NCBI GenBank assembly: GCA_963665115.1 | Contig: OY762007.1 | Location: 6,240,001 to 6,304,000 of the forward strand | Direction of reading: 5' to 3' | Source: an uncultured Rivularia sp. | Lineage (GTDB): Bacteria; Cyanobacteriota; Cyanobacteriia; Cyanobacteriales; Nostocaceae | Length of the DNA stretch: 64,000 nt | Shown: positions 1 to 64,000 of the stretch, one piece after another | Position numbering within the stretch: the first letter of the stretch is position 1 | Layout of the letters: the number at the start of each line of letters is the position of its first letter | Program-made: the position numbers and the translations under genes | The notes under the pieces: model-generated | Told to the model about the DNA's origin: nothing | The model's database searches: none | Seen by the model: only the letters and a program-made list of their open reading frames with translations

Positions 1-170
1 GATGGGGAGACAAGGAGACAAGGAGATGGGGAGATGGTAAGCCACTGCGTTGGGCGGGTTCCCCGACTTGTAGCAAGTGGCGCAACCCGTAGGGGGAGAT
101 GGGGAGAAGAATTATTAATTACTCCTAACCACTAACCACTAACCACTAACAACTAACTAATTCCTAACTG
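1..170. repeat. STRR-type short tandem repeats (GGAGACAA/GGGAGAT, TAACCAC) with an interspersed GC-rich element
   Basis: Tandem short repeats visible directly; typical of filamentous cyanobacteria. Confidence 0.75.
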
Positions 171-205
171 AAATGAATATTTATCTTAAAAAAGGATTTA
201 TCATC

Positions 206-769
206 ATGACTAGCTTTGTTGAGAACAAACTGCAAGAAATAGATGCTCCTACGCTCAAGCAATTGATGGAAGAAGATGGAGCATTGTTGATTGATGTTAG
301 GGAAAAAAATGAATTTGCAAAAGAACATATCAGGGGTGCTAAATTAATGTCTCTTTCTCATTTTCATCCTGGAAAAATATCAAATGAAGCACATAGGAAG
401 ATTGTTTTACAGTGTCAATCGGGTAATCGTTCGGCTAAAGCTGCTGATAAAATGTTTGCTGCGGGATTTAGGGAAATTGTTCATCTAAAAGGAGGATTGC
501 CTACTTGGAAAGCCGCAGGATATCCTACACAGATAAATAAAAAAGCGCCGATTAGTATGTTTCGTCAAGTTCAAATTGTAGCAGGCTCTTTGGTCTTTCT
601 AGGAACAGTTTTAGGTGCTTTTGCATCTCCTTGGTTTCTCATTATCAGTGGTTTTGTAGGTGCTGGTTTAGTATTTGCTGGAGTCACAGATACTTGTGCA
701 ATGGCATTGCTACTAGCAAAATTACCCTACAATCAAGCGAAAGTTAACCCCGAAGATATGCTGGTTTGA
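206..769 (+). CDS. Rhodanese-domain protein with C-terminal membrane DUF2892 (YgaP-like)
   Basis: LIDVRE, HIRGA, CQSGNRS active-site loop, LKGG; C-terminal TM hairpin with CAMA. ATG at 206 preferred over 173. Confidence 0.85.
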   Translation: MTSFVENKLQEIDAPTLKQLMEEDGALLIDVREKNEFAKEHIRGAKLMSLSHFHPGKISNEAHRKIVLQCQSGNRSAKAADKMFAAGFREIVHLKGGLPTWKAAGYPTQINKKAPISMFRQVQIVAGSLVFLGTVLGAFASPWFLIISGFVGAGLVFAGVTDTCAMALLLAKLPYNQAKVNPEDMLV

Positions 770-864
770 ATTGTTAAAATTCAACCACACAAATGTAGAG
801 ACGGCGTGCACAATGCAACGTCTCCAAAAAATCTTGCAAAAACCAAATATATCTCGCTTCATAA

Positions 865-1014
865 GGGAGCATCCCAATTCTGAATAAATACTTTATCCGA
901 TACCCTAGAAGGGTGTGGCTACAATAGCTAAGCCCGACGACCTGGGCTACGATACGAGAGGTATTAGCCCCAGGCTTGTAGCCTGCGGGCTTTTTGCAAA
1001 ATTAGGATGCTCCC
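865..1014. mobile_element. 150-bp MITE with 8-bp target-site duplication
   Basis: TIRs GGGAGCATCCCAATT / AATTAGGATGCTCCC; CTTCATAA at both 857-864 and 1015-1022. Confidence 0.85.
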
Positions 1015-1213
1015 CTTCATAACCTACTATTAATAAGTAAAAGTTTACATCTATACAACATAATAAATGTGCTTTTTTTTAATAAGAACGTTACTTCAAA
1101 TCTAAGACTTGTAAATTTATCCCTATTTATGGTTTATCAGAGATAGGTAATTTATTCTCAAAGTGCTTCCTACTTTCTTCTGGCTTTACAATTACCTATC
1201 TCTCTTTATTCAC

Positions 1214-2389
1214 TTAGAAACCACGAACTTTAGTGAAGCCAGTATGATAATCGTGGACATTAGAAAGCACAATCGATGCATTTGAGTCGTAAACAATATA
1301 TTTCACAATTACACCACCGCTATGACGCAAGCGATTGCTTAGAAAACTTTGGCTTGTACGGTTGGTACCACCAGCAAGAATTTCCACAGATAGAAAATAT
1401 ACCTTGTTTTGTTCGGAATCTATAATCGATTGAAGACTTCGGGAACTAGCGATTCCTTCCAAAAGACTTTTCCCAGTATTTGGATTAGTTAATTCACCAA
1501 CTAATTTATCAAAAGACTTATCGACTTCTTTTAACTTAGCGAGCTGCTGTGGAGTCAAATTAGGAATTGTCTTTTGTGCTTGATAATTAAGCCGTTGCAA
1601 ATTACTGATATCTTTGAGAATACTTTCAACTGCATCTTCCCTAATCAAAGGATATTCTGCTGGGTAATAAACCGATACATTAGATCGATCTGCCTCTCGA
1701 AATTTAGAACTCAGTTTTGCAACAAATGCTTTAGTGTTGACGTTAACTGTTGTCCCCGTGAAAGTCTTATTCACTCTAAAAAAGGGTAACAAGTCGAATA
1801 AAAAACTAGCAGTGGCACCAGGATTTAGAAAAGAAGATGTATAACCATCAGGAATCTCTAGATTATCAGGTATCAATTCTTGATAATCTTTTTTGATTGA
1901 ATCAATTCGAGCCTTGAAAAGTTCATAATCCAATTTTATAAGTGCAAATGGTACTACTTTTCCATCAAAAACAATTAGAGAAACTTTAGAACCCACTTGA
2001 TCGAGTATTTCAGTTTTGATTTCTTCAGTTACTACTTCCATGATTGGGTTCATGGATTGATAGGCTAGAATTTGATTCTCGAATGTTACATTCTTATCGG
2101 CTGAAATTGTACCATCAGGTGCTTTAGATGAATTAATCTTTGGTAATAATGCTTCTGCTGCAGCTCTTTGAGCTTCTATCCGAGCTTTCTTATTCTCTTC
2201 AAGTTTCTTCCTTTGCTCCTCAATTGTATTTTCATTTTGTAATTTTTCTATTTGTTCTTTCTGCTCCTCAATAGTCTGTCCTAAAACTTGAGAATTTATT
2301 CCAATTCCACACAAGCTTAATACAGTAATCAAAGTAAAAAACGTTGTGTACTTGAACACTATTTGAAACTTATTGTTATTCATAATCAC
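1214..2389 (-). CDS. Hypothetical exported protein with N-terminal coiled coil
   Basis: 391-aa ORF, signal-like hydrophobic N-terminus, TIEEQ repeat. Confidence 0.75.
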   Translation of the reverse strand: MIMNNNKFQIVFKYTTFFTLITVLSLCGIGINSQVLGQTIEEQKEQIEKLQNENTIEEQRKKLEENKKARIEAQRAAAEALLPKINSSKAPDGTISADKNVTFENQILAYQSMNPIMEVVTEEIKTEILDQVGSKVSLIVFDGKVVPFALIKLDYELFKARIDSIKKDYQELIPDNLEIPDGYTSSFLNPGATASFLFDLLPFFRVNKTFTGTTVNVNTKAFVAKLSSKFREADRSNVSVYYPAEYPLIREDAVESILKDISNLQRLNYQAQKTIPNLTPQQLAKLKEVDKSFDKLVGELTNPNTGKSLLEGIASSRSLQSIIDSEQNKVYFLSVEILAGGTNRTSQSFLSNRLRHSGGVIVKYIVYDSNASIVLSNVHDYHTGFTKVRGF

Positions 2390-2596
2390 CTACCAATCCA
2401 AAATGTAGTGAACTATTAAACTGCTACAAGTCGGCATAAATAAGACAAGCATTAAAAATGGCACAAAACCCTAGAAAATCAAATTTATTACTTCTTACTT
2501 TTTACTTCCACGAAGCGGTACTAGGAAGGAATATAAGTTCTTCTCCTTCTTTTTTAGTGGTTTATTGTCTACAATTTCAAGATTAGGAGAATAATG

Positions 2597-2611
2597 TGAG
2601 GAATTCGTGAG
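2597..2611 (-). promoter_or_regulatory. Regulon box 1 (CTCACGAATTCCTCA-N11-TAATCT), toward the gene at 2389
   Basis: Matches the recurrent motif and spacing. Confidence 0.75.
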
Positions 2612-2981
2612 CATACTTATTTGTGTGTAAATAATAAGTATAGTGATATTACTGCAAAAAATGTGAGTATTTTTATTTCAAAGTATTGCTATGCTAGACT
2701 TTGGGATGCCTGTTTTTTAAGATATATTCTTATAGTTGTGTTTTAGCTGTATTAAATAAAACTTTATAGTAATATTTTATAAAATGGGCTTTGATAAACC
2801 TTATTTATCTAGAAGCAAGGAAACAAAGCTTCGTGTCCGTTTGCTTCTTGTACAAGATTTGCGCTGAATATACAAGTAAAGGAAATTTCAGATATCGAAG
2901 GTTACGCAAAACTTAAATTTGTTCTATTGTAAAGATTAAAGATAAAAATGCTTTATTGAAATTACCCACCGCACTTGCACT

Positions 2982-5900
2982 ATGCAGCAGAACCAGCGAT
3001 TTGCACTGGAACAAGCGATAGAACGCAATCCTTTGATTGTCACCCCTGATACACCTTTATTTGAGGTGATTCAGCTAATGAGTCAGGGGTGGGTAAGAAG
3101 TTGTAATCTCGAACAAAATCATTTCTCTTCAGATGAAAATCAGGTGGTGTCAGCCCATAGCAGTTATTCCTTAGTAATGCAGGATTCGCAGGTGACTGGT
3201 ATTTTTACCGAGCGCGACATGATGCGGTTGCTTGCTGCTGGGAGAATACGACAGGAGACAACTATTGCAGAAGTGATGAGCCAGGAGATAGTGACGCTCA
3301 AAGCTGCGGAAGTTGAAGATGTTTTTACCGTTTTGAGTTTGACTTGCGATCGCAATATTCGTCATCTACCAATTGTTGATGAGCAAAACCAACTTCTGGG
3401 GATAATTACCCCCGAAGGAATGCGAAAAGCGCTTCATCCTACTGAGTGGCTGAGATTTCGCCGGGTTGCTGAAGTGATGAATACCCAAGTTCTTCATGCA
3501 CCTCCAACAATATCGGTGCTAGATGCAATCAAATTAATGGTTGAACATCATACTAGCTGTGTGGTGATTGTGCAAGGGAATAGGGCATTGGGCAATGGGC
3601 ATCAGGCATTGGGTATGGTGCAAGGGGCAAGGGGCAATGAAGGGACGGATATGAGTCCTTCCCAATCTTCTCCACTTATTCCTATTGGAATTCTTACCGA
3701 ACGCGACATAATTCAATTTCAGAAGTTGGAGTTAAATTTAGAAGGCACGCAGGTACAAAATGTCATGAGTTCGCCGCTATGTTTGGTAAATGCGGATGAG
3801 TCATTATGGACTGTACACCAGAAAATGCACCAGTATCGGGTACGACGGTTGGTTATCGCTGGTGAAGCAGGAGAATTACGGGGAATAGTTACGGAAACTA
3901 GCTTATTACAAGCTTTAGATCCGACTGAGATGTATGGGGTTTTGGATTTATTGCAGGAAAAAGTCGAACGCTTGGAAGTAGAAAGAAGTGAATTATCGCA
4001 AAGCTACACCAAGCAATCTCAACTTTATCAGCAAGTGCAGACAGCACTCGAAGAACGTAAGCAGATAGAAAAAGCGCTGCGAGAAGAAAGAAATTTAACA
4101 TCTGCGATTTTAGATGTAGCTGGTGCTTTAATTGTCGTTCTGGATAAACAAGGACAAATTATAAGCTTTAACCAAGCCTGTGAAAAAATTACTGGCTATA
4201 GCTTTGAAGAAGTTGAAAATAAGCAGGTATGGAATTTAATTGCTCACGAAGAAATAGAAACCACTACAAAAGTTTTTGAGCAACTGAAAAAAGGTGACTT
4301 TCCCAATCAAAATGAAAACCACTGGGTAGCAAAGGATGGAAGTCTTCGTTTAATTAGCTGGTCAAATACTTGTTTAATTGATGACGATGGTTCGGTAAAA
4401 TATATTATCGCAACTGGAATTGATATTACTGAGAAAAAGCAAGTAGAAGAAGACTTAAATCGTTTTTTCTCGCTTTCTCTTGATATGCTTTGTATAGCTG
4501 GGTTAGATGGTTATTTTAAACAAATAAATCCAGCTTTTCAACACACTTTAGGATATACGGAAGCAGAATTATTTGCACAACCCTTTTTAAGTTTTATTCA
4601 CCCCGATGATATAGCACCAACTTTAGCGGAAATGGATAAACTTTCCCAGGGAGTTAAAACAATTGCTTTTGAAAACCGCTATCGCTGCAAAGATGGCTCT
4701 TACAAGTGGTTGCAGTGGAATGCAACTCCTTACGAGCAACTACTTTATTCGGTAGCGCGAGATGTAACTGAGTATAAGCAAACGCGAGAAAAAATCAACG
4801 AGCAAGCTGCTTTACTAGATGTCGCTACCGATGCAATTTTGGTTCGGGATCTCGAAAATCAAATCTTATTTTGGAATCAAGGTGCAGAACGTTTATATGG
4901 CTTTACCTCAGCAGAAGCTTTGGACAAAAATACCAATGAATTACTTTTCCGCGATTCTTTAGCACAATTAGAAGAAATCTATCAAGTACTATTTAAGGAG
5001 GATTACTGGAAAGGGGAACTACATCAAGTTACTAAAGCTGGCAATGACATTGTTGTTTTTAGTACTTGGAACTTAGTACGCGACGAACAAGGAAATCCCA
5101 AATCAACATTAATAGTTAATACCGATATTACCGAGAAAAAGCAATTAGAAGCTCAATTTCTCCGCGCTCAACGTTTGGAAAGTATTGGTACATTATCCGG
5201 TGGAATTGCTCACGATTTAAACAATATTCTCACGCCGATTTTGGCGATTTCTCAGCTTCTCCCGCTTACACTTCCTTCTTCGGATGAACAAACAAAGCAT
5301 TTATTTGATGTACTTGAAACTAGTGCTAAACGAGGAGCAACTTTAGTTAAGCAGGTGTTATCTTTTGCGCGAGGTGTTCAAGGCGATCGCACTCCCCTAC
5401 AAGTTAAACATATCATCTCGGAGATAAAAGATTTTGCTCGCAACACTTTTCCTAAATCAATCGAAATTCAAGTCGGTTTGCCCGATGATTTACGGTTAAT
5501 TAGTGCCGATGCGACACAAATTCATCAGGTATTAATGAATCTTTGCGTTAATGCTCGCGATGCAATGTCAAACGGCGGTACGCTAAGTTTAAAAGCTGAA
5601 AACATCGATATCGATCAAAACTATGCCAAGATGAATCTTGATGCGAGCGTGGGGAATTATGTTGTAATTACAGTTGCAGATACGGGTACGGGTATTCCTC
5701 CAGAAACTTTGGAAAGGATTTTTGAACCATTTTTTACTACTAAAGAACAAGGTAAAGGTACTGGGCTAGGACTTTCAACCACAATTGGTATTATCAAAAG
5801 TCACGGTGGTTTTATCAATGTTTATAGCGAAGTTGGTGAAGGAACAAAATTTCAAGTTTATTTACCAGCAATCCAAACAGCAAAAATTGTACAAGTCTCT

Positions 5901-6293
5901 CAAGCAGAAATTCCCGAAGGAAAAGGAGAATTAATCCTTTTAGCAGATGACGAGATGAGTATTAGGGATATTACTAAAACATCTTTAGAAAATTACAATT
6001 ATCAAGTAATTACCGCTAGCGATGGAATTGAAGCAATCGCCCTTTATGCCCAGCATCGAAACGAAATCAGCGCTGTGTTAATAGATATGATGATGCCGGA
6101 AATGGATGGTGTAACCACTATCCGCACCCTGCAAAGAATGAATCCCCAAGTTAAGATAATTGCCGTCAGCGGATTAGCTACCAGCGATAAAGTAAGCGCA
6201 GCAATGAGTAGTGGTGCCAAATTATTTTTATCAAAACCTTACACTAGCGAAGAATTACTAAGAAAATTGCATCAAGTTCTCAATCTTGGATGA
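2982..6293 (+). CDS. Hybrid sensor histidine kinase (CBS pairs, three PAS, HisKA, HATPase, REC)
   Basis: GIFTERD CBS motifs, PAS DITE motifs, IAHDLNN H-box, GTGLGL G-box, receiver DMMMP. Confidence 0.92.
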
Positions 6294-6710
6294 TATAGGA
6301 ATTCGATTTATATAAAAAAACGTGATAGGTGTCGGGATAAAGCAAGCTCAATATATTTTTCAAAATAATTTGCTTCAAAACAATAACACCCAAGCATCTA
6401 CTTGCTCAGGGATTTCCTCTTTTTTGTTATCTTCATAGGGACGTACTAATCAATTGCTTCACAAATTAATAGTAACGTTGCCCCCTGACTCTCACAACGA
6501 GGAATTATAAGCGTTCGAGTTGGGTGTTGTTGTTAGTTTTCGAGACAGATTATGAAACAGTTTACTTACCTCTTCACTTGATTTAACCTGTAGTACCAGG
6601 CTATTTTATCTGCCAGGGAAGCTTCAATCAGCTTCATTTTCAATATAGCAATTATGAGCTAAAGATAAATTCTTTTGAAACTAATCTTTACCTTTAATTA
6701 AATTACTATA

Positions 6711-7926
6711 CTATCCGATTAATTCAGCTACTCGGATTGCAGATGTAATGGCACCTTCATGTAAACCATCTCCTAAGTAAGCGCCTGCATGATAGGTATG
6801 ATTTTCCCCGTTGGTATCAACTACTTGATCTCGGTATCGGAAAGATTCAACAGTATATAATGGTGTATCATGTTCCAAACTTTGAATAATTTTATCTAGA
6901 TTAATTAAAGATTCGAGATTAAACGCCAAGCTATATTTAACTTCAGATGAGACACCACACAACTGATTAAGATAAGCATTATATCCCCATCCCTTTGCCG
7001 TCTCGAAAAAATCAAACTCCGAAGGTTGTTTAATACCGTATCTATCGTACATCGAAGTATCGGCATGAATCAGCGTAACTATTTGGTTGTTCTCCCAACT
7101 ACCAAAGCGTCTGATTTCAGCTTCTGTAGGATCTAACAATAGCTTTAGTACTCTATCTGGTGGAGTCGCAAACACAACTTTATCAAATCGATAGGTTGCA
7201 CCATCTGATAGTTCAATTTTGACACCATCCGCAATTCTAGAGACATCCGCGACGCTGATGTTTAACAGAATTTCCCCTTTGAAACGCTGTAAAATCTTTT
7301 CAATATAGGAATATACTCCCCCCTTAATTCTGAACCAGTCGATAAAAATATAATCTCGCAGAGATAGAATCCCTAGTTTCCGCAGGAAAATCATCAATTA
7401 GTTCAAATTGCATTGAATAACTATACATCGCCAGCAGTTTTATCCAGGTATTTCTAACACATCGAGTCTTTAAAAAGTAAGATAAAGACCGATTATAGAC
7501 GGACGGAATTTGAGCAAAATGAGTTTTTAACCAAAAACCAGCCGAACGAGCGTATAAACCATCAAGCTTAAAAAATTCGATTAGTCGCTGTATTCGGGTG
7601 AAATTTTTGCGGATTGCCGTTGCAGAATGTATATGATGACCATTTTTGAAAAACATCGTAGAACCTAAATCAACAGGTTCTAAATCAACTTCTAACTCTT
7701 TCATCAAATTGAGAAAGTTGTAGAAATTACCGGGAAATTCCAGTACTCCACCTTCTAAAAATTCGTTACATTCACAGCTTTCAGGTTTAACATTTTTATT
7801 AAGAGTACGAATATGTCCTCCTAGAATAGGCTGCTTTTCAAACACTGTAACATGATGACCTTGTTTATCAAGAAGATAAGCCGTGACTAAACCGCTGGCT
7901 CCCCCGCCAATAATAGCTATTCTCAT
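6711..7926 (-). CDS. FAD-dependent oxidoreductase (amine oxidase-like), split by a +1 frameshift near 7378
   Basis: GGGASG dinucleotide motif, LGGH, C-terminal GLHEGA; the two ORFs join as FPAELGILSLRDY if one base is removed. Confidence 0.8.
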
Positions 7927-8003
7927 CACTCAACTCCTATATTGATTGCTTTTTGATAACTGTTCACTGCATGACGCTACCGCATCACGCTGCGCTAACG
8001 CTG

Positions 8004-9542
8004 TTAACTGTTTGTTAAAATCTTGTCTCCCGACAACCTTTGATATAAAAGCGCTCCCGTCCAAAATGTCGGAGCAAATCCTGGATATCCCGATGAAGCA
8101 TTGCAAAAATAGAAATTTTTCAGAGAGGTTTGATGATTTAATCGACCAATCCCCATGTTTTTAGGAGTAAGACTAGAACCGTAGGAATTACCATGAGGAC
8201 AATGACAAAACCGTTCGTTGGTTGTAGGACTTCCCGTAATTTTAAAGACTAAGTGTTGCCGAATATCTGGAATATAATGCTTCTCGACAACATTTAGAAT
8301 AGAGTTTAAAATTTCCTCCTTCTTTTGCCGATAAGCCTTTTGATCTCGTGCTTTAAGTTCTTGGAAATAGCTGTAGTCAGCCACAGTCAAAAACTCGATA
8401 ATTTGACAGTCTTCCGGACAGTCACGCTGCTCGGTAGTTAATAGCGTGGGTGTAGTAATGGCAAAGCTGGGATTCGAGTAATCGTGAGAAACGTACATTT
8501 GATAAAATGCTTCATTCAAGTCTTGATGATCTGTATGAAAAGTATTCCATTTACCAAATCCATAGTCTCGTAAGTCCATATCTTTGACTACACAGTATGC
8601 CATGTAGTTTGAGGGAGAATATTCGTAGTTGAGTTTTTTCCGTACCGTCGGAGAAAACTTTTCATATCCAATCATTTTGGCAGCTTTTTTCGGATCTATA
8701 TTGCAAATAACGGTATCGGCAGTAAACTTAGAAGTCTGATGGGTAATTAAATTCATAGCTTCAACACCCGTAACTGTTTTACCATTAAGTAGAAAGTTGA
8801 CAACTTCAGTATTGAAAACAATTTCGCCACCGTTATCAACAATCGCTTCGACTAATCCATCAATCACAGCTTCAAAATGACGGGTAGGATAATAAGCCCC
8901 TTCTTGGTATCCTGAAAATAAAATTACCCAAGCGTAAAAAGAAAGTTGATTTGGTGGTAGTAAAAAGTCAGGCCATTGCGATGCTAAAAGCGTTTGCGCG
9001 GCTTGAGGTAGTTTGAATTGATCAAAAACATCTTGTAGGGTGCTGTGCAAATATCTTATAGCGCAGCTAACTTCACCGAAATGCTTAAATAATTCCCCAG
9101 GATTCACCGGAGGAGCTAATATTTTTAATCCCTCTCTAGTCTTTTTAACTTCAAAAACAAACTTACTAATTTGCTCTGTATTTTCAGGAAACAAATCTGC
9201 AAGTCGTCGAATCAATTCCTGTGAATCGGAAGGAATATCCAAAGCATAATTTGGCATTCGCATATGGTCAAACCCATTCGGGTCATAGCTTTCAAAAGTT
9301 ATATCTTGGTCTAAATTAAGTTTTTTCAGCACTTGATTAACAGGTTTACCTTCACCGCAATCCCAAACATAGTGAAGTTGTGCGTTAAAGCGATATTTTT
9401 TAGCCATAGTGAAAGTATGACCAAATCCACCAGGATACTCATGGGCTTCTAATACTTGCACTCGCTGACCGGATTTTGCCATCAGTGCGCCAAATACTAA
9501 GCCAGATAAACCGCTGCCTAAAATCAGGTAATCCGTTTTCAT
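8004..9542 (-). CDS. Phytoene-desaturase/retinol-saturase family FAD oxidoreductase
   Basis: GSGLSG Rossmann motif, PGG, SPTTNERF..GNSYG, YPG C-terminal motif. Confidence 0.85.
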   Translation of the reverse strand: MKTDYLILGSGLSGLVFGALMAKSGQRVQVLEAHEYPGGFGHTFTMAKKYRFNAQLHYVWDCGEGKPVNQVLKKLNLDQDITFESYDPNGFDHMRMPNYALDIPSDSQELIRRLADLFPENTEQISKFVFEVKKTREGLKILAPPVNPGELFKHFGEVSCAIRYLHSTLQDVFDQFKLPQAAQTLLASQWPDFLLPPNQLSFYAWVILFSGYQEGAYYPTRHFEAVIDGLVEAIVDNGGEIVFNTEVVNFLLNGKTVTGVEAMNLITHQTSKFTADTVICNIDPKKAAKMIGYEKFSPTVRKKLNYEYSPSNYMAYCVVKDMDLRDYGFGKWNTFHTDHQDLNEAFYQMYVSHDYSNPSFAITTPTLLTTEQRDCPEDCQIIEFLTVADYSYFQELKARDQKAYRQKKEEILNSILNVVEKHYIPDIRQHLVFKITGSPTTNERFCHCPHGNSYGSSLTPKNMGIGRLNHQTSLKNFYFCNASSGYPGFAPTFWTGALLYQRLSGDKILTNS

Positions 9543-9610
9543 AACTAGTTTTGTTAAATAACTATATTCATGCTCTGGTCGAGCATAAAATTTATTTTCT
9601 AAATTAAATT

Positions 9611-9625
9611 TGAGAAACTTGTGAG
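9611..9625 (-). promoter_or_regulatory. Regulon box 2 (CTCACAAGTTTCTCA), toward the oxidoreductase pair
   Basis: Consensus match; the only site without TA at +12 (GAAAAT instead). Confidence 0.75.
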
Positions 9626-9733
9626 GAAGTAACTTATACAGCTTATATAGTCACGAAGGAAAAATAAATAAAATATTAAATATCAGCAATAATCGTGAGA
9701 AAATGTGCTTTTTTCGCTAGCAGCAAAGGAATA

Positions 9734-9748
9734 CTCACAATTTCCTCA
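9734..9748 (+). promoter_or_regulatory. Regulon box 3 (CTCACAATTTCCTCA-N11-TAAGAT)
   Basis: Motif and spacing; divergent from box 2. Confidence 0.8.
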
Positions 9749-10018
9749 AATTTTAGATTTAAGATCAAAGAACAGCTAAAAAATTAGCTTACAAAAGTTT
9801 ACACTAGCAAGAAGTAAGATAGAAAGATTTCACAACAATAGAACAGATATCAAGGTAAAACTTTTTACGTTATTATGACCGTAAATACACCACAAGTCGA
9901 TTGTTGCTAACCTGTTAGCACAAACTGCTTTAAAAAAGATTTCCTGTTCCGCGCTCATTTAAAATCGTGTAGAAACTATCTATCTACCTCCTGGCTTGTG
10001 TTTTCGCTGGAGGTAACT

Positions 10019-10630
10019 ATGAATAACAAAAATGAACGTAAAACATCAATAAAATTTGTTGCAACTTTCTTAGCTACAGCAACATTAATGGCTGCTACGA
10101 TTGCACCTGCTTTGGCTGCACCAAAAGTCAGAATTGTTGATGACGTAGGTTACGGTGGTAGCGGTTGTCCTGACAGGTCAGCAAGCGTTACCGTTAGTCC
10201 CGATGGTCAAGAATTATCTATTCTGTTTGATGAATTCATTGCAGATGCAGCAAAACGCAAACATCGTCGTAAAAGCTGTAATCTATCAATTCCGATAAAA
10301 GTCCCTCAAGGATTTCAAATCTCCCTCTATGATGCAGACTATCGAGGTTATGTAGCTCCCTCAACTACTGCAAGACTGAGAGCAGAATATTTCTTTGCAG
10401 GTCAAAGAGGTCCGATTTTCAGCAGAATATTCAAAGGTGAAAGCGAGTATTTTGTTCGAGATCCATTAGAAACAGTTGCTAATGTGTGGTCGCGCTGTGG
10501 TGATAGTTTGAATATGCGGGTGAATGCAGCAATGTCTGCTCGCGGAAAAGGAATTGCAACGGTTGATTCTTTTGATCTGGCCCATCGTGGTTTGAAATAC
10601 CATATCAAATACCGTTCGTGTAATAAATAA
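10019..10630 (+). CDS. Secreted DUF4360-family protein
   Basis: Signal peptide, YGGSGCP, RKSCNL, DYRGY; GGAGG RBS. Confidence 0.85.
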   Translation: MNNKNERKTSIKFVATFLATATLMAATIAPALAAPKVRIVDDVGYGGSGCPDRSASVTVSPDGQELSILFDEFIADAAKRKHRRKSCNLSIPIKVPQGFQISLYDADYRGYVAPSTTARLRAEYFFAGQRGPIFSRIFKGESEYFVRDPLETVANVWSRCGDSLNMRVNAAMSARGKGIATVDSFDLAHRGLKYHIKYRSCNK

Positions 10631-10698
10631 TTATTTTATTGCTGGAAAACGAAGTATTTGTTACTAGTTGAACGTTGATAGCAAATCATATGTCCTGC

Positions 10699-10731
10699 TA
10701 GCGGTGTTGTCAAAGTTAGACAACACCGCTA
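10699..10731. terminator. Perfect hairpin between convergent genes
   Basis: TAGCGGTGTTGTC-loop-GACAACACCGCTA. Confidence 0.7.
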
Positions 10732-10864
10732 TGTCTTGAAATTGAAAATATCGTGATAGTATATTTGTGCTAAGCTTATGCCCAAAGAAGCTTTAAACAG
10801 TTAAGCCAAATATTTGCAGGTATTATAGTCAATAATATAAATTAATTTTTAAGAATAAAACCTG

Positions 10865-11173
10865 CTATGAAAAACAGTATTGGCATTTATTTAGAACATA
10901 ATTTGCAATAAGTTCATTCGTTTCAAGGTCATATATAGGAATACTCTTTCCTTCAGTAAAAAAATGAATTGGAATAGTCCCAATATTATTAAGACCAATA
11001 AATTTACTCAAGTCCGCATACGCTAAATTATGAGAACCCCAAAAATTATCCCAACCTACACGATGCAGTTCGCCAGTATTAGGATTAAGAATGTACTCAA
11101 AACCTATTTCTTGAAATTCTCGATAAACACGAAAATTTTCGAGTCTTCTTCCAAAGAGTTTTAGATTGTTCAT
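10865..11173 (-). CDS. Hypothetical protein with C-terminal CxxC
   Basis: 102-aa ORF downstream of the AlkB-like gene. Confidence 0.6.
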   Translation of the reverse strand: MNNLKLFGRRLENFRVYREFQEIGFEYILNPNTGELHRVGWDNFWGSHNLAYADLSKFIGLNNIGTIPIHFFTEGKSIPIYDLETNELIANYVLNKCQYCFS

Positions 11174-11218
11174 CTAAATATTATATTGCTTACAGTACAA
11201 TTATACTGATATTATTTT

Positions 11219-11839
11219 TTATGACAATATAAATATAAAAGTCAAATTTATTCTTTCTTCTAACTGTTTAGAAGTTTTTGCTATTTGATGATGCCAAAAG
11301 TGCTGTGTAGAGCCTTTCATAATCAGAAAGCTACCATTTGTTAAAGAAACTTTAACCTTATCTAAATCTTTTCGATGTTTGTGTTTAAGTTGAAAACTTC
11401 TTGTTTCTCCAAAACTTACTGACCCGATAACAGGATTGTTTCCTAATTCTTTTTCATCATCACTATGCCAAGAGACATAATCTTTTCCACCACGGTAAAG
11501 ATTTATTAGGACACTATTGAATTTTACTTTAGTATTTTCTTCAATTCTATTTTTTATTGTAAGTAATTCAGGTGTCCAAGGTTCGGGATTCATATTAATC
11601 CCTGAATATTTATAAGCTTTACCTTCATCTCCATACCAAGCTGTTAATCTAGGTAAACTAAATTCTTTGCCAAACATTTTCATCTTGTCTTGTCGCCAAC
11701 TTAAGCTATTCCTTAGCTTTTTGAACAACTGTTTACTTTCTGACTCTTCAAAAAAATCTCGGTAGATAATTACCTCTGCATCTGGCATAGGTTTACAATC
11801 CGGCATTAGTATACTCTTTGGTTGTTTTGAAAGCTTCAC
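11219..11839 (-). CDS. AlkB-family 2OG-Fe(II) dioxygenase, possibly decaying
   Basis: PRLTAWYG, NLYRGG, WHSDDE, WHHQI; RINLTF followed by I instead of R. Confidence 0.85.
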   Translation of the reverse strand: MKLSKQPKSILMPDCKPMPDAEVIIYRDFFEESESKQLFKKLRNSLSWRQDKMKMFGKEFSLPRLTAWYGDEGKAYKYSGINMNPEPWTPELLTIKNRIEENTKVKFNSVLINLYRGGKDYVSWHSDDEKELGNNPVIGSVSFGETRSFQLKHKHRKDLDKVKVSLTNGSFLIMKGSTQHFWHHQIAKTSKQLEERINLTFIFILS

Positions 11840-12009
11840 TTCAGGATTGAATAATAAATCAAGACTTAACTATTCTCCAATCTCATTTGACATGATAAAC
11901 CCTAGCTCTTCAATATTAGTTAGATAGCATATGTCATAAAAATTCTTTGATACCTATCGATAGAGTAATTATCGTTATTTTGATACTCCGAGGTTGCAAT
12001 AAAAGTCTC

Positions 12010-13266
12010 TCACCCACGCATCACAAACGCTGCAATTAAACTTAAAGCCAAAGCGCTTAACAAAATAGTTGCACACCACCTACCCAGCAACCACCCACCA
12101 ATAAATGTGGCTAGTACTGCTTTGAATAAAGTATTTACCATTGCAGCAATTAGAATTCCTGTCGCAGCAATCTCAAGCGATAAATTTTCACGAGTCGCTT
12201 GCGCTAAAGATAAACTCACCGTGTCTACATCAGCAATTCCAGAAATTGCTGCAAGTATGTAGATACCTGTATCTCCAAAAAATGTTTGAGCAGCACGCAC
12301 AAGCACAAACAAAACACTCAAAACGGCAGCAAAGCCTAAAGCTGCCCCTAATTCAACAGGATTTTTCAACTTTACTTCTGCTGATGATACATTTTGAGTC
12401 GTTCTAATTGCGATTGCTACCGTTGCAATCAGAGGGACAATTGCCAGCAATCCAATTGAAACTATTAGCAAAGGAAGTAAAGAAGGATTAACAATTCCGA
12501 TTTCAATCAGCAACCTTACAGCCATAATACCGCCTGCGAGGGAAATTCCCGCACCCAGTAAAGCTAAATTATCCCGTTCTTTACGCGCTATTCTGGCATA
12601 AGCGAGCGTCACCGCAGTTGATGATACTAATCCACCTATTACCGCAGTTGCTAACAAACCAACGCGGCTGCCAAGGATACGCATTGCAAAGTAGCCAATA
12701 TATGATATACCTGCAATTAAAAGTACTATCCAGCCAATTGTTCTGGGATTCAATGTTTCCCAAGGACCAATATTACGATTTGGAAGTAGAGGAAGCGCTA
12801 CAGTTGCCACTATCAATAGTTGCAGTGTAGCAATTAATTCTCGCCGCTCTAATTGATTAAGAATAGAGTGGATTTCCTGCTTGTATCCTAATAATGCAGC
12901 TACAACTACAGCACTAGCAACCGCTTCTCCTTCAAGTCCACTCCCTGCTAATCCTCCTAAAACAAAGGTAATCAACAATGATAGTTCTGTGGTAATGCCG
13001 AAATCTTGAGAACCTTTGGCGCTGATGCGATAGGAAAAAGCTACTATCAATACCAGCCCCAAAAATGTTCCGACTAAAATATTCGCGCCGAATTTACCTG
13101 CTAAAAGTGCCGACAACCCACCAAAAAGCCCGACGAAAGCAAAGCTTCTCACTCCGGCAGTTCGAGAACCTTGAGGAGTATCTCGACTTTGCCAACCTCG
13201 TTCCATACCGATAATTAAACCGATTGCAAGGGCGATAGCCAATCTAAATGTAGTTGTAATATTCAT
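12010..13266 (-). CDS. MgtC/SapB + DUF4010 membrane protein
   Basis: IGMER..AGVRSF, GITTE, GGLVSSTAVT, SGIADVD. Confidence 0.9.
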   Translation of the reverse strand: MNITTTFRLAIALAIGLIIGMERGWQSRDTPQGSRTAGVRSFAFVGLFGGLSALLAGKFGANILVGTFLGLVLIVAFSYRISAKGSQDFGITTELSLLITFVLGGLAGSGLEGEAVASAVVVAALLGYKQEIHSILNQLERRELIATLQLLIVATVALPLLPNRNIGPWETLNPRTIGWIVLLIAGISYIGYFAMRILGSRVGLLATAVIGGLVSSTAVTLAYARIARKERDNLALLGAGISLAGGIMAVRLLIEIGIVNPSLLPLLIVSIGLLAIVPLIATVAIAIRTTQNVSSAEVKLKNPVELGAALGFAAVLSVLFVLVRAAQTFFGDTGIYILAAISGIADVDTVSLSLAQATRENLSLEIAATGILIAAMVNTLFKAVLATFIGGWLLGRWCATILLSALALSLIAAFVMRG

Positions 13267-13297
13267 GGATCGTCATGAATCAAGCCCCGGTAATTTT

Positions 13298-13408
13298 TTA
13301 AAAAGCTGGAATACTAGTTAAAGCCAATGCTAGCAATACGAATACAATTAGTATGCTAAGTCTGAGCGTCGTGTATTTAATGACATCAGTTACAGAAATG
13401 TCAAACAT
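13298..13408 (-). CDS. Unannotated 36-aa single-TM protein (MFDISVTDVIKYTTLRLSILIVFVLLALALTSIPAF)
   Basis: Strong RBS GGAGGTGAAACC-ATG; homologous to 51884-52003. Confidence 0.75.
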   Translation of the reverse strand: MFDISVTDVIKYTTLRLSILIVFVLLALALTSIPAF

Positions 13409-13558
13409 GGTTTCACCTCCATAGCAGCTTTGTAGTAAGATTTGAGGTTTTTTATAACTAATAGCTGCCTATATCTTTATTGTCTCCTACAAGCAAAGCT
13501 TTACAAAGCCAAAAGTAATATTTCTTAGCCGTTTAGCTGTAGAAGTATTGGATTATTA

Positions 13559-13957
13559 TCATTTCCGCAAAGCTGGTCTGGGAGGCATCCTCATTGCTGG
13601 ACGCATTATTGGCGGTGTTACTTCAAAATTAACTAGCTCGGATTTGAGTAGTTCTTTTTGACGTTCGCTCAATTCTGGAATTTCTAAAACATCTTCAACT
13701 TTTTCGTAGGGACTGTTGAGAACAATCTTTTTTGCAAGATTTGGATAAAAACCTCTGCAATCCTGAAAAGCGATAATATTGGCATTATTTAAATCAATTT
13801 TGGTTTCAAATTCAGGACATGATTTTTCTACATCAACTAATGGTAGTTCTGATGCGAGTGCTTGTATACCTGATGATGGTTGAGGGATAGCAATAATTAT
13901 CAGGCAGATTATGAATATTAAGCTCAATAAAGCTAAGCTACGAATTATGTTTTTCAT
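13559..13957 (-). CDS. psbU: Divergent PsbU-family (PSII 12-kDa extrinsic) protein
   Basis: Signal peptide; KIDLNNAN..GFYPNLAKKI..PYEKVEDVL.IPELSERQK. Confidence 0.8.
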   Translation of the reverse strand: MKNIIRSLALLSLIFIICLIIIAIPQPSSGIQALASELPLVDVEKSCPEFETKIDLNNANIIAFQDCRGFYPNLAKKIVLNSPYEKVEDVLEIPELSERQKELLKSELVNFEVTPPIMRPAMRMPPRPALRK

Positions 13958-14017
13958 CGTTATCTCCCATTTTTAAGCTGACTAATTAGCTCTAAATCTC
14001 AAGTTAAAAAAATAATG

Positions 14018-14032
14018 TGAGTAAATTGTGAG
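14018..14032 (-). promoter_or_regulatory. Regulon box 4 (CTCACAATTTACTCA-N11-TAACTT), toward the psbU-like gene
   Basis: Motif and spacing. Confidence 0.8.
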
Positions 14033-14073
14033 GAAGATTTAAATCCCGAATGTAAAAATTTTTAAGTTATATC

Positions 14074-14088
14074 CTCACAAGAAACTCA
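14074..14088 (+). promoter_or_regulatory. Regulon box 5 (CTCACAAGAAACTCA-N11-TATTAA), toward GH65-pgmB
   Basis: Motif and spacing; back-to-back with box 4. Confidence 0.75.
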
Positions 14089-14188
14089 CAATTGTTTGGT
14101 ATTAAGAAAAAATCTATATTTAACTGTTTAACTGGCATTATCAAAATTAATTTGAATCTTATAAATACCAACAATAGCCTGAATACCA

Positions 14189-17068
14189 ATGGACAAAAAT
14201 ATATTAGACCCCCATTTACGTTACGAAGATTGGATTCTGACCGAAAAATATTTCGACCCCGAACAACTTAACTATAAAGAAACTGTATTTACCATTGGTA
14301 ACGGTTATCTGGGTACGCGAGGAAGTTTTGAGGAAGGATATCCCGGTGCAGTAGCTGCTACTTTAATTAATGGGGTTTATGATGATGTTCCGCTTTACTA
14401 TACAGAACTTGTTAACTGTCCTGATTGGCTGCCCTTATATATTATTATCGATGACGAAGAATTTCGTTTAGATAAAGGAGAATTGTTTAATTACCAGCGT
14501 CAGCTAGACTTGAAACAAGGTATTCTAAGCCGTAAAATTGGCTGGCGCAGTCCGAATGGTAAAACAATCGACCTTCATTTTGAACGCTTTGCCAGTTTTG
14601 CAGACCAAAATGTTTTAGGATTACGCATTCAACTGACACCGATTGATTTTGAGGGTACGATTCGGATTCGCGGTAGTATTGATGGTAATCCTGAAGATAA
14701 TGATGGATTCAATCCCTGGTTAATTCTCGACCAAGATTATAGTGAAGCTAGTTCTTGTTTGCTAGTTAGGACTAGAACTTCTCGAATTGAATTGGGAATG
14801 GCATTTAAATTAGTAATATCTGGAACGAAACCCAGATTTAGAGATATAAGCGTTCCCGGTTTTCCCACGGTAGAAGCAAAGTTTGATGTTGTTCGAGGAG
14901 TTACCGTTACTGTAGAAAAATTAGTTACAGTTTTTACTTCACGAGACATCGAACATCCAATTCAAGCTGCTTGCGATAAGTTGCAGAAACTACCAAGCTA
15001 CGAAGATTTACGAAACCATCACGAACAAGCTTGGGAGAAAATATGGCATCACAGCGATATTGTAATAGAAGGAAGCGCTCAGGCTCAACTAGTTTTACGC
15101 TACAATCTTTTCCAACTATTAATTAGCGCTCCCCGTCATGACGATAGAGTTAGTGTTCCTGCCAAAACTTTATCTGGCTTCGGATATCGCGGTCATATAT
15201 TTTGGGATACAGAATTTTTTATACTGCCCTTTTTCCTGTTTACTCAACCTGATATTGCTCGTAATTTACTCAGCTACCGCTACCATACTTTGGAAGGAGC
15301 GCGACGCAAAGCAAAATATAACGGTTATCGTGGTGCAATGTATGCTTGGGAAAGCGCTGCAACCGGCGACGAAGTAACTCCGAGATGGGCACCAGCAAAG
15401 CATTTATATGAAGAAGATATTCGCATTTGGTGTCGCGATCGCGAAATTCACATTAGTTCTGATATTAGTATTGCAGCTTGGTTATACTGGCAGGTTACGA
15501 ACGATGATGAGTGGATGCGCGATTGTGGTGCAGAGATTATTCTCGATACAGCTTTGTTTTGGGGTAGCAGGGTTTATCTTGATGTGAAGCGCGAGTGTTA
15601 CTCTATTCTTGATGTAATTGGTCCCGATGAGTATCACGAAAATATAGATAATAATGCTTTTACCAATAGAATGGTGCAATGGCATTTGCAAATAGCTCTT
15701 GATATATACGATTGGCTAAAGACAAAATTCCCCAACAAAGCCACAGAATTAGAGGAAAAGCTACAATTAACTGAAAAAAGACGTTGGCGTTGGCTAGATA
15801 TTGCCGAAAATCTTTTTATTCCTTTTGATTCAAAAACGGGACTTATTGAACAGTTTGAAGGCTTTTTTAAATTAGAAAATGTCAACCTTGCCGATTACGA
15901 ACCTCGTACCGATTCAATGTTATCGATTTTGGGAATCAAGGAAATTAACAAGCGGCAGATTCTCAAGCAACCAGACGTATTGATGCTACTTTACTTGATG
16001 GAAAGAACTGCCGAAACTGATTATGGTAGAGAAGTTCTGAGAAAAAACTGGGATTATTACGCACCCCGTACCGACATTACTTATGGTTCTTCTTTAGGTC
16101 CTGCGATTCACGGACTTGTTGCAGCTTCTTTAGGTAATACGGGTGAGGCTTACGAAAATTTTAGATTAGCTGCACTGGTAGATTTAGAAAATACGCGAGG
16201 TAATGCAGATGAAGGAATTCATGCTGCATCCTGCGGTAGTATTTGGCAGGCTGTAATTTTCGGGGTTGCGGGTATCCAATTTACTAAAAATGGTCCTGTA
16301 GCCAAACCTAACTTACCACCTACTTGGAAACGTTTGCAATTTAAGCTTTTCTGGCGAGGTGATTGGCATTCCTTTGACTTAAAGCCAAAAGTAAGCAGCG
16401 TTAAATCGGAAATTAAAGGCTTTATTTTTGATTTAGATGGCGTACTTACGGATACAGCAGAATTCCATTACCAAGCTTGGCAAAAACTAGCAGACGAAGA
16501 AGGTATTCCTTTCAACCGCGAAGCTAACGAAGCATTACGGGGAATTTCTCGTCGAGATTCATTAATGAAAATAATAGGAAACAGAAAATACTCAGAGTCG
16601 CAAATCCAGGAGATGATGGAGCGCAAGAACCGCTACTATGTAGAATTTATTGAGCAAATAACACCAAAGGATTTATTACCAGGGGCGAGTGAATTAATAG
16701 AAGAATTGCGCTCCAAAGGAATTAAAATTGCGATTGGTTCGGGAAGTAAAAACGCTCGTACAGTAATCGAAAAATTGGGAATTGCTCCGAAGCTGGATGC
16801 AATTGCTGATGGTAACAGCGTCAAACGTTCTAAACCTGCACCAGATTTATTTTTATATGCTGCAAGTCAGTTAGGATTGGAACCGGAAGATTGCGTGGTG
16901 GTAGAAGATGCAGCTTCTGGAGTTGAAGCAGCACTTGCTGGAGGAATGAGAACTATAGGTATTGGTTCAGATGAAAGAGTTGGTGCTGCTCAAATTATTT
17001 TACCAAATTTAGAGGGTGCTACCTTCAAGAATATTCAGCATAAATTTAGTTTTTGTTTAGCGGATTAA
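14189..17068 (+). CDS. pgmB: GH65 kojibiose/trehalose phosphorylase fused to beta-phosphoglucomutase
   Basis: GNGYLGTRG, GHIFWDTE, GPDEYHE, KQPD, SSLGP; C-terminal HAD DLDGV, KPAPD, EDA. Confidence 0.92.
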   Translation: MDKNILDPHLRYEDWILTEKYFDPEQLNYKETVFTIGNGYLGTRGSFEEGYPGAVAATLINGVYDDVPLYYTELVNCPDWLPLYIIIDDEEFRLDKGELFNYQRQLDLKQGILSRKIGWRSPNGKTIDLHFERFASFADQNVLGLRIQLTPIDFEGTIRIRGSIDGNPEDNDGFNPWLILDQDYSEASSCLLVRTRTSRIELGMAFKLVISGTKPRFRDISVPGFPTVEAKFDVVRGVTVTVEKLVTVFTSRDIEHPIQAACDKLQKLPSYEDLRNHHEQAWEKIWHHSDIVIEGSAQAQLVLRYNLFQLLISAPRHDDRVSVPAKTLSGFGYRGHIFWDTEFFILPFFLFTQPDIARNLLSYRYHTLEGARRKAKYNGYRGAMYAWESAATGDEVTPRWAPAKHLYEEDIRIWCRDREIHISSDISIAAWLYWQVTNDDEWMRDCGAEIILDTALFWGSRVYLDVKRECYSILDVIGPDEYHENIDNNAFTNRMVQWHLQIALDIYDWLKTKFPNKATELEEKLQLTEKRRWRWLDIAENLFIPFDSKTGLIEQFEGFFKLENVNLADYEPRTDSMLSILGIKEINKRQILKQPDVLMLLYLMERTAETDYGREVLRKNWDYYAPRTDITYGSSLGPAIHGLVAASLGNTGEAYENFRLAALVDLENTRGNADEGIHAASCGSIWQAVIFGVAGIQFTKNGPVAKPNLPPTWKRLQFKLFWRGDWHSFDLKPKVSSVKSEIKGFIFDLDGVLTDTAEFHYQAWQKLADEEGIPFNREANEALRGISRRDSLMKIIGNRKYSESQIQEMMERKNRYYVEFIEQITPKDLLPGASELIEELRSKGIKIAIGSGSKNARTVIEKLGIAPKLDAIADGNSVKRSKPAPDLFLYAASQLGLEPEDCVVVEDAASGVEAALAGGMRTIGIGSDERVGAAQIILPNLEGATFKNIQHKFSFCLAD

Positions 17069-17123
17069 TTTATCAATAATTGGAGTGTTGTTTAAATAGT
17101 AGTTTAATTTAAACAAATATACT

Positions 17124-17216
17124 CAGGACTTACGCACGGACTACGTGTTTACGTCATTACGAGCGAAGAGAAGTAATCGCAAAGCTCTATTTTCCGTTAC
17201 GAGTGCGTAAGTCCTA
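17124..17216. mobile_element. ~93-bp MITE-like element
   Basis: TIR AGGACTTACGCAC / GTGCGTAAGTCCT, flanked by ATACT on both sides. Confidence 0.7.
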
Positions 17217-17232
17217 ATACTTTTTAATATCC

Positions 17233-17247
17233 CTCACAGCTTCCTCA
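17233..17247 (+). promoter_or_regulatory. Regulon box 6 (CTCACAGCTTCCTCA-N11-TATTCT)
   Basis: Motif and spacing. Confidence 0.8.
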
Positions 17248-17397
17248 CAATTTATCTTTATTCTTAATATTGAAGATTAATAAACGCTTATAATACTTAA
17301 TTTTTCAGCGACATTACAAATTAAATTATCATTCACTGGTATGGAATTTACGAACAAAAAACTACTGTTGTACTAAATATTCAATAAGGAGTATAAG

Positions 17398-17691
17398 ATG
17401 AAAACACAAGCTAAATATACACTTGCAGACCTATATAAAATCAAACAAATTAAAAGCGAGATTCAAGATTTGCGAGAACAACTTTCAGAAATTGACAGCG
17501 AAATTGACAGAAAAGAACAAGATAAGACTAATTTAGAACGGAGTAAGAAAACGAATCCTTTTCAAGAATGGTTAGATGAGCATGATGACGCTCATATTGA
17601 ACCAGCAGAAGAAGATAAAGAAAAACTATGGGGAAACTATATACTTGTCATCCTACTCGTTTTTTATCTTGTTCTCATCAGTTTTCTATAA
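17398..17691 (+). CDS. Hypothetical coiled-coil protein with C-terminal TM
   Basis: AAGGAG RBS; 97 aa. Confidence 0.7.
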   Translation: MKTQAKYTLADLYKIKQIKSEIQDLREQLSEIDSEIDRKEQDKTNLERSKKTNPFQEWLDEHDDAHIEPAEEDKEKLWGNYILVILLVFYLVLISFL

Positions 17692-18077
17692 AACGTAATG
17701 ATGATTTCTGGTCTACCCAAAACTCTACCAGATTTAAATTGTTTTTATATGATTGGGCAATGGGTAGAACCGGGTGGAAGTGTTCCAGTAGTCGCCATGT
17801 CGGGACGCAATATTATCCAGCAAATTTGTCATGAAGATAACAAAGCATTTGAGGTAGATAAACAATAAACTTGCTGCTATTTAATAAAGGATGAATAATA
17901 GTTATCGATATTTGTAAAAAATGTAAATAAATAAGTTTCTTTTAAGCATTAAATTCGTAACTAAGCTAATATTAAAGTGTAAGCAGTAATTGATGAATGG
18001 AAATAATTAAAGTAATTAACAAAGCACATTCATTTTTACTTATCTTACGGGAATTATATATATAGGAGGTCGAGGTT

Positions 18078-18458
18078 ATGCTGCGCGAACGTTTAACCGT
18101 GATTCCTGAAGAAAAAGCTAATATTCTCCCAGATGACAAATCTCTCACCCGCGAAATCAACTTACAAGACACTAATGAAGTGATGACAGAGTTGATGCGT
18201 GTTTTGGTGTTCCACGATTTTAAGACGATGGATGCTGACCCAACTCGTTGGGCTATGCAAGGAGGTTTGATAAAAGCAGGTCAACGAAATCCTCACAAAA
18301 TACAAGCATTCGTCAACATTGGTGCATCGGACAATATATTCGTGCAAATTGAGATTGTTTGCATACCCGAAAATCCAATGATTCTTGTAAAAGGCAAGTT
18401 CAAAACTACAGAAGTTTTGGAAATGATTCGCAATTTACCTTATTTTCCTCGGGACTAA
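18078..18458 (+). CDS. Hypothetical protein
   Basis: AGGAGG RBS, 126 aa. Confidence 0.7.
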   Translation: MLRERLTVIPEEKANILPDDKSLTREINLQDTNEVMTELMRVLVFHDFKTMDADPTRWAMQGGLIKAGQRNPHKIQAFVNIGASDNIFVQIEIVCIPENPMILVKGKFKTTEVLEMIRNLPYFPRD

Positions 18459-18505
18459 AATAAGGTCTGATATCTTGTAATTTTAAGCAGGATATACATG
18501 ACTTA

Positions 18506-18538
18506 TGTAGAGACGCTACATCTAAAAACGTCTCTACA
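18506..18538. repeat. TGTAGAGACG...CGTCTC palindromic dispersed repeat (also 794-824, 35123-35149, 37235-37260)
   Basis: Four intergenic copies, each near a gene 3' end. Confidence 0.75.
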
Positions 18539-18668
18539 CAATTAAATTTGCATTCAAAATTGATCGAGACCCATGCAAGCTAATTTGTCTTGGTAAAACT
18601 GGTTTTTTAGTTACATTTAATTTTACATAAAATAAATAATATATCCAAAAAAATATCTTTATAAAGAG

Positions 18669-19340
18669 GTGATTTATGTGTTACACAGCAAAAATAGAAA
18701 GAATTTAGGTCTTTTAGGTATCGCTTTACTTATTGGTCTAATTATTCCCGCTTGTTCGGATTATTTACTTGCAAAATCAACTGTCCAGAAACAAGAACTT
18801 AAGCCCAGTGTTTGCCAAATTTCTTTAGAGAAAAGGTCTTCTAAGAAGTCAACACTCACAGCCTGCAATCCAAGGAAACCAACTAAAATTACACGTACTT
18901 GTGATGTAGGTGCTTTTGTGATTGATAAAGATCCAAAAGGTTTGAATGTACGTAGCGGTCCGGGTACTAAGTATAGAATAATTGACAAGCTGCCCACTAT
19001 TTACAAAATAGCACCTGTTGAGGTGAGAATTGCAGCTTCTGTCGGTAACTGGGTAATGATTACCGAAGCAAGAGATCCAGCAGAAGGCAAAATTGAATTT
19101 CAAGGACGTGGATGGGTTTATGCGCCATTGTTAGGCACGATTACAGGAGGTCAGTCAGGTATTTGGGGATATACTCAACCAAACAAAAATAGTCCGAAAT
19201 TAGTAGCAACACTACCGTCAACAACAATTGTGAAGCTCAATGCGTGCAATGGAAAATGGGTCAAAATTGAACACGGAAATAGAAAAGCTTGGCTTGCACC
19301 ACAGGATTACTGCCCGACTGTAATTACCAGATGTAGCTGA
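18669..19340 (+). CDS. Bacterial SH3-domain exported protein
   Basis: GLNVRSGPGT, GWVY, hydrophobic N-terminus. Confidence 0.8.
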   Translation: MIYVLHSKNRKNLGLLGIALLIGLIIPACSDYLLAKSTVQKQELKPSVCQISLEKRSSKKSTLTACNPRKPTKITRTCDVGAFVIDKDPKGLNVRSGPGTKYRIIDKLPTIYKIAPVEVRIAASVGNWVMITEARDPAEGKIEFQGRGWVYAPLLGTITGGQSGIWGYTQPNKNSPKLVATLPSTTIVKLNACNGKWVKIEHGNRKAWLAPQDYCPTVITRCS

Positions 19341-19498
19341 GTGAATTGCAAATCAGATGCTTAAGAAACAAGCTTCTCAAAAATAGGAAAAAAGCACAAT
19401 CTTTAATCTCAACGATAAAATCCTCTTTAACTGATACCAATTAAGGTACTTTGATAAGGAGGATTTAGATATATCAAATTAAACAAGCCCTGAATAAG

Positions 19499-20362
19499 AT
19501 GAATAATAATTTAACAAACCAATCTCAAAGCGATAAAAAATTTTCATTACTGACATATTTACTGATAGTATTTGCAATTTCTTGGCCTTTTCAAGCATTT
19601 ATATTTTTCTTCCCTGAAGCGCTTTGGGCTTCCAAAATGCTTTTAGTTTCTATGATTATGGTAACAGTTGGCACCTTTATTGCAGGTAAGTATGTATTTC
19701 GAGATACATTTAGAGATGCGGGATGGAATTGGGGAAAACCCAAGTATTATTTAATAGTATTTGCTCTTCCAGTTATTGTTTGGGTATTTCCACAATTTAT
19801 AACAATATTATTGGGTATGCAAACATTGCCAGAAAGCTTTAATATATTTAATGCAATCACATTATTTTTACAATCATTTACCATTACATTAATTCCTGCT
19901 TTTGGAGAAGAATTTGGATGGAGAGGTTATTTATTGCCTCGTTTACTTTTGAAGCATTCCATCAAAAAAGCACTCATTATACAGGCGTTTATCTGGTGGG
20001 GATGGCATTTACCAGTTTTGATATTTGCAGGTATTAATACTCCAATAGTTAAGGAAAATATTATTCTTTCAATAATAATTATTTTAGCAATAAGTATAGT
20101 ACCTTCAATGATGCACGCAGTCATCTTTTCTTATTTTTGGTCTGCCTCTTCAAGTTTGCTTGTTGCAACGATTTACCATGCAGCATTTGATGAGGTAAGA
20201 GACACTGTTGAAAATATTGTAAGTCTTGGATCTTTGGCTCAACTTTGGCAAATGTTATTGTTAACTTTTATAGGAGCAATATTGCTTTGGAAGGGTAAAT
20301 GGAAAAAATTGGAAAACAGAAAAAATGCTATTGCGAAACCTGTACATTACTCGCATTCTTAA
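19499..20362 (+). CDS. CPBP/Abi-family intramembrane metalloprotease
   Basis: EEFGWRG, WWGWH, YHAAFD. Confidence 0.88.
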   Translation: MNNNLTNQSQSDKKFSLLTYLLIVFAISWPFQAFIFFFPEALWASKMLLVSMIMVTVGTFIAGKYVFRDTFRDAGWNWGKPKYYLIVFALPVIVWVFPQFITILLGMQTLPESFNIFNAITLFLQSFTITLIPAFGEEFGWRGYLLPRLLLKHSIKKALIIQAFIWWGWHLPVLIFAGINTPIVKENIILSIIIILAISIVPSMMHAVIFSYFWSASSSLLVATIYHAAFDEVRDTVENIVSLGSLAQLWQMLLLTFIGAILLWKGKWKKLENRKNAIAKPVHYSHS

Positions 20363-20413
20363 CAGTCATTTTTTGAGAATAAAGAAATTTTTCACTATTT
20401 ATTACCTTTAGAG

Positions 20414-20746
20414 TCAGTTTAATTGAGAATCAATAAAGTTACAGGCTTCTGTATTTCCATGCTGACAAGATTGGATTAAGAAAATTTCTTCATCTACGGT
20501 AATTATGCTATTTTTATCTTGGTTTGAATTAATAATCGTCTGAGTAGTAGCCCCTTGTTTATAAAGATTATTTTCCACGCTTTTAAGATAACGTTCTCTA
20601 TTGTTCCGCCAATTTTGCCGGGAGATTCGGTTTGTTAATCCGCTATCTTCAGCTACGGGAGGAATTTCGTCTGTGGGAGTATTTGACGAACAACTTGTAA
20701 TTGAAATTACGAGCAATGCAAGTCCTAAAATAGATATAGTTCTCAC
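20414..20746 (-). CDS. Hypothetical lipoprotein
   Basis: GAGG before GTG; signal peptide with ITSC lipobox. Confidence 0.65.
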   Translation of the reverse strand: MRTISILGLALLVISITSCSSNTPTDEIPPVAEDSGLTNRISRQNWRNNRERYLKSVENNLYKQGATTQTIINSNQDKNSIITVDEEIFLIQSCQHGNTEACNFIDSQLN

Positions 20747-20845
20747 TTCAAACACCTCCTGACTTGAAAGTATCTGAATCAAGGTATTGCATAATTCAAG
20801 TATGAATTGAATTATGTAATCCTTGAAAATGTTATTTTTAAGTAA

Positions 20846-20983
20846 TTAAGAAAATTTGACGGGCACAGGTACCAAAACAACATCTTTGTTCAGTCCAGGT
20901 AATACAGGTAAGTTTTCTTTTGCTGGTGAGCCTTTATTTTTTCTTTCAGCATTTTTGAGAATAAAAATCAATAAGTTAATCAT
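20846..20983 (-). CDS. Unannotated 45-aa protein (MINLLIFILKNAERKNKGSPAKENLPVLPGLNKDVVLVPVPVKFS)
   Basis: GGAGGT RBS; first ORF downstream of box 7. Confidence 0.65.
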   Translation of the reverse strand: MINLLIFILKNAERKNKGSPAKENLPVLPGLNKDVVLVPVPVKFS

Positions 20984-21095
20984 ATATACCTCCACAAAGA
21001 TATACTATTGTTCCGCAAACAAATATATAATAAGTCCTGTTTGAGAAAGCGTTCTACTTAGGGCTTATCTATATTTAAATATTAAGATAATAAAA

Positions 21096-21110
21096 TGAGA
21101 AACTTGTGAG
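21096..21110 (-). promoter_or_regulatory. Regulon box 7 (CTCACAAGTTTCTCA-N11-TAATAT)
   Basis: Consensus motif and spacing. Confidence 0.85.
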
Positions 21111-21130
21111 GAAGATGTTGAAAAATGGGT

Positions 21131-21961
21131 TTAGCAAAATTCAGCTTCTTCAATATTTGCACGGAAAAAATCAAAGTATTTATCAGTACCAAACCACCAA
21201 CCGACACTGATTTGAGAAGGAATAGTAAAACCTTCAAATGTTTGCTCTGACAAAACTTCTCCGCCAAAGGGAATATAAGTATGGCTACCATCTTCGGTTT
21301 TATCTCCCCAACGCGGTAAAGAAACTTTTAAAACTTTACCCTTTGAATCAATTACAAATGTTAGATGTAAATTTTCCCCATCTACTATTACGCTTGCTTC
21401 AATAGTATTATCATTAATTACCTGCCAATTAACACTATTTTGCGGTAATAAAGCTGAAGGTAGCCAAAAAGATTCTCCTATAAATCTACCAATAGCAGAA
21501 CGAGTGATATCTTGATTATGAGCATTTACAACTGGGATAATTCCCCATATAGAAAACCTTGTTCGACCAAAATGATTAAAGCAATAATCACTACCAATAA
21601 ATTTCATTAAACCGCTACCAATTTTGGCTTTCCAAACAAATCCTTTTAATGCACGAATAATTTGTTCGGCTTGCATCGGTAGCCAAGGTTTATCTGGTGA
21701 TAATCTAAAACTACCATTCATTGTTAATTTCACAGAATTCGCTAAGGGAGTTCCCGGTTGAATTGCGTGGAGAAAATAACGCTGTACGGGTTGTGGTAAT
21801 TCCGCAATCATTTCGGTAGTAAATACAGAATTATTTGGAGTTGTTTCTAAGGAATGCCAAATTTTATTAGTTTCCCTAACCTCTGTTAAGAATTTCAGAT
21901 AAATAGGGATTAAGAAGAAAGCAGTTAGTGCAGTAATTACTAATGAAATCTGGATAATCAT
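21131..21961 (-). CDS. DUF6544/DUF6920-like protein
   Basis: LPQPVQRYF, GFVWKA, WLPSALLP, GFTIP. Confidence 0.75.
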   Translation of the reverse strand: MIIQISLVITALTAFFLIPIYLKFLTEVRETNKIWHSLETTPNNSVFTTEMIAELPQPVQRYFLHAIQPGTPLANSVKLTMNGSFRLSPDKPWLPMQAEQIIRALKGFVWKAKIGSGLMKFIGSDYCFNHFGRTRFSIWGIIPVVNAHNQDITRSAIGRFIGESFWLPSALLPQNSVNWQVINDNTIEASVIVDGENLHLTFVIDSKGKVLKVSLPRWGDKTEDGSHTYIPFGGEVLSEQTFEGFTIPSQISVGWWFGTDKYFDFFRANIEEAEFC

Positions 21962-22024
21962 TTGACTCTCCCGAACTCAATTTAAGTTAATCAAATTATT
22001 ATGGTTTAGTAAGAGCGCTTATTC

Positions 22025-23152
22025 TTAGCTATAACCTAAAGGTAAAGAACCAATAGAATCTTCTAATCTAGAAATATGCTCGGTATTCCCCACATAAATA
22101 CCCAAAGATTGCGCCGTTTTCACCAAAAAATTATCGGGTTTTACCAGCGACGGACTTTTAGCTATAACCTTTTCTAAAGGTACTGCTACTACTTCTCCAT
22201 TTTGCCAAGCCAACATTTTTGCAGTTTCTCCGTTAGCAATCAAATCAACAGCAGCTTTACCAAAAGCACTTGCCAACAATCTATCCCCAGCAGAAGGAAT
22301 ACCCCCTCGTTGAATATGTCCCAATACTGAAACTCTAATATCTAACTGATTGTGGGAACAGTTGCGAATTTCATCAGCAATATATTGTCCCATGCCGCAG
22401 GATGGTTTTGCTGTTTCACATTTAGGATAACAACAACTATCTTTAGCTATTCGAGCGCCTTCTGCAACAACTACAATTCCAAATCTGCGTCCCCAATTAT
22501 CTCGTAATTCTCGCAAGTGGGAACAAGCACCCTTAATTGAATAAGGTATTTCCGGAATCAAAATACAGTCAGCCCCTCCAGCTATTCCAGCCTGAAGTGC
22601 TAGATGTCCCGCACTCCTTCCCATTACTTCCACAATCATTACCCTATCGTGACTTGCAGCAGTAAAAGTTAAGCGGTTCAAAGCGTCAACAACTGTATTT
22701 AAAGCAGTATCAAAGCCTACTACTTTCTCTGTAAATGCAACATCATTATCAATTGTTTTGGGAATTGCAACAAACTGCCAATTTCCTTTATCCCGTAATT
22801 CATCAAGAATCGTTAAACTACCATCTCCCCCAATACCAATTAAAGCATCTAATTCTAATGCATTGTAACCAGCGATTATTTCATCAATATGAGCCAAAGT
22901 ATCGCCTTTATTAATGCTACCAAGAATAGTACCTCCCATATTTAACAAAGGATTCATACCTCGTAAATCCATACCGTGTACGGTCAAAGGAATAGCTTTT
23001 TTTTCTAACAACCCCGTTGTCGCATAGGGAATACCAAAAACTTGCCAATCATAAGTTACAATCGCATGGCTAACTACTGCTCGAATTGCAGCATTAAGTC
23101 CGGGACAATCACCACCACTTGTCAAGATACCGAGACGTTTTTGAGTTTTCAT
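22025..23152 (-). CDS. pfkA: 6-phosphofructokinase (PfkA family)
   Basis: TSGGDCPGLN, GGTILG, GGDGS, PKTIDND, EVMGR, LGHIQRGG. Confidence 0.95.
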   Translation of the reverse strand: MKTQKRLGILTSGGDCPGLNAAIRAVVSHAIVTYDWQVFGIPYATTGLLEKKAIPLTVHGMDLRGMNPLLNMGGTILGSINKGDTLAHIDEIIAGYNALELDALIGIGGDGSLTILDELRDKGNWQFVAIPKTIDNDVAFTEKVVGFDTALNTVVDALNRLTFTAASHDRVMIVEVMGRSAGHLALQAGIAGGADCILIPEIPYSIKGACSHLRELRDNWGRRFGIVVVAEGARIAKDSCCYPKCETAKPSCGMGQYIADEIRNCSHNQLDIRVSVLGHIQRGGIPSAGDRLLASAFGKAAVDLIANGETAKMLAWQNGEVVAVPLEKVIAKSPSLVKPDNFLVKTAQSLGIYVGNTEHISRLEDSIGSLPLGYS

Positions 23153-23163
23153 TGCAGTTTACC

Positions 23164-23361
23164 TTAAATAGTTCTATCTAACCAATCAAAAATCTGCTCC
23201 AACTGGCTTAAATCAACTAATCCATATTGCCAGAGAAGCATCAGTAATAACACTGATGAATTTTGTCGTAAATTTTGCAATCCCAACTCTATACTATCTT
23301 TGGAGATAGCCAAATCTGCTTGTAAAAAATTGAGGAATTTAATTAATTTTAGCTTAGACAT
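23164..23361 (-). CDS. DUF2949-family small protein
   Basis: FLQADLAIS..LWQYGLVDLSQLEQIFDWL. Confidence 0.85.
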   Translation of the reverse strand: MSKLKLIKFLNFLQADLAISKDSIELGLQNLRQNSSVLLLMLLWQYGLVDLSQLEQIFDWLDRTI

Positions 23362-23408
23362 AATTTACACCCTCACGAAACCCTAATTGTCAGACTAAAG
23401 AGAAAATT

Positions 23409-23423
23409 TGAGAAACTTGTGAG
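23409..23423 (-). promoter_or_regulatory. Regulon box 8 (CTCACAAGTTTCTCA-N11-TAGTCT), toward the DUF2949-pfkA operon
   Basis: Consensus motif and spacing. Confidence 0.85.
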
Positions 23424-23436
23424 GATTTGGTGGAAA

Positions 23437-24333
23437 TCAATCTTTAATCATGCTTTGATTGCGAGGATTGGCTAATATTAAAAACAGCAAAGCGCCAAGA
23501 CCAAAAATATTTATTACCGACATCATTAGTCCACCTAATAATGGAATTAAACCGATTAAACCTAAAATCAGCATTCCTAAAAGAAATTGTTGTACCGTTG
23601 ATTTCTCCCTATGTCTCATAGCTTGCTCTCCCAACCACATCGCTACACCCAGAGTTCCAAGTATGACTGCAATATAGCTCATGAAGCCAACTACAGGTAA
23701 TAACGGGATGCCAATTAAGGTAAGTGTTAGCAAAATAACTAATACGATTATGCTAAGCAAACCGCACAAACCCCACAACCCGCTTTGTAAAGGATATCGA
23801 TTAAGAGCAATTGCTATCGAGTGTAAAAAATTGGGTCGCCACTTGATAATTAAAACACCAAAAATAGCGCCTACAATGATTTTAAAAATATGAAAAGCAC
23901 TACCGAAGAAATAGCGAACTAAAAAGCTATTGATTCCTCTTCTTTTAGTACCGTAAACTCCCCATCCGCTCAAAGTACCAGAAGAGCCAGTAATAGTTGC
24001 TCCTTCCTCTGTTATAACTTCACCAGCTACCGCATAGGCATCACCATCAACACGGGCATTTTTTTGTAGAATTACATCCCCATCAATGGCGATCGCCGTT
24101 TGTCTGACTCTGGCACCTTCTTCAATAGTGACATCTCCTCCAATAGCGTGAGCGTTGTCCACAACTGTATTTTTAGGAATTCTGACATCACCACCCAATC
24201 GAATAATATTATCGTTGTTAATATCAATATCTGCTTGTGCTAAAGCTATTGTTGAAAATATTGGTGCAAATAAAATAGCGCTCAAGATTGATATTAATAT
24301 CAGTTTTAACCAGCTTTTTCTTAAGTATTTCAT
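23437..24333 (-). CDS. Membrane protein with bactofilin-like GGDV repeats
   Basis: Repeated GGDV/DGDV/AGEV followed by several TMs, IGIPL. Confidence 0.75.
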   Translation of the reverse strand: MKYLRKSWLKLILISILSAILFAPIFSTIALAQADIDINNDNIIRLGGDVRIPKNTVVDNAHAIGGDVTIEEGARVRQTAIAIDGDVILQKNARVDGDAYAVAGEVITEEGATITGSSGTLSGWGVYGTKRRGINSFLVRYFFGSAFHIFKIIVGAIFGVLIIKWRPNFLHSIAIALNRYPLQSGLWGLCGLLSIIVLVILLTLTLIGIPLLPVVGFMSYIAVILGTLGVAMWLGEQAMRHREKSTVQQFLLGMLILGLIGLIPLLGGLMMSVINIFGLGALLFLILANPRNQSMIKD

Positions 24334-24391
24334 GACTGATTCCTTATCATTAGTTGAATATTTTTAAACTTGTGTTTGTAAACCTGTAAAA

Positions 24392-26870
24392 TCAAATAAC
24401 CGTAAATGCCGACGCTACAAAGTCAAATATTAGCTTGTGCCGTACTTGTGGAAAGCCGCTGTAAATTTTAGATTTGGACAGTGGTAAAATAAATTTCTTA
24501 GTAACAATAGTTGGATCTTTCATTGCCATTGGAGCGCTCATCATTGCATCTGTTCGCTTTTTAATATTGCCTTCTAACTGCGAAGGTAAACCATTAGCAT
24601 AGTCTCTGAGGGTTATTTCAATCGCTTTTGTTGAATTCGCAGACAAAGTTAAAGATATTCCCTCTGATGGCAAATTGTGATAAATAAAATTCAAAGAGCG
24701 TTGATTTTGAGTTAATCCACTTAAATCTAATAATTTACCGTTAATGCTCGCGCTTAGTATCTCTTCTGCTACCTTTACTTGAACTTGAATATTATCTGCT
24801 TGTCTGGGAGAATTGATTTTTAACTGCAATTTTCTATTGTTACCTTTAGCGATATCCTCAATAATTTCGATATTCGGCGATGCTAAAGTTACTTTTGGTG
24901 CTGATGCTTTCCAACCCGAAGTTTTCGAGAAGGGAGATATTTCAACTTGACTTTTAGCTGTACCATCTGTAAAAAATTGCGATGTCCATTGATCGAGATT
25001 TTTATCGCCACTTATCCAAAAAGATTTATCGGTATCAGCATCTAAGAGGTAAGCAATGCTATTGGTTTTAGGATATTTGGCATCAAAGCCGGAGTTAACA
25101 GTTGCTACCCCAATTAATAAAAAGCTGACAAAAATTGCAATTCCGGGTATTAGCCAGCGTCGGTAAATTTTTCTTTGAGAAAATCCGTTTCTAAGTAAAA
25201 CGAAATGTGGCAGCATTAAACCAAATAGCAAAGCAGTAAATACCATCGGTAAAGTTGTAAACGGTATATTTGTCAGCGCTTCAAAGCGGTTCATTAAAGA
25301 AGCAAAGTGATAAACTTGATTGGGAATAAGCAAAATAATCCCCGGTATGGCAGTAATAGAAAAGATAATAACTTGCTGCCAAGAATTAGAAATTTGCTTG
25401 CTAGTTAAAAATATCCAGCCCAATCCTAAAAGCGTGAAAAATAATGGTAGCGTAAATAAATAGCTAGCACCGGGCATTAATAAACTAGTTAGCACCATCA
25501 AAGTTGCCCATACAAATATTGCACCGAAGAAAAGATCGTGCAGGTGAAATTTAGTTAACAGCCAAGTATAAAATGCACTCATTACCGCAATAGTTAGGGC
25601 AATAAAAGCAGCATGGTAAATATCGCTATAATAATAACCGATGATAAATATTTGTAAGTTGGGATTTAAAATTTTGACAAGCCACCATACCAAGTTGACT
25701 ATTACAACAGCACTAACAATACTCAACACAAAAGCCACTACCGAAAAACTAATTCCTTTGAGAGTTAATTGCTTGCGTTGAATACCAAGGATGACAACTG
25801 CAATCAAAAGTAATCCTGTAATTATCATTTGTGGAATTACCCAAGCTTGAGAATAGTAAACAACTACTCCCGGCAGAATATTAAAATAAACTGCATCCGT
25901 ATCGGCAGTAATATTGCTTAAATTAATGTTGCCAAAGTGACGAGCTAGCCCTAATGCATAAGAGCCTTGATGCTGAATGCTGCGCGGATCTATTACCTCT
26001 ACGCTGTCGCGATCGGTATGATAAGCAGGTGTATCGGCACCATAGAAAAAACCAAGCCCAGCGCTACCGACATCCATGTATTCTTCTAAATCACAACCAA
26101 GACGCTGTGCGGAAAATAAATTGAGAAATGATGAGAAGAAAGAAGAAGTAAAAGGATACGGTACCGCTTTAACAAACTCCTTTATTAAGGTATTGTTATT
26201 TTCACTGGTGCTGTATAACAAGCTCGCACCACCACTACCCATTGCCTCAAAGTTAATTGCCAAACGGATATCCTTTGCCCAAGGATGTTCCTTAACAAAT
26301 GCCCGCGCTCCTAAATCACCGTTTTCTTCACCATCGGTAAATACGATTAGGACATCATTTTTAAGAGACGATTCATTTTTAAGTATCCGCGCCGTTTCCA
26401 CCAGAGTTACAACACAGGAAACCGCAATCGCTAGCACCCGGAGCAGTTGCACCAGAATCGTAGTGTGCGTTGAGTGCAATTGCTCCGCTGCTATTACTAC
26501 CTTCGAGTCGAGCGATAACGTTATATACGGTACCAGACTCGAAAACCTGAGAACCGGGAAAGCGTTGTACGGCAGTAGTTTTTTGTACAGTTGGCTGCAA
26601 ACCAATTGCAGTTAACTCCCGAACTAAATATTCCCGTGCTGCAACATTACCAGTAGAACCCATCGGACGAGGTTTTTGAGCAATGACTTCCAAATGTTGC
26701 ATTGCTCTTTGAGCCGAAAACTCCCTCAGTGGCGCACTAGCTGGGATAACAGCAGGAGGAATTAACTGCCATAAAGCAACAACAACACTTAGCAAAAGTA
26801 TCAGCAGCAAAAACAAACTTTTACTCAAGCTAATTTGCTCAACTGACCGAGATAAGCTCAATTTCATCAC
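24392..26870 (-). CDS. M28-family membrane aminopeptidase, split by a +1 frameshift at ~26420
   Basis: AHYDS, GASD, DGEE, YHT; frames join as ASDCGSCVVTL. Confidence 0.85.
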
Positions 26871-26928
26871 ATCATTTTGGTAGAAATGTCTAATAAAGAG
26901 ATATGGGATCTGGAGATGGAGTAGATAA

Positions 26929-27004
26929 TTCCTAACTCCTCATTCCTAACTCCTAATTCCCCTACTGATAACTGCTCACTGTTAACTGTTAACTGTTAAC
27001 TGTT
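26929..27004. repeat. STRR heptamer tract (TCCTAAC, ACTGTTA)
   Basis: Tandem heptamers. Confidence 0.75.
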
Positions 27005-27631
27005 TTACCCACTACACCAAGTATCGAGCATCCGAGTTTCCATAGCTTCTGGGAATTCTTCACAGTATTCTTCAAAGGCAGTTTTAGAAACTCTCTTGGC
27101 TTCTTGATGTGCTAACTCAGCTTGCAACTCGTCAACAATATCCCAAGCAACAGCGCACTCTTCGGAACGAGGAGAGGTTTCGCTGCAAGCAATGCGGGCT
27201 TTTTTAATTGCATCTTGAAGCTCTTGTTCTAATACAGTAACCCGAGGTAATTCAATAAACTTGCTTTCATTAATGATATCGACAAGCGAAATGATACCCA
27301 TTAATTCTCCTTGAATTACGGGTGCCCTGAGCAAACGATGTTGGGCAAATAATCGCGCTACAAATTCCACACCTAAGTCGGGATTTACTACTATACAAGG
27401 CTTACTCATGATTTCGTACACGCGCACTTTGGCTGGATCTTTACCAAAAGCGATTACTTTATAAACTATGTCTGCTTCGGTAATAATTCCGTAGGCATCT
27501 TGGTCGTGACGACGCTCTACAATTAATGCGTGCCATCCCCTCGCTTGCATTAACTTAACTGCTTCTGCCACAGTTGCGGAACTGCGAACGGTAGCAACAT
27601 CTGTAGTCATAATGTCTGCTGCTCTCAACAT
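27005..27631 (-). CDS. CBS-CP12 fusion protein
   Basis: CBS pair plus C..CAVAWDIVDELQAE and FEEYCEEFPEA. Confidence 0.92.
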   Translation of the reverse strand: MLRAADIMTTDVATVRSSATVAEAVKLMQARGWHALIVERRHDQDAYGIITEADIVYKVIAFGKDPAKVRVYEIMSKPCIVVNPDLGVEFVARLFAQHRLLRAPVIQGELMGIISLVDIINESKFIELPRVTVLEQELQDAIKKARIACSETSPRSEECAVAWDIVDELQAELAHQEAKRVSKTAFEEYCEEFPEAMETRMLDTWCSG

Positions 27632-27652
27632 AATCCACCTCCGTGGTATTTT

Positions 27653-28327
27653 TTAATAATGATGATGTCTAAGACGCGGTTTTAACAGCCAAACCAGAAA
27701 GATACCCGTAATCGAACTAATGACAATCCCCATTACCCCACCCGTTGCGATCGCAATTAAAGATGCATGAATATTAAAGAAGGGTGTCTCAATTCCCGCA
27801 CCAATAAAAGCTACTACAATACCCAAAGACCAAGCTAAAGCATTGGCAAATACCCACCAAATTGCTTGTTTGCTTACTGTTTTAAGAATCAGCCATTGAG
27901 CGTATCCGATTACTGTTCCGACAGCAGCACCTAATAAAGCAACTTCCTCTATTAATGTTGTAATCTTCTGATGGAGATTAGCAGCATAAAAAAGTCCAAT
28001 CACAGCGCTTACCGTCAATCCCGTAAACCAAGATATAAGCACTCCGGCTGTTGTCAACAAAATCCAGTAACCTGCATTTCGGATATGGCGACGTAAAACT
28101 AACCATTGAGCAAATCCTAATAAAAGCCCTTCTAAAGTTCCTAGTAACAGCAAAATTTGGTATATATTTTCAATGCCAAACTTATCGATTGCTTGACTCA
28201 GATAAACTGCTACGAACCAGCCTATAATTTGAGCGATGGTCGAAGCTATTACCCATCTTTCCCATAGTTTCAAGCTGTTGTTTTCTTTAAGTCGATAATG
28301 CTTGTGCATGATATTGTGCATCCACAA
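27653..28327 (-). CDS. Hypothetical membrane protein with duplicated AQWL repeat
   Basis: GFAQWLVLRR / GYAQWLILK, multiple TMs. Confidence 0.75.
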   Translation of the reverse strand: MWMHNIMHKHYRLKENNSLKLWERWVIASTIAQIIGWFVAVYLSQAIDKFGIENIYQILLLLGTLEGLLLGFAQWLVLRRHIRNAGYWILLTTAGVLISWFTGLTVSAVIGLFYAANLHQKITTLIEEVALLGAAVGTVIGYAQWLILKTVSKQAIWWVFANALAWSLGIVVAFIGAGIETPFFNIHASLIAIATGGVMGIVISSITGIFLVWLLKPRLRHHHY

Positions 28328-28429
28328 AAATTTGCTGTTACCTTTGGAAGTTGAAAATTAAACTTTTATTGGTTTTATTTGCGGGTTTAATCCTCCTAAT
28401 TGCTATATTTTGGTTATATATGAATAATT

Positions 28430-28444
28430 TGAGGAACTTGTGAG
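28430..28444 (-). promoter_or_regulatory. Regulon box 9 (CTCACAAGTTCCTCA-N11-TATAAC)
   Basis: Consensus motif and spacing. Confidence 0.85.
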
Positions 28445-28468
28445 CGTCCGATTCACTATGAACCGAAA

Positions 28469-30040
28469 TTACGAATTAGTAATTATTCCGTCAAATTTCC
28501 ATGAATGCAGAGCGCGTAATTGAGATGTTTTTTTCGATTGATGTTCCTGCATTCTTTTCAGCACATCATCTAATACTGTGACGGCTTGAGCTTGGTAACG
28601 TCCTTTATTTAACATTACGCATTCCGCCCTTTCAGCCATTGCTGCATCGGTCATTTCAGCGCGAGAGGGAACTCCTTTTTTTACAAATTGCTCTAGAACT
28701 TGTGTAGCCCAAATTACTGGAACATGAGCGGCTTCACATAGCCAAAGTATTTCCTCTTGCATTTCTGCTAGTCGCTGATAACCAATTTCTACCGCTAAAT
28801 CCCCGCGAGCAATCATCACCCCGAAAGGTTGTTTACCCGCAGCACGGATAATTAATTCGGGAAGATTTTTTATCGCTTGGGGAGTTTCAATTTTTGCTAC
28901 CAATGCGATTTCATCATGCGAACGTTTATGCTTACGAGCTTCTAACTCTTGCTGCAAAACTTCAATATCTGCAACCTCTTGCACAAAGGAATATCCAACA
29001 ATATCCGCATGGGTAACAATAAAGTCCAAATCTTCTCTATCCTTATCCGTAAGCGGACTCAATTTGAGCGAAGTATCTGGAAAATTTATTCCTTTGTCGG
29101 CAGAAATTTTTTCCCCTTTGTCCCTAGCATGAGTAATTTTTATTACTACTCCTTGGGGCATCAAACATTCAACATAGCCACCAATACGTCCATCATCAAT
29201 CCAAATACTGGCTCCTATTTCCAACTTATCAATAATTGACGGAATAGTAATTGTTGCTTGCCAAGATCCAGGAGTTTCAAAATTAGAGCCATTTTGCGAT
29301 TCTAAATCGGGTAATTCACGTCTTAGAAGTAAAGAATCTCCGGGAAATATATGCTTATACCTATAAGGAGCAATAACACGCTCAATCCGAGGTTTTGATC
29401 CAGCTAAATCCATCATAATTTTACAACGCTGTCCGGTTTGGGCTTCTGCTCGACGGACATGAGAAATTATTGCTTCCCAGGTTTGTGGTGAGTCATGAGC
29501 GCAGTTAATTCGCACGCAGTTTGTACCTTTATGCAGCAAATCTTGAATATTTTTGTAATTGAGAGAGGTGGTTGAAGGTAATGTCGCCATGATTCTTACC
29601 CACCGTTGATTGTTGATTGTCCCTAAAACATCTTCTGTATGATGTCTGAGAAGATATTCTCCTTCTAAAAAAGAATGTATTGAAGGACGACTTGGCAGAG
29701 AATTCGGTTCTGAAGAGCAAATAGCACCCAAAGTAGAAATTACTGCGTCTAAATTGGGTAATACTCTTGCTTCTATTCTACCCAGAGATGACAATCCCCA
29801 AGGTGTTAAGGCTGCTTGTAAACTACGTAAATCGTGATGCCTTAAAGCTAGATAATACGCTAGATTTTCAGCACTTTTGATAAAAGAATCTCGTTGAATA
29901 TCGGGTTTCCATTGGGAAAAGATTTCTTGTCCTTCTTGATATACCGATTGACGAATAGCTTGAAGCGTAGCAAGCAATACTTGAGGGTCATCTAAATCTC
30001 TAGATTGAGTTTCAACACCATGATTTTGGACGCTTAACAT
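28469..30040 (-). CDS. pyk: Pyruvate kinase (divergent type with N-terminal extension)
   Basis: RINCAH, IDDG, KGIN, AKIET, MIARGDL, ATQ, MLNKG. Confidence 0.88.
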   Translation of the reverse strand: MLSVQNHGVETQSRDLDDPQVLLATLQAIRQSVYQEGQEIFSQWKPDIQRDSFIKSAENLAYYLALRHHDLRSLQAALTPWGLSSLGRIEARVLPNLDAVISTLGAICSSEPNSLPSRPSIHSFLEGEYLLRHHTEDVLGTINNQRWVRIMATLPSTTSLNYKNIQDLLHKGTNCVRINCAHDSPQTWEAIISHVRRAEAQTGQRCKIMMDLAGSKPRIERVIAPYRYKHIFPGDSLLLRRELPDLESQNGSNFETPGSWQATITIPSIIDKLEIGASIWIDDGRIGGYVECLMPQGVVIKITHARDKGEKISADKGINFPDTSLKLSPLTDKDREDLDFIVTHADIVGYSFVQEVADIEVLQQELEARKHKRSHDEIALVAKIETPQAIKNLPELIIRAAGKQPFGVMIARGDLAVEIGYQRLAEMQEEILWLCEAAHVPVIWATQVLEQFVKKGVPSRAEMTDAAMAERAECVMLNKGRYQAQAVTVLDDVLKRMQEHQSKKTSQLRALHSWKFDGIITNS

Positions 30041-30090
30041 TTCTACTATCTCCCAATACTTTTGCTCTTTTTATTTATAGAGAATAAATT

Positions 30091-30105
30091 TGAGAAACTT
30101 GTGAG
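30091..30105 (-). promoter_or_regulatory. Regulon box 10 (CTCACAAGTTTCTCA-N11-TATAAA), toward pyk
   Basis: Consensus motif and spacing. Confidence 0.88.
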
Positions 30106-30422
30106 GTCACACTCCAGAAACAAATCATTTGACCCATATTGTTTTACAATAAACTATACTTCCTGGCAGTAGGCATTCTATATTTTTGACTCGGAATCAA
30201 ATGCCGAAATAAAAATAGATTTACTTAACCAAGCCCAAAAATCAAATTATCGGCAGGACAATTCAGGGAGCAATGCGATTTTGTGAAAACGAGTGCGAGC
30301 GCCATACCTACACTTAGAGTTAAAACAAAAAAAGTACATTAAACCGTTGCTAAGTAATTACACTATGTTCTCATAAATACAGGTCAAAGGTTAAGGTTTA
30401 ATTACCAATTACCATTCATAAA

Positions 30423-31700
30423 ATGCTGAACAGGAAGTTAACAAGCAACAGATTAAAACAAATTTTTTCTGGTCAATATATCCGTAACGTTGCTTGGCTT
30501 GGTGGAGCAGAATTAGCTTCGGGAGTCTTCCGCTTGGGGACAACGATTACTTTAGCTCGTATGTTCAGCCGGGAAGACTATGGGTTGATGTCAATTATTT
30601 ATACTGTTTTTGAGTTTGCCAATGTCTTTACGCTTAGGGGTAAAATTAAAGCCAAAATAATTCAAGCTGACGAAAAAGATGTCAAAACGATATGCAACAC
30701 ATCGTATTGGTTAAATTGGATTTTGTGCGGGTCTATTTTTCTTATTCAATGTCTTGCAGCTTCTTCTATTGCTAATTTTTATGGAAAACAACAATTAGTT
30801 TTACCAATTTGTGTAGCAGCGATAACATACTTGATGTTTCCATTGTACATGGTTAATTTAGCCATAATTGAACGAAAAAATCGCTTGAAAATTACAGCAC
30901 TTTGCAACGCCGTTCAGTCACTTGCCAGCAATACAATCACGGTTATCCTTGCCATTTTAGGTATGGGAATATGGTCAATAGTTTGGGCTATGGTTCTCAC
31001 AACTCCAGCATGGATTATCATCACCTGGAGAAATCATAATTGGCGACCACCTAAATATTTTTCTTTAGAGGGGTGGCGAAGTATTGCTGGTTTTGGAGGT
31101 AATTTACTGGGTGTCGACTTATTAAATAAGCTAAGAGGAAATATTGATTACCTTATAATAGAAAGATTTTTGGGAATTGAAGCATTAGGCATTTATTATT
31201 TTGCTTTTAATGCTGGATCGGCAATAAGCATGAATGTATTTAAAACATTTAATTCAGCTTTATTTCCTTATTTATGCGAAACAAGAGATAACATAACTCT
31301 ACTTAGACAAAGATTTTTTAGCAGTCTCAAAACAACTTGCATCTTTATATTTCCACTAATTATTTTGCAAGCTAGTTTAGCTCCATTTTATGTACCAATT
31401 ATCTTTGGAGAAAAATGGATATCTGCAATTCCAATCTTGGTAATAATTTGTCTCTCCAGATTACTTGTACCAATTAATAGTGCCGTTTATCACTTATTAA
31501 ATGCTGTAGGTAAACCTCATATAAATCTGTATTGGAGGATTATCGAAACTTTGACATTTACAATATTAGCTTTATTTGTTGTGAAATCGGGAATTTTAGC
31601 GGTGGCGATATTAGTCACTACTTTCCAATTTGCTACCGTAACGGGATTTAGTATTTGGGTTACGCAATACATACTGAAATCAAAGCATAATTATCATTAA
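30423..31700 (+). CDS. Wzx-type polysaccharide flippase
   Basis: Multi-TM; LARMF..DYG, LGIYYFAFN, FGEKW. Confidence 0.85.
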   Translation: MLNRKLTSNRLKQIFSGQYIRNVAWLGGAELASGVFRLGTTITLARMFSREDYGLMSIIYTVFEFANVFTLRGKIKAKIIQADEKDVKTICNTSYWLNWILCGSIFLIQCLAASSIANFYGKQQLVLPICVAAITYLMFPLYMVNLAIIERKNRLKITALCNAVQSLASNTITVILAILGMGIWSIVWAMVLTTPAWIIITWRNHNWRPPKYFSLEGWRSIAGFGGNLLGVDLLNKLRGNIDYLIIERFLGIEALGIYYFAFNAGSAISMNVFKTFNSALFPYLCETRDNITLLRQRFFSSLKTTCIFIFPLIILQASLAPFYVPIIFGEKWISAIPILVIICLSRLLVPINSAVYHLLNAVGKPHINLYWRIIETLTFTILALFVVKSGILAVAILVTTFQFATVTGFSIWVTQYILKSKHNYH

Positions 31701-31840
31701 TCAATCTTTATTTATGAATTAATCTTAAAAAAATTGCTTAGTGCGTGACGCTACAAACCTTTTAAATAACAACAAAATTTGTTAAAGCGTCACATACCCT
31801 ACAAAAAAATAGCGTTGACAATCCCCTGTCCCCCGAATTT

Positions 31841-32374
31841 CTAGCTGTATAAAGCATCATATTTACACCAATCGATTGCCTCTGGTAACTCTTGGCTATA
31901 TTCTTCAAAGCCTGTTTTAGAAATTTTCTTAGCAACGCGGGCTTTTTTTATTGCAACAGTAAGTTCTTGTTCTAATAGTGCAACCCGAGGTAATTCAAGA
32001 AATTTACTTTCATTGATGATATCAATAAGCGAAATGATGCCCATTAATTCTCCTTGAATCACGGGTGCCCTGAGTAAATGATGTTCGGCAAACAACCGCG
32101 CCACATATTCTACATCTAAATCGGGATTGACTACTATACAGGGTTTGCTCATAACTTCGTAAACGCGCACTCTGGCTGGATCTTTACCAAGAGCAATTAC
32201 TTTGTAAACTATATCTGAAAAGGTGATAATCCCGTAGGCATCTTGGTTGTGACGACGTTCTACAATTAATGCGTGCCAACAAGAGGTTTGCATTAATTTA
32301 ACTGCTTCTGCCACAGTTGCGGAACTGCTAATAGTGGCAACATCTGTAGTCATAATGTCTGCTGCTTTTAACAT
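31841..32374 (-). CDS. CBS-domain protein, paralogue of 27005-27631 lacking the CP12 core
   Basis: Near-identical CBS pair; 30-aa in-frame deletion of the Cys pair and AWD segment. Confidence 0.9.
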   Translation of the reverse strand: MLKAADIMTTDVATISSSATVAEAVKLMQTSCWHALIVERRHNQDAYGIITFSDIVYKVIALGKDPARVRVYEVMSKPCIVVNPDLDVEYVARLFAEHHLLRAPVIQGELMGIISLIDIINESKFLELPRVALLEQELTVAIKKARVAKKISKTGFEEYSQELPEAIDWCKYDALYS

Positions 32375-32436
32375 AATTCACCTCCGTGGCATATAAAATG
32401 ATTTCTGAATTTATTTTTATTTATAGAAAATAAATT

Positions 32437-32451
32437 TGAGAAACTTGTGAG
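32437..32451 (-). promoter_or_regulatory. Regulon box 11 (CTCACAAGTTTCTCA-N11-TATAAA)
   Basis: Consensus motif and spacing. Confidence 0.88.
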
Positions 32452-32470
32452 GTGGTTTTATCTCGATATG

Positions 32471-32485
32471 CTCACAAGTTCCTCA
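32471..32485 (+). promoter_or_regulatory. Regulon box 12 (CTCACAAGTTCCTCA-N11-TACAAC), toward pflB
   Basis: Consensus motif; back-to-back with box 11. Confidence 0.85.
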
Positions 32486-32568
32486 TCTTTTTTATTTACA
32501 ACGGAATTGTAGAAGAATGCAGGAGTAAGTATAATTCGTAATTCGTAATTCGTAATTCGTAATTAGGT

Positions 32569-32698
32569 TAAGTAGGTGGGTGGGAAAATTTATAACTATG
32601 TCATTGCGAGTGGAACGGAGTGAAACGAAGCAATCACAAGCACTTCAATAGTTTTACATTCTGTTACATAGTTTTGTTTATTCTAGCCTACCTACTTA
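32569..32698. mobile_element. MITE-like element next to an (AATTCGT)4 tract in the pflB leader
   Basis: TAAGTAGGT...ACCTACTTA termini; internal GTCATTGCGAGTGGAACG shared (inverted) with the 54863 element. Confidence 0.7.
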
Positions 32699-32880
32699 CA
32701 AGCGTCCGATTGAGGACGAGTTATAAACAACTTTTTTAATTAACCGTCCTCTTTTTGAATGCAGGAAGCCGCACATTTTGCTTTTCCAGAAACCCTGGGT
32801 ATCGTCGCAATGAGAAAATGTGCATCTGTATAAATTTGACTTATTACTCGGCAATTAAACACTTAGATACCAGAGTCAAA

Positions 32881-35110
32881 ATGATGGAACAATGGAATGG
32901 GTTTCAAACTGGCAAGTGGATGAAGGAAATCAATGTACGTGACTTTATCCAAAAAAACTATAATCCTTACACGGGAGACGATTCTTTTTTAACAGGTGCA
33001 ACCAAAAAAACTCAAACTTTGTGGAATCAGGTAAAAACTCTGATGGAAACAGAGCGGGAAAAAGAAATTTTAGATGTTGATACAGAAGTTGTTTCGACAA
33101 TTACTTCCCATCAACCGGGCTATATTAACCGTGAATTAGAGCAAATTGTCGGTTTACAAACCGATAAACCTCTCAAACGCGCTATTATGGCTTTTGGCGG
33201 TATTCGAGTCGTGAAATCTTCTTTATCAGCTTATGGGTACAAACTAAATCTACAGACAGAAGAGATTTTCACTAAATATCGCAAAAGCCATAACGACGGG
33301 GTTTTTGATGCTTATACCAGCGAAATGCGGTTAGCACGACACTCCGGTATTATCACGGGTTTGCCCGATGCTTATGGTAGAGGTAGAATCATTGGCGATT
33401 ATCGTCGAGTCGCTTTGTACGGTGTTGATAGGCTAATTGACGATAAAAAAGAGCAGCTCGAATCTTTAGAAGTAGATGCAATAGAATCCACTGTAATTCA
33501 ACTCCGGGAAGAAATAAACGAGCAAATAAAAGCTTTGTTCGAGCTTAAGGAAATGGCTGTTAGCTACGGTTTTAATCTTAGTCTTCCTGCTAGCAATGCT
33601 CAAGAAGCAGTACAGTGGCTTTACTTTGGTTATTTAGCAGCAGTCAAAGAACAAAATGGTGCTGCAATGTCTTTAGGAAGAATTTCAACTTTCTTGGATA
33701 TCTATTTTGAACGAGATTTGCAGCAAGGTAAGGTAACAGAAACACAGTTGCAAGAATTCATCGACCATTTTGTAATGAAATTGCGGATGGTGCGTTTCTT
33801 GCGAAACCCCAGAATACAACCAATTATTCTCCGGAGATCCCACTTGGGTAACAGAATGTATCGGTGGTATGGGTGAAGACGGTAGAACTCTTGTGACCAA
33901 AAATAGCTTCCGTATCCTCAATACTCTGTATAATTTGGGAGCAGCACCAGAGCCGAATTTAACTGTACTATGGTCGGAAAGATTGCCAAAAGCTTTCAAG
34001 GAATTTTGTACAAATGTTTCTATCCATACCAGTTCAATTCAGTATGAAAACGATGACTTGATGCGTCCGTATTGGGGTGATGATTACGGAATTGCTTGCT
34101 GTGTATCTGCAATGCGAATTGGTAAGCAAATGCAATTCTTTGGCGCACGGGTTAACCTTGCCAAATGTTTGCTATATGCTATCAATGGCGGTAAAGATGA
34201 AAAATCCGGCGAGCAAATCGCACCAGCTTTTGCACCAATTACCTCAGAATATCTAGACTACGACGAGGTAATCCAAAGATTTGACTTGATGGTGGATTGG
34301 TTAGCAAAAACCTACATCAATATGCTTAACGTCATCCACTATATGCATGATAAATACTGCTACGAACGCATTGAAATGGCGTTACACGACCGCGATGTGT
34401 TCCGGACAATGGCTTGCGGTATGGCTGGTTTATCAGTAGTTGCGGATGCGTTAGCGGCTATTAAATACGCCAAAGTCAAAGTATTGCGCGACGAAACAGG
34501 ACTTGCTGTTGATTATAAAATAGAAGGCGATTTTCCTAAATATGGTAACAACGATGACCGCGCCGATGATATTGCTGCGGGCTTAATTACCGATTTTATG
34601 AACAAACTGCGCCAGCATAAAACCTATCGCAATGCTTTACCAACTCAGTCAATATTAACCATTACCTCAAACGTCGTTTACGGTAAGAAAACAGGTAGTA
34701 CCCCAGACGGGAGAAAAGCTGGAGAACCCTTTGCACCGGGAGCGAACCCCATGCACGGAAGAGATACGAAAGGGGCGATCGCCTCTCTTGCGTCGGTAGC
34801 CAAACTTCCTTACGAATACTCCCAAGACGGTATTTCCAATACTTTCTCTATTGTGCCTAGCGCACTGGGTAAAATTCCAGAAGACAGAATTAACAACTTA
34901 GTGGGAATGCTCGACGGATATTTCCACGATGGAGGACATCATATCAACGTCAATGTTCTAAATCGAGAAATGTTATTAGATGCAATGGAACATCCCGAAG
35001 AATATCCGCAGTTAACTATCAGGGTTTCTGGTTATGCAGTCAATTTCATTAAATTAACCCGAGAACAGCAGCTTGACGTTGTGAAACGGACATTCCACGA
35101 ACGGATGTAA
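32881..35110 (+). CDS. pflB: Pyruvate formate-lyase, with a +1 frameshift at ~33805
   Basis: [30 protein letters not shown] glycyl loop; frames join as FLRTPEYN. Confidence 0.93.
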
Positions 35111-35192
35111 ACGCACAAATTATGTAGAGACGTAGCAGTGCTACGTCTCCCTAATCTAGGCATTCACCCAATTATTAATAATTAAAATTATC

Positions 35193-36155
35193 ATGAAAAT
35201 TAAACAACAACACCTCGAAGCTTACCTACAATTAGCTCAACAATTGCTAATTTGTCCTCACGGTGAAGAATGGACATTATTAGAACGCAACGAACAATTG
35301 GTTACTCCTGAGTTTGTAAAAATACTCGAACATCTTGCAGTGCAACTGGCAGGAGAAGGAAAAGCAGAAGCATCCAAATATTTACACCATTGGTCAAAAC
35401 AAATCAGTCACCTATTTGAACAAGCAGTTCATCACCAAAGTAGTGACGAAAAATCCCAAGCTTATCTGCAACTTGTTCAAGCATTGTTAGATTGTCCTAG
35501 CGGTTCGGAAGTAGATATTTTGGCAGCAAACGAAAACTTAATTGATGCGAGTTTAGTCAAAATGATGAAACAAGTCGCGGCTCAAATGGCTAAACGTGAT
35601 GAAGAAGAAGCCGCTCGTTTTTTGAGCAATTTAGCTGCTGAAATTGGTCGCAACTTAGTGCCAGTTGATAACTATAAAGCCAATTTACAGAAAGATGCTT
35701 CTCTGGCTGATTTAGATAAAAACAATAGCTTTGTCAACTTTGAAAAATTTAACCAGCCTTTGGCAATTCCCAAAGAAAAACCAGAAAATGGGATACCACA
35801 AGAAACTACTACACCAAAACCACAAGTAGATGATTCGACGAAGCAGTGGATTGATGAAAGTCTTGCAGAAATAGCAGAATCATTGAAAAATCTTGAAGAC
35901 ATTGTATTTTCAAGACTGCAACCCTCAAATCCACTTTGGTACATGGATATATTAGAACGCGCTCAAACTAATGGTTGGATACTTACTACCGAAGAAGTAG
36001 AAGATTTGATTGGAGTAAAACCTAGATGTGAAGCGGGTAAAAATTCTTATCAACGCGGCTGCTGGGTGTTTGTGAAAGCAGGTAAGATGGGTTCTCAAAC
36101 AGGTTGGAGGGTGATGAAGGAAGAAGTTGAGATGCCAGGGGAAGTATTGGGATAA
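35193..36155 (+). CDS. Hypothetical protein with a duplicated N-terminal helical domain
   Basis: AYLQLAQQLLICPHGEE / AYLQLVQALLDCPSGSE. Confidence 0.8.
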   Translation: MKIKQQHLEAYLQLAQQLLICPHGEEWTLLERNEQLVTPEFVKILEHLAVQLAGEGKAEASKYLHHWSKQISHLFEQAVHHQSSDEKSQAYLQLVQALLDCPSGSEVDILAANENLIDASLVKMMKQVAAQMAKRDEEEAARFLSNLAAEIGRNLVPVDNYKANLQKDASLADLDKNNSFVNFEKFNQPLAIPKEKPENGIPQETTTPKPQVDDSTKQWIDESLAEIAESLKNLEDIVFSRLQPSNPLWYMDILERAQTNGWILTTEEVEDLIGVKPRCEAGKNSYQRGCWVFVKAGKMGSQTGWRVMKEEVEMPGEVLG

Positions 36156-36343
36156 TCTACAACAGCCTTCTGTGGGTTCTGGTTCCCAGGCTGAGCCTGG
36201 GAACGCCGGTTCTAGAGGCTCTGCGTCGGGTTATAAGTGGTGGAATATATTAGATAAACGAGTATCAAAGTGCGACTGACTAAAAGCCAATCGCACCAAC
36301 AATTCATTCATAAGCAAACACCAAACTAAACAACTCATCCTGA

Positions 36344-36856
36344 CTAGAATCTATAACCAACTCCTCCTTGAAGGCTAACAGCATCAGCAGAGCTATTTTC
36401 ATAAGCATCGATACCCCATTTCGCATCACCATAAACGATAACGCGATCGCTAACTTCGGATTCTGCACCAAGAGTAATTACAGCAGCATTTCTGTTACCC
36501 AGAGGGGTGTTGTCACCTTCGTCTGTAATCCAGGAATAACCAGCACCGAAGTAAAGGTTAGTATTGTCGGCAATTGGTGTATCAATAGTTAGCATTGGCA
36601 TAATAGCCGCAGCATCACCACCAAATAGAACTGCACCCCTCGCAGACATAGATGCTTCTGGGATTGCATAACGTCCTTGAACGTTACCACCGAATACTTC
36701 ACCATCGTTTCCTTGTCCGCCGCTAGTAACACCTCCTGCAATACCAACACCGATATAACTACCATCCATACCCATCGGTTGAGCAGCAGCAATTCCGCCT
36801 GAAAGAATAACGGAAGTTGCAGCAAATAGGCTAATTGCTACATTAAAAAATCTCAT
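36344..36856 (-). CDS. Outer-membrane beta-barrel protein
   Basis: Signal peptide, SYIGVG, terminal GVGYRF. Confidence 0.8.
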   Translation of the reverse strand: MRFFNVAISLFAATSVILSGGIAAAQPMGMDGSYIGVGIAGGVTSGGQGNDGEVFGGNVQGRYAIPEASMSARGAVLFGGDAAAIMPMLTIDTPIADNTNLYFGAGYSWITDEGDNTPLGNRNAAVITLGAESEVSDRVIVYGDAKWGIDAYENSSADAVSLQGGVGYRF

Positions 36857-37008
36857 ACAACCCTCCCGATATAAACTAAGTTAATTCTTAGCTATATCAA
36901 TTCAAAGATTTATGTTGATGTAGGATTTATCTACATTTTCTAGATTCGATAGAAAGGATTATTTGACAACTTCTACTTTCTATCTACTTTTAAGATAACG
37001 AAAAAACT

Positions 37009-37023
37009 TGAAGAACTCGTGAG
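37009..37023 (-). promoter_or_regulatory. Regulon box 13 (CTCACGAGTTCTTCA-N11-TATCTT)
   Basis: Motif variant and spacing. Confidence 0.7.
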
Positions 37024-37103
37024 TATACAAATATTAATCATTAAAAATAACTTCTTATGATAAAGAAAATAAAAAATTGCTTTCTAATTCTTCTTTTTAA
37101 TTG

Positions 37104-37118
37104 CTCACAACTTCCTCA
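37104..37118 (+). promoter_or_regulatory. Regulon box 14 (CTCACAACTTCCTCA-N11-TATAAC), no downstream CDS
   Basis: Consensus motif and spacing. Confidence 0.8.
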
Positions 37119-37290
37119 CATTTTTTGCCTATAACTCAAAATGAAAAAGCTGTGTTTCCGACTTCCACATTAGAGAGGTTCAAAGTGGGATGAGTGTTTA
37201 AAAGTTTAGTACCATACTTACTAAAATAAATATATGTAGAGACGTAGCACTGCTACGTCTTTATAATTTAGTCATTGAAACCACTAATCC

Positions 37291-37509
37291 TCAGCCCATT
37301 CTCCATTTCCCAAAAGGGTCTATAATCCAATCTCTAGGTAAATAATCATTTCTTTCTAACTCGCATTCAAAACAGATCCATTCACGAGGAGAGATAAATC
37401 TACATGCATGGCAGATTGGTTCATTGCAGCGAAGTTTTCCTCTATCAACCAGTTGTCTAATTTCATCTCTGATAGTTTCAATGTTATATGCTTCTATTGT
37501 TGGTAACAT
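37291..37509 (-). CDS. DUF4327-family protein
   Basis: YNIETIRDEIRQLV..PI..REW..ECELERNDY. Confidence 0.8.
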   Translation of the reverse strand: MLPTIEAYNIETIRDEIRQLVDRGKLRCNEPICHACRFISPREWICFECELERNDYLPRDWIIDPFGKWRMG

Positions 37510-37581
37510 AATTCACTTCCTCTGTATTTCAAAACCTTTATAGTAAACTGATTTCTTTAATTTCATCCTAAAAATTAAATG

Positions 37582-37596
37582 TGAAGAACTTGTGGA
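37582..37596 (-). promoter_or_regulatory. Regulon box 15 (TCCACAAGTTCTTCA-N11-TAGGAT)
   Basis: Degenerate motif, same spacing. Confidence 0.6.
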
Positions 37597-37684
37597 GTCT
37601 TAATTAAACTATGTTCAATAATTTGTAAGTGGTATTTTGCAGTAGGTATTGAATATAGCAAAATTAACTAAGGATAATTACTTC

Positions 37685-37699
37685 TTCACAACTTCCTCA
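37685..37699 (+). promoter_or_regulatory. Regulon box 16 (TTCACAACTTCCTCA-N11-TATAAC)
   Basis: Motif and spacing. Confidence 0.75.
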
Positions 37700-37908
37700 A
37701 ACTTGTAATTTATAACTATAAGTATAAAGATGCTGAGTTAAATTTGATTCAGTACTCTGCTGTAAATAGCAGGTTGAACTTGAAATTATACTTAATAGCA
37801 AAGTCATAGATTCACAATAACATTTGTCAAATTCTCAGTCTATATTTGCTTACAGATACATCCACTATATAAAAATCTGTAGAAGTGATATTGAAAGGAA
37901 GGTGTATT

Positions 37909-39126
37909 ATGACACTCACAAAAAATAAAAATCCACATCTGAAATATAGAAAAACTATCTTTTTTCTGTTATTCGCAACATTTTTAGTTGCGGGTAGTTC
38001 GTTTGGATGGGTTAAATTTCAACAGGAACAAGAAAGAAAAATTATACTAGCTCAGAGTTTACTAATCAAAGAATGCAAAGAGCAAACTGAAGCTGATAAT
38101 TTTTCGGAGACTAGCAAAAATGTAAATCAAGCAGTCAAATTATTGAACGGAATTCCAAAATTACCTGGCTCGACATATCCAGAAGCTCAAAAAGAACTGA
38201 CGAAATTTTCTGGATGCGTCAAAGCTGTTAATGCTAAGAGTAGTTTCCTGAATGCTGGAGACTTGAGTAAGAAAGCTTTTTCTGTAAATAATCAAACCGT
38301 TCTTCCTTTGGAAGAATGGCAAAAAATTCGTTTGAATTTAGAAACAGCAATTGTTGAGATTCAAAACATTCCAACTGATGTTGATGTATCAAAACAGGCT
38401 CAATCCGAACTCACCAAATACCAAAATCAGTTAAAACTCATCAATCAAAAAACCCAAAACGAACAAATTGCTGTTAACGCTTTGAATCGTGCTAGAAAGT
38501 TAAAGTTACAGGCAGAAAATATTGTTCGCTTTAATAACTTAAAGTCTCTGTCGAAAGCAGAATTACAAGTCAAAAATGCCATTCAGCTTATTAACAATCT
38601 TCCAGAGAAAACAACCATATATGAAACCAAAAAAGATTATTTGGAAGGCTATCAAAATCTACTGAATAACATTCAATATAAGATGGCTGTCATTCGGTTA
38701 AATGATTTAGTAGATAGTTTCCGCAAGTTTGCTAAAAAGCTGCATCGTAATATGGGATATATCGAATATTCCGAACGTCTTGAGAATCTTAAGTTAAATT
38801 TCGAGAATACTTTCAAACAACCTTTTGTTATCGAAAATTCCACTACGAAATCTTTAGAGAAGGTACTATCATACTACGATGATGCGTTAATTATTAAACG
38901 CTATTGCTATGAGGGAAACTGTATTCACTCTACTTCGGCTCTATTAGTCAGATATAGATGGAGAGTGTTATGGCTACCTACTTCTTTTAAATTGAATGGT
39001 GTACCAATTACAGAAAAATACGTTTTACGCGCAACCCCTAACATTTTGAAGAGGAAATATGTCAAAGTGAATGACGCTTTGCAAAGGATTTTTCATCAAG
39101 CTGAAGAAGAAATTAAGCAAATATAA
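37909..39126 (+). CDS. Hypothetical membrane-anchored helical protein
   Basis: N-terminal TM, repeated IP/LP..T..Y helical units. Confidence 0.75.
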   Translation: MTLTKNKNPHLKYRKTIFFLLFATFLVAGSSFGWVKFQQEQERKIILAQSLLIKECKEQTEADNFSETSKNVNQAVKLLNGIPKLPGSTYPEAQKELTKFSGCVKAVNAKSSFLNAGDLSKKAFSVNNQTVLPLEEWQKIRLNLETAIVEIQNIPTDVDVSKQAQSELTKYQNQLKLINQKTQNEQIAVNALNRARKLKLQAENIVRFNNLKSLSKAELQVKNAIQLINNLPEKTTIYETKKDYLEGYQNLLNNIQYKMAVIRLNDLVDSFRKFAKKLHRNMGYIEYSERLENLKLNFENTFKQPFVIENSTTKSLEKVLSYYDDALIIKRYCYEGNCIHSTSALLVRYRWRVLWLPTSFKLNGVPITEKYVLRATPNILKRKYVKVNDALQRIFHQAEEEIKQI

Positions 39127-39142
39127 TAACCCTTGTAAATGA

Positions 39143-39180
39143 AAAATTGCGGATAATTGAGATTAATTATCCGCAATTTT
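39143..39180. terminator. Bidirectional terminator-like hairpin
   Basis: AAAATTGCGGATAATT-loop-AATTATCCGCAATTTT between convergent genes. Confidence 0.75.
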
Positions 39181-39344
39181 CAATCATATTAGTTTACAGC
39201 TAAAAAGCAACCGTTACTCTCTAGAAGAATACCGATTGCTTTTGGTAATTAATGGATTCATATGCCTGGATAATTGTTTAAATTTGATGTATCAGTCTGT
39301 ATTATCCAAGCATTTGCTAACATTCACAGTTAGACAGGATATTT

Positions 39345-39878
39345 CTAATGGTATAGCTTACTTAGAGCGTGCCAAGTCCGAGGACCCACAATTCCATCTT
39401 GAATTAAAGCCATGTCTAATTGGAATTTTCTCACTGCTACTTCTGTGACTGGACCGAAATCACCGTCTATATCAAAGCTATAGTAACCGTGCAATGATAA
39501 GGTTCTTTGAATCATTCTTACATACTTGCCAGTACTACCACGACTAAGAACCGGGATAGGTGGAACCGGAGGAGCGCCGCTATAAAGTGCTTTCCAAGTT
39601 AGCGAACCGACAATACCATCTTCTTCCAGGAAAACACGATGTTGATATGCTTTGACAGCCCATTCAACATATTCGCTGAAGATACCGTCTATAACATCGT
39701 AGTAAAGATCCCAATATCTCAGCAGTTTTTGCAGTTCTTCAACTGCTTCTCCTGTATCCCCTTTTCTCAAAATCGGCTTATTCAACTTCATTGTTGTTTC
39801 CGACATCGAAAAGGTAGGAAGGTTATTTACATCAATAAGATGGTTGTTTTCCAGTTCGTTTCTGTCTTGAAGTTGCAT
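39345..39878 (-). CDS. Tandem peptidoglycan-binding-domain protein
   Basis: Two PG_binding_1 repeats (LRKGDTG..DGIVGSLTW; LSRGSTG..DGIVGPRTW). Confidence 0.88.
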   Translation of the reverse strand: MQLQDRNELENNHLIDVNNLPTFSMSETTMKLNKPILRKGDTGEAVEELQKLLRYWDLYYDVIDGIFSEYVEWAVKAYQHRVFLEEDGIVGSLTWKALYSGAPPVPPIPVLSRGSTGKYVRMIQRTLSLHGYYSFDIDGDFGPVTEVAVRKFQLDMALIQDGIVGPRTWHALSKLYH

Positions 39879-40041
39879 AATTTGTTTCCTCTTAATATAT
39901 TTACGAGGGTTTATACTGCGATACAGTTGAGTCATATATGAGTTAATCTAATATATTAAATATTTTAATTAACTCATTCTAGATAAAACATTTAAACCCT
40001 CTAACTAATGTTCTCTATACTTTTAATTTAAACGAAGATTG

Positions 40042-40056
40042 TGAGGAAGTTGTGAG
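40042..40056 (-). promoter_or_regulatory. Regulon box 17 (CTCACAACTTCCTCA-N11-TAAATT)
   Basis: Consensus motif and spacing. Confidence 0.82.
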
Positions 40057-40511
40057 CAAGCTAATATCTTTCTAAATAGATTATTTTGTTTGTAATTATG
40101 TGTTCTCGCGCACAATTCATGTATATTAATTCTTGATTCATCGATTCTTACAAGCTTGGCAATACTTGTAGTCTGCTGTTTTTTGCTAAAGTATTGATTT
40201 AGTTAATCACTCTTAAGTTCACCAGATGACTTGTAATACAATACTTTTATTATTTTTATTTTATAATTTAATATTAACTTAATTTTTGCAGACAATAAAT
40301 ATTATATTTATACAGTCTGTTTTGAGAAAACGCAATTTTAATATTGTTTATTTGTAAAAAAATAATTATATAATATCTATATTCTTATCTTGAGATAATA
40401 GCAATAATCAAATTATTCATATAAACAATTCAAAAATTATTTGCCAATTTATCTTTAATCCCGAAGATTGTTAAAAAAAATAAACTAATCATTATTTTAG
40501 AACCAAAAAAA

Positions 40512-40526
40512 CTCACAAAATCCTCA
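40512..40526 (+). promoter_or_regulatory. Regulon box 18 (CTCACAAAATCCTCA-N11-TATTTT), toward the P-type ATPase
   Basis: Motif and spacing. Confidence 0.75.
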
Positions 40527-40604
40527 ATATTTTTGAGTATTTTTAAAATATATATACTTATCATTCTTAAATCCAGTTATTCATTGAGAATATAGTAATG
40601 GACT

Positions 40605-43367
40605 ATGTACAAAAGTAAAATGAATATCGGCAAAAAAAAGTTTATAAAAAAAAGTATTAATTCCAAACAAATTGTAACTAAAATTGAAAATCAAAAAATA
40701 GAAGATTGGCATACTATCGAAGCTGATTCTATTATCGAATCCTTGAATAGTTCTAAAACTCTGGGATTATCTAGCGAATCAGCTTCAGAAAAACTTCTGC
40801 GATACGGACAAAACCTTTTACCTGAGTCTGCAACCCGTTCGGAGTTAAGTATTTTTATCGAGCAATTTAAGTCACCACCAGTAGCTTTACTAACTGCTGC
40901 TGCGGTGGTTTCAACCGCAATGGGTGGCTGGGTTGATGCTTTGGTAATTATGGGGGTTGTAGGTATCAATGCAGTTATTGGCTATTTTACAGAAAGCCAA
41001 TCGGAAAAAATTATTCACTCTCTGAAAAAACATGACCGCCCATCTACTTTAGTTCTTAGAAATGGTAGTATAACTCAGGTAAACACTGAAAATATTGTTC
41101 CTGGAGATATTTTAGTTCTAAAGCCCGGTAGCTATATTGCAGCGGATGCCAGGTTAATTAAAACAGAAAATCTCAGCGTCGATGAATCGGCTTTAACTGG
41201 TGAAAGTATACCAGTGACTAAAGCAACTCAATCCCTTCACGGTGAAGATATTCCTCTTGCCGACCGGATAAATATGGTATACAAAGGCACCTTAGTGACT
41301 GGCGGACAAGGTATTGCTGTGGTGACTGCAACAGGTCAATTTACCGAACTAGGACAAATCCAACAATTGGTAGAAGAAGCTAGCGCTACAGATACTCCTC
41401 TAGCAAAACAACTCGATAAAGTTGGTAGTCAATTGGTTTTCCTTAGTAGCGGTATCTGCGTTGTTGTTTTTCTGATTGGACTACTGCGGGGCTACCCTTG
41501 GCTGACAATGCTGACGACATCTATATCCTTAGCTGTGGCAGCAGTTCCTGAAGGTTTATTGGCTGTAGCAACTACAACCCTGGCTTTAGGTATTCGAGAT
41601 ATGCGACGACATAACGTCCTTATCCGCAGCTTGAACGCAGTAGAAGCTTTGGGTTCGGTACAGAAGATTTGTTTGGATAAAACCGGCACAATTACGGAAA
41701 ACAGTATGTCAGTAGTTGAAATACATACTGATAGCCGAGTAATTCAAGTAAATAACGGTAAGTTTGTGAATGGTGAAAAAACAATTTATCTCAGTAATTG
41801 CGACGAATTTCTGCAATTGATTCGAGTATCGGTTCTTTGCAATGAAAGTAATGTGTTGCCACACTCAGATGGTGAATATATCGTTAATGGTTCTGCAACT
41901 GAAAATGCTTTAATTTATATGGCAATTGATGCCGGAATTGATGTTATTAGTCTCAGAGAAGATTATCCACTCACATATATTAATCAGCGCTCGGAAAATC
42001 GTAATATTATGAGTACGCTTCATGGTACTTCTGATGACCGTATATTAATTGCAGTCAAGGGAACACCAACAGAAATTTTACACCTGTGCAACCGGCAGAT
42101 CAAAGCAGGACAAGTAATTCCCCTTACAGAAGATGATAAATTAGCAATCGAAGTAGAAAATAAGCGAATGGCCGATAAAGCATTGCGCGTATTAGCAGCA
42201 GCTTATACCTATACCAACGAGTCGGAAAACAGCGAATATACTGAACAAAATCTTATCTGGTTGGGTTTAATTGCCATGACAGACCCTATTAGGAAAGGAG
42301 TCGAAGATTTAGTGAGTCAATTTCATCAAGCTGGAATTGATACCGTTATGATTACGGGGGATCAAACTGCTACCGCTTTCGCAATTGCTAAAGAATTGGA
42401 ACTAGCCAACCACAATCAACTGCAAATCCTCGATTCTACGGATATTAAAAACATTGAATCTGAAGAAAAAACAGCACTTTTTGACAAAGTAAATGTTTTT
42501 GCCAGAATTAGTCCTGCTAATAAGCTGCAAATTGTTCAAGCTTTGCAGTCAGCCGGACGAATTGTATCTATGACTGGCGATGGTATAAATGATGCCCCTG
42601 CTCTCAAAGCTGCGGATATAGGTGTGGCAATGGGAAATAGCGGTACTGATGCAGCCCGTGAAGTTGCCGATATCATTATTGCTGACGACAACTTGGAAAC
42701 TATGATTATTGCTGTGAGTCGGGGAAGAACTATTTACAACAACATTAGAAAATCGCTGCATTTTCTGCTTTCTACCAACCTCAGCGAAATTATGGTGATG
42801 CTAGCAGCGACGACTTTTGGTTTAGGACAACCTTTAAATGCGATACAGTTGCTATGGTTAAATTTAGTTACAGATATCTTTCCCGGTTTGGCACTTGCAT
42901 TAGAACCAAGCGAACCAGATGTTTTAAGTAAACCACCCCGCAATCCTGAAGAACCAATTATCAAAACATCAGACTTTGGTAATTTTATTGTTGAGTCTGG
43001 AAGCATAACTTTGAGTAGTTTAGCGGCTTATGGATACGGTATCAGCCAATATGGTATAGGTTTGCAAGCAAGTACCATTGCTTTTATGAGTCTGACACTT
43101 GGACAACTGCTTCATGCTTTGAGTTGTCGCTCCGATAAATACACCATATTTGATATTAGTAAACTACCGCAAAATCAATATTTGAATATTGCTCTTATTG
43201 GTTCCATTGGATTACAACTACTGTCAATTGGGGTTCCCCAACTGCGAACGCTATTAAGTCTGACGACCATTAGTATTGCGGATAGTATTGTAGTTAGTAG
43301 TAGTGCAATTTTACCATTGATATTTAATGAAATTAGAAAAAAAATAATTGTAGGTAAAAATGTTTGA
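40605..43367 (+). CDS. Type II cation-transporting P-type ATPase
   Basis: TGES, PEGL, DKTGT, TGDGINDAP. Confidence 0.93.
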   Translation: MYKSKMNIGKKKFIKKSINSKQIVTKIENQKIEDWHTIEADSIIESLNSSKTLGLSSESASEKLLRYGQNLLPESATRSELSIFIEQFKSPPVALLTAAAVVSTAMGGWVDALVIMGVVGINAVIGYFTESQSEKIIHSLKKHDRPSTLVLRNGSITQVNTENIVPGDILVLKPGSYIAADARLIKTENLSVDESALTGESIPVTKATQSLHGEDIPLADRINMVYKGTLVTGGQGIAVVTATGQFTELGQIQQLVEEASATDTPLAKQLDKVGSQLVFLSSGICVVVFLIGLLRGYPWLTMLTTSISLAVAAVPEGLLAVATTTLALGIRDMRRHNVLIRSLNAVEALGSVQKICLDKTGTITENSMSVVEIHTDSRVIQVNNGKFVNGEKTIYLSNCDEFLQLIRVSVLCNESNVLPHSDGEYIVNGSATENALIYMAIDAGIDVISLREDYPLTYINQRSENRNIMSTLHGTSDDRILIAVKGTPTEILHLCNRQIKAGQVIPLTEDDKLAIEVENKRMADKALRVLAAAYTYTNESENSEYTEQNLIWLGLIAMTDPIRKGVEDLVSQFHQAGIDTVMITGDQTATAFAIAKELELANHNQLQILDSTDIKNIESEEKTALFDKVNVFARISPANKLQIVQALQSAGRIVSMTGDGINDAPALKAADIGVAMGNSGTDAAREVADIIIADDNLETMIIAVSRGRTIYNNIRKSLHFLLSTNLSEIMVMLAATTFGLGQPLNAIQLLWLNLVTDIFPGLALALEPSEPDVLSKPPRNPEEPIIKTSDFGNFIVESGSITLSSLAAYGYGISQYGIGLQASTIAFMSLTLGQLLHALSCRSDKYTIFDISKLPQNQYLNIALIGSIGLQLLSIGVPQLRTLLSLTTISIADSIVVSSSAILPLIFNEIRKKIIVGKNV

Positions 43368-43521
43368 AATTTTAAATAAGTATTACCAAAAAAACAGATT
43401 TAGATTTTTGGTTAATTATCTCAAAGAGCAAATTAATTAATAGATATTAGATTATTGTGATAAATGCAAAATAATTTACCAGCATTTTACAGACACAGCA
43501 GAAAAATATCAGATGTAACGA

Positions 43522-44343
43522 CTATACATCAATCATTTTCTTGTGAAAAAAGAAATATTTATTTTGTGTAATTATAACCACTGTCACCACAGCTAAAACA
43601 AGAGTAAATATACACTTACTTATCTGGTTAGCTTCAAATAGCTCCGATGAATAGTTTGCGAGTATGTGAAACAAAATAATTAGAGAAATACTTCGCCTAT
43701 TCTTGTAATACAAGTAATTCATGATAATAGCCAAGAGAATTATCCCCACAAAAAAGTTCACTGCGAATAGGGGATGATTTGCCCACAAAGAACTTTGGTA
43801 TGAATTTTTAATAAAAAAAGCTGGTAAATGCCAAACACTCCATAAAACACCAAAAATCATACTCGTTTTAAATAGGTTAAATTTACTGGCTAAACTATCA
43901 ACACCATAGCCTCTCCATCCCAGTTCCTCAAGTATTGGCACTAGAACTAATACAATCATACTTAAAATTACTTCGCCATCAAAGATTTTAAAATTTTCGG
44001 CAAATCGCAATTGTTCTAATGGCTGACCAAATACTATTGATATCAGGATTGAAAGCACCATAGCTATAGGTAAAACAAATAACGTAAATGGGATGTATTT
44101 TTTATTTATTAATCTTAGGTCGTAGATTCTTTTGATAAAATTAGCTCTAAAATGTTTATTACAAAAAACAAACATCATAACTAAAGCGGCAATGCATGGT
44201 CCCATATAAGTTAATAGTAAAAATATGATATTCTTATCTTCACCTTGATGACTTTGTACTGCCAGAATAAACCCATTTACCCACGTAATTGTAAATGCTA
44301 TTATAAAATAAAGTAGTGGTCTGTATTGATGTCTTTTCTTCAT
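43522..44343 (-). CDS. CPBP/Abi-family intramembrane metalloprotease
   Basis: EELGWRG, WSVWH, FHILAN. Confidence 0.88.
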   Translation of the reverse strand: MKKRHQYRPLLYFIIAFTITWVNGFILAVQSHQGEDKNIIFLLLTYMGPCIAALVMMFVFCNKHFRANFIKRIYDLRLINKKYIPFTLFVLPIAMVLSILISIVFGQPLEQLRFAENFKIFDGEVILSMIVLVLVPILEELGWRGYGVDSLASKFNLFKTSMIFGVLWSVWHLPAFFIKNSYQSSLWANHPLFAVNFFVGIILLAIIMNYLYYKNRRSISLIILFHILANYSSELFEANQISKCIFTLVLAVVTVVIITQNKYFFFHKKMIDV

Positions 44344-44684
44344 CTTCTACCTATCTTTTTTCTATTATTATTGAATAATATAATTAAACAAATAAGATGT
44401 TTGAGCAATTTTTATAATCCGCTTCGGAACCAAATCTAATCGCTAAAAAGCAGAATTATCTCCCTACCAGAAAATTAGCGAAAAAAAACTGCTTTCCGCA
44501 CCCTAAACTCTCACAAATTTTTACTGTATTTTTGTAGAATACTCCCGCTAGCTTAATACTTTGTATCCTTATCTTGATTGAGGATAAAAGTTTTTTTAGC
44601 TGAATTTATAGCTGAGAATCTATAAAAAATGAAGTAATTATGCTCTTTTCAGTGCGGAATGTGGGGCATAGAATTAATTAATTT

Positions 44685-45164
44685 TTATTTGACAACTAAC
44701 ACCGAACAACAAGCGTGGTGAATAACATAACTGCTGACACTACCTAGCAAAACTTCTGCTATCGCACTATGTCCTCTACTACCTAATACAATTAAATCAG
44801 CACCCCAAGATTGAGCAAACTCGCAGATTTTCTTCCCTGGCTCTCCAAGCTCATAGGTATATGATGCGGGAATTTTATGCATTCGTGCTTGCTGAGTGTA
44901 ATATTCCGACCATTCACTGACTTTTTGGATTTCTTGTTTTAATTCCTGTTGATAGTTTTTGTGTAAATTTCCATATATATTGATATCACCAATAGTACCA
45001 ATACCACCGATAGATGATACTTCTCGAACCATCATATTGCTATTTATACAATGCAATAATTTGATTTCGTTATCTTTTTCTTTTACTAAATCTAACGCTG
45101 TTTGAAAGACTTTTCCTGTTTGGTTAGATTTATCTAGAGCAACTAAAATCTTGCGATTAATCAT
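44685..45164 (-). CDS. Universal stress protein
   Basis: KILVALD, ADLIVLGSRG, LLGSVS. Confidence 0.92.
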   Translation of the reverse strand: MINRKILVALDKSNQTGKVFQTALDLVKEKDNEIKLLHCINSNMMVREVSSIGGIGTIGDINIYGNLHKNYQQELKQEIQKVSEWSEYYTQQARMHKIPASYTYELGEPGKKICEFAQSWGADLIVLGSRGHSAIAEVLLGSVSSYVIHHACCSVLVVK

Positions 45165-45214
45165 GATTTCTCCTCACAGTAAATATTCAATACTTTTACT
45201 TTATAGATATAATT

Positions 45215-45229
45215 TGAAGAAAATGTGAG
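45215..45229 (-). promoter_or_regulatory. Regulon box 19 (CTCACATTTTCTTCA-N11-TAAAGT), toward the USP gene
   Basis: Motif variant and spacing. Confidence 0.7.
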
Positions 45230-45248
45230 GATACAAATTCAAAGCTTC

Positions 45249-45263
45249 CTCACAAGTTCCTCA
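45249..45263 (+). promoter_or_regulatory. Regulon box 20 (CTCACAAGTTCCTCA-N11-TATAAA), toward pflA-adhE
   Basis: Consensus motif; back-to-back with box 19. Confidence 0.88.
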
Positions 45264-45334
45264 AATTATTCCCGTATAAATCAAAGTGAAGCGAATAAAA
45301 AGCTTCAATCTCTTGCGTGCTATGGGTAATAGCT

Positions 45335-46087
45335 ATGTTACATCCAGTATCTGAAGTTGCTACATTCGGTTACATCCACTCAGTTGAAACTTGTGGTACG
45401 GTGGATGGTCCTGGTATTCGTTTTATAATTTTTACTACAGGTTGTCCCCTACGTTGTTTGTATTGCAGTAATCCCGACTGTCGCTATCTGGAACATGGAA
45501 AACAGGTAACAGTTGATGAATTGATTGCTGAAATTAAAAAATATACTTCTTACATGAAAGCATCGGGTGGAGGTGTAACAATTAGCGGTGGTGAACCTTT
45601 ATTCCAACCAGAATTTGTTAGAGAAATTTTTCGACGCTGTAAAGAATTAGGAATACATACGGCTTTAGATACATCTGGATTTTGTAATTTAGAAACCGCA
45701 AAATCTGTATTAGAATTTGTAGATTTAGTATTGCTTGATATTAAATCATTTGAACCAGCTACTTACACCAAAGTCACGGGAGTTGATATCAAACCAACGC
45801 TAATTCTTGCTAAATACTTGAGTGATATTAATAAGCCAGCCTGGATTCGATTTGTATTGGTACCTGACTTAACAGATGATACGGACAATATAACCGGATT
45901 AGCCGATTTTATTTCTACCCTTAAAAATATTCAAAGAGTTGAAGTATTACCATTTCATAAAATGGGTGAATACAAATGGGAAGAACTAGGTTACGAATAC
46001 AAATTAAAAGAAACTCCAAGCCCCACCTCGGAACAGGTAGAAAAAGTATTAAATATCTTCCGCAGCAAAGGTATTTTCACTCTTTAA
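45335..46087 (+). CDS. pflA: Pyruvate formate-lyase activating enzyme (radical SAM)
   Basis: GTVDGPGIR, CPLRCLYC, SGGEP, LPFHKMG. Confidence 0.95.
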   Translation: MLHPVSEVATFGYIHSVETCGTVDGPGIRFIIFTTGCPLRCLYCSNPDCRYLEHGKQVTVDELIAEIKKYTSYMKASGGGVTISGGEPLFQPEFVREIFRRCKELGIHTALDTSGFCNLETAKSVLEFVDLVLLDIKSFEPATYTKVTGVDIKPTLILAKYLSDINKPAWIRFVLVPDLTDDTDNITGLADFISTLKNIQRVEVLPFHKMGEYKWEELGYEYKLKETPSPTSEQVEKVLNIFRSKGIFTL

Positions 46088-46131
46088 TTAAAACTTTGCC
46101 AAACTCTGCATTTCAATAAAGGAGTAAAATT

Positions 46132-48837
46132 ATGCAAGTTACCAATATTCAAGAATTAGAGTTACTAGTAGAAAACGTCAAAGCAGCACAAGAAAAATAC
46201 GCTACATATTCTCAAGAGAAAGTTGATTTTATTTTTAAACACGCAGCATTAGCAGCCAATAATCAAAGAATACCTTTAGCAAAATTGGCTGTTTCTGAAA
46301 CAGAAATGGGTATTATAGAAGATAAAGTAATTAAAAACCACTTTGCATCGGAATATATTTATAACAAATATAAGCATGAAAAAACCTGCGGTCTTATCGA
46401 AGAAGATAGAAGTTTTGGTATTCAAAAAATAGCCGAACCAGTAGGAATTATTGCTGGAATTGTTCCCGTAACTAACCCTACATCTACAACTATTTTTAAA
46501 GCATTGATAGCTCTCAAAACCCGCAATGGAATTATTCTTTCTCCCCATCCTAAAGCTAAAAAATGCACCATAGAAGCAGTAAAAATTATCTTAGAAGCAG
46601 CAGTTTCTGCTGGTGCGCCAGAAAATATTATCGGTTGGATTGACGAACCAACGGTAGAATTATCCCAAGCATTAATGCAGCATTCCGATATCAAACTAAT
46701 TTTAGCAACTGGCGGACCGGGAATGGTACATGCTGCTTATTCTTCGGGACATCCATCATTAGGTGTAGGAGCAGGAAATACTCCTGCGGTAATTGACAAA
46801 TCGGCTGATATTCAAACTGCTGTCAGTTCGATTTTGTTGAGTAAAACTTTTGATAATGGAATGATTTGTGCTTCGGAACAATCTGTAATTATTGTTGATG
46901 ATATTTACGAACAAGTTAAACAGGAATTTATGTGTCGGGGTGCATATTTTCTCAACGATACAGAAAAAAGCCAACTGGGTAATGTAATTTTAAAGGAAGG
47001 AAGATTAAATCCAGCAATTGTCGGACAGTCGGTAGAAAAGATAGCTCAATTAGCAGGATTTAAACTCAAAAGTGAAGTTTCTGGATGTGGAAAAGATACT
47101 TATTGTCCGCTACCAAGTAGCTATAAAACTTTAATTGCTGAAGTAGAAGACATTGGTAAATCAGAACCTTTTGCTTATGAAAAATTATCGCCAATTTTAG
47201 CAATGTATCGAGCAACAAACTTTCATGAAGCAGTTGCTAAAGCCGAAAGCTTGATTGAATTTGGCGGTCCCGGACATACTGCCGTATTGTATACCAATCC
47301 AGCTAATTACGATGATATTACTTATTTCGAGAATGCAATTAAAACGGGAAGAGTTTTGATAAATACACCATCTTCTCAAGGTGCAATCGGTGATTTATAT
47401 AATTTCAAATTAGACCCATCTCTAACTTTGGGTTGTGGAACTTGGGGTGGTAATACAATATCCGATAACGTCGCACCCCATCACCTACTAAATATTAAAA
47501 CAGTATCCCAGCGTCGGGAAAATATGCTGTGGTTCCGCGTTCCCCCAAAAATTTATTTTAAATCTGGTTGTTTACCTGTAGCTTTAGGAGATTTAACTGG
47601 TAAAAAACGAGCATTTATTGTTACGGATAAACCATTGTTTGATTTAGGAATTGTCGATAGTGTCACCAAGGTTTTAGAGGAAATCGGCATCAAATACGAT
47701 ATATTCCACGAGGTTGAACCAGACCCCAATTTATCTAATGTTAAACAGGGTTTAGCATTATTAAACAATTATCAACCAGATGTAATTATTGCTATTGGTG
47801 GTGGTTCACCGATGGATGCAGCTAAAGTTATGTGGTTGATGTACGAACATCCCGAGGTGGAATTTGCTGGTTTAGCAATGCGATTTATGGATATTCGTAA
47901 GCGAGTTTATGAACTACCATCCTTGGGACAAAAAGCAATGTTAGTCGCTATTCCTACGACTTCCGGTACTGGTTCGGAGGTAACGCCATTTGCAGTTGTC
48001 ACCGACGAAAAAGCAGGAGTTAAGTATCCTTTAGCAGATTATTCCCTAACACCAAATATGGCAATTGTAGACCCAGAATTGGTTTTAAATATGCCAACAA
48101 AGTTAACTGCATACGGTGGCATTGATGCTTTAACTCATGCACTAGAATCTTATGTTTCGGTAATGGCTACTGAGTTTACCGATGGATTAGCATTACAGGC
48201 AATAGATTTACTATTTAAATACTTGCCCAGAGCCTATAAAAATGGCAAAAATGACCCCGAAGCGCGGGAAAAAGTTCATTATGCAGCAACAATTGCAGGA
48301 ATGGCATTTGCTAATGCTTTCTTAGGAGTTTGTCATTCAATGGCTCATAAATTAGGAGCAACTTTTCACGTACCCCACGGCTTAGCAAATGCGCTGATGA
48401 TTTCCCATGTAATTCGTTACAATGCTACCGATATTCCTTTCAAACAAGCTATTTTTCCACAGTACAAATATCCCCACGCCAAACAGCGTTATGGTGAAAT
48501 TACAGATTTCTTGGGATTGGGTGGAAATACCCTTGATGAAAAAATTGAAAAATTAGTGGAAGCGGTAGAAAATCTCAAGCATGAAGTTGATATTCCTTTA
48601 ACGATTAAAGAAACATTGGGAGATGATGAACAAGCTTTTTATAGTAGTTTAGAAACAATGGCAGAACAAGCATTTGATGACCAATGTACCGGAGCAAATC
48701 CCCGCTATCCGTTAATTAACGATTTGAAAGAATTGTACGTTTTAGCTTATCGCGGTTGTCGTACTGATGCGGCTTTTTATCATGTAGATGAATCGGATAA
48801 TTTGCAGTTGGAAGAAGTGAGGATGGGTAATGGGTAA
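46132..48837 (+). CDS. adhE: Bifunctional acetaldehyde-CoA/alcohol dehydrogenase
   Basis: DNGMICASEQ, GCGTWG, GGGSPMD, CHSMAHK. Confidence 0.96.
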   Translation: MQVTNIQELELLVENVKAAQEKYATYSQEKVDFIFKHAALAANNQRIPLAKLAVSETEMGIIEDKVIKNHFASEYIYNKYKHEKTCGLIEEDRSFGIQKIAEPVGIIAGIVPVTNPTSTTIFKALIALKTRNGIILSPHPKAKKCTIEAVKIILEAAVSAGAPENIIGWIDEPTVELSQALMQHSDIKLILATGGPGMVHAAYSSGHPSLGVGAGNTPAVIDKSADIQTAVSSILLSKTFDNGMICASEQSVIIVDDIYEQVKQEFMCRGAYFLNDTEKSQLGNVILKEGRLNPAIVGQSVEKIAQLAGFKLKSEVSGCGKDTYCPLPSSYKTLIAEVEDIGKSEPFAYEKLSPILAMYRATNFHEAVAKAESLIEFGGPGHTAVLYTNPANYDDITYFENAIKTGRVLINTPSSQGAIGDLYNFKLDPSLTLGCGTWGGNTISDNVAPHHLLNIKTVSQRRENMLWFRVPPKIYFKSGCLPVALGDLTGKKRAFIVTDKPLFDLGIVDSVTKVLEEIGIKYDIFHEVEPDPNLSNVKQGLALLNNYQPDVIIAIGGGSPMDAAKVMWLMYEHPEVEFAGLAMRFMDIRKRVYELPSLGQKAMLVAIPTTSGTGSEVTPFAVVTDEKAGVKYPLADYSLTPNMAIVDPELVLNMPTKLTAYGGIDALTHALESYVSVMATEFTDGLALQAIDLLFKYLPRAYKNGKNDPEAREKVHYAATIAGMAFANAFLGVCHSMAHKLGATFHVPHGLANALMISHVIRYNATDIPFKQAIFPQYKYPHAKQRYGEITDFLGLGGNTLDEKIEKLVEAVENLKHEVDIPLTIKETLGDDEQAFYSSLETMAEQAFDDQCTGANPRYPLINDLKELYVLAYRGCRTDAAFYHVDESDNLQLEEVRMGNG

Positions 48838-48985
48838 TTGGTAATTGGTAATTGGTAATTGGTAATTGGTAATTGGTAGTTGGTAATTGGTAATGGGTAA
48901 TAGGTGATTGGTAATTAGTGATTATCAACTCTTAACTCCTAACTCTTAACTCCTAACTCCTAACTCCTAACTCCTAATTACTCCC
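48824..48985. repeat. STRR tracts (GGTAATT)n and (CTCCTAA)n
   Basis: Long tandem heptamer runs overlapping the adhE stop. Confidence 0.85.
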
Positions 48986-49015
48986 TACTTCCTATTTTCA
49001 AAACAGGAGTGATTT

Positions 49016-51766
49016 ATGCAACAAACAATTAAGATAGCCTCAGACCGTGCTTATGATATTCTTCGTTCCCAACATCACCCCTTAGATGCTATTTTTACAC
49101 CTAAAAACGTTGCGGTTATCGGTGCATCTGGGAAAGAAGGTAGCGTAGGACGTACTCTGTTGTGGAATCTCGTTAGCCATCCTTTTGGGGGAACGGTTTT
49201 TCCTGTTAATCCCAAACACAATAGCATTTTGGGTATCAAAGCCTACCCAAATATTGCCGCAGTTCCAGAAGTTATTGACTTAGCAATTATTGCTACTCCC
49301 GCTACAACTGTACCTAGTGTTATTGCTGAATGCGTAGATGCGGGAGTTAAAGGTGCAATTGTGGTTTCTGCTGGGTTTCGGGAAACGGGAACTACAGGAT
49401 TAGAACTAGAGCAGCAGGTGTTAGAACAAGTTCGTCGCTCTCAAATGCGGTTAATTGGTCCTAACTGTTTGGGAATTATTAATCCCCATATTGGCTTAAA
49501 TGCGAGCTTTGCTAGTGGTATGGCACTTCCTGGTAAAGTCGGATTTATCAGTCAGAGTGGGGCATTGTGTACGGCTATTTTAGATTGGAGTTTCCGCGAA
49601 AATGTCGGATTTAGTGCTTTTATTTCCATCGGTTCCATGCTCGATGTTGATTGGGGAGATTTAATTTATTACCTCGGCGACGACCCCCATACGGAAAGTA
49701 TTGTGATTTACATGGAATCTATCGGTAATGCTCGTTCTTTTCTTTCAGCTGCGCGGGAAGTTGCTTTAACCAAACCGATTATAGTCATCAAAGCCGGACG
49801 TACTGAAATTGCAGCCAAAGCCGCAACATCCCATACAGGTGCCTTAGCGGGAAGCGACGCGGTATTTGATGCAGCCTTAAGACGCTGTGGGGTATTGCGA
49901 GTTAATCGCATTTCTGAATTATTCGATATGTCAGAGGTGTTGTCAAAACAACCCCGTCCCAAAGGTAAACGAATGACAATTATTACTAATGCTGGGGGAC
50001 CTGGGGTTTTAGCTACAGATGCGTTAATTTCTGGAGGGGGAGAACTGGCTGAGTTAACCGTTGAAACTCGCGATGCTTTGGATAAATTATTACCTGCAAA
50101 TGCTAGCTGCAATAACCCAATTGATTTATTAGGAGATGCAGATTATAAGCGTTACGAAAATGCTTTAAAAATTGTCAGTCAAGATAAAAATACTGATGCA
50201 ATTTTGGTAATTTTAACACCGCAGGCAATGACAAACCCTACCAAAATAGCAGAAGTTTTAACAGCTTGTGCCAAAAGCAATAAACCAATTTTAGCAAGTT
50301 GGATGGGTAACTCAGAAATCCAAGCTGGGGCAGAAATTCTCAATCAAGCCGCAATTTCCACGTTTCCCTATCCCGATACTGCTGCCCGAATTTTTAATTA
50401 TATGTGGCGCTATAGTTATAATTTGCGTAGTTTATACGAAACTCCAGTATTAGCTAATCCAGAAGTAGATTTTTTCCATTGTAATTTAGTTGAGAAAATC
50501 ATTGAGAAGGCACGTCGCGAAACAAGATATTTATTAACAGAAATTGAATCAAAAAAAATACTTGCAGCTTATGGAATTCCAACTGTAGAAACATATCTCG
50601 CAACAACAGTAGAATCCGCTATTCAAATAGCAGATAAAATTGGTTATCCGGTAGTAATGAAAGTTTATTCATATACCATTACCCATAAATCGGATGTGAA
50701 TGGAGTGCATTTAAATTTATGTTGCGCCGATGCTGTTAGAGAAGCATATCAAGCTATTCAAACATCGGTGACACAGAAAGTTGGTAGCAGCCATTTTGCT
50801 GGGGTGACAATTCAGCCAATGGTGAATTTAAAAAACAGCTATGAATTGATATTGGGTAGTAGTATAGATGCTCAATTTGGACAAGTTTTACTATTCGGTA
50901 CGGGAGGACAACTAGTTGAGGTATTTCAAGATAGAGCATTGGGATTACCTCCACTTAATACTACCTTGGCTCGGCGAATGATGGAACAAACTCAAATTTA
51001 CAAAGCATTAAAAGGAGTTAGAGGAAGAACATCTATTTCATTAGATAAATTAGAGCAGCTTTTAGTTCGTTTTAGTCAGTTAGTTGTAGAACAACCTGGG
51101 ATTAAGGAAATTGATATTAATCCGCTTTTAGCAAAACCAGGTATTGATGATTCATTGATAGCATTAGATGGAAGAATTGTACTGCACAATTTAGATGCGA
51201 ACATCGAAAAATTACCAAAACCTGCAATTCGTCCCTATCCAATCCAATATATCTCAACTTGGAAAATGCAAAACGGGATGGAAATTACTATACGTCCGAT
51301 TCGTCCCGAAGATGAGCCGTTAATGATTCAATTTCACCATGAATTATCACAGCAAAGCGTTTATTTTCGCTACTTTCATCTGATTAAAATTAGCCGACGT
51401 ATTGCTCACGAACGTTTAACAAGATTGTGCTTTATAGATTATGACCGAGAAATGGCTTTAGTCGCCGATTATTATAATCCTCAAACTCAAAAAAATGAAA
51501 TTTTAGCTGTTGCGAGATTAAGTAAACTACACCAAACAAATCAGGCTGAGTTTGCTTTGATAGTAGCAGATAAATATCAGTGTCAAGGAATAGGAAGCGA
51601 ATTACTAAAACGATTGTTGCAAATTGGGAAAGATGAGAAATTGAGCGAAATCAATGCAGAAATTTTGTTAGAAAATCTGGGGATGCAGCGAGTTTGTGAA
51701 AAACTAGGGTTTATTATTCAGCCTACAGATGATTGTTCTGTGGTTAAAGCTGCTATTGCTTTGTAA
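49016..51766 (+). CDS. Bifunctional acetate-CoA ligase (ADP-forming type)/GNAT acetyltransferase
   Basis: [26 protein letters not shown]-grasp, C-terminal GNAT QCQGIG. Confidence 0.9.
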
Positions 51767-51805
51767 AAAAGTATCGTGTCATTATGCTTATCAGAATAAA
51801 ACTTC

Positions 51806-51820
51806 CTCACAAGATTCTCA
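51806..51820 (+). promoter_or_regulatory. Regulon box 21 (CTCACAAGATTCTCA-N11-TAGATT)
   Basis: Motif and spacing. Confidence 0.82.
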
Positions 51821-51883
51821 AACTTATTTTTTAGATTAATAATATACATTCCATATAAAGCATTTACATTGGAGGTAGCAAAG

Positions 51884-52003
51884 ATGGAATACTTTACACT
51901 AATACCATTTACAACAGATATTACATATCTAATTGTCAAACTCGCAGTACTGCTTGCGGTTCTATTAGTTTGGATGATAGTTATGACACATCCCGCTTAT
52001 TAA
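51884..52003 (+). CDS. Unannotated 39-aa single-TM protein (MEYFTLIPFTTDITYLIVKLAVLLAVLLVWMIVMTHPAY)
   Basis: GGAGGT RBS, directly behind box 21; homologous to 13298-13408. Confidence 0.78.
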   Translation: MEYFTLIPFTTDITYLIVKLAVLLAVLLVWMIVMTHPAY

Positions 52004-52192
52004 ATCTTCATGAATGTTGCAGCATTAATTTTGACGTGAGAAGCATCTCTAAATCATCTTTGAGAAACACAAATCAAACCAGATTGCTAGAAATAAAACG
52101 AAAAATTTGCTTGATTTATAAAGGGATAGGGAGAACTAATTCAATAATCCCTATTTTTATTTTCACTACATGTAGCTGTACCCTAAATTCTC

Positions 52193-52207
52193 CTCACAAG
52201 TTTCTCA
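52193..52207 (+). promoter_or_regulatory. Regulon box 22 (CTCACAAGTTTCTCA-N11-TACAAC)
   Basis: Consensus motif and spacing. Confidence 0.85.
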
Positions 52208-52273
52208 TCTTATTTCTATACAACATAAGTACGGGACTAATTAATTGTGTAACATTAATCCCGTCCACAGATT

Positions 52274-53048
52274 ATGGTTGTAACAAAAGATAAAAAACCG
52301 GAAAATTCTTTATTCGTACAGCCAGCAAATACCCCCAAACAAAGGGGTAGTAAAAAAGTTATTTGTTGTCACCGTTCGTCATCTCTACCACGCTTTTGGT
52401 AAAGGAGATTTATGCAAGCCTGTTTTAAGTGATGTCAATTTATACATTTACAAAGGTGAAATTGTTATTATGCGCGGACCATCGGGAAGCGGTAAAACCA
52501 CTTTATTAACGTTAATTGGTGCTTTGCGTTCAATACAGCAAGGAAGCATATGCGTATTTGGTCGAGAATTATACGGTGCGAGCAAGTTGCAGTTAGTCAA
52601 AATTCGCCAGCAAATCGGATTTATTTTTCAGTCTCATAATTTACTCGAATCACTCACAGCACAGCAAAATGTAGGAATGTCCTTACGCTTGCATGAAAAT
52701 TTGTCGATTGAGGAGCGTACCGCAAGGTCACAGGCAATATTAGCATCTGTTGGTTTAGGGGAACGCATCGATTATTACCCCGAAAAGCTTTCTGGTGGAC
52801 AAAAACAAAGAATTGCTATTGCTCGTGCATTGGTAGGTGAACCTTTACTCGTACTAGCAGATGAACCTACAGCAGCTTTAGACAGTAAATCTGGTCGAGA
52901 TGTGGTGAATATCATGCAAAAACTAGCCAAGCTACAAGGAAGCACTATTTTGCTAGTGACTCACGATAGCCGCATTTTAGATGTTGCAGATAGAATTTTA
53001 CGGATGGAAGATGGACGGGTAACTCAAGATACATTACTAAAAACTTGA
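52274..53048 (+). CDS. DevA-like ABC ATP-binding protein; N-terminus offset by a +1 frameshift near 52350-52365
   Basis: GPSGSGKTT, LSGGQKQR, ADEPT; upstream frame reads TVRHLYHAFGKG. Confidence 0.85.
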
Positions 53049-53341
53049 AATTAAATCCTTCACTTTGATAGCTTTTAGAATCGCTGTTAAAAATAATAGT
53101 CAGATTCTTGCAGTCATGCAATAAGTTATAGATGACCGACGAACTATCAATGCTTTGAGTATTTCTTGAAATTTAGATTAGGAGATGCAATTAATTATCT
53201 ACCCTTTTAATTAAAACTGCGAAAGCGGTAGAAATAGAAATCAATAAAAATTTCTCAGCTGCTGGTATTTATTATCAGCAGTTATCGTTTTACGGCTCAC
53301 GCCGACGAAAGAGTGAAGTCCGTAAAATCAAGGATTAAAAA

Positions 53342-53704
53342 ATGAAAACTCCACAAGAAATAGCCAGCGAGCTAAACCAATTTTATGGTTCAGCTACTCT
53401 CTACAAACACTGGCTCGGCTTGAAATATACTGAGGGAATCCAATACTTAGCTCAAGAAGCAAATTGCTACTGGTTATTAGATGCCATCGCTTCACATCAA
53501 ACAAAGCAATTCTTGTCTAATCCACAACTACGAGAATTTCAAATTTGGCATTTACAAGTTCAAGAAAATTCCGGTGTTTTGATATACGAGTGGGACACCA
53601 ATCAAGAAGTTTTACGCCAAGAAATCGAATATACAGATTTTCCATTGAGCCATATCAAGCTTTATTTGGTTAAAAAAGTTCTCATGCTCAATCACGAATA
53701 CTAA
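53342..53704 (+). CDS. DUF6876-like protein (plasmid/mobile-region associated)
   Basis: YTEGIQYLA..CYWLLDAIASHQ..IEYTDFP. Confidence 0.75.
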   Translation: MKTPQEIASELNQFYGSATLYKHWLGLKYTEGIQYLAQEANCYWLLDAIASHQTKQFLSNPQLREFQIWHLQVQENSGVLIYEWDTNQEVLRQEIEYTDFPLSHIKLYLVKKVLMLNHEY

Positions 53705-53740
53705 CGCGCATCACATACTTTTAAGAATTAGGAGAAAATC

Positions 53741-53953
53741 ATGATTCAGGCAATTGGTTCAGAACAGGTATTCGTCACAAATCTAGAACAATTTATGACT
53801 AAAGCCGACAAATTTATCAAAATTTACTATTCAGGTGTCAGCGATGAAAATCATCTGAGAGAAATACTGCAAGAACTGAAAAATCTAGGATTAGATACAG
53901 ATTTACAACAGTTAGAAATTGATTATCAGCATAACTGTGAAATGAAAGTATGA
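53741..53953 (+). CDS. Hypothetical protein
   Basis: AGGAG RBS, 70 aa. Confidence 0.65.
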   Translation: MIQAIGSEQVFVTNLEQFMTKADKFIKIYYSGVSDENHLREILQELKNLGLDTDLQQLEIDYQHNCEMKV

Positions 53954-54073
53954 ACAGCAGATTATCACGATTCCTCTTGGTGCTGATAACCGAAACTTAA
54001 CGTACTGAAACACTCCAACAGAAAGAGGGTTTACGCCCAATAGAGAAATGAAAATTTAGGAGATATCTGTCTT

Positions 54074-54451
54074 ATGGCTACACGTAAATCCTCTGCACCA
54101 AACTTTCAAGCAATCGATGATGGAGTTTTAGGTGAATATTCAGTTAGCGATTACTCAGAAAGACTTTATTCCAAAGTCTACTACTCAATTCGTTCTTTAT
54201 GCGGACTTCTTGCCAAAAACAGTTTCCAAGATTTCAATTGGGATGTATTTAAAGAGCGCTTCGCAACTGATTTTGGAACAGTAGAAGAAAAGCGCTATTC
54301 CCTTGAACAATTACTGGAATTCGCCAACCGTAAATTTGGCAAAACTAAGGAAGATTTAGTAGTACTCAACGAATTATCTTGGCAGCGGAGACGAGAATAT
54401 GCTGCACGAGTAAATGCAAGCGTCAATCCTCAAATGAAAGTCGAGAATTAA
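54074..54451 (+). CDS. Hypothetical protein, possibly truncated by the IS66 remnant
   Basis: AGGAG upstream; 3' end abuts the transposase fragment. Confidence 0.65.
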   Translation: MATRKSSAPNFQAIDDGVLGEYSVSDYSERLYSKVYYSIRSLCGLLAKNSFQDFNWDVFKERFATDFGTVEEKRYSLEQLLEFANRKFGKTKEDLVVLNELSWQRRREYAARVNASVNPQMKVEN

Positions 54452-54825
54452 TACTGGCATTACAAACGAAATTAAAGGGAGATAAGTATTTGAGTAAGCT
54501 CGGTTCTCAACATCGTTCCCGAATATATGAAGCCGCTGCAATTGCTTTTTATCATCAACAATCTAATATTCCCATAATCAAAACTCTACTGTGCGATGAT
54601 GCTCCACAATTTAAGTCAATCACCTCAGACTTAGCTCTTTGTTGGGTGCATGAAGGACGGCATTATAAAAAATTAAGTCCACTTGTGCCTTGTCACCAAA
54701 AACTTTTAGATGATTTTTTGGAACGATTCTGGAACTATTACCGAAAATTATTGGCTCTTCTTCCAATCCTTTTGGTTGGTCATGGATGCCTCAATAATCC
54801 CTATCCCTAAATTTTGAGCGGATAC
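54440..54825 (+). pseudogene. IS66-family transposase remnant
   Basis: LLCDDAPQFK..LALCWVHEGRHYKKL; possible terminus TGAGCGGATAC at 54825. Confidence 0.75.
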
Positions 54826-54862
54826 GCTAAATTGTTCTTTCTGTTGACTGATTTCCACTGAA

Positions 54863-56364
54863 TAAGTGGGTGTGCAAAATTATTTGTGTCATTACGAGCG
54901 ATAGCGTTAGCGAAGCGTGTCCGATAGGACATAGTAATCTCAAAGTGTTGCGATGATCCACACCTTCGGTGAATGCTTCGTTTCACTTCGTTCCACTCGC
55001 AATGACAAATACACAATTAATTTTGCCTAGTACAACACGGCGTAAATAAACCAAGCATTATTATGGGATACTAATTAAGTAGAGAAAAAGTAGTTTAGGA
55101 AACTTGCAAGGAATCAGGGTGTGGCACGACTAACTCCAAAAGAATTAAAATTAAACGATTGCGATCGCCTAAAACTTCAACAGTTGGTTAACCAACACAA
55201 TACGCCGCAACAAATAGTATTGCGAGCAAAAATAATTATTCTAGCTGACAAGGGACAAAACAATGGTGAAATCGCTAGGACACTGGATATTAGCCTAGAC
55301 ATGGCTCGTTTATGGCGAAAAAGATGGTTAGAAACTAACGATAAAGAATTGTCCATTTTTCAAAGGTTAAAAGATTTGGAGCGTACTGGTACACCAGTAA
55401 AATTTACGATGGAACAAGTCATCGAACTATTCGCTCTTGCTTGCTCACCACCTGAAGATTATGGACGACCAATCAGTCATTGGACAGCAAAGGAACTCGC
55501 TGATGAGATTATAAAACAGGAGATTATTAAAAGCATATCTGTCCGCCATGTTGGAAGACTGTTAGAAGAAGCAGAGCTTAAACCCCACCAGAGTCGCTAC
55601 TGGTTAACCCCCCCCTGTAGATGAAGAATTTGAAGCAAAAGTTGAAGACATTACTGGTTTATATTTAAATGCAATTGAACGTCATTCGATGGGGGAACGT
55701 ACAATATCGATTGATGTTCCGGACTGGTATTCAAGCTGTTGAGCGTTTAGAGAAAGATTTACCAATGCGACCAGGTAAAGTTGAAAGAAAGGAGTTTGAA
55801 TATGTCCGTCATGGTACACAGACCTTAATTGCTAATTTCGATGTTGCTACCGGTAAGGTTATTGAACCCAATTGTGGTGATTCTAGAACGTTTGGCAGAT
55901 TTTCTCATTAATATCCGTCAAGTTATTGAAGGCGATCGCCATACTAAAAAGTGGCATCTAATTATGGATTGCCTCAATACTCACCAGTCCGAGTCACTGG
56001 TTCGTTTTGTTGCACAAAAAGAAGGTTTGGATATTGACTTAGGTATTAAAGGGAAAAGTGGTATCCTCAAGTCCATGAAATCCCGTGCAGATTTTTTGAG
56101 TGACCCAACGCATCAAATTGTTTTCCACTATACACCCAAACATTCTTCCTGGCTAAACCAAATTGAAATTTGGCTCAGCATTTTGGTTCGTAAGTTATTG
56201 AAGCGAGCTAGCTTTAAAAGCCAGTATGACCTCAAAACCCGAATTCTTGAATTTATTGACTACTTTAACGCAACAATGGCTAAACCTTTTAAATGGACAT
56301 ATAAGGGCAAAGTCTTAGCTGCTTAATACTTGGTTTATTTACGCCGTACTGTACTAGGTACTTA
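54863..56364. mobile_element. MITE-like element whose right TIR is interrupted by IS630
   Basis: Left TAAGTGGGTGTGCAAAATTATTTGTGT; right ACACAATTAATTTTGCCTA|GGTACTTA once the IS is removed. Confidence 0.7.
55030..56354 (+). mobile_element. IS630-family insertion sequence, transposase split over three ORFs
   Basis: TIR GTACAACACGGCGTAAATAAACCAAG / CTTGGTTTATTTACGCCGTACTGTAC, TA duplication; [25 protein letters not shown]. Confidence 0.92.
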
Positions 56365-56427
56365 TAGTGTTTATTTCTAATGCAATATTGAGTTTACACT
56401 GCATCTGACCTTGCAAAATTTATCATA

Positions 56428-59400
56428 CTAATCCAAATCCCCTGAAGCAGGACGAAGACGCTTTGTATTATCCTGCAAAAATGCGGATGGCAAAACATAA
56501 TTACCATCAACAGCAGCAAAGGTAGGAAGTTTATTTGTAACTATATCAATGCTTCCTTGTTGTTGGTTGATTTGATGTTTTTTAATGTAAATTTGATTTC
56601 CACGCTCATCATCAAGACTAATAGTAAATGGAAGATTTAATGCTGTTGATTTCTGTTGTCCTAAATCACTTGTATAAAGTTTTTGGGCTTGTATATTAAG
56701 TCGAATTTTATATTTTCCATCTGGTAATTTTTGATAAACTGCGTCGGTTAATCCTACTTGATAGGTAATAACTGAAGAGAATAATTCTTTAATTTCTTCT
56801 CGTTTATCAACTGGTACTTTACTTAATATTGCATCTCGTAAATCAAGTACTGTTGGATATGGTGGTTGTTTAAATCGATATTTTTGCAAAAATTCCCGAA
56901 TACCAGATACTACAGCTTCTTTCCCAATTAAATCTTCAATTAGTTCGAGTATCATACCTCCTTTATGACGAGCGATTGGTAATTCGTTGTAAATGTCTGT
57001 TAAAGGAGGTTCTTTGAAATCAATTTTTCCTAGCTGACGGAAGAAGTCGCGCATCAATTGTTTTCGAGCTAAAAGTTGCTCTTTTGGGGTGCGTCGGGAA
57101 CGTTGGTAAAGAGAACTTGCATAAGCGCTGAGAGCTTCGCGGATTGTCATTCCCCCCGCTACGTCTGCTGCAATAATTTGGTCTTCCCACCAAGCATGAG
57201 CTAAAAGATATGTTGTCCAGTCGATGATGCTTTCTTTTCCTAACCCTTTGGCTTGACTTTTCCAAATTAAGACTTCGGGAATGCCAATAGTTCCAGCTTC
57301 CGAAAATACCATCCCGTCGTAGTAAACAAATTCTACTACCCGTACTTGTTCAAAAGGATATTTACCAAAAGTTTTCTCGTAGAATTCTAAAGCTTTACCA
57401 ACTTGGGTAGCAATCAATTTTACGTTGTCTTCGTGGGGTGGATGATAGTAAATTTCGATGGGAACTCGATAATTATTGTCTCGATAAACTTTGTAGCGTC
57501 CAGAATAGATAGTAAATTTACCGCGATTTTGCTGATTCGACTGATAGCGGAAGTAGTTTCTATCTCCTTGCGTCCATTTTTTAACCAATTTTCCAGATGT
57601 AACTACAGTTTGGTTGTCAGATGTACCGATAGTAACGTCGGTGCTACCCCATCCCAAATGTGACACCATTAAAGCCTGTTCTAATCCTACCGGGTCATCG
57701 TGACTCCGCATCCTTTCGTCGAGGGGTGGTAAATCGAGCTTTTGTCGCAGCCAAGCTTTTTTATGTTCTACCATCTTGGTATAACCAACGAAGGGTAAAA
57801 TAAACGGACTGTATAAATTAGTTCCATTTCCTACCACGTCGTTAGGATAAATCATATAAACATCATCGCTGTCTGACTGGTTCTGAAATCCTTGAGGACG
57901 TTCGGTTTTAGTCACAAACTGCATGGTTTGTTTTTCCCCCGGCATCAGTGGTTTTTCTAAGTCATAAATATAATATCCCCATGTAGGATGAGCTTCGCGT
58001 AATTTTGCTCCTGGATATTTAACTTCACCAAGTTTTAGGTTAATAAAAGTTAATAGGTGGATTTCGCGGATAGGGGATTTAGTCCGATTTTCTAATGTAT
58101 ATTCACCCCTAGCTAAAAAATAGCGTTTATCTGGATAAAGTTCGATATTTAGCCGAGTATTTGTAACTACCGGCATGGGCAGATTTTCGTATTTTTTGAA
58201 ACGCTTTTCTATTTGTGCTGCGGTTTCTTCTTTACCCGGAGGTTGATATTCGTTAACTACGGTGGTGTTATAACCAATCCATCCACCGACACCCGCAAAC
58301 ATCAATATTAAAGCTACTAAAAACCGTTTTATTCCTTTACTAGTAAGTTTCCATGCTCGTTTCCAATCTTTAACAAGACTCTTATCAAAAGTACCCCTGG
58401 GATAGATAATATAGGCTAAAAGCATTAAAACAGCGCCAAAGATTGCCCAGTAAAGCGTATACCAAAGATGTCCGGTTAATAAATGCCCGTAACCATTCAT
58501 TAAAGAATATTCAATATCGTTAGTAGCAGCAAAGCGATAGAGATTATGATATAAACCCAGAGCATCAAGAGGAATTTTTGATAAAGAAATTAACACCACC
58601 AAAGCCATACCAGCATATTTATGACGGGTGACTACCTGAGTAAAGATGGCAAGAATAGCTGTTAAGTAAAAATACGGCCCATGCTCTACAAACAGCATCT
58701 TAAAATACAAATCAAACTGAAAATAGTAGTAGCCATTGATAGCCTGATAATTTACCATCACAGCCATTGCTAACAGTAAATTGATTGTGATTATGGCGAA
58801 AAGTGCAGTTAGCTTTGATAACAGCAAAGTAGCATTAGAAACAGGTGTAGCGTCTACCACAGCTTGTAAACGAAGTTGGCGATCGCGCCATACTAATTCA
58901 CCCGAATAAACTACGATAATTGCGAAAAGAATATATTCTAAATAAATATTGGCTGAGTGAATTAAAATATCCGTACTGGGATTAGAGTAATTAAACGAAC
59001 GAGTTCCCATCGCTGCCACAACCAAGCTAATTAATCCGAATCCGGTTAATAATATAAACGCTTTTCCTTTTAAAATAGAGTTGATTTCAAACCACGTCCG
59101 ATGTATCCATTGTTGAAATAATAATTGTGGTGTTTGTTGTCTTAAGGAATGTCCCGAATTTAAAAAATTACCCGTAGTGTCCGCTTCTTGCTCCCTAATT
59201 CTTTCTCTACCCCCTCTACTTCCTCCACGAGATTCCATCACCTTCATCGAATAGCTGCGGTAACTCCAAAACCAACCAGCTAAAGCAATAAAAACCCATA
59301 AAATACGATTCCAAATTAGGGTTCCTCCTAAAGATGGCATCAAGGTATTATGCTGAAATACCGTCCAAGTCAAAGTATTTTCTTCAAAAGCATAAAACCC

Positions 59401-60042
59401 AAATGGATCTAACATTGCCCAAATGCGGTATAGTTCAAAGTCGATAACATCAACTCCCACCAACAATAGGGAAACAAGGTAGAGCATGACTAGAACAATT
59501 GCACCCGCATAGGTAATAATAATACTGCGAGTTCTTGAAGCCAAACCAAAGGCGATCGCACTCACTAAAAACAAATTTGGCAATACAAATAATAGATAGC
59601 TAGCTGCATACGCTTCCGGACGAAATGCACCTAATGCAAAAGGGTTTAATCCCGGCATCAAAGTACCTAAAAGCATTCCCGGAATATAGCTAGAAAATGC
59701 TAATAAAGTTACCGCAAAAGCTGCTAAGAAACGAGTTGTTAAATAGTTATTTTTACGAACAGGGGTAGAAAGAATTAACGATTCCATGCGGTGATTCGTA
59801 TCTCGCACAAAAGTTTCAGCAACAAAAGCAGATGCTGCTAAAATTCCAAAAATAGTATACCAAATAGTAACTTGAAAAATTTGAGAAGGACTATTAACGA
59901 AAAAGAAAGCGTTACCTTCTCCCGCTTTAGATACGATATCGGTAAATCCAATAGCGAAAAATAAGATTGCAATCAACCAAAATGTCGGACGACGTAGATG
60001 ATAGAAAGTTTCAAAACGTAGGATTGGTGAAAATGATTTCAT
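56428..60042 (-). CDS. ABC-2 permease fused to an M1-aminopeptidase-like domain (HEXXH degenerate)
   Basis: Two permease halves; C-terminal FGKYPF..YLLAHAWW..EALSAY. Confidence 0.82.
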   Translation of the reverse strand: MKSFSPILRFETFYHLRRPTFWLIAILFFAIGFTDIVSKAGEGNAFFFVNSPSQIFQVTIWYTIFGILAASAFVAETFVRDTNHRMESLILSTPVRKNNYLTTRFLAAFAVTLLAFSSYIPGMLLGTLMPGLNPFALGAFRPEAYAASYLLFVLPNLFLVSAIAFGLASRTRSIIITYAGAIVLVMLYLVSLLLVGVDVIDFELYRIWAMLDPFGFYAFEENTLTWTVFQHNTLMPSLGGTLIWNRILWVFIALAGWFWSYRSYSMKVMESRGGSRGGRERIREQEADTTGNFLNSGHSLRQQTPQLLFQQWIHRTWFEINSILKGKAFILLTGFGLISLVVAAMGTRSFNYSNPSTDILIHSANIYLEYILFAIIVVYSGELVWRDRQLRLQAVVDATPVSNATLLLSKLTALFAIITINLLLAMAVMVNYQAINGYYYFQFDLYFKMLFVEHGPYFYLTAILAIFTQVVTRHKYAGMALVVLISLSKIPLDALGLYHNLYRFAATNDIEYSLMNGYGHLLTGHLWYTLYWAIFGAVLMLLAYIIYPRGTFDKSLVKDWKRAWKLTSKGIKRFLVALILMFAGVGGWIGYNTTVVNEYQPPGKEETAAQIEKRFKKYENLPMPVVTNTRLNIELYPDKRYFLARGEYTLENRTKSPIREIHLLTFINLKLGEVKYPGAKLREAHPTWGYYIYDLEKPLMPGEKQTMQFVTKTERPQGFQNQSDSDDVYMIYPNDVVGNGTNLYSPFILPFVGYTKMVEHKKAWLRQKLDLPPLDERMRSHDDPVGLEQALMVSHLGWGSTDVTIGTSDNQTVVTSGKLVKKWTQGDRNYFRYQSNQQNRGKFTIYSGRYKVYRDNNYRVPIEIYYHPPHEDNVKLIATQVGKALEFYEKTFGKYPFEQVRVVEFVYYDGMVFSEAGTIGIPEVLIWKSQAKGLGKESIIDWTTYLLAHAWWEDQIIAADVAGGMTIREALSAYASSLYQRSRRTPKEQLLARKQLMRDFFRQLGKIDFKEPPLTDIYNELPIARHKGGMILELIEDLIGKEAVVSGIREFLQKYRFKQPPYPTVLDLRDAILSKVPVDKREEIKELFSSVITYQVGLTDAVYQKLPDGKYKIRLNIQAQKLYTSDLGQQKSTALNLPFTISLDDERGNQIYIKKHQINQQQGSIDIVTNKLPTFAAVDGNYVLPSAFLQDNTKRLRPASGDLD

Positions 60043-60044
60043 AA

Positions 60045-60096
60045 CAATTATCAATTATCAATTATCAATTAGTTATCAGTTATCAGTTATCAGTTA
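60045..60096. repeat. STRR tract (TTATCAA/TTATCAG)
   Basis: Tandem heptamers; similar tract at 63889-63921. Confidence 0.75.
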
Positions 60097-60392
60097 GCTA
60101 GATTGTTTAATACCTCTATCTCTCTTTAATTCTTTTCTCTGCGCTCTCTGCGTCTCTGCGGTTTTTTAATCCTTAATCTCTCAGGGAGAATTTTAAATCA
60201 TTTGTGAGATTTTAGAAACCCGGTTTTTAAAAAAAAACCGGGTTTTTGGCACCTACATTTCTCGTGATAATTGTTTTTAAATAAACCAACACTTGAATAA
60301 TTATTAAACCGCAGAGGGCGCTGAGGACACAGAGAAAGAGAAAAGAGAGAAAGTACAACAAAATATTTAGTCTTTATCTAACTAATCCCTTT

Positions 60393-61280
60393 TCAAACAG
60401 TAATAAATTGTTGAGGTTTTCCTAATAAAGCAGTGAAGTAAACATCATTCAAATCTGGTTCTACAGAATGAAAATCACTATCTGGTTGAGAATTACTCAA
60501 AACTCGAACCCATCTGTCTCCCCGTGACATCCGAGAAGTGATAACCGTCCATTTTTCAGAATCATTTTTATCTCGTTCCAATCGAATAATTTTAGTCCAA
60601 ACTCTCCCACTTAAAGCATTAACTAACGCTTGGGGGCTACCACTACGAATAATTTCACCACGATTCATAATTGCCATATTCGGACAAAGCTCGGCTACAT
60701 CTTCAACGATGTGAGTAGAAAGAAGTAAAACTCTATCTTGACTGATTTCTGAAAGCAAATTTTGAAACCGAATCCGCTCTGCTGGATCTAAACCTGCGGT
60801 AGGCTCATCCACAATTACCAGTTTCGGAGAACCTAACAAAGCTTGAGCAATACCGAAACGCTGTCTCATTCCACCAGAAAAGGTTCCTAATTTCTGTTTT
60901 CGTTTTTCGTATAAATTAACTAGCTGTAGCTGTCGTGCTACTATTTCTCGTCTTTCTTTACGATTAATAAATCCTTTGAATACTGCTAATTGGTCTAATA
61001 AATCTTCGCATGAAACCGTGGGATAAACACCGAAGTCTTGAGGTAAATAACCCAACTGACTGCGAGCAATTTGGGGATTTTTGAGAACATCTAAGCCCTG
61101 GAGCATTATCGAACCCGAATCCGCATCTTGCAATGTGGCTAAAGTACGCATTAAACTTGATTTACCCGCACCATTCGGGCCAAGCAAACCAAAAATTCCG
61201 CAATCTATTTCTAAAGATATATCTCGAAGCGCTTGAATACCGTTTGCATAAGTCTTGCTCAATTTTTGAATTGCGAGCAT
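60393..61280 (-). CDS. ABC transporter ATP-binding protein
   Basis: GPNGAGKS, FSGGMRQR, VDEPTAG. Confidence 0.92.
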   Translation of the reverse strand: MLAIQKLSKTYANGIQALRDISLEIDCGIFGLLGPNGAGKSSLMRTLATLQDADSGSIMLQGLDVLKNPQIARSQLGYLPQDFGVYPTVSCEDLLDQLAVFKGFINRKERREIVARQLQLVNLYEKRKQKLGTFSGGMRQRFGIAQALLGSPKLVIVDEPTAGLDPAERIRFQNLLSEISQDRVLLLSTHIVEDVAELCPNMAIMNRGEIIRSGSPQALVNALSGRVWTKIIRLERDKNDSEKWTVITSRMSRGDRWVRVLSNSQPDSDFHSVEPDLNDVYFTALLGKPQQFITV

Positions 61281-61775
61281 TAATTCTAGCCTCCCGAATC
61301 TTGTTAATTAATGGAAACTTGTTATTGATAGAGAAACTTACGGTTACAAAATCATGCTGCAATATTATTGCAAATATTTCTTAATAAGTCGATATAAAAA
61401 TCAAAAAAATCAAACTTGGGCGCATCGCTATGATTATTTCATCCAGGATACAGTATCTCTGACAAATACAACGTATAATTTAATTCAACGTAATAATTGA
61501 AATGTTTCTAAATTGTATTTCAGGGAAATATTCCTCAAAAAACCGAATATGCAGCCCTTTTGGTTAAGAAATACGTGGTAATATCAAATCCGTTTGTATA
61601 TGAATTATTCTCTTTCCTCTTCCTCTGCGTCCTCTGCGTCTCTGCGGTTTTTTATCATTTGGATACTACCGGATTTAATATAATGGCTAAAATTAATATT
61701 AGGCAGAATCTTTGCCTGTCGATTATCTGGGAAAAACATCTTTCTATTATTCAGAATCATTACAAGCTTAAAAAT

Positions 61776-62858
61776 ATGCTAAAAAATCCTATTAATGATT
61801 GCCGTTATTGTAGCGTTGTTTCCAAAGCTAATGGAGAAGATCCACTTGGTTCGGCAGATTGTTATGACCATTGGTTTGTGTTTGAAGTACCTCGTCCTTG
61901 GGGTGATTCACTTTGGCATTATCCTCCATTAGAGCATTTGATGAAGCTATCTACCAAGCTGATTTTACAAAAAGGCATAATAATCAAAGTTGTGATGGTT
62001 GCTCCCGATAAAGAATATTCGGCACCAGAACAGAATCGCGTTATTCATTATTATCGCCCCAAAGGTATGTTTGCGGAGTTTGAAAAACAGGAATATCTCT
62101 TACCTAACCTCGAACAAGTAATTAATCTACTAGATACCATCTTGTTTTCACCCAAACAGTTACAAAAATTTAATAACTATTACCAAGAAACAAAACATAT
62201 TCGAGATATTATCGTTTGTACCCATACAAAAGTTGATTTAGCTTGCGGTCGTTTTGGTACTCCCATTTATCAGAAACTTCGTAAAGAATATGCAAGCAAG
62301 GCTGATAATATAAGAGTATGGCAATCTTCTCATTTTGGCGGTCATCAATTTGCTCCCACCTTAATTGATTTACCTACAGGTCGTCTTTGGGGACATTTAG
62401 AGGATCAAACCCTCAACCCCTTGATTTACAGGAAAGGAAATTTGCAAGAATTACGTCCTTATTATCGGGGTTGGACTGGTTGGGAGAAATGGTTACAAAT
62501 TGCTGAAGGTGAAATTTGGTTACGGGAAAATTGGCAATGGTTGAATTATCATAAGCAAGGTTGGATTTTTGATGTAGGTGGAATTGGAATTAAGAAATTT
62601 CTCTTCGCAATATTGAAACTAATTCCAGCTAAAAGAGCGCGAATTGTGTGCGATCGCCTTTGTAAAAAAGCAAGTTGGGTAAAAGTTCGCATCAAATTCG
62701 CAGCACCTGATGGTAGCTTGTCGGGAGAATATACAGCCAAAGTTGAAGAAAGCGGTGAGGTTATCAGCGCCAAGGATTCAGCACCATCGAACCATGACGA
62801 GTTACATTTAAAGCCAGTTAAGCAATATAAAGTAACTGGTTTGAAGAGAAAAAATTGA
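61776..62858 (+). CDS. Sucrase/ferredoxin-like protein
   Basis: CRYCS, VCTH..DLACG, SSHFGGHQFAPT, YRGW; start at 61776 preferred. Confidence 0.85.
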   Translation: MLKNPINDCRYCSVVSKANGEDPLGSADCYDHWFVFEVPRPWGDSLWHYPPLEHLMKLSTKLILQKGIIIKVVMVAPDKEYSAPEQNRVIHYYRPKGMFAEFEKQEYLLPNLEQVINLLDTILFSPKQLQKFNNYYQETKHIRDIIVCTHTKVDLACGRFGTPIYQKLRKEYASKADNIRVWQSSHFGGHQFAPTLIDLPTGRLWGHLEDQTLNPLIYRKGNLQELRPYYRGWTGWEKWLQIAEGEIWLRENWQWLNYHKQGWIFDVGGIGIKKFLFAILKLIPAKRARIVCDRLCKKASWVKVRIKFAAPDGSLSGEYTAKVEESGEVISAKDSAPSNHDELHLKPVKQYKVTGLKRKN

Positions 62859-63176
62859 TAAAAAAAGGGGTGTTGCTGTTAGCGTGCCCCTTAAATCCCC
62901 CTGCGGAAGCGGGGACTTTTAGTTATCTTGTTCCCCCAAAATTGGGGGTTGGGGGGCTATTCATATTTTGAATCCAGGTATGCCAAAGATTCTATTTAAA
63001 TTTCTCACTTACTTTTTGCAACAGAACCATCCGGTAATATAAACAGCGAAATTAACAGTTATCAATTATCAATTAAGTAAGGTGTTGGGTTTTACTCCGT
63101 TCAACCCAACCTACGTCATAGGAAATCATAAAGCCGGGAAGGAATTATCAATTATCTGTTCCCTGTTCCCTGTTCC

Positions 63177-63889
63177 CTATTCCCTGCTCACTGTTAACTG
63201 CTCACTGCTCACTGTTCCCTTTAACCTACCATCTTCCATATGAACAATGCGGTCGGCGATATCTAAAATTCGGTTATCGTGGGTGACAAGCAACACCGAA
63301 CAACCTTCCTCTTTAGCAAGTTTTTGAATAATATCAACTACATCTCTACCCGTTTTACTATCTAAGGAAGCCGTTGGTTCGTCTGCTAATACAAGTTTCG
63401 GTTGAGCAACTAAAGCACGGGCGATCGCCACTCGTTGCTGTTGTCCCCTCCCGATAATTTTTCTGGGTAGGAATCGATAAACTCAGTTAATCCCACTGCT
63501 GATAAAATTGCTTCAGCCCGTTCACGATATTCCGATGTAGGAATTTCTGAGTGCAATTTCAAAGACATTCGGACATTACCATAAGCACTCAGACACTTGA
63601 GTAAATTATGATGTTGAAATATAAAACCTATATTATTTCTAATTTTGGTTAACTTTCTCTTAGAAATACCCTGCAATTCTTGGTCTAAAATTTTTAAACT
63701 ACCATCCTGTAGCGAACGCAATCCACCAATCAAAGATAATAAAGTTGTTTTACCGCTACCAGAAGGACCAGTTAAAATACAAATTTCACCCGGATTGATA
63801 TTTAAATGAATATCAATAAGTACATCTTTACGTAAATTACCTTTACCAAAAGCGTGATTTAAATTTGATATCGCGACGGTGGGATTCAT
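63177..63889 (-). CDS. DevA-like ABC ATP-binding protein with a frameshift in the LSGG G-run (~63446)
   Basis: GPSGSGKTT; LSGG..QQR, AIARAL, ADEPT in the second frame; C-terminus runs into an STRR. Confidence 0.85.
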
Positions 63890-64000
63890 ATCAATTATCA
63901 ATTATCAGTTATCAGTTATCACTGGTCAGGTGTGGTTCATCAATTATCGGTTGTTTGTTATTCTTACTATCCATTGTTAATTGTTCATTGATAATTGATT

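Follow-up and report, generated by a model that had tools for sequence, protein, structure and literature searches.

A direct-repeat box ahead of fermentation and stress genes in cyanobacteria, the likely landing site of an RcaC/RfpB-type regulator encoded in the same island

Which protein reads a promoter repeat that recurs again and again along one stretch of a cyanobacterial genome, and to what signal does it respond? The window, a stretch of 64,000 nucleotides from an uncultured Rivularia sp., was described in an initial annotation as a clustered regulon defined by 22 intergenic copies of one box. All 22 coordinates do hold a box, 10 on the plus strand and 12 on the minus strand; for the latter, the coordinate first given is the left end of the box. 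Exact CTCA-N7-CTCA is present in 18 boxes, while the other four carry TTCA or TCCA in one half. Besides the 18 boxes, this strict pattern occurs at 38399 and 39942, neither of them a box; the total of 20 in the window compares with 1.5 expected and a maximum of six in 100 Markov-1 simulations. Each of the remaining spacer lengths between 3 and 13 gave 0–4 matches, which bears out the 11-bp period claimed for the half-sites. Open reading frames of at least 100 aa exclude 21 of the 22 boxes, though 78% of the window is coding, and the sole box inside such a frame falls within a 107-aa ORF for which neither Pfam nor NCBIfam gave a match.

A hexamer starting with TA begins 11 nt past the second CTCA in 21 of the 22 boxes (the exception, at 9611, has GAAAAT), as first reported, against an intergenic TA background of 10%. 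Using a matrix without −10 information, the same spacing was recovered in 110 of 113 held-out sites from 80 regulator-centred loci fetched by protein, and in 13 of 16 strong sites elsewhere in the genome. The analysis confirms all 22 repeats as genuine instances of one DNA element set at a fixed distance from a promoter-like hexamer. All 35 sites have a T 4 nt past the second CTCA, so the conserved element is longer than first described; a partly conserved A-rich tract and a T/A downstream of the hexamer also belong to it. The consensus is a 22-bp tandem site, CCTCACA-N4-CCTCA(A/C)A-TT, over the putative −35 region, and the box was not found in the literature searched.

The proposed PhoB/OmpR activator architecture is supported by the pho box of E. 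coli pstS, also a 22-bp tandem repeat over −35 bound by an OmpR-type wHTH, whose TCA-N11-TATAAC spacing is identical to that of the box. The half-sites differ (TGTCA in the pho box, CCTCA here), and PhoB is a simple two-domain regulator with a phosphate signal. Overlap with the putative −35 region would also suit a repressor that blocks it or an upstream element of an alternative sigma factor, and the A-rich tract might mean sigma selectivity. This is very improbable given the lack of a TTGACA-like hexamer at 17 nt, the rigid orientation and 11-nt spacing (110/113) that repressors do not need, a geometry equal to that of the pho box, and a two-fold direct repeat that tracks a wHTH protein. In an activator mechanism, the bound regulator would bring in RNA polymerase in the manner of PhoB, and activation from a start ~24 nt past the second CTCA is quite likely.

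No strong copy lies past 52.3 kb in the window, in agreement with the initial annotation. The boxes reported from 2597 to 52207 are all there, but the island starts ~33 kb further upstream of the window, where 10 more boxes (contig positions 6,210,372–6,239,016) bring its total to 32; four others lie elsewhere in the genome, and all 14 boxes outside the window have TA at +11. The island encodes pfl, adhE, pfk, pyk, ppsA, N-ATPase, Usp and Hsp20. Clustering holds for this island and fails in other Nostocales, where the box is widespread and scattered round the chromosome, not island-bound. Many cyanobacteria carry boxes in front of fermentation and stress genes; the ppsA, hox, ptox and nifJ gene types are box-led in five named Nostocales genomes, and many box-led genes (DUF4360, peptidoglycan-binding protein, psbU) have no fermentation link.

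From the left of the window, box 1 (2580..2611, minus, TAATCT) points at a 391-aa ORF (1214–2389), box 2 (9594..9625, minus), the sole one without TA, at a CrtI-like FAD oxidoreductase (8004–9542), box 3 (9734..9765, plus, TAAGAT) at a DUF4360 gene (9998–10630), box 4 (14001..14032, minus, TAACTT) at a second psbU copy (13559–13957), and box 5 (14074..14105, plus, TATTAA) at a GH65 phosphorylase/beta-phosphoglucomutase fusion (14189–17068). Box 6 (17233..17264, plus, TATTCT) and box 7 (21079..21110, minus, TAATAT) point at ORFs of 97 aa (17398–17691) and 122 aa (20414–20782), respectively. Box 8 (23392..23423, minus, TAGTCT) faces DUF2949, phosphofructokinase (22025–23152, the only pfk found in the genome) and DUF6920; box 9 (28413..28444, minus, TATAAC) faces a membrane protein and a CBS-CP12 protein (27005–27631), box 10 (30074..30105, minus, TATAAA) pyruvate kinase (28469–30040), and box 11 (32420..32451, minus, TATAAA) a CBS protein (31841–32374). 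The target of box 12 (32471..32502, plus, TACAAC) is the pyruvate formate-lyase gene pflB (32755..35110, plus), which the assembly splits into two ORFs; the gene is probably intact because the extra base at 33804 is missing from two of three DNA runs and all four mat RNA runs. Further along, box 13 (36992..37023, minus, TATCTT) points at a small beta-barrel protein (36344–36856), box 15 (37565..37596, minus, TAGGAT) at DUF4327 (37291–37509), box 16 (37685..37716, plus, TATAAC) at a 413-aa ORF (37885–39126), box 17 (40025..40056, minus, TAAATT) at a peptidoglycan-binding protein (39345–39935), box 18 (40512..40543, plus, TATTTT) at a P-type cation ATPase (40605–43367), and box 19 (45198..45229, minus, TAAAGT) at a universal stress protein (44685–45164). 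Box 20 (45249..45280, plus, TATAAA) leads a plus-strand series (45317..51766) of pflA (45317–46087), adhE (46132–48837, the only copy found in the genome) and an ADP-forming acyl-CoA ligase/GNAT acetyltransferase fusion (49016–51766).

The activator had been expected to be encoded outside the window, and a single OmpR-type candidate was indeed located ~25 kb upstream, at the edge of the same island (contig positions 6,210,890–6,214,843, minus strand). It is a 1,317-aa Rec-wHTH-Hpt-Rec-Rec-PAS-GAF-PAS-kinase with intact phospho-residues, and its small receiver partner is encoded next to it (6,210,449–6,210,880, minus strand). The genome has 15 OmpR-type wHTH domains, one of them in the island, with a split copy at a satellite box site; no box in this genome points at the regulator gene. 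Co-occurrence of box and response regulator, proposed earlier as a check, was evident across 201 genomes: at least five strict boxes were present in 26 of the 44 genomes with the regulator's recognition-helix pattern (the other 18 had fewer than five) and in one of the 157 without it. None of 100,000 label shuffles inside eight families reached the observed 21. In 66 of the 80 regulator-centred loci a box is found no more than 10 kb from the regulator, and on plasmid pREB4 of Acaryochloris marina the same gene set recurs together with the regulator and 22 sites scoring at least 13, 15 of them with TA. Another factor travelling with the regulator could also explain this co-occurrence. An unstudied regulator from the same island is the likely reader of the boxes, and it is very probable that this RcaC/RfpB-type protein binds the box at the putative −35 region.

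Should the box instead be bound by some other factor (CRP-family, LexA, CyAbrB, RpaA/RpaB or an OmpR paralog), the RcaC-like gene would be an island passenger. The half-site contains TCACA, the CRP half-site, and a Crp/Fnr protein is also encoded on pREB4. CRP-family sites are palindromes, TGTGA-N6-TCACA; TGTGA stands six bases ahead of TCACA in 0 of 113 sites, which argues against a CRP-family site. Universal regulators leave unexplained the 156 of 157 helix-negative genomes with fewer than five boxes, the scattered Nostocales boxes still track the regulator, and paralogs with a different recognition helix adjoin a variant box. To our knowledge, the half-sites of RpaB HLR1, SphR, CopR, ManR and NrsR differ from the box. 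Excerpts of three papers describe LexA and CyAbrB as acting at the hox promoters of Nostoc 7120 and Synechocystis, but the LexA sites quoted there are palindromes unlike the box (PMC3091678, PMC11368403, PMC13421787). Those excerpts give no box-like site for the known hox/nifJ regulators CyAbrB1/2, LexA, SigE, Rre34 and RpaA, whose targets (hox, nifJ) overlap with those of the box, or for ChlR, which governs low-O2 tetrapyrrole genes. We therefore consider a different binding factor improbable.

Box regulators form a single clade separate from RcaC and RfpB (SH-aLRT 99 in a quick IQ-TREE tree; 99 and 100 for the separate box-regulator and RcaC clades). RcaC binds the L-box, a repeat related to the box (excerpts of PMC8256508 and PMC5737509). 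The RcaE-RcaF-RcaC system likewise has a Rec-wHTH-Hpt-Rec regulator with a small receiver partner, and the L-box shares the 7-N4-7 direct repeat, 11-bp period and CACA core; by sequence, the box counts as an L-box variant. The L-box half-site, TTGCACA, differs from CCTCACA in the box, and the L-boxes examined lack TA at the same offset. L-box-type repeats were found ahead of cpcB near RcaC-like genes, and no exact L-box occurs in this genome. The two wHTH domains are 52–55% identical. RcaC takes its input from a cyanobacteriochrome and targets phycobiliprotein genes (type III chromatic acclimation), whereas the box regulator has a fused PAS-GAF-PAS kinase, whose input was judged by its haem-type PAS, and fermentation and stress targets; no cpc/cpe genes stand behind the boxes examined. 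Its half-site, separate clade, haem-type PAS and lack of phycobiliprotein targets set it apart from RcaC. The likeness to the L-box, the wide spread of the box and the uncertain inducing signal had escaped the initial annotation. As excerpted from PMC5737509, the RfpA-RfpC-RfpB system of far-red photoacclimation shares gene order (regulator-kinase-small receiver, matching rfpB-rfpA-rfpC) and a large clustered target set, and the RfpB wHTH is 65% identical to that of the box regulator; RfpA, unlike the latter, has a phytochrome input. This genome keeps its own rfpB-rfpA-rfpC in a far-red cluster at contig positions 1.23–1.24 Mb (rfpB at 1,239,399), with another recognition helix and outside the clade, so rfpB and the box regulator are different genes. 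A 2026 review consulted on the known hox/nifJ regulators makes no mention of RcaC.

The last PAS domain of the regulator is predicted to be a haem gas sensor. FixL/DosP-like PAS domains occur in 75 of the 80 loci, and 13 of the 14 PDB sequence matches are FixL or DosP, which are also the best Foldseek matches of the structure model (pLDDT 80.5). The proximal haem His is present in 73 of the 75, this genome included, and the distal position (FixL Arg220) is Arg in 65 of the 75 and Ser here. As in FixL-FixJ and E. coli DosP, the PAS with its proximal His adjoins a kinase core; differences are the Ser, the proposed four-step relay, and the output, which is an OmpR regulator of RcaC type paired with a direct repeat in place of a NarL-type protein on a palindrome. 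The target set (Hsp20, Usp, CBS proteins, nitroreductase, pfk, P-type ATPase, AAA_33 kinase) also resembles that of the mycobacterial DosS/DosR hypoxia regulon. The predicted haem PAS would sense a gas or redox change, and by analogy with RcaE-RcaF-RcaC the signal probably passes from HisKA to the small receiver, Hpt and the N-terminal receiver. The odds are slightly better than even that the main input is the O2 bound to haem or the redox state. We assign a probability of roughly 0.6 to the overall reading, that the regulator binds the box, recruits RNA polymerase and switches on ~30 promoters through haem PAS gas/redox sensing. These fermentation and stress promoters would ready cells for dark or anoxic fermentation via sugar-phosphate release, pfk/ppsA/pyk, PFL or PFOR, AdhE, acetate ligase and, where present, Hox, with N-ATPase, Usp and Hsp20 in the same regulon. 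If true, a haem sensor would be the master fermentation switch in oxygen-producing bacteria.

Published expression data argue against plain low-O2 induction in A. marina and Nostoc 7120. Among differentially expressed pREB4 genes, 9 of 11 box-led first genes were down under N2 against 9 of 49 others, and 7 of 11 were down under high O2; hoxE in the same island rose under N2 (log2 +1.97). That the box-led genes moved together indirectly supports their co-regulation, and their lowering by both gas-flushed treatments would fit the same box and activator with carbon/energy status as the dominant input, in a carbon-surplus programme that stocks fermentation enzymes and is not an O2 switch. That study added bicarbonate, and for psbU and the plasmid ATPase genes its Table S3 is at odds with the main text. 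In Nostoc PCC 7120, a CO2 step-down in air lowered ppsA, hox, ptox and nifJ 42- to 107-fold in the first hour, a drop not predicted by O2 sensing on its own; the protocol in the excerpt included pelleting and washing, so the response is confounded by handling (PMC7699953), and the link to the box is by gene type, not through PCC 7120's own promoters. hoxH was also down in flv1A and flv3A mutants (bioRxiv 10.1101/2021.12.15.472848, excerpt). Carbon/energy status could enter through CO2 supply, a metabolite at the GAF or first PAS, or adenylate charge via a CBS-domain kinase. The CBS-CBS-PAS-PAS-PAS-HisKA-HATPase-Rec kinase of this island (2982..6293, plus) is a candidate second input, for which its CBS family suggests adenylate sensing. 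CBS-PAS kinases also occur at the satellite site and on pREB4, where one is the sole annotated kinase in the 150 kb fetched; the pREB4 regulator has no haem-type PAS and must therefore use another input. Against a dominant carbon/energy input, just two of the 80 loci have a CBS-kinase match no more than 10 kb from the regulator, and the haem-type PAS His is kept in 73 of 75. The trigger may be carbon supply instead of oxygen, a reading that we hold tentatively and as the less likely one.

Three boxes lead to smaller observations. Box 14 (37104..37135, plus, TATAAC), the one said to lack an adjacent gene, is an orphan promoter because its gene is missing from this genome and present in relatives; its counterpart leads an ORF of 303–352 aa (~313 aa) in six of the eight relative loci examined. 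Box 22 (52193..52224, plus, TACAAC) is followed by a DevA-like ABC ATPase ORF (52470–53048) that is probably a remnant, since its start coincides with the Walker A motif. Box 21 (51806..51837, plus, TAGATT) points at an unannotated, hydrophobic 39-aa ORF (51884..52003, plus) with a GGAGG ribosome-binding site; the ORF was found in six of 26 other genomes of the genus, and it accompanies its box in relatives.

The direct-repeat box, which the initial annotation had reported at 22 places in the window, was present at all of them (boxes 1 to 22 from left to right; 10 on the plus and 12 on the minus strand). Strict CTCA-N7-CTCA matches numbered 20, against 1.5 expected and a maximum of 6 in 100 simulations, and other spacer lengths gave 0–4, which upholds the 11-bp period. 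The TA described 11 nt after the second CTCA was recovered in 21 of the 22 boxes (TA background 10%), and 21 lie outside open reading frames of at least 100 aa, although coding sequence takes up 78% of the window. A genome-wide scan with a matrix built from the 22 box cores, without -10 information, returned 16 further strong sites, 13 of them with TA at the identical offset; the 47 weak sites were mostly coding (37), and eight had TA. In 80 loci fetched by the protein sequence of the regulator described below, 110 of 113 distinct box sites had TA at +11. The held-out spacing and the window counts together show that the box is a real, oriented and rigidly spaced element. Box 14 has lost its downstream gene in the Rivularia sp. 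genome, and a conserved 39-aa ORF follows box 21. An Rfam search of the 64-kb window gave no match.

With position 0 set at the first C of CTCACA, positions -2 to +18 of the consensus read t C C T C A C A A g T T c C T C A a a t T; beyond them come a spacer rich in T, TA at +26/27, T at +31 (about 60% of sites), an A-tract over +33 to +35 and T/A at +37/38. We infer that +26 to +31 form the -10 element, an assignment that would place the transcription start near +38, at the offset predicted by the initial annotation, with the repeat covering about -40 to -20. Shifting the -10 element 6 nt downstream, a reading prompted by the A-tract, was rejected, with 34–81% conservation at the shifted positions versus 97–99% for TA at +26/27. 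A third half-site was likewise ruled out, since the position of the TA does not fit the 11-bp period. The spacing equals that of the Escherichia coli pstS pho box (TCA-N11-TATAAC).

An activator encoded outside the window was expected, and there is a single candidate: just one of the genome's 15 OmpR-type domains lies in the island, in a 1,317-aa protein at its left edge (G000:C1:6,210,890-6,214,843, minus strand). This protein has the order Rec-wHTH-Hpt-Rec-Rec-PAS-GAF-PAS-HisKA-HATPase, with the gene for a single-domain receiver downstream of it. The phospho-accepting Asp and His residues are intact in the N-terminal and third receivers, Hpt and HisKA, and the second receiver is degenerate. 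A split copy of its wHTH lies at a satellite box site. The regulator's closest named relatives are Rivularia/Calothrix records. Among the 31 orthologs scanned, of 283 listed proteins, the Rec-wHTH-Hpt-Rec core is kept, the PAS kinase is fused or is the next gene, and some proteins end in GGDEF.

Box and regulator also occur together across genomes, an association that the initial annotation had proposed examining. At least five boxes were found in 26 of 44 genomes positive for the recognition-helix pattern versus 1 of 157 negative genomes (n = 201), and that one exception has only variant boxes, with T for C at a half-site. When labels were shuffled within families (8 families, 108 genomes), the observed value of 21 was reached in 0 of 100,000 shuffles, in which kin within families are not independent. 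Eighteen of the helix-positive genomes fall short of five strict boxes; 13 of these have Asp for Glu before the helix, and may carry another paralog. In a quick tree of 73 Rec-wHTH rows, 40 form one clade (SH-aLRT 99), which stands apart from three RcaC-like proteins beside cpcB L-boxes and from the genome's own RfpB. We put the probability that the box is the binding site of this candidate regulator at about 0.85.

Several known identities were considered and set aside. RcaC acting on the L-box was rejected on the separate clade, RfpB because the genome's own copy falls outside the regulator clade, and CRP on the box sites of the 80 regulator loci. The protein passes the NCBIfam cut-off for RppA (252.9 vs 250); this is not diagnostic, since a scanned ortholog and six paralogs lying beyond the clade or on its edge pass too. 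The L-box half-site differs from that of the box by three bases (TTGCACA versus CCTCACA). The L-box consensus used in the search was located before cpcB in six of the eight regions read. The genome also has a far-red photoacclimation cluster (G000:C1:1,231,499-1,243,759) with psbD, apcD, apcE, apcB, psbA and rfpB-rfpA-rfpC. Paralogs at comparison loci L068, L069, L070 and L073 and in comparison genome G037 have RAH or KAH for RTH in the recognition helix and adjoin variant boxes (TTCACA..TTTTCA or TTCCC..TTTTCA), again with TA at +11. These possibly reflect a recognition code and additional undescribed regulons. The half-sites CCTCACA, TTGCACA and TTTCACA, with their different helices, would form a natural series for studying such a code in wHTH proteins.

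The PAS domain adjoining the kinase core is nearest to FixL/DosP in 13 of 14 sequence matches and also by fold, as judged from an alignment-based model (the single-sequence model was poor, pLDDT 50.6). A haem-type PAS was present in 75 of the 80 regulator loci; of the five loci without it, four are short contigs. The 75 domains retain the proximal His in 73 cases and the distal Arg in 65; the Rivularia sp. genome has Ser at the distal position. No haem-type PAS was found on pREB4, a plasmid of Acaryochloris marina, where the sole kinase annotated in the 150 kb examined is a CBS-PAS-GAF kinase like that at window 2982-6293. At two comparison loci (L058:11078-13093, L064:6653-8659), the kinase 3' of the regulator carries an ethylene-receptor N-terminal domain besides the haem-type PAS.

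The mechanism proposed here builds on the observed sequence, spacing, domains and co-occurrence; from these we infer binding, activation, relay order and signal. By analogy with the RcaE-RcaF-RcaC relay (PMC8256508, PMC5737509), phosphate would likely pass from the PAS-controlled kinase to the small receiver, the Hpt domain and then the N-terminal receiver. Two wHTH domains would likely occupy the 11-bp repeat head to tail. PhoB recruits RNA polymerase to promoters without a -35 element, and the two bound wHTH domains would likely do the same at the box promoters. The box system resembles a pho-box regulon in how it works and Rca/Rfp in its architecture, and may share its mode of sensing with FixL. 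We lean somewhat towards this mechanism as a whole, haem signal included.

The island spans about 6.207–6.292 Mb (~85 kb) and holds 32 boxes, 10 of them upstream of the window, which covers G000:C1:6,240,001-6,304,000; four more lie at three satellite places in the genome. Box-led genes include ppsA, pfk, pyk, pflB, pflA, adhE and psbU, together with genes for an acyl-CoA ligase/acetyltransferase, a GH65/beta-PGM fusion, Hsp20, Usp proteins, a nitroreductase, an N-ATPase, a P-type ATPase, CBS and CBS-CP12 proteins, and many genes without known function. The pfk, pflB and adhE genes are each single copy in the genome. Mat metatranscriptome contigs from related strains cover pflB, pflA-adhE and the acyl-CoA ligase, as contigs without start or strand information and without a silent control stretch. 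HIP1 density is 1.7 per 10 kb versus 3.0 genome-wide, with no difference in GC; a mobile origin of the island is suggested.

All 24 other genomes of the genus have the strict box pattern, as do 29 of the 34 from the family (reversed-pattern controls, 0–2). Its distribution across the class is patchy, with a match in 91 of 201 genomes and at least five boxes in 27. Boxes are dispersed in five named Nostocales genomes, where they stand before ppsA, nifJ, ptox, hoxU, usp, a hydrogenase protease, pfk, pflA and pflB (52 of 63 box matches read; a few first-gene calls are spurious ORFs). Plasmid pREB4 bears an island of this type that includes hox/hyp genes and a regulator homolog, and has 22 sites scoring at least 13, of which 15 have TA (150 kb examined of 227 kb). 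Elsewhere in the Nostocales (loci L179, L194, L198, L202 and L162), boxes precede a protoglobin, KaiC-like ATPases, a second EF-G and a radical-SAM protein. In comparison genome G088 (L056:860-5290), the regulator operon faces away from usp-hoxEFU-hoxY-CBS/CP12-hoxH, and its adjoining genes are presumably hemN and acsF, recognised by eye from the sequence.

Published expression data, taken from the accessible portions of each study, bear on the signal. For pREB4 under N2 or high O2, Table S3 is limited to differentially expressed genes (PMC5295598); 60 of these, from AM1_D0102 onward, were compared, 11 being first behind a box. Box-first genes were down in 9 of 11 cases under N2 and 7 of 11 under high O2, against 9 of 49 and 7 of 49 for the other genes; hoxE, third in a box-led run, was up. 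The source is uneven for AM1_D0138 psbU (main Table 2, -0.13/+1.37; Table S3, -1.17/+0.21) and for the plasmid ATPase (text, 'increased slightly'; Table S3, atpD -2.15). Rockhopper 'transcription starts' lie 51 and 56 nt after two boxes and 93 nt after a third, a resolution too coarse to place the start. These data support co-regulation of box-led genes, not low-O2 induction, and cast doubt on a low-oxygen label for the regulon. The same box and activator might instead take carbon or energy status as their main input. In Nostoc PCC 7120 the four strongest falls of Table 2 after a CO2 step-down, which included pelleting of the cells, were ppsA (-107), hox (-74), ptox (-65) and nifJ (-42) (PMC7699953); these gene types carry boxes in relatives, where the boxes were read. 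In a calcium study (PMC4915528), hox and nifJ also fall in a common cluster. We rank carbon or energy status second, and haem-bound O2 or redox state remains our first choice of signal, given the conservation of the haem residues.

Cyanobacteria carry out fermentation in mats and during the night. We give even odds to the broader reading that the boxes mark an undescribed fermentation master regulon, a cyanobacterial counterpart of FixLJ/DosR in which a chromatic-acclimation relay has a haem gas sensor in place of its photoreceptor and three changed L-box bases. Such a regulon would be carried by many cyanobacteria (seven of eight sampled family genomes, scattered lineages elsewhere), would travel as a mobile island (pREB4; the 85-kb island here) and would account for the joint control of hox, nifJ, ppsA, ptox and pfl in Nostoc-type strains. 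For hox control, the available parts of a 2026 review and a 2024 study name CyAbrB, LexA, SigE, Rre34 and RpaA; CyAbrB, LexA, SigE and RpaA, as described regulators of hox and nifJ, are global or indirect (PMC11368403, PMC13421787). Six exact 14-nt box forms were absent from cyanobacterial papers in the searchable literature, where they matched four papers, all of them on human cells, and topic searches returned no study of the regulator; subscription papers, figures and bioRxiv supplements, where a prior description could lie, were beyond reach of both, as were motif databases for the box forms. The gain is a named candidate regulator together with its precise predicted site, the expected position of the start and a list of targets, each of which can be put to the test in laboratory Nostoc/Anabaena strains. 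The window contributes the 32-box island with its candidate regulator, the held-out and within-family tests and the clade assignment. If the reading is true, the Rca/Rfp light relays have a sister that responds to gas or carbon status, and hydrogen or fermentation engineering gains a tight switch.

One- or two-base insertions at window 26419, 31830 and 33804, two of which split the M28 peptidase and pflB, are probably assembly errors, the pflB split included, because they are missing from two of three DNA runs that otherwise match exactly. Further split genes are an amine oxidase (6711-7929), an antiporter, Lon and a CBS-kinase fragment upstream. A complete N-ATPase (atp2) operon (L002, G000:C1:6,224,259-6,234,849) has a cation/proton antiporter inside, atpG displaced downstream, and boxes both in front of the operon and next to atpG; on pREB4 the operon is the same, antiporter included. 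Two partial duplicates of the island head keep their boxes: L004 (G000:C1:7,439,383-7,444,638), with usp, a zinc-ribbon-like ORF, a CBS-PAS kinase and a split Rec/wHTH copy that has the regulator's helix, and L005 (G000:C1:8,423,314-8,425,625), with hsp20, a receiver fragment, a ppsA fragment (93% identical) and usp. The island flanks (G000:C1:6,180,000-6,206,000; window 53342-56326) hold BREX-like and plasmid-like genes, transposase pieces and IS630. Short intergenic repeats at window 37224-37265, 35120-35148 and 48927-48996 occur in very many copies genome-wide and in relatives.

Follow-up and report, generated by a model that had tools for sequence, protein, structure and literature searches.

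The DosR regulon of mycobacteria comprises Usp, Hsp20, Acg, an AAA_33 kinase, a cation P-type ATPase, CBS proteins, a GH65 fusion and a phosphofructokinase, and DosR, a NarL-family regulator, recognizes a palindrome and is served by haem-GAF sensors. The L-box of the regulator RcaC is a direct repeat with a period of 11 bp, the same as that of the box described below. According to the available portions of two papers on Acaryochloris marina (Miller et al. 2022, PMC8949462; Yamamoto et al. 2022, PMC9324425), a conserved block of about 100 kb on pREB4 was proposed as a fermentative redox module, and its control was ascribed tentatively to a sigma factor and a PAS kinase, no box being named there. 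Activation of hox and fermentation genes in Nostoc was attributed in a published paper, also tentatively, to LexA and cyAbrB.

The window analyzed here is a stretch of 64,000 nucleotides from an uncultured Rivularia sp. A sequence-only reading had described seven of its genes as a dedicated island turning a disaccharide into fermentation end products. In our analysis, the fermentation genes belong, as one branch, to a DosR-like regulon that is apparently undescribed, and do not make up a dedicated disaccharide pathway; the literature searched, which covered few subscription papers, contained no account of the box or of this regulator.

Enzyme genes and box-led units

All seven enzyme genes named by the earlier reading were borne out by Pfam and NCBIfam models, as follows.

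14189..17068, + strand, GH65-beta-PGM fusion (TIGR01990, 256 bits against a cut-off of 189; PDB 3WIQ, E 1.8e-136)
22025..23152, - strand, PfkA, ATP-dependent 6-phosphofructokinase (NF002872, 403 bits against a cut-off of 253)
28469..30040, - strand, divergent pyruvate kinase (nearest model PRK14725; PK_C domain not matched)
32881..35110, + strand, PflB, pyruvate formate-lyase (two frames in the assembly)
45317..46087, + strand, PflA, PFL-activating enzyme (TIGR02493, 334 bits against a cut-off of 232)
46132..48837, + strand, AdhE (NF010378, 1406 bits against a cut-off of 951; without its own box)
49016..51766, + strand, ADP-forming acyl-CoA ligase-GNAT fusion (phospho-His motifs; without its own box)

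The catalytic motifs of the island enzymes are retained, and the fermentation enzymes themselves are ordinary. PflB carries both the Cys-Cys pair and the RVSGY glycyl loop, and with the activase PflA also encoded the elements of a PFL system are present; AdhE is a fused aldehyde and Fe-alcohol dehydrogenase above the curated cut-off. In the ligase, the SHTG and HKSD phospho-His motifs (alpha and beta parts) align with 8WZU, the score against TIGR02717 was 558 with a cut-off of 567, and the top PDB match was a 4-hydroxybutyrate-CoA ligase. Assignment of the ligase-GNAT fusion as a PatZ-type protein acetyltransferase was rejected, the alpha His being kept here and absent in PatZ-type 9IT0; an acetyltransferase activity conferred by the GNAT domain is not excluded by the sequence. 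The check for housekeeping paralogues that had been proposed was made on the whole genome: pfkA, pflB, pflA, adhE and the ligase gene are all single-copy, and two ordinary pyruvate kinases are encoded elsewhere, the island pyk being the divergent one. Neither a FocA-type formate channel nor Hox was found in this genome, nifJ sits outside the island without a box, and a second, box-less catabolic cluster has the order phosphoketolase-glgP-gap-pyk-tal-ackA.

The box is CTCACA-N5-CTCA(A/C)A, a direct repeat with an 11-bp period. The window holds 16 exact copies of its form CTCACAANNNNCTCA, where 0.01 would be expected, and none of 100 shuffles gave more than 1. The boxes bearing on the seven genes, and the divergent partner of the first, are as follows.

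14074..14090, + strand, box before the GH65 gene (115 nt upstream; -10-like TATTAA at offset 26)
14016..14032, - strand, divergent box before a psbU paralogue (13559-13957) and an mgtC-like gene
23407..23423, - strand, box before pfkA (271 nt upstream; -10-like TAGTCT)
30089..30105, - strand, box before pyk (65 nt upstream; -10-like TATAAA)
32471..32487, + strand, box before pflB (410 nt upstream; -10-like TACAAC)
45249..45265, + strand, box before pflA-adhE-ligase (68 nt upstream of pflA; -10-like TATAAA)

The claim that each transcription unit starts at a box thus held for the seven genes, which form five apparent units with one sense box each. We infer that adhE and the ligase gene are read from the pflA promoter; an adhE-ligase operon is not shown, because a weak hairpin lies near the adhE end (48758-48773). 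What fell away was the specificity for fermentation. In the window, 21 sites score at least 20 bits (span 2595..52209), at 2611-, 9625-, 9734+, 14032-, 14074+, 17233+, 21110-, 23423-, 28444-, 30105-, 32451-, 32471+, 37023-, 37104+, 37685+, 40056-, 40512+, 45229-, 45249+, 51806+ and 52193+. Since only five of these serve the seven genes and 30 strong sites are found in the wider island, the box is not fermentation-specific. The other 16 face a psbU paralogue and genes for CBS proteins, Usp, a P-type ATPase, and outer-membrane, peptidoglycan-binding, crtI-like and hypothetical proteins; within 14189-51766, the genes at 18078, 18669, 19499, 30423 and 43522 have no box in front. Representative genes outside the seven are listed below.

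2982..6293, + strand, CBS-PAS-histidine kinase-receiver hybrid (candidate second input to the regulon)
27005..27631, - strand, CBS-CP12 (after the gene 27653-28327 and the box 28428-28444)
31841..32374, - strand, second CBS protein with shortened CP12 part (after the box 32435-32451)
40605..43367, + strand, cation P-type ATPase (after the box 40512-40528)
44685..45164, - strand, universal stress protein, Usp (after the box 45213-45229)

The box region begins about 30 kb before the window, with nine further boxes in those 30 kb, and 30 of the 35 strong sites of the genome lie within one 82-kb island, which also holds Usp, Hsp20, Acg (NF047509 over cut-off; PDB 2YMV match), CBS-CP12, PEP synthase and N-ATPase genes. 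Four sites outside the island face a Usp gene, a second regulator, an Hsp20 duplicate and a hydrolase-like gene, respectively; no phycobiliprotein gene was found among the box-led genes of this genome. With both PEP synthase and pyruvate kinase led by the same box, a futile cycle would arise unless the former ran in reverse; this was counted against the explanation preferred below.

Promoter geometry, regulator and distribution

A -10-like TA at offset 26, 9 nt past the box and outside the matrix columns, was present at 33 of 34 sites in this genome, 66 of 69 sites near regulator orthologues and 13 of 17 sites on pREB4. The 11-bp direct repeat, the fixed -10 distance and a linked winged-helix (PF00486) regulator together make the layout of an OmpR/PhoB-type regulon. 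A CRP-type palindrome was considered and discarded, the paired TGTGA...TCACA being two divergent boxes at variable distance. A generic scan of 45000-52400 for sigma-70 promoters and terminators stayed at shuffle level (27 vs 26.9 and 7 vs 5.1, respectively), and Rfam and ARAGORN returned nothing in the window.

The RcaC-type regulator gene (G000:C1:6210890-6214843, - strand) lies inside the island within the 30 kb before the window. Its product has the order REC-wHTH-Hpt-REC-REC-PAS-GAF-PAS-kinase, the winged-helix domain being encoded at G000:6214124-6214438, and the gene is followed by a single-receiver gene, as at 71 of 80 regulator loci. The PAS domain directly before the kinase (residues about 961-1090) had FixL (E 2.6e-15) and DosP as top PDB matches, and the proximal His of helix F, aligned with that of FixL and DosP, is kept in 79 of 80 orthologues. 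The G013 orthologue has Asn there; a single-sequence AlphaFold model of the domain was too poor for use (pLDDT 49). The recognition helix EEAVRTHIKGLR is common to the box-linked regulators and missing from box-less paralogues. Two plasmid regulators with KTL for KGL pair with a variant CTCATA box (9/9 and 2/2 sites); no boxes accompany a third, whose helix differs. The wHTH tree was poorly resolved. CBS-PAS kinases adjoin box-type regulators at 7.44 Mb of this genome and in G021 and G052, and another lies in the island. The box is likely read by the neighboring regulator through its winged helix, with a predicted oxygen-sensing haem domain in the same protein.

Box and regulator clade travel together in Nostocales and on Acaryochloris pREB4, and conservation of the box with its spacing reaches from Nostocales to plasmids of Acaryochloris and Stanieria. 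A box was found within 10 kb at 50 of 80 named Nostocales regulator loci (a reversed matrix gave 1 site), the other 30 having none nearby. On pREB4, with a 68%-identical regulator, 17 sites of at least 16 bits occur at 113.6-226.7 kb and none at 20-70 kb. The box is upstream of hoxE in 27 of 30 family loci and of the island-clade pfkA in 24 of 30, and in other genera it leads pflB, pflA-adhE-ligase, pfkA, hox and nifJ. Among 26 congeners, the GH65 gene was found in 21, pyk in 13, pflB in 6, pfkA in 4 and the whole pflA-adhE-ligase block in 4; each of the seven is gained and lost on its own, all occurring together in three (G015, G018 and G020), with the order shuffled in G013. Three congeners with a hybrid regulator carry only 6-7 boxes.

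Expression data and competing explanations

It is rather probable that the seven genes are box-led cassettes and that the 30 island boxes are activator sites of the RcaC-type regulator, responding to low oxygen or energy. The regulator is predicted to turn box-led genes on under such conditions, e.g., at night: a winged-helix dimer would bind head to tail at about -38 to -22 and recruit polymerase, replacing the -35 element, and the FixL-like PAS would bind haem via His1027, the kinase being active when oxygen is off. Adenylate input may come from the CBS-PAS kinases, together with the second regulator, which has the same recognition helix. Hexose phosphate, probably mostly glycogen-derived via box-less housekeeping steps, would enter the PfkA route, and PfkA, pyruvate kinase, PFL, AdhE and the ADP-forming ligase would give formate, ethanol and acetate. 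Usp, Hsp20, Acg, CBS-CP12 and N-ATPase would serve cell protection, and GH65 would feed or make alpha-1,2-glucosides as a regulon member rather than as a dedicated pathway entry. We put forward more tentatively, as possible, that one polypeptide combining a haem-PAS oxygen-sensing kinase with an RcaC-type activator is a cyanobacterial counterpart of the hypoxia switches DosR and FixLJ and the missing master switch acting via CTCACA-N5-CTCAAA on hox, pfl, adhE, nifJ, pfkA and ppsA across Nostocales. In this view, cassettes carrying the box would gather in chromosomal islands and on conjugative plasmids, where PFL/AdhE and PFOR/Hox would stand in for each other as outputs.

Published expression data were consulted, those of PMC7699953 being taken from its printed tables; the chromosomal genes of Anabaena variabilis and Nostoc PCC 7120 are tied to the box by orthology. 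In dark cultures of A. variabilis, which were aerobic (6.1-6.3 mg/l), hoxH, a hox-linked CBS gene and a pfkA were up 12-43-fold; Ava_C0174, up 8-fold in the dark, is flagged as misannotated and was left out of account. In Nostoc PCC 7120, ppsA, hox and nifJ fell jointly 42-107-fold on a CO2 step-down in light, during which the cells were also pelleted and given fresh medium. Two loci without boxes cannot link box to expression: the plasmid-borne pfkA of Nostoc PCC 7120 (other clade, 51%) and the regulator locus on plasmid C of A. variabilis. In A. marina under low oxygen in light, 9 of 11 box-led pREB4 genes were down versus 9 of 36 others, the box-led genes moving together; 7 of the same 11 were also down at high oxygen, the falls being seen in both N2- and O2-flushed sealed flasks. 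The data favor darkness or energy limitation, and oxygen is not shown as the trigger. The dark induction in A. variabilis, the joint fall in Nostoc and the common movement of the pREB4 genes were counted in favor of the preferred explanation. Counted against it were the A. marina falls, the aerobic A. variabilis cultures and the Nostoc CO2 shift, and in addition the few-box congeners, the box-less regulator loci, the poorly resolved wHTH tree, the missing FocA and Hox, and the Asn in G013.

With the same box and regulator, the signal might instead be energy or carbon status (adenylates via CBS-PAS kinases, or CO2/pH), the genes being on in any darkness or carbon surplus. All three expression responses and the CBS-PAS kinases beside box-type regulators point this way; the haem-type PAS conserved beside the kinase and the oxygen-labile PFL, Hox and PFOR among the regulon members argue against it, and the expression studies concerned were confounded and designed for other questions. 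We hold this to be not very likely.

Of the suggested trehalose/kojibiose type of the GH65 enzyme, the sequence favors the kojibiose half. Its best structural relative is the kojibiose phosphorylase CsKP (PDB 3WIQ); W387 and E388 (equivalent to W391 and E392) of the WET subsite motif are kept, Cys replaces the third residue (T417 in CsKP), and the catalytic Glu motif is GPDEYHE. Trehalose phosphorylase identity was rejected, WE standing in place of the WRA motif; a WR-type (trehalose-phosphorylase-like) GH65 is encoded, box-less, at 2.079 Mb of this genome. Two Nostoc sp. enzymes are listed as KP (PMC11442529). The enzyme might work biosynthetically, converting glucose-6-phosphate to beta-glucose-1-phosphate and adding alpha-1,2-glucose onto sucrose in a stress/dormancy module with incidental fermentation. 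Besides the kojibiose-type motif, this fits the sucroglucans accumulated by Anabaena, with glucose on position 2 of the glucose of sucrose (PMC4390843, in the portion available), and the occurrence of the gene in congeners mostly without PfkA or PFL. On the other hand, glucosylsucrose synthesis needs no phosphorylase, because a UDP-glucose-dependent synthase is reported from another cyanobacterium (PMC9909042); in this genome nothing scored above the cut-off as a full-length sucrose synthase, and the direction is not readable from sequence. This reading, which can hold together with the preferred explanation, is unlikely as an account of the island.

The combined chemistry of GH65 and beta-PGM gives glucose-6-phosphate. 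With boxes at all five units, five of seven genes single-copy and all seven co-occurring in three congeners, this chemistry would suit the original proposal of a dedicated island for the dark-anoxic fermentation of a stored trehalose/kojibiose-type disaccharide, with ethanol, acetate and formate as end products. Against the proposal stand the far wider box regulon, the kojibiose-type GH65 without the trehalose motif, the separate loss and shuffled order of the genes, and the second, box-less catabolic cluster, and it is regarded as improbable.

The pflB gene lies in two frames with one extra A near 33804, missed by the earlier reading, and each half scores under the full-length TIGR01255 cut-off. 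Two runs of the same organism, X1 and X3 (zero substitutions over 2.5 kb), have contigs without the extra base and with pflB intact. The base is also absent from RNA run X9 (a relative), whose contig depths cannot rank genes and were left out of account, and is present in run X2; the split is probably an assembly error, because two of three same-organism runs lack the base. Extra bases at 26419, at 37316 and within the second regulator are likewise absent from X1 and X3, which show no substitutions. Other split ORFs in the assembly are M28 peptidase, amine oxidase, Lon, antiporter and, outside the island, nifJ. That the island is a decaying, horizontally acquired relic with pseudogenes and leftover repeats for boxes, as the split ORFs, the X2 match and the transposases at both ends might suggest, is highly improbable given the X1 and X3 contigs, the open pflB frames (691-789 aa, 98-99% identity) in five congeners, the split nifJ outside the island and the conservation of box and spacing as far as plasmids of other genera.

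Comparison with known systems

The bidirectional hydrogenase and the fermentation genes of filamentous cyanobacteria have no agreed activator, and the question becomes testable now that a candidate for the regulator can be named, together with an exact site, its promoter geometry and a residue that may act as the sensor. If true, this would be a previously unrecognized night/low-oxygen metabolic switch across many cyanobacteria; it would explain the co-occurrence of N-ATPase and hox on Acaryochloris plasmids and offer a dark/low-oxygen promoter for hydrogen and ethanol engineering.

The pREB4 block shares with this island the N-ATPase operon and antiporter, ppsA, pfkA, a psbU paralogue, Usp, Hsp20, nitroreductase, CBS, CP12, MgtC, DUF6544, DUF1816, adenosine kinase, MBL and rhodanese genes, together with the regulator clade and the box. 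It uses PFOR and Hox; the island, which is chromosomal, relies on PFL, AdhE and an ADP-forming ligase and has N-ATPase only, without the Hox and PFOR that accompany it on pREB4. The REC-wHTH-Hpt-REC regulator with a single-receiver partner resembles RcaE-RcaF-RcaC of Fremyella diplosiphon (PMC4752607, in the portion available); unlike in Rca, the kinase is fused into the regulator with a FixL-like PAS in place of a separate RcaE-type bilin photoreceptor, the repeat sequence differs, and stress and fermentation genes take the place of phycobiliprotein genes as targets. The PAS directly before the kinase and the aligned proximal His are as in FixL/FixJ and DosP, but the output domain is an OmpR-family winged helix on the same chain instead of FixJ/FixK, and haem binding is predicted. 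Unlike CsKP, the island GH65 is fused to beta-PGM. With DosR, the island has in common similar gene classes under one box, those named at the outset for the mycobacterial regulon; its regulator is of the OmpR family and its site is a direct repeat, which makes it an analogue of the DosR regulon and not a member.

Seven enzyme genes and the box

The window corresponds to positions 6,240,001-6,304,000 of C1, the single contig of the 8.69-Mb genome G000. Its psbU and CP12 genes, its short tandem repeats, and the Nostocales origin of the regulator orthologues described below identify the host as a filamentous cyanobacterium. All seven enzyme genes claimed by the sequence-only reading (GH65-beta-PGM, pfkA, pyk, pflB, pflA, adhE, and acyl-CoA ligase/GNAT) were found with catalytic motifs kept. 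The check for housekeeping paralogues proposed there gave two ordinary pyruvate kinases elsewhere in G000 (31% and 27%) and no second PfkA; pfkA, pflB, pflA, adhE, and the ligase are single-copy, and GH65-beta-PGM has one 54% paralogue besides a third GH65. Because the ligase retains both phospho-His motifs, unlike PatZ, ATP-yielding acetate formation by this enzyme is plausible from its sequence.

One surplus base near 33804 splits pflB. Contigs from X1 and X3, runs of the same organism, were without it and showed zero substitutions across 2.5 kb, X9 (RNA, from a relative) was also without it, and the frame was open in five congeners (691-789 aa). The split is therefore likely an assembly error; run X2, which carries the base, does not fit this account. 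Single-base differences of X1 and X3 from the assembly were also seen at 26419, at 37316, and in the second regulator; at the splits at 26419, at 33804, and in that regulator the extra base was missing from X1 and X3, and X2 agreed with the assembly. Split ORFs were frequent (window 6711-7929 and 24392-26870; Lon and antiporter in the N-ATPase region, L003; nifJ, G000 6,470,462-6,474,023; second regulator, 7,443,930).

The box, CTCACA-N5-CTCA(A/C)A with half-sites spaced 11 bp, gave 16 matches in the window to the pattern CTCACAANNNNCTCA against 0.01 expected. A matrix built from 19 window sites was scanned over G000 at 20 bits or more, yielding 35 matches. Of these, 30 fall within 6,210,372-6,292,193 (the island), 21 of them inside the window, and the other 5 lie outside the island. 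After one outside site (1,326,482; 20.6 bits) was left out, TA lay exactly 26 nt past the box start, beyond the matrix columns, in 33 of the 34 aligned sites, and TAnnnT was present in 21. The TA at fixed spacing reads as a putative -10 element and would put the box at about -38 to -22, an arrangement like that of the Pho box.

The seven genes form five apparent units, and each starts behind a box, as claimed; adhE and the ligase have no box of their own, and the other 16 of the 21 window boxes face other genes. These 16 and nine boxes upstream of the window precede units with Usp, Hsp20, ppsA, the N-ATPase operon, MBL plus rhodanese, psbU, CBS-CP12, a P-type ATPase, and hypothetical genes. 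Further down such units come Acg and an AAA_33 kinase. Outside the island, the four sites kept for alignment point at a Usp, a second OmpR regulator, an Hsp20-ppsA-Usp duplicate, and a hydrolase-like gene. Small ORFs, possibly unannotated small proteins, lie right behind two otherwise orphan boxes:

Window 20846-20983, minus strand: small ORF of 45 aa behind box 21110
Window 51884-52003, plus strand: small ORF of 39 aa behind box 51806

The N-ATPase operon (L003:4259-14849; G000 6.224-6.235 Mb) has a cation/proton antiporter inserted, in the order found on pREB4, an Acaryochloris marina plasmid; two small genes separate atpG, which has its own box, from atpA. The duplicate (L007:7314-9625; G000 8.424 Mb) is a partial copy with box, its ppsA a fragment 93% identical. 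The box-led psbU (window 13559-13957) is a divergent paralogue and an odd member for a dark/low-oxygen regulon; box-led psbU also occurs on pREB4 and in another genome, G031. Close to the island's right end is an IS630 element (window 55026-56358) whose terminal inverted repeats measure 35 bp, and close to its left end is another transposase (L002:4248-5856). Outside the island on the left (L001, L002:1-4000) are plasmid-like genes and a cluster of large ATPase/helicase genes resembling those of defence islands.

The candidate regulator and its putative sensors

The island encodes a fused hybrid regulator, followed by a single receiver:

G000:6,210,890-6,214,843: regulator of 1317 aa, REC-wHTH-Hpt-REC-REC-PAS-GAF-PAS-HisKA-HATPase

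Its orthologues come from Nostocales. Boxes were found within 10 kb of 50 of 80 titled orthologue loci (69 boxes, 66 with TA, mostly preceding Usp, Hsp20, or ppsA) and not within 10 kb of the other 30; a reversed matrix gave 1 site at the same loci. Among 26 congeners (G002 and G022 being incomplete), 20 had a full-length regulator match of at least 86%, with 6-43 pattern matches each (median 22). Four congeners at least 99% complete, without a full-length regulator, had 4-9 matches and retain a second, short regulator with the identical helix EEAVRTHIKGLR; in G000 and the genome G021 this regulator lies at a divergent box pair adjoining a CBS-PAS kinase. Paralogues without boxes carry helices other than EEAVRTHIKGLR. 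Plasmid regulators of Stanieria and Chroococcidiopsis have KTL instead of KGL in the helix, and their boxes have CATA in place of CACA in the first half-site (9/9 and 2/2); this covariation, in two cases, is suggestive only. The regulator on A. variabilis plasmid C has a different helix, with no box found at its locus. The box is very probably read by this regulator clade. A parallel island on the Stanieria plasmid NC_019765 combines the variant CTCATA box and the KTL-helix regulator with genes for ppsA, lactate dehydrogenase, Fe-ADH, Usp, Hsp20, FtsH, and Dps.

The kinase-adjacent PAS best matched FixL (E 2.6e-15) and DosP, and His1027 aligned with the FixL proximal His and was retained in 79 of 80 scored sequences. 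The oxygen-sensing reading rests on this PAS, which might sense oxygen directly, a tentative assignment. PDB 10jx, a 145-aa PAS of a 'multi-sensor histidine kinase' and possibly a relative already under study, also matched it (E 3.9e-10). Hybrid histidine kinases of CBS-PAS type are encoded at two places (window 2982-6293; L006:2383-5514); this type adjoins a box-type regulator in G000, G021, and G052, suggesting adenylate sensing.

Gene turnover and the proposed disaccharide route

The closest solved structure to the island GH65 was kojibiose phosphorylase 3WIQ (E 1.8e-136). Accessible text of PMC11442529 gives the subsite motifs WET for kojibiose and WRA for trehalose. Because the island enzyme has W, E, then C, a box-less WR-type GH65 adjoins a beta-PGM at G000 2.079 Mb, and treY lies elsewhere, the proposed trehalose entry through the island GH65 is not supported. 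Anabaena contains sucroglucans, alpha-1,2-glucosylated sucrose (PMC4390843, in part), a candidate substrate or product.

In the 26 congeners, several of them fragmented so that counts are lower bounds, the island GH65 occurred in at least 21, pyk in at least 13, pflB in at least 6, pfkA and the whole pflA-adhE-ligase block in at least 4 each, and all seven genes together in at least 3. Genome G013 had pflB and pflA without any adhE-ligase match, and its gene order was shuffled. In other genera, boxes lead pflB, pflA-adhE-ligase, pfkA, CBS-CP12, psbU, ppsA, hox, and a nifJ-like gene. Within the family, boxes precede hoxE at 27 of 30 loci (best 30 of 59 matching genomes) and island-clade pfkA at 24 of 30 (best 30 of 84; G000 included), with TA in every case. 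Across 301 genomes of the phylum the pattern was enriched chiefly in the host's family and in a few others; 37 of 38 family genomes, non-independent as kin, had matches (up to 43; controls 0-3). The genes behave as box-promoter cassettes gained separately. A dedicated disaccharide fermentation route is very unlikely to be what the island encodes.

A box-less catabolic cluster (G000:C1:7,925,000-7,938,400) holds phosphoketolase, glycogen phosphorylase, gap, pyk, transaldolase, ackA, and a split gene, without a family match, that reads as D-lactate-dehydrogenase-like. Neither FocA nor Hox was found in G000.

Expression and comparison with known systems

For A. variabilis (aerobic dark plus fructose vs phototrophic) and Nostoc PCC 7120 (3% CO2 to air, 1 h, light, with pelleting and fresh medium), published data are linked to the box through orthology of the genes. 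In available parts of PMC4046671, pfkA (Ava_3044) rose from 201 to 2379 in the dark, hoxH from about 340 to 9,700, and a hox-linked CBS gene from about 600 to 25,700; light plus fructose changed the same genes 0.8- to 3-fold, and both listed pyruvate kinases decreased. In Nostoc, ppsA (-107), hox clusters (-74), and nifJ (-42-fold) fell, the authors tentatively suggesting LexA and cyAbrB as regulators (PMC7699953, in part). Falling with them were ptox (-65), the feo operon (-43), and an ndhR-like gene (-146), candidate regulon members. For A. marina (7 days, light), 47 pREB4 coding rows from D0138 onward were taken from Table S3 of PMC5295598, which lists differentially expressed genes only. 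Micro-oxia decreased 9 of 11 box-led and 9 of 36 other genes more than 2-fold (Fisher p 0.001), high oxygen also decreased 7 of the 11, and hoxE, with a weak site in front, increased; psbU D0138 is -0.13 in the main table and -1.17 in the supplement. Since 9 of 11 fell in micro-oxia, the box-led genes in A. marina are co-regulated and low oxygen in light is not their inducer. Darkness or energy limitation fits best as the signal, and the regulon is probably induced by darkness or low oxygen.

The sequence-only observation of genes and box largely stood, its interpretation only in part; what makes the locus interesting is the pairing of box and regulator and how far it extends, rather than the enzyme list. 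The mycobacterial DosR regulon resembles the island in gene content and differs in regulator family and site. RcaC shares the regulator architecture, with another sensor and other targets in the island (PMC4752607, in part). The literature searched gave no description of either the box or the regulator, though one may stand in subscription papers or in supplements beyond that search. Among described systems the pREB4 block comes closest; it was put forward as a fermentative module, and accessible parts of PMC8949462 and PMC9324425 give no motif for it. The pREB4 backbone at 20-70 kb had no boxes of at least 16 bits (bases 1-20,000 lying outside the scan); the block itself has a 68%-identical regulator, the same gene classes, and 17 such boxes.

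Follow-up and report, generated by a model that had tools for sequence, protein, structure and literature searches.

Introduction

Microproteins such as AtpTheta and SliP4 control energy metabolism in cyanobacteria. Small membrane proteins commonly act on a larger membrane partner, and the accessible parts of PMC6813294 and PMC12648545 describe MgtR (30 aa, Salmonella mgtCBR operon), MgtS and AcrZ as single hydrophobic helices that do so. SliP4/HliR1 (37 aa, Synechocystis) is presented as a stress-regulated cyanobacterial microprotein in the accessible text of PMC5126843, PMC11848123 and PMC12850537, and a preprint, also accessible in part, describes Ncl1450/Ncr1470, a 36-aa helix with a 40-aa antisense ORF, with Ncl1450 homologs reported from Pleurocapsa PCC 7327 and Cyanothece PCC 7822 (bioRxiv 10.64898/2025.12.20.695498).

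Here we follow up two short ORFs in a stretch of 64,000 nucleotides (the window) from an uncultured Rivularia sp. (GCA_963665115.1, contig OY762007.1, positions 6,240,001 to 6,304,000; genome G000). A sequence-only reading had proposed that ORF1, a 39-aa membrane microprotein with its own regulon box, and ORF2, a 36-aa ORF elsewhere in the window, belong to a small-protein family within one regulon. A one-helix membrane microprotein is an already known kind of system and not a new one. The family is like SliP4/HliR1 in size and in its one helix, it shares a length of about 36 aa and a single helix with Ncl1450, and the ORF2 gene, unlike that of ORF1, recalls MgtR by lying beside a gene for an MgtC-domain protein.

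Results

ORF1 is a conserved gene with its own box

The four elements named in the sequence-only reading can be read directly in the sequence, in the claimed order, and are given here together with the box of the following gene.

51804..51825, plus strand: direct-repeat box CTCACA-N5-CTCAAA with an 11-bp period, filling the -35 position (repeats CTCACA 51806-11 and CTCAAA 51817-22)
51832..51837, plus strand: predicted -10, TAGATT, 9 nt past the second repeat
51871..51876, plus strand: Shine-Dalgarno GGAGGT, 7 nt ahead of the ATG; purine-rich site retained in aligned relatives
51884..52003, plus strand: ORF1, 39 aa, predicted single-helix membrane protein (ATG at 51884, TAA ending at 52003; family residues Y15, K19, L23, W30, P37)
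52191: own box of the next gene after ORF1

With a matrix trained on 17 sites of the window, the ORF1 site being left out, the ORF1 box scored 26.2 bits, and its -10 lies at the fixed spacing of the island, so that the claim of an own regulon box held; expression of ORF1 is very probably driven by this box. Orthologs with 69-100% identity were found in 7 of the 27 genomes of the genus. TAGATT is identical in 8/8 aligned ORF1 loci, and in the DNA alignment of the relatives the box, the -10, the RBS and the frame are retained, start and stop are fixed, the sole indel is in frame and DNA identity declines just past the stop codon. The dN/dS values of 0.12-0.44 in eight pairs, together with dN=0 in a ninth (last 25 codons), point to purifying selection, and the checks that had been suggested for the frame and its coding status thus came out in favour of ORF1. 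As a coding ORF of at most 50 aa under selection, it would belong with the bacterial small single-span membrane proteins and is almost certainly a real protein. Its description as unannotated was half true: by the account of the earlier reading ORF1 is missing from its ORF track, but an identical 39-aa sequence is present on 6 contigs of a public collection, where the name field is empty or withheld.

AlphaFold returned a single helix for residues 7-34 of ORF1 (mean pLDDT 80), which together with the hydropathy of ORF1 and of the family by column predicts one hydrophobic helix of membrane-spanning length. We infer that members of the family are translated and inserted into the membrane.

The surrounding fermentation island

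The island genes of the window encode PFK, pyruvate kinase, PFL with its activase, AdhE, acetate-CoA ligase and USP, and the window also encodes a P-type ATPase, a GH65 phosphorylase, a PsbU paralog, an MgtC-DUF4010 protein and CBS-CP12, the last being a fusion within the island (window 27005-27631). West of the window, translations inspected by eye indicate HSP20, USPs and PEP synthase, and a second ATP synthase operon of N-ATPase-like order, likewise judged by eye from translations, lies in the island (L087, G000 6224259-6234846). A 1317-aa REC-wHTH-Hpt-REC-PAS-GAF-kinase (L086:8893-12843, G000 6210893-6214843) is a candidate regulator of the box, and a similar but split regulator is located downstream of a box at G000 7443347. 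Low oxygen is rather likely to be the signal of the island, a label taken from gene content only.

Several genes of the window appear truncated or split. At 52274-53048, a box-driven HlyD-type gene is cut short at about 30 codons, and a partial ABC ATPase comes immediately after it; the protein of relatives measures 412 aa, and the arrangement looks like a deletion in this genome. The pyruvate formate-lyase at 32755-35110 occupies two overlapping frames with a break near 33860 (mutation or sequencing error), and an M28 peptidase (24392-26870) and a flavin amine-oxidase-family gene (6711-7929) each appear split into two ORFs.

A de novo motif search of upstream regions gave cCTCACAAgTTcCTCAaA. 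Of the 33 box sites of at least 20 bits that the 8.69-Mb genome contains, 29 lie in the island at 6.21-6.29 Mb. A TA lies 9 nt past the second repeat in 32/33 sites (TAnnnT in 20/33), and from this fixed spacing we conclude that the box takes the place of the -35, as the binding box of OmpR/PhoB-type activators does. The predicted island box resembles those of the RcaC/L-box and other OmpR/PhoB-type direct-repeat regulons in its pair of repeats with an 11-bp period and in its constant spacing to the -10, with a REC-wHTH-Hpt regulator in the island, but its repeat sequence and its fermentation targets are different.

ORF2 and its relation to ORF1

ORF2 is encoded on the minus strand between a PsbU paralog and the MgtC/DUF4010 gene.

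12010..13266, minus strand: MgtC/DUF4010 membrane protein (Pfam), 31 nt downstream of ORF2; candidate partner of the ORF2 branch
13298..13408, minus strand: ORF2, 36 aa, a distant paralog with K replaced by R and W by A; dN below dS in 8/8 pairs
13415..13420, minus strand: Shine-Dalgarno GGAGGT of ORF2, 6 nt ahead of the ATG
13470..13489, minus strand: extended -10-like promoter motif with GACAAT core, common to the core family, 61 nt upstream of ORF2
13559..13957, minus strand: PsbU paralog (Pfam PF06514, E 8e-27), upstream of ORF2
14013..14034, minus strand: box ahead of the PsbU paralog (28.8 bits, training site)

A matrix scan revealed no box of its own for ORF2 (best -0.7 bits). Its promoter motif scored 16.2 bits, which places it in the genome-wide top 19 (matrix from 26 core loci only), and the same scan did not detect this motif at ORF1. 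The box at 14013..14034 could drive ORF2 and mgtC via read-through as well. The PsbU paralog with its box, a part of the fermentation island, also precedes ORF2 in several relatives of the genus.

In MgtC/DUF4010 of family f1, an ORF2-clade gene is located directly upstream in 10/10 copies, compared with 0/14 other copies, at a distance of 31-65 nt ahead of mgtC. The linkage of ORF2 and mgtC is one inherited arrangement, found in two genera. At L146 and L151, the DUF4010 genes follow a gene resembling an allophycocyanin alpha-type subunit (translation, by eye).

The ungapped alignment of the last 27 aa on which the kinship of ORF1 and ORF2 had been based was reproduced with 7 identities and a BLOSUM62 score of 40, the best among the 23,391 small ORFs of the genome (runner-up 31); a local-alignment shuffle gave p=0.0068. 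Among 744 hydrophobic-tailed small ORFs, ORF1 and ORF2 are the only ones to end in P[AS][YFW]. By itself the pairwise match is weak (phmmer E about 5), and ORF2 matches the core-family profiles weakly as well (E 0.02-0.3). ORF2 as a query retrieves the same G035 locus as ORF1, intermediate sequences bridge members of the two types, and the profile-profile match between ORF1-type and ORF2-type sequences reached 97.4% at E 1e-11. On the profile match and the bridging sequences, the two ORFs are distant paralogs of one small-protein family, as had been proposed.

A tree of 100 rows places ORF1 and ORF2 on different branches. AU tests on 52 of these rows and ~37 columns, of groups defined after the first tree had been viewed, rejected a single clade for both window branches (p-AU 0.029) and all own-box members as one group (p-AU 0.004). 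From the aligned sequences, ORF1 and ORF2 would not be each other's closest relatives.

Distribution of the family

The profile search that had been suggested for cyanobacteria recovered a conserved family, with matches in at least 55 of 301 genomes of the order and in at least 49 at E<=2e-5, 7 of these 49 having contributed to the profile. Across the phylum, at least 35 of 251 genomes carry it, with 0/107 in the largest sampled family (f48) among the matches listed. An exhaustive search yielded 65 clusters at 50% identity, comprising 64 short proteins and one repetitive artefact. The members are stand-alone proteins of mostly 36-42 aa and are called hypothetical wherever they are named (Microcystis, Picosynechococcus, Crocosphaera, Gloeothece, Pleurocapsa, Nostoc, Anabaena/Dolichospermum, Fischerella). 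In core-member pairs, dN is below dS in 6/6.

At E<=0.5, any given Pfam/NCBIfam family matched at most 2 of 28 members. Searches of the PDB by sequence and with Foldseek returned 0 matches, a lone helix being little informative there, and the ESM Atlas holds three nameless 37-39-aa clusters at 0.86-0.89, which are leads only. No family match was found on plasmids, the phage search returned one chance match (E=5), and tandem arrays of family genes were not seen. A literature search that included six member locus tags found no published description; supplements and subscription journals, which lay outside it, might mention the family. We regard the family as real and apparently undescribed.

Contigs from 4 of 22 Microcystis RNA runs, the ones compared here, span the homolog together with everything around it and may therefore derive from DNA; both variants listed within the ORF fall on third codon positions, and insertions start at or just after the stop. 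A Nostoc record (L120:1353-1445) holds a truncated ORF1-type remnant without a start inside a box island.

History of the promoters

In a census of 85 distinct loci, with a preference for ATG plus RBS in the choice of starts, an own box was found at 9/12 ORF1-clade, 1/16 ORF2-clade and 0/57 core loci. A box within 1.5 kb was present at 11/12, 13/16 and 1/57 loci, respectively, as against some 1% of 3.1-kb windows drawn at random from G000. Linkage to the island thus holds for both branches. The family as a whole, however, is not confined to the regulon, contrary to what had been claimed, and members also occur in genomes without an exact box match, e.g. G161, G093, G241 and G042. Exact boxes number 16-21 in the 7 genomes of the genus with ORF1, compared with 0-14 in the 10 others scanned.

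The extended -10-like motif is present at 42/57 core loci, 26 of which served as training, and at 12/16 ORF2-clade loci with at least 10 bits, compared with a background of 1.1% in each case. A specific regulon behind this core motif was considered and rejected: with 9 genome matches ahead of mixed genes, we read it as an extended -10 shared by descent. Own-box members sit on two branches, and their grouping was rejected. We conclude that the family predates its link to the regulon and that the box was probably acquired on at least two occasions. L079 (G347:C25:78628-78738), a member of the ORF2 branch without a visible island, has acquired a box of its own that lies 83 nt upstream and scores 22.3 bits, with loss of the ancestral promoter motif.

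Conserved helix face and neighbouring genes

Of the 53 pattern-anchored rows, 53 keep Y, 53 K/Q, 49 L, 45 W and 46 P; Y, K and W are partly fixed by the anchor itself, and 2/55 rows without the anchor had been dropped. Counted from Y (0), the conserved columns are K at +4, V/L at +7/+8, V/A at +11, W at +15 and P at +22, and the distance from K to the end is 21 residues in 48/53 rows. The conserved Y, K, L, W and P fall on one helix face. Conservation follows a period of 100 degrees (shuffle p=0.023), a modest result that any stable membrane helix can give. One conserved face with a buried lysine fits a helix packed on a specific partner and favours a modulator of the MgtR/AcrZ kind.

Core members mostly have unrelated housekeeping genes beside them. 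In 26/57 core loci the following gene is convergent, and the downstream genes vary, which argues for action in trans rather than in cis. Neither of two candidates was retained as a universal partner. Host_attach is present in 13/43 family-positive and 2/37 negative genomes, and DUF4010 in 19/62 and 0/18, related genomes not being independent in either comparison; five genomes were reassigned to family-positive after the DUF4010 comparison. MgtC-DUF4010 was not found in 43/62 family-positive genomes. In 5 of the 13 genomes that have both, a Host_attach stress gene is no more than 3 kb away from the family gene.

Discussion

Comparison with described systems

MgtR binds MgtC and promotes its degradation by FtsH. 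The family differs from MgtR in that the ORF2 gene lies upstream of mgtC and in that the carriers without a DUF4010 match form the larger part. No MgtR-type family was found for 28 members in Pfam/NCBIfam at E<=0.5, libraries that may hold no MgtR model. The Ala-coil of MgtR (small residues at i, i+7 and i+14) is, by eye, absent from ORF1 and ORF2; column +6 of the family is small, but +13 is Leu in 36/53 rows.

SliP4/HliR1 was rejected as an identity, given that the start in the primer table within the accessible part of PMC5126843 encodes a different N-terminus. According to the accessible parts of these sources, SliP4 is located upstream of sodB, controlled by RpaB, induced by high light and limited to Synechocystis and few others; the present family is broader. 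Norf4 was set aside as well, its start sequence, context and range being different in what is accessible of PMC5126843, PMC11848123 and PMC12850537. Pleurocapsa PCC 7327 and Cyanothece PCC 7822 also carry the present family, and this overlap of hosts made Ncl1450 seem a promising candidate. The G211 ORF that fits the partly accessible description (L173:10408-10515), however, scored 3.1 bits and is without Y-x3-K. The present family was not found in G211, the genome with the Ncl1450 locus, among the matches listed, which may be why the Ribo-seq work missed it. TisB and Ibs are short hydrophobic helices with a lysine, as is the family; they were rejected as identities, their models (PF13939 and PF13956) missing the family loci.

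Proposed function and alternatives

We hypothesize that the island would be turned on in the dark or at low oxygen by the REC-wHTH-Hpt-PAS-GAF-kinase and that the ORF1 and ORF2 copies would likely be co-expressed. The predicted single helix would insert into the membrane, probably N-in/C-out because the only basic residue lies at its N-terminal side. Its conserved face would likely bind a larger membrane protein and tune the activity or stability of this partner, acting in trans in the manner of MgtR and AcrZ. The ancestral target may be a core membrane complex for energy transduction or ion transport that every carrier possesses, a guess made because no neighbour gene is common to most members, and the ORF2 branch, with K changed to R and W lost, may have moved to the adjacent MgtC-DUF4010 protein. 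That the proteins modulate a membrane partner we consider reasonably likely; that ORF1 and ORF2 are single-helix, partner-binding modulators of a larger membrane protein, expressed here with the island, is the reading we favour with modest confidence. Any single named target is doubtful. The boldest version, in which one-helix regulators were repeatedly rewired from a general promoter into a low-oxygen regulon and throttle the ATP synthase or the respiratory chain when cells ferment in the dark, and in which the ORF2 branch works like a convergent MgtR on MgtC-DUF4010 beside the second ATP synthase operon, is speculative and, taken as a whole, unlikely.

Action of the peptide alone or as a homo-oligomer, either as a mild depolariser resembling type I toxins or as a membrane stabiliser aiding entry into dormancy, is unlikely. 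Size, the single helix, the lysine within the hydrophobic stretch and the stress and dormancy neighbours USP, HSP20 and Host_attach would suit such a role, and the accessible text of the preprint proposes the 36-aa cyanobacterial helix Ncl1450 as type I toxin-like (bioRxiv 10.64898/2025.12.20.695498). Yet Ncl1450 barely registers on the family profile, at only 3.1 bits, and at E<=10 the TisB and Ibs models gave no match at the family loci of 5/5 genomes. The lack of tandem arrays and plasmid matches argues against a toxin as well. Furthermore, the predicted leader measures only about 40 nt, the transcript region folds no better than shuffles (z -0.32) and the DNA alignment holds no conserved 3' element; neither a structured leader nor a conserved antisense element was found at family loci, and a poorly conserved antisense RNA is possible. 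A different role for the peptide, that of a signal-peptide mimic or C-terminal ligand whose Pro-hydrophobic-hydrophobic tail would bind a PDZ protease (CtpA/Deg type) or signal peptidase in the lumen or periplasm, is improbable. Family tails such as PVV, PAI and PAY would be like cyanobacterial signal-peptide ends, and the length from K to the end is fixed; the gene after L029 encodes a PDZ S41 protease, genes similar to it come after L031 and L032, and rhomboid genes lie near L039 and L079. Such protease neighbours, however, occur in only one or two lineages, the tail is lengthened or altered in several members, and the strongest conservation (Y, K, L, W) is found within the helix instead of the tail.

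The proline near the stop and the position of ORF2 31-65 nt ahead of mgtC are also what a cis-acting leader or arrest peptide controlling the downstream gene would show, and leader ORFs precede Salmonella mgtC in the accessible part of PMC3641672. With a downstream gene that is convergent in 26/57 core loci and varied otherwise, and with an own box at 52191 for the gene after ORF1, this explanation is very improbable. Since both ORFs look like a signal peptide that stops just ahead of the cleavage site, they might be non-functional remnants of lost secreted proteins. This view is largely refuted and carries the smallest chance of all: among the 65 matches no longer protein has the segment, save the repetitive artefact, the stop keeps its position from family to family, and dN is far lower than dS.

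Implications

ORF1 and ORF2 are two island-linked paralogs, with probable repeated promoter capture in the family, whose function we infer. The family provides a clean case of promoter replacement and offers a small, taggable handle on the retuning of the membrane for dark anoxia in oxygen-producing bacteria.
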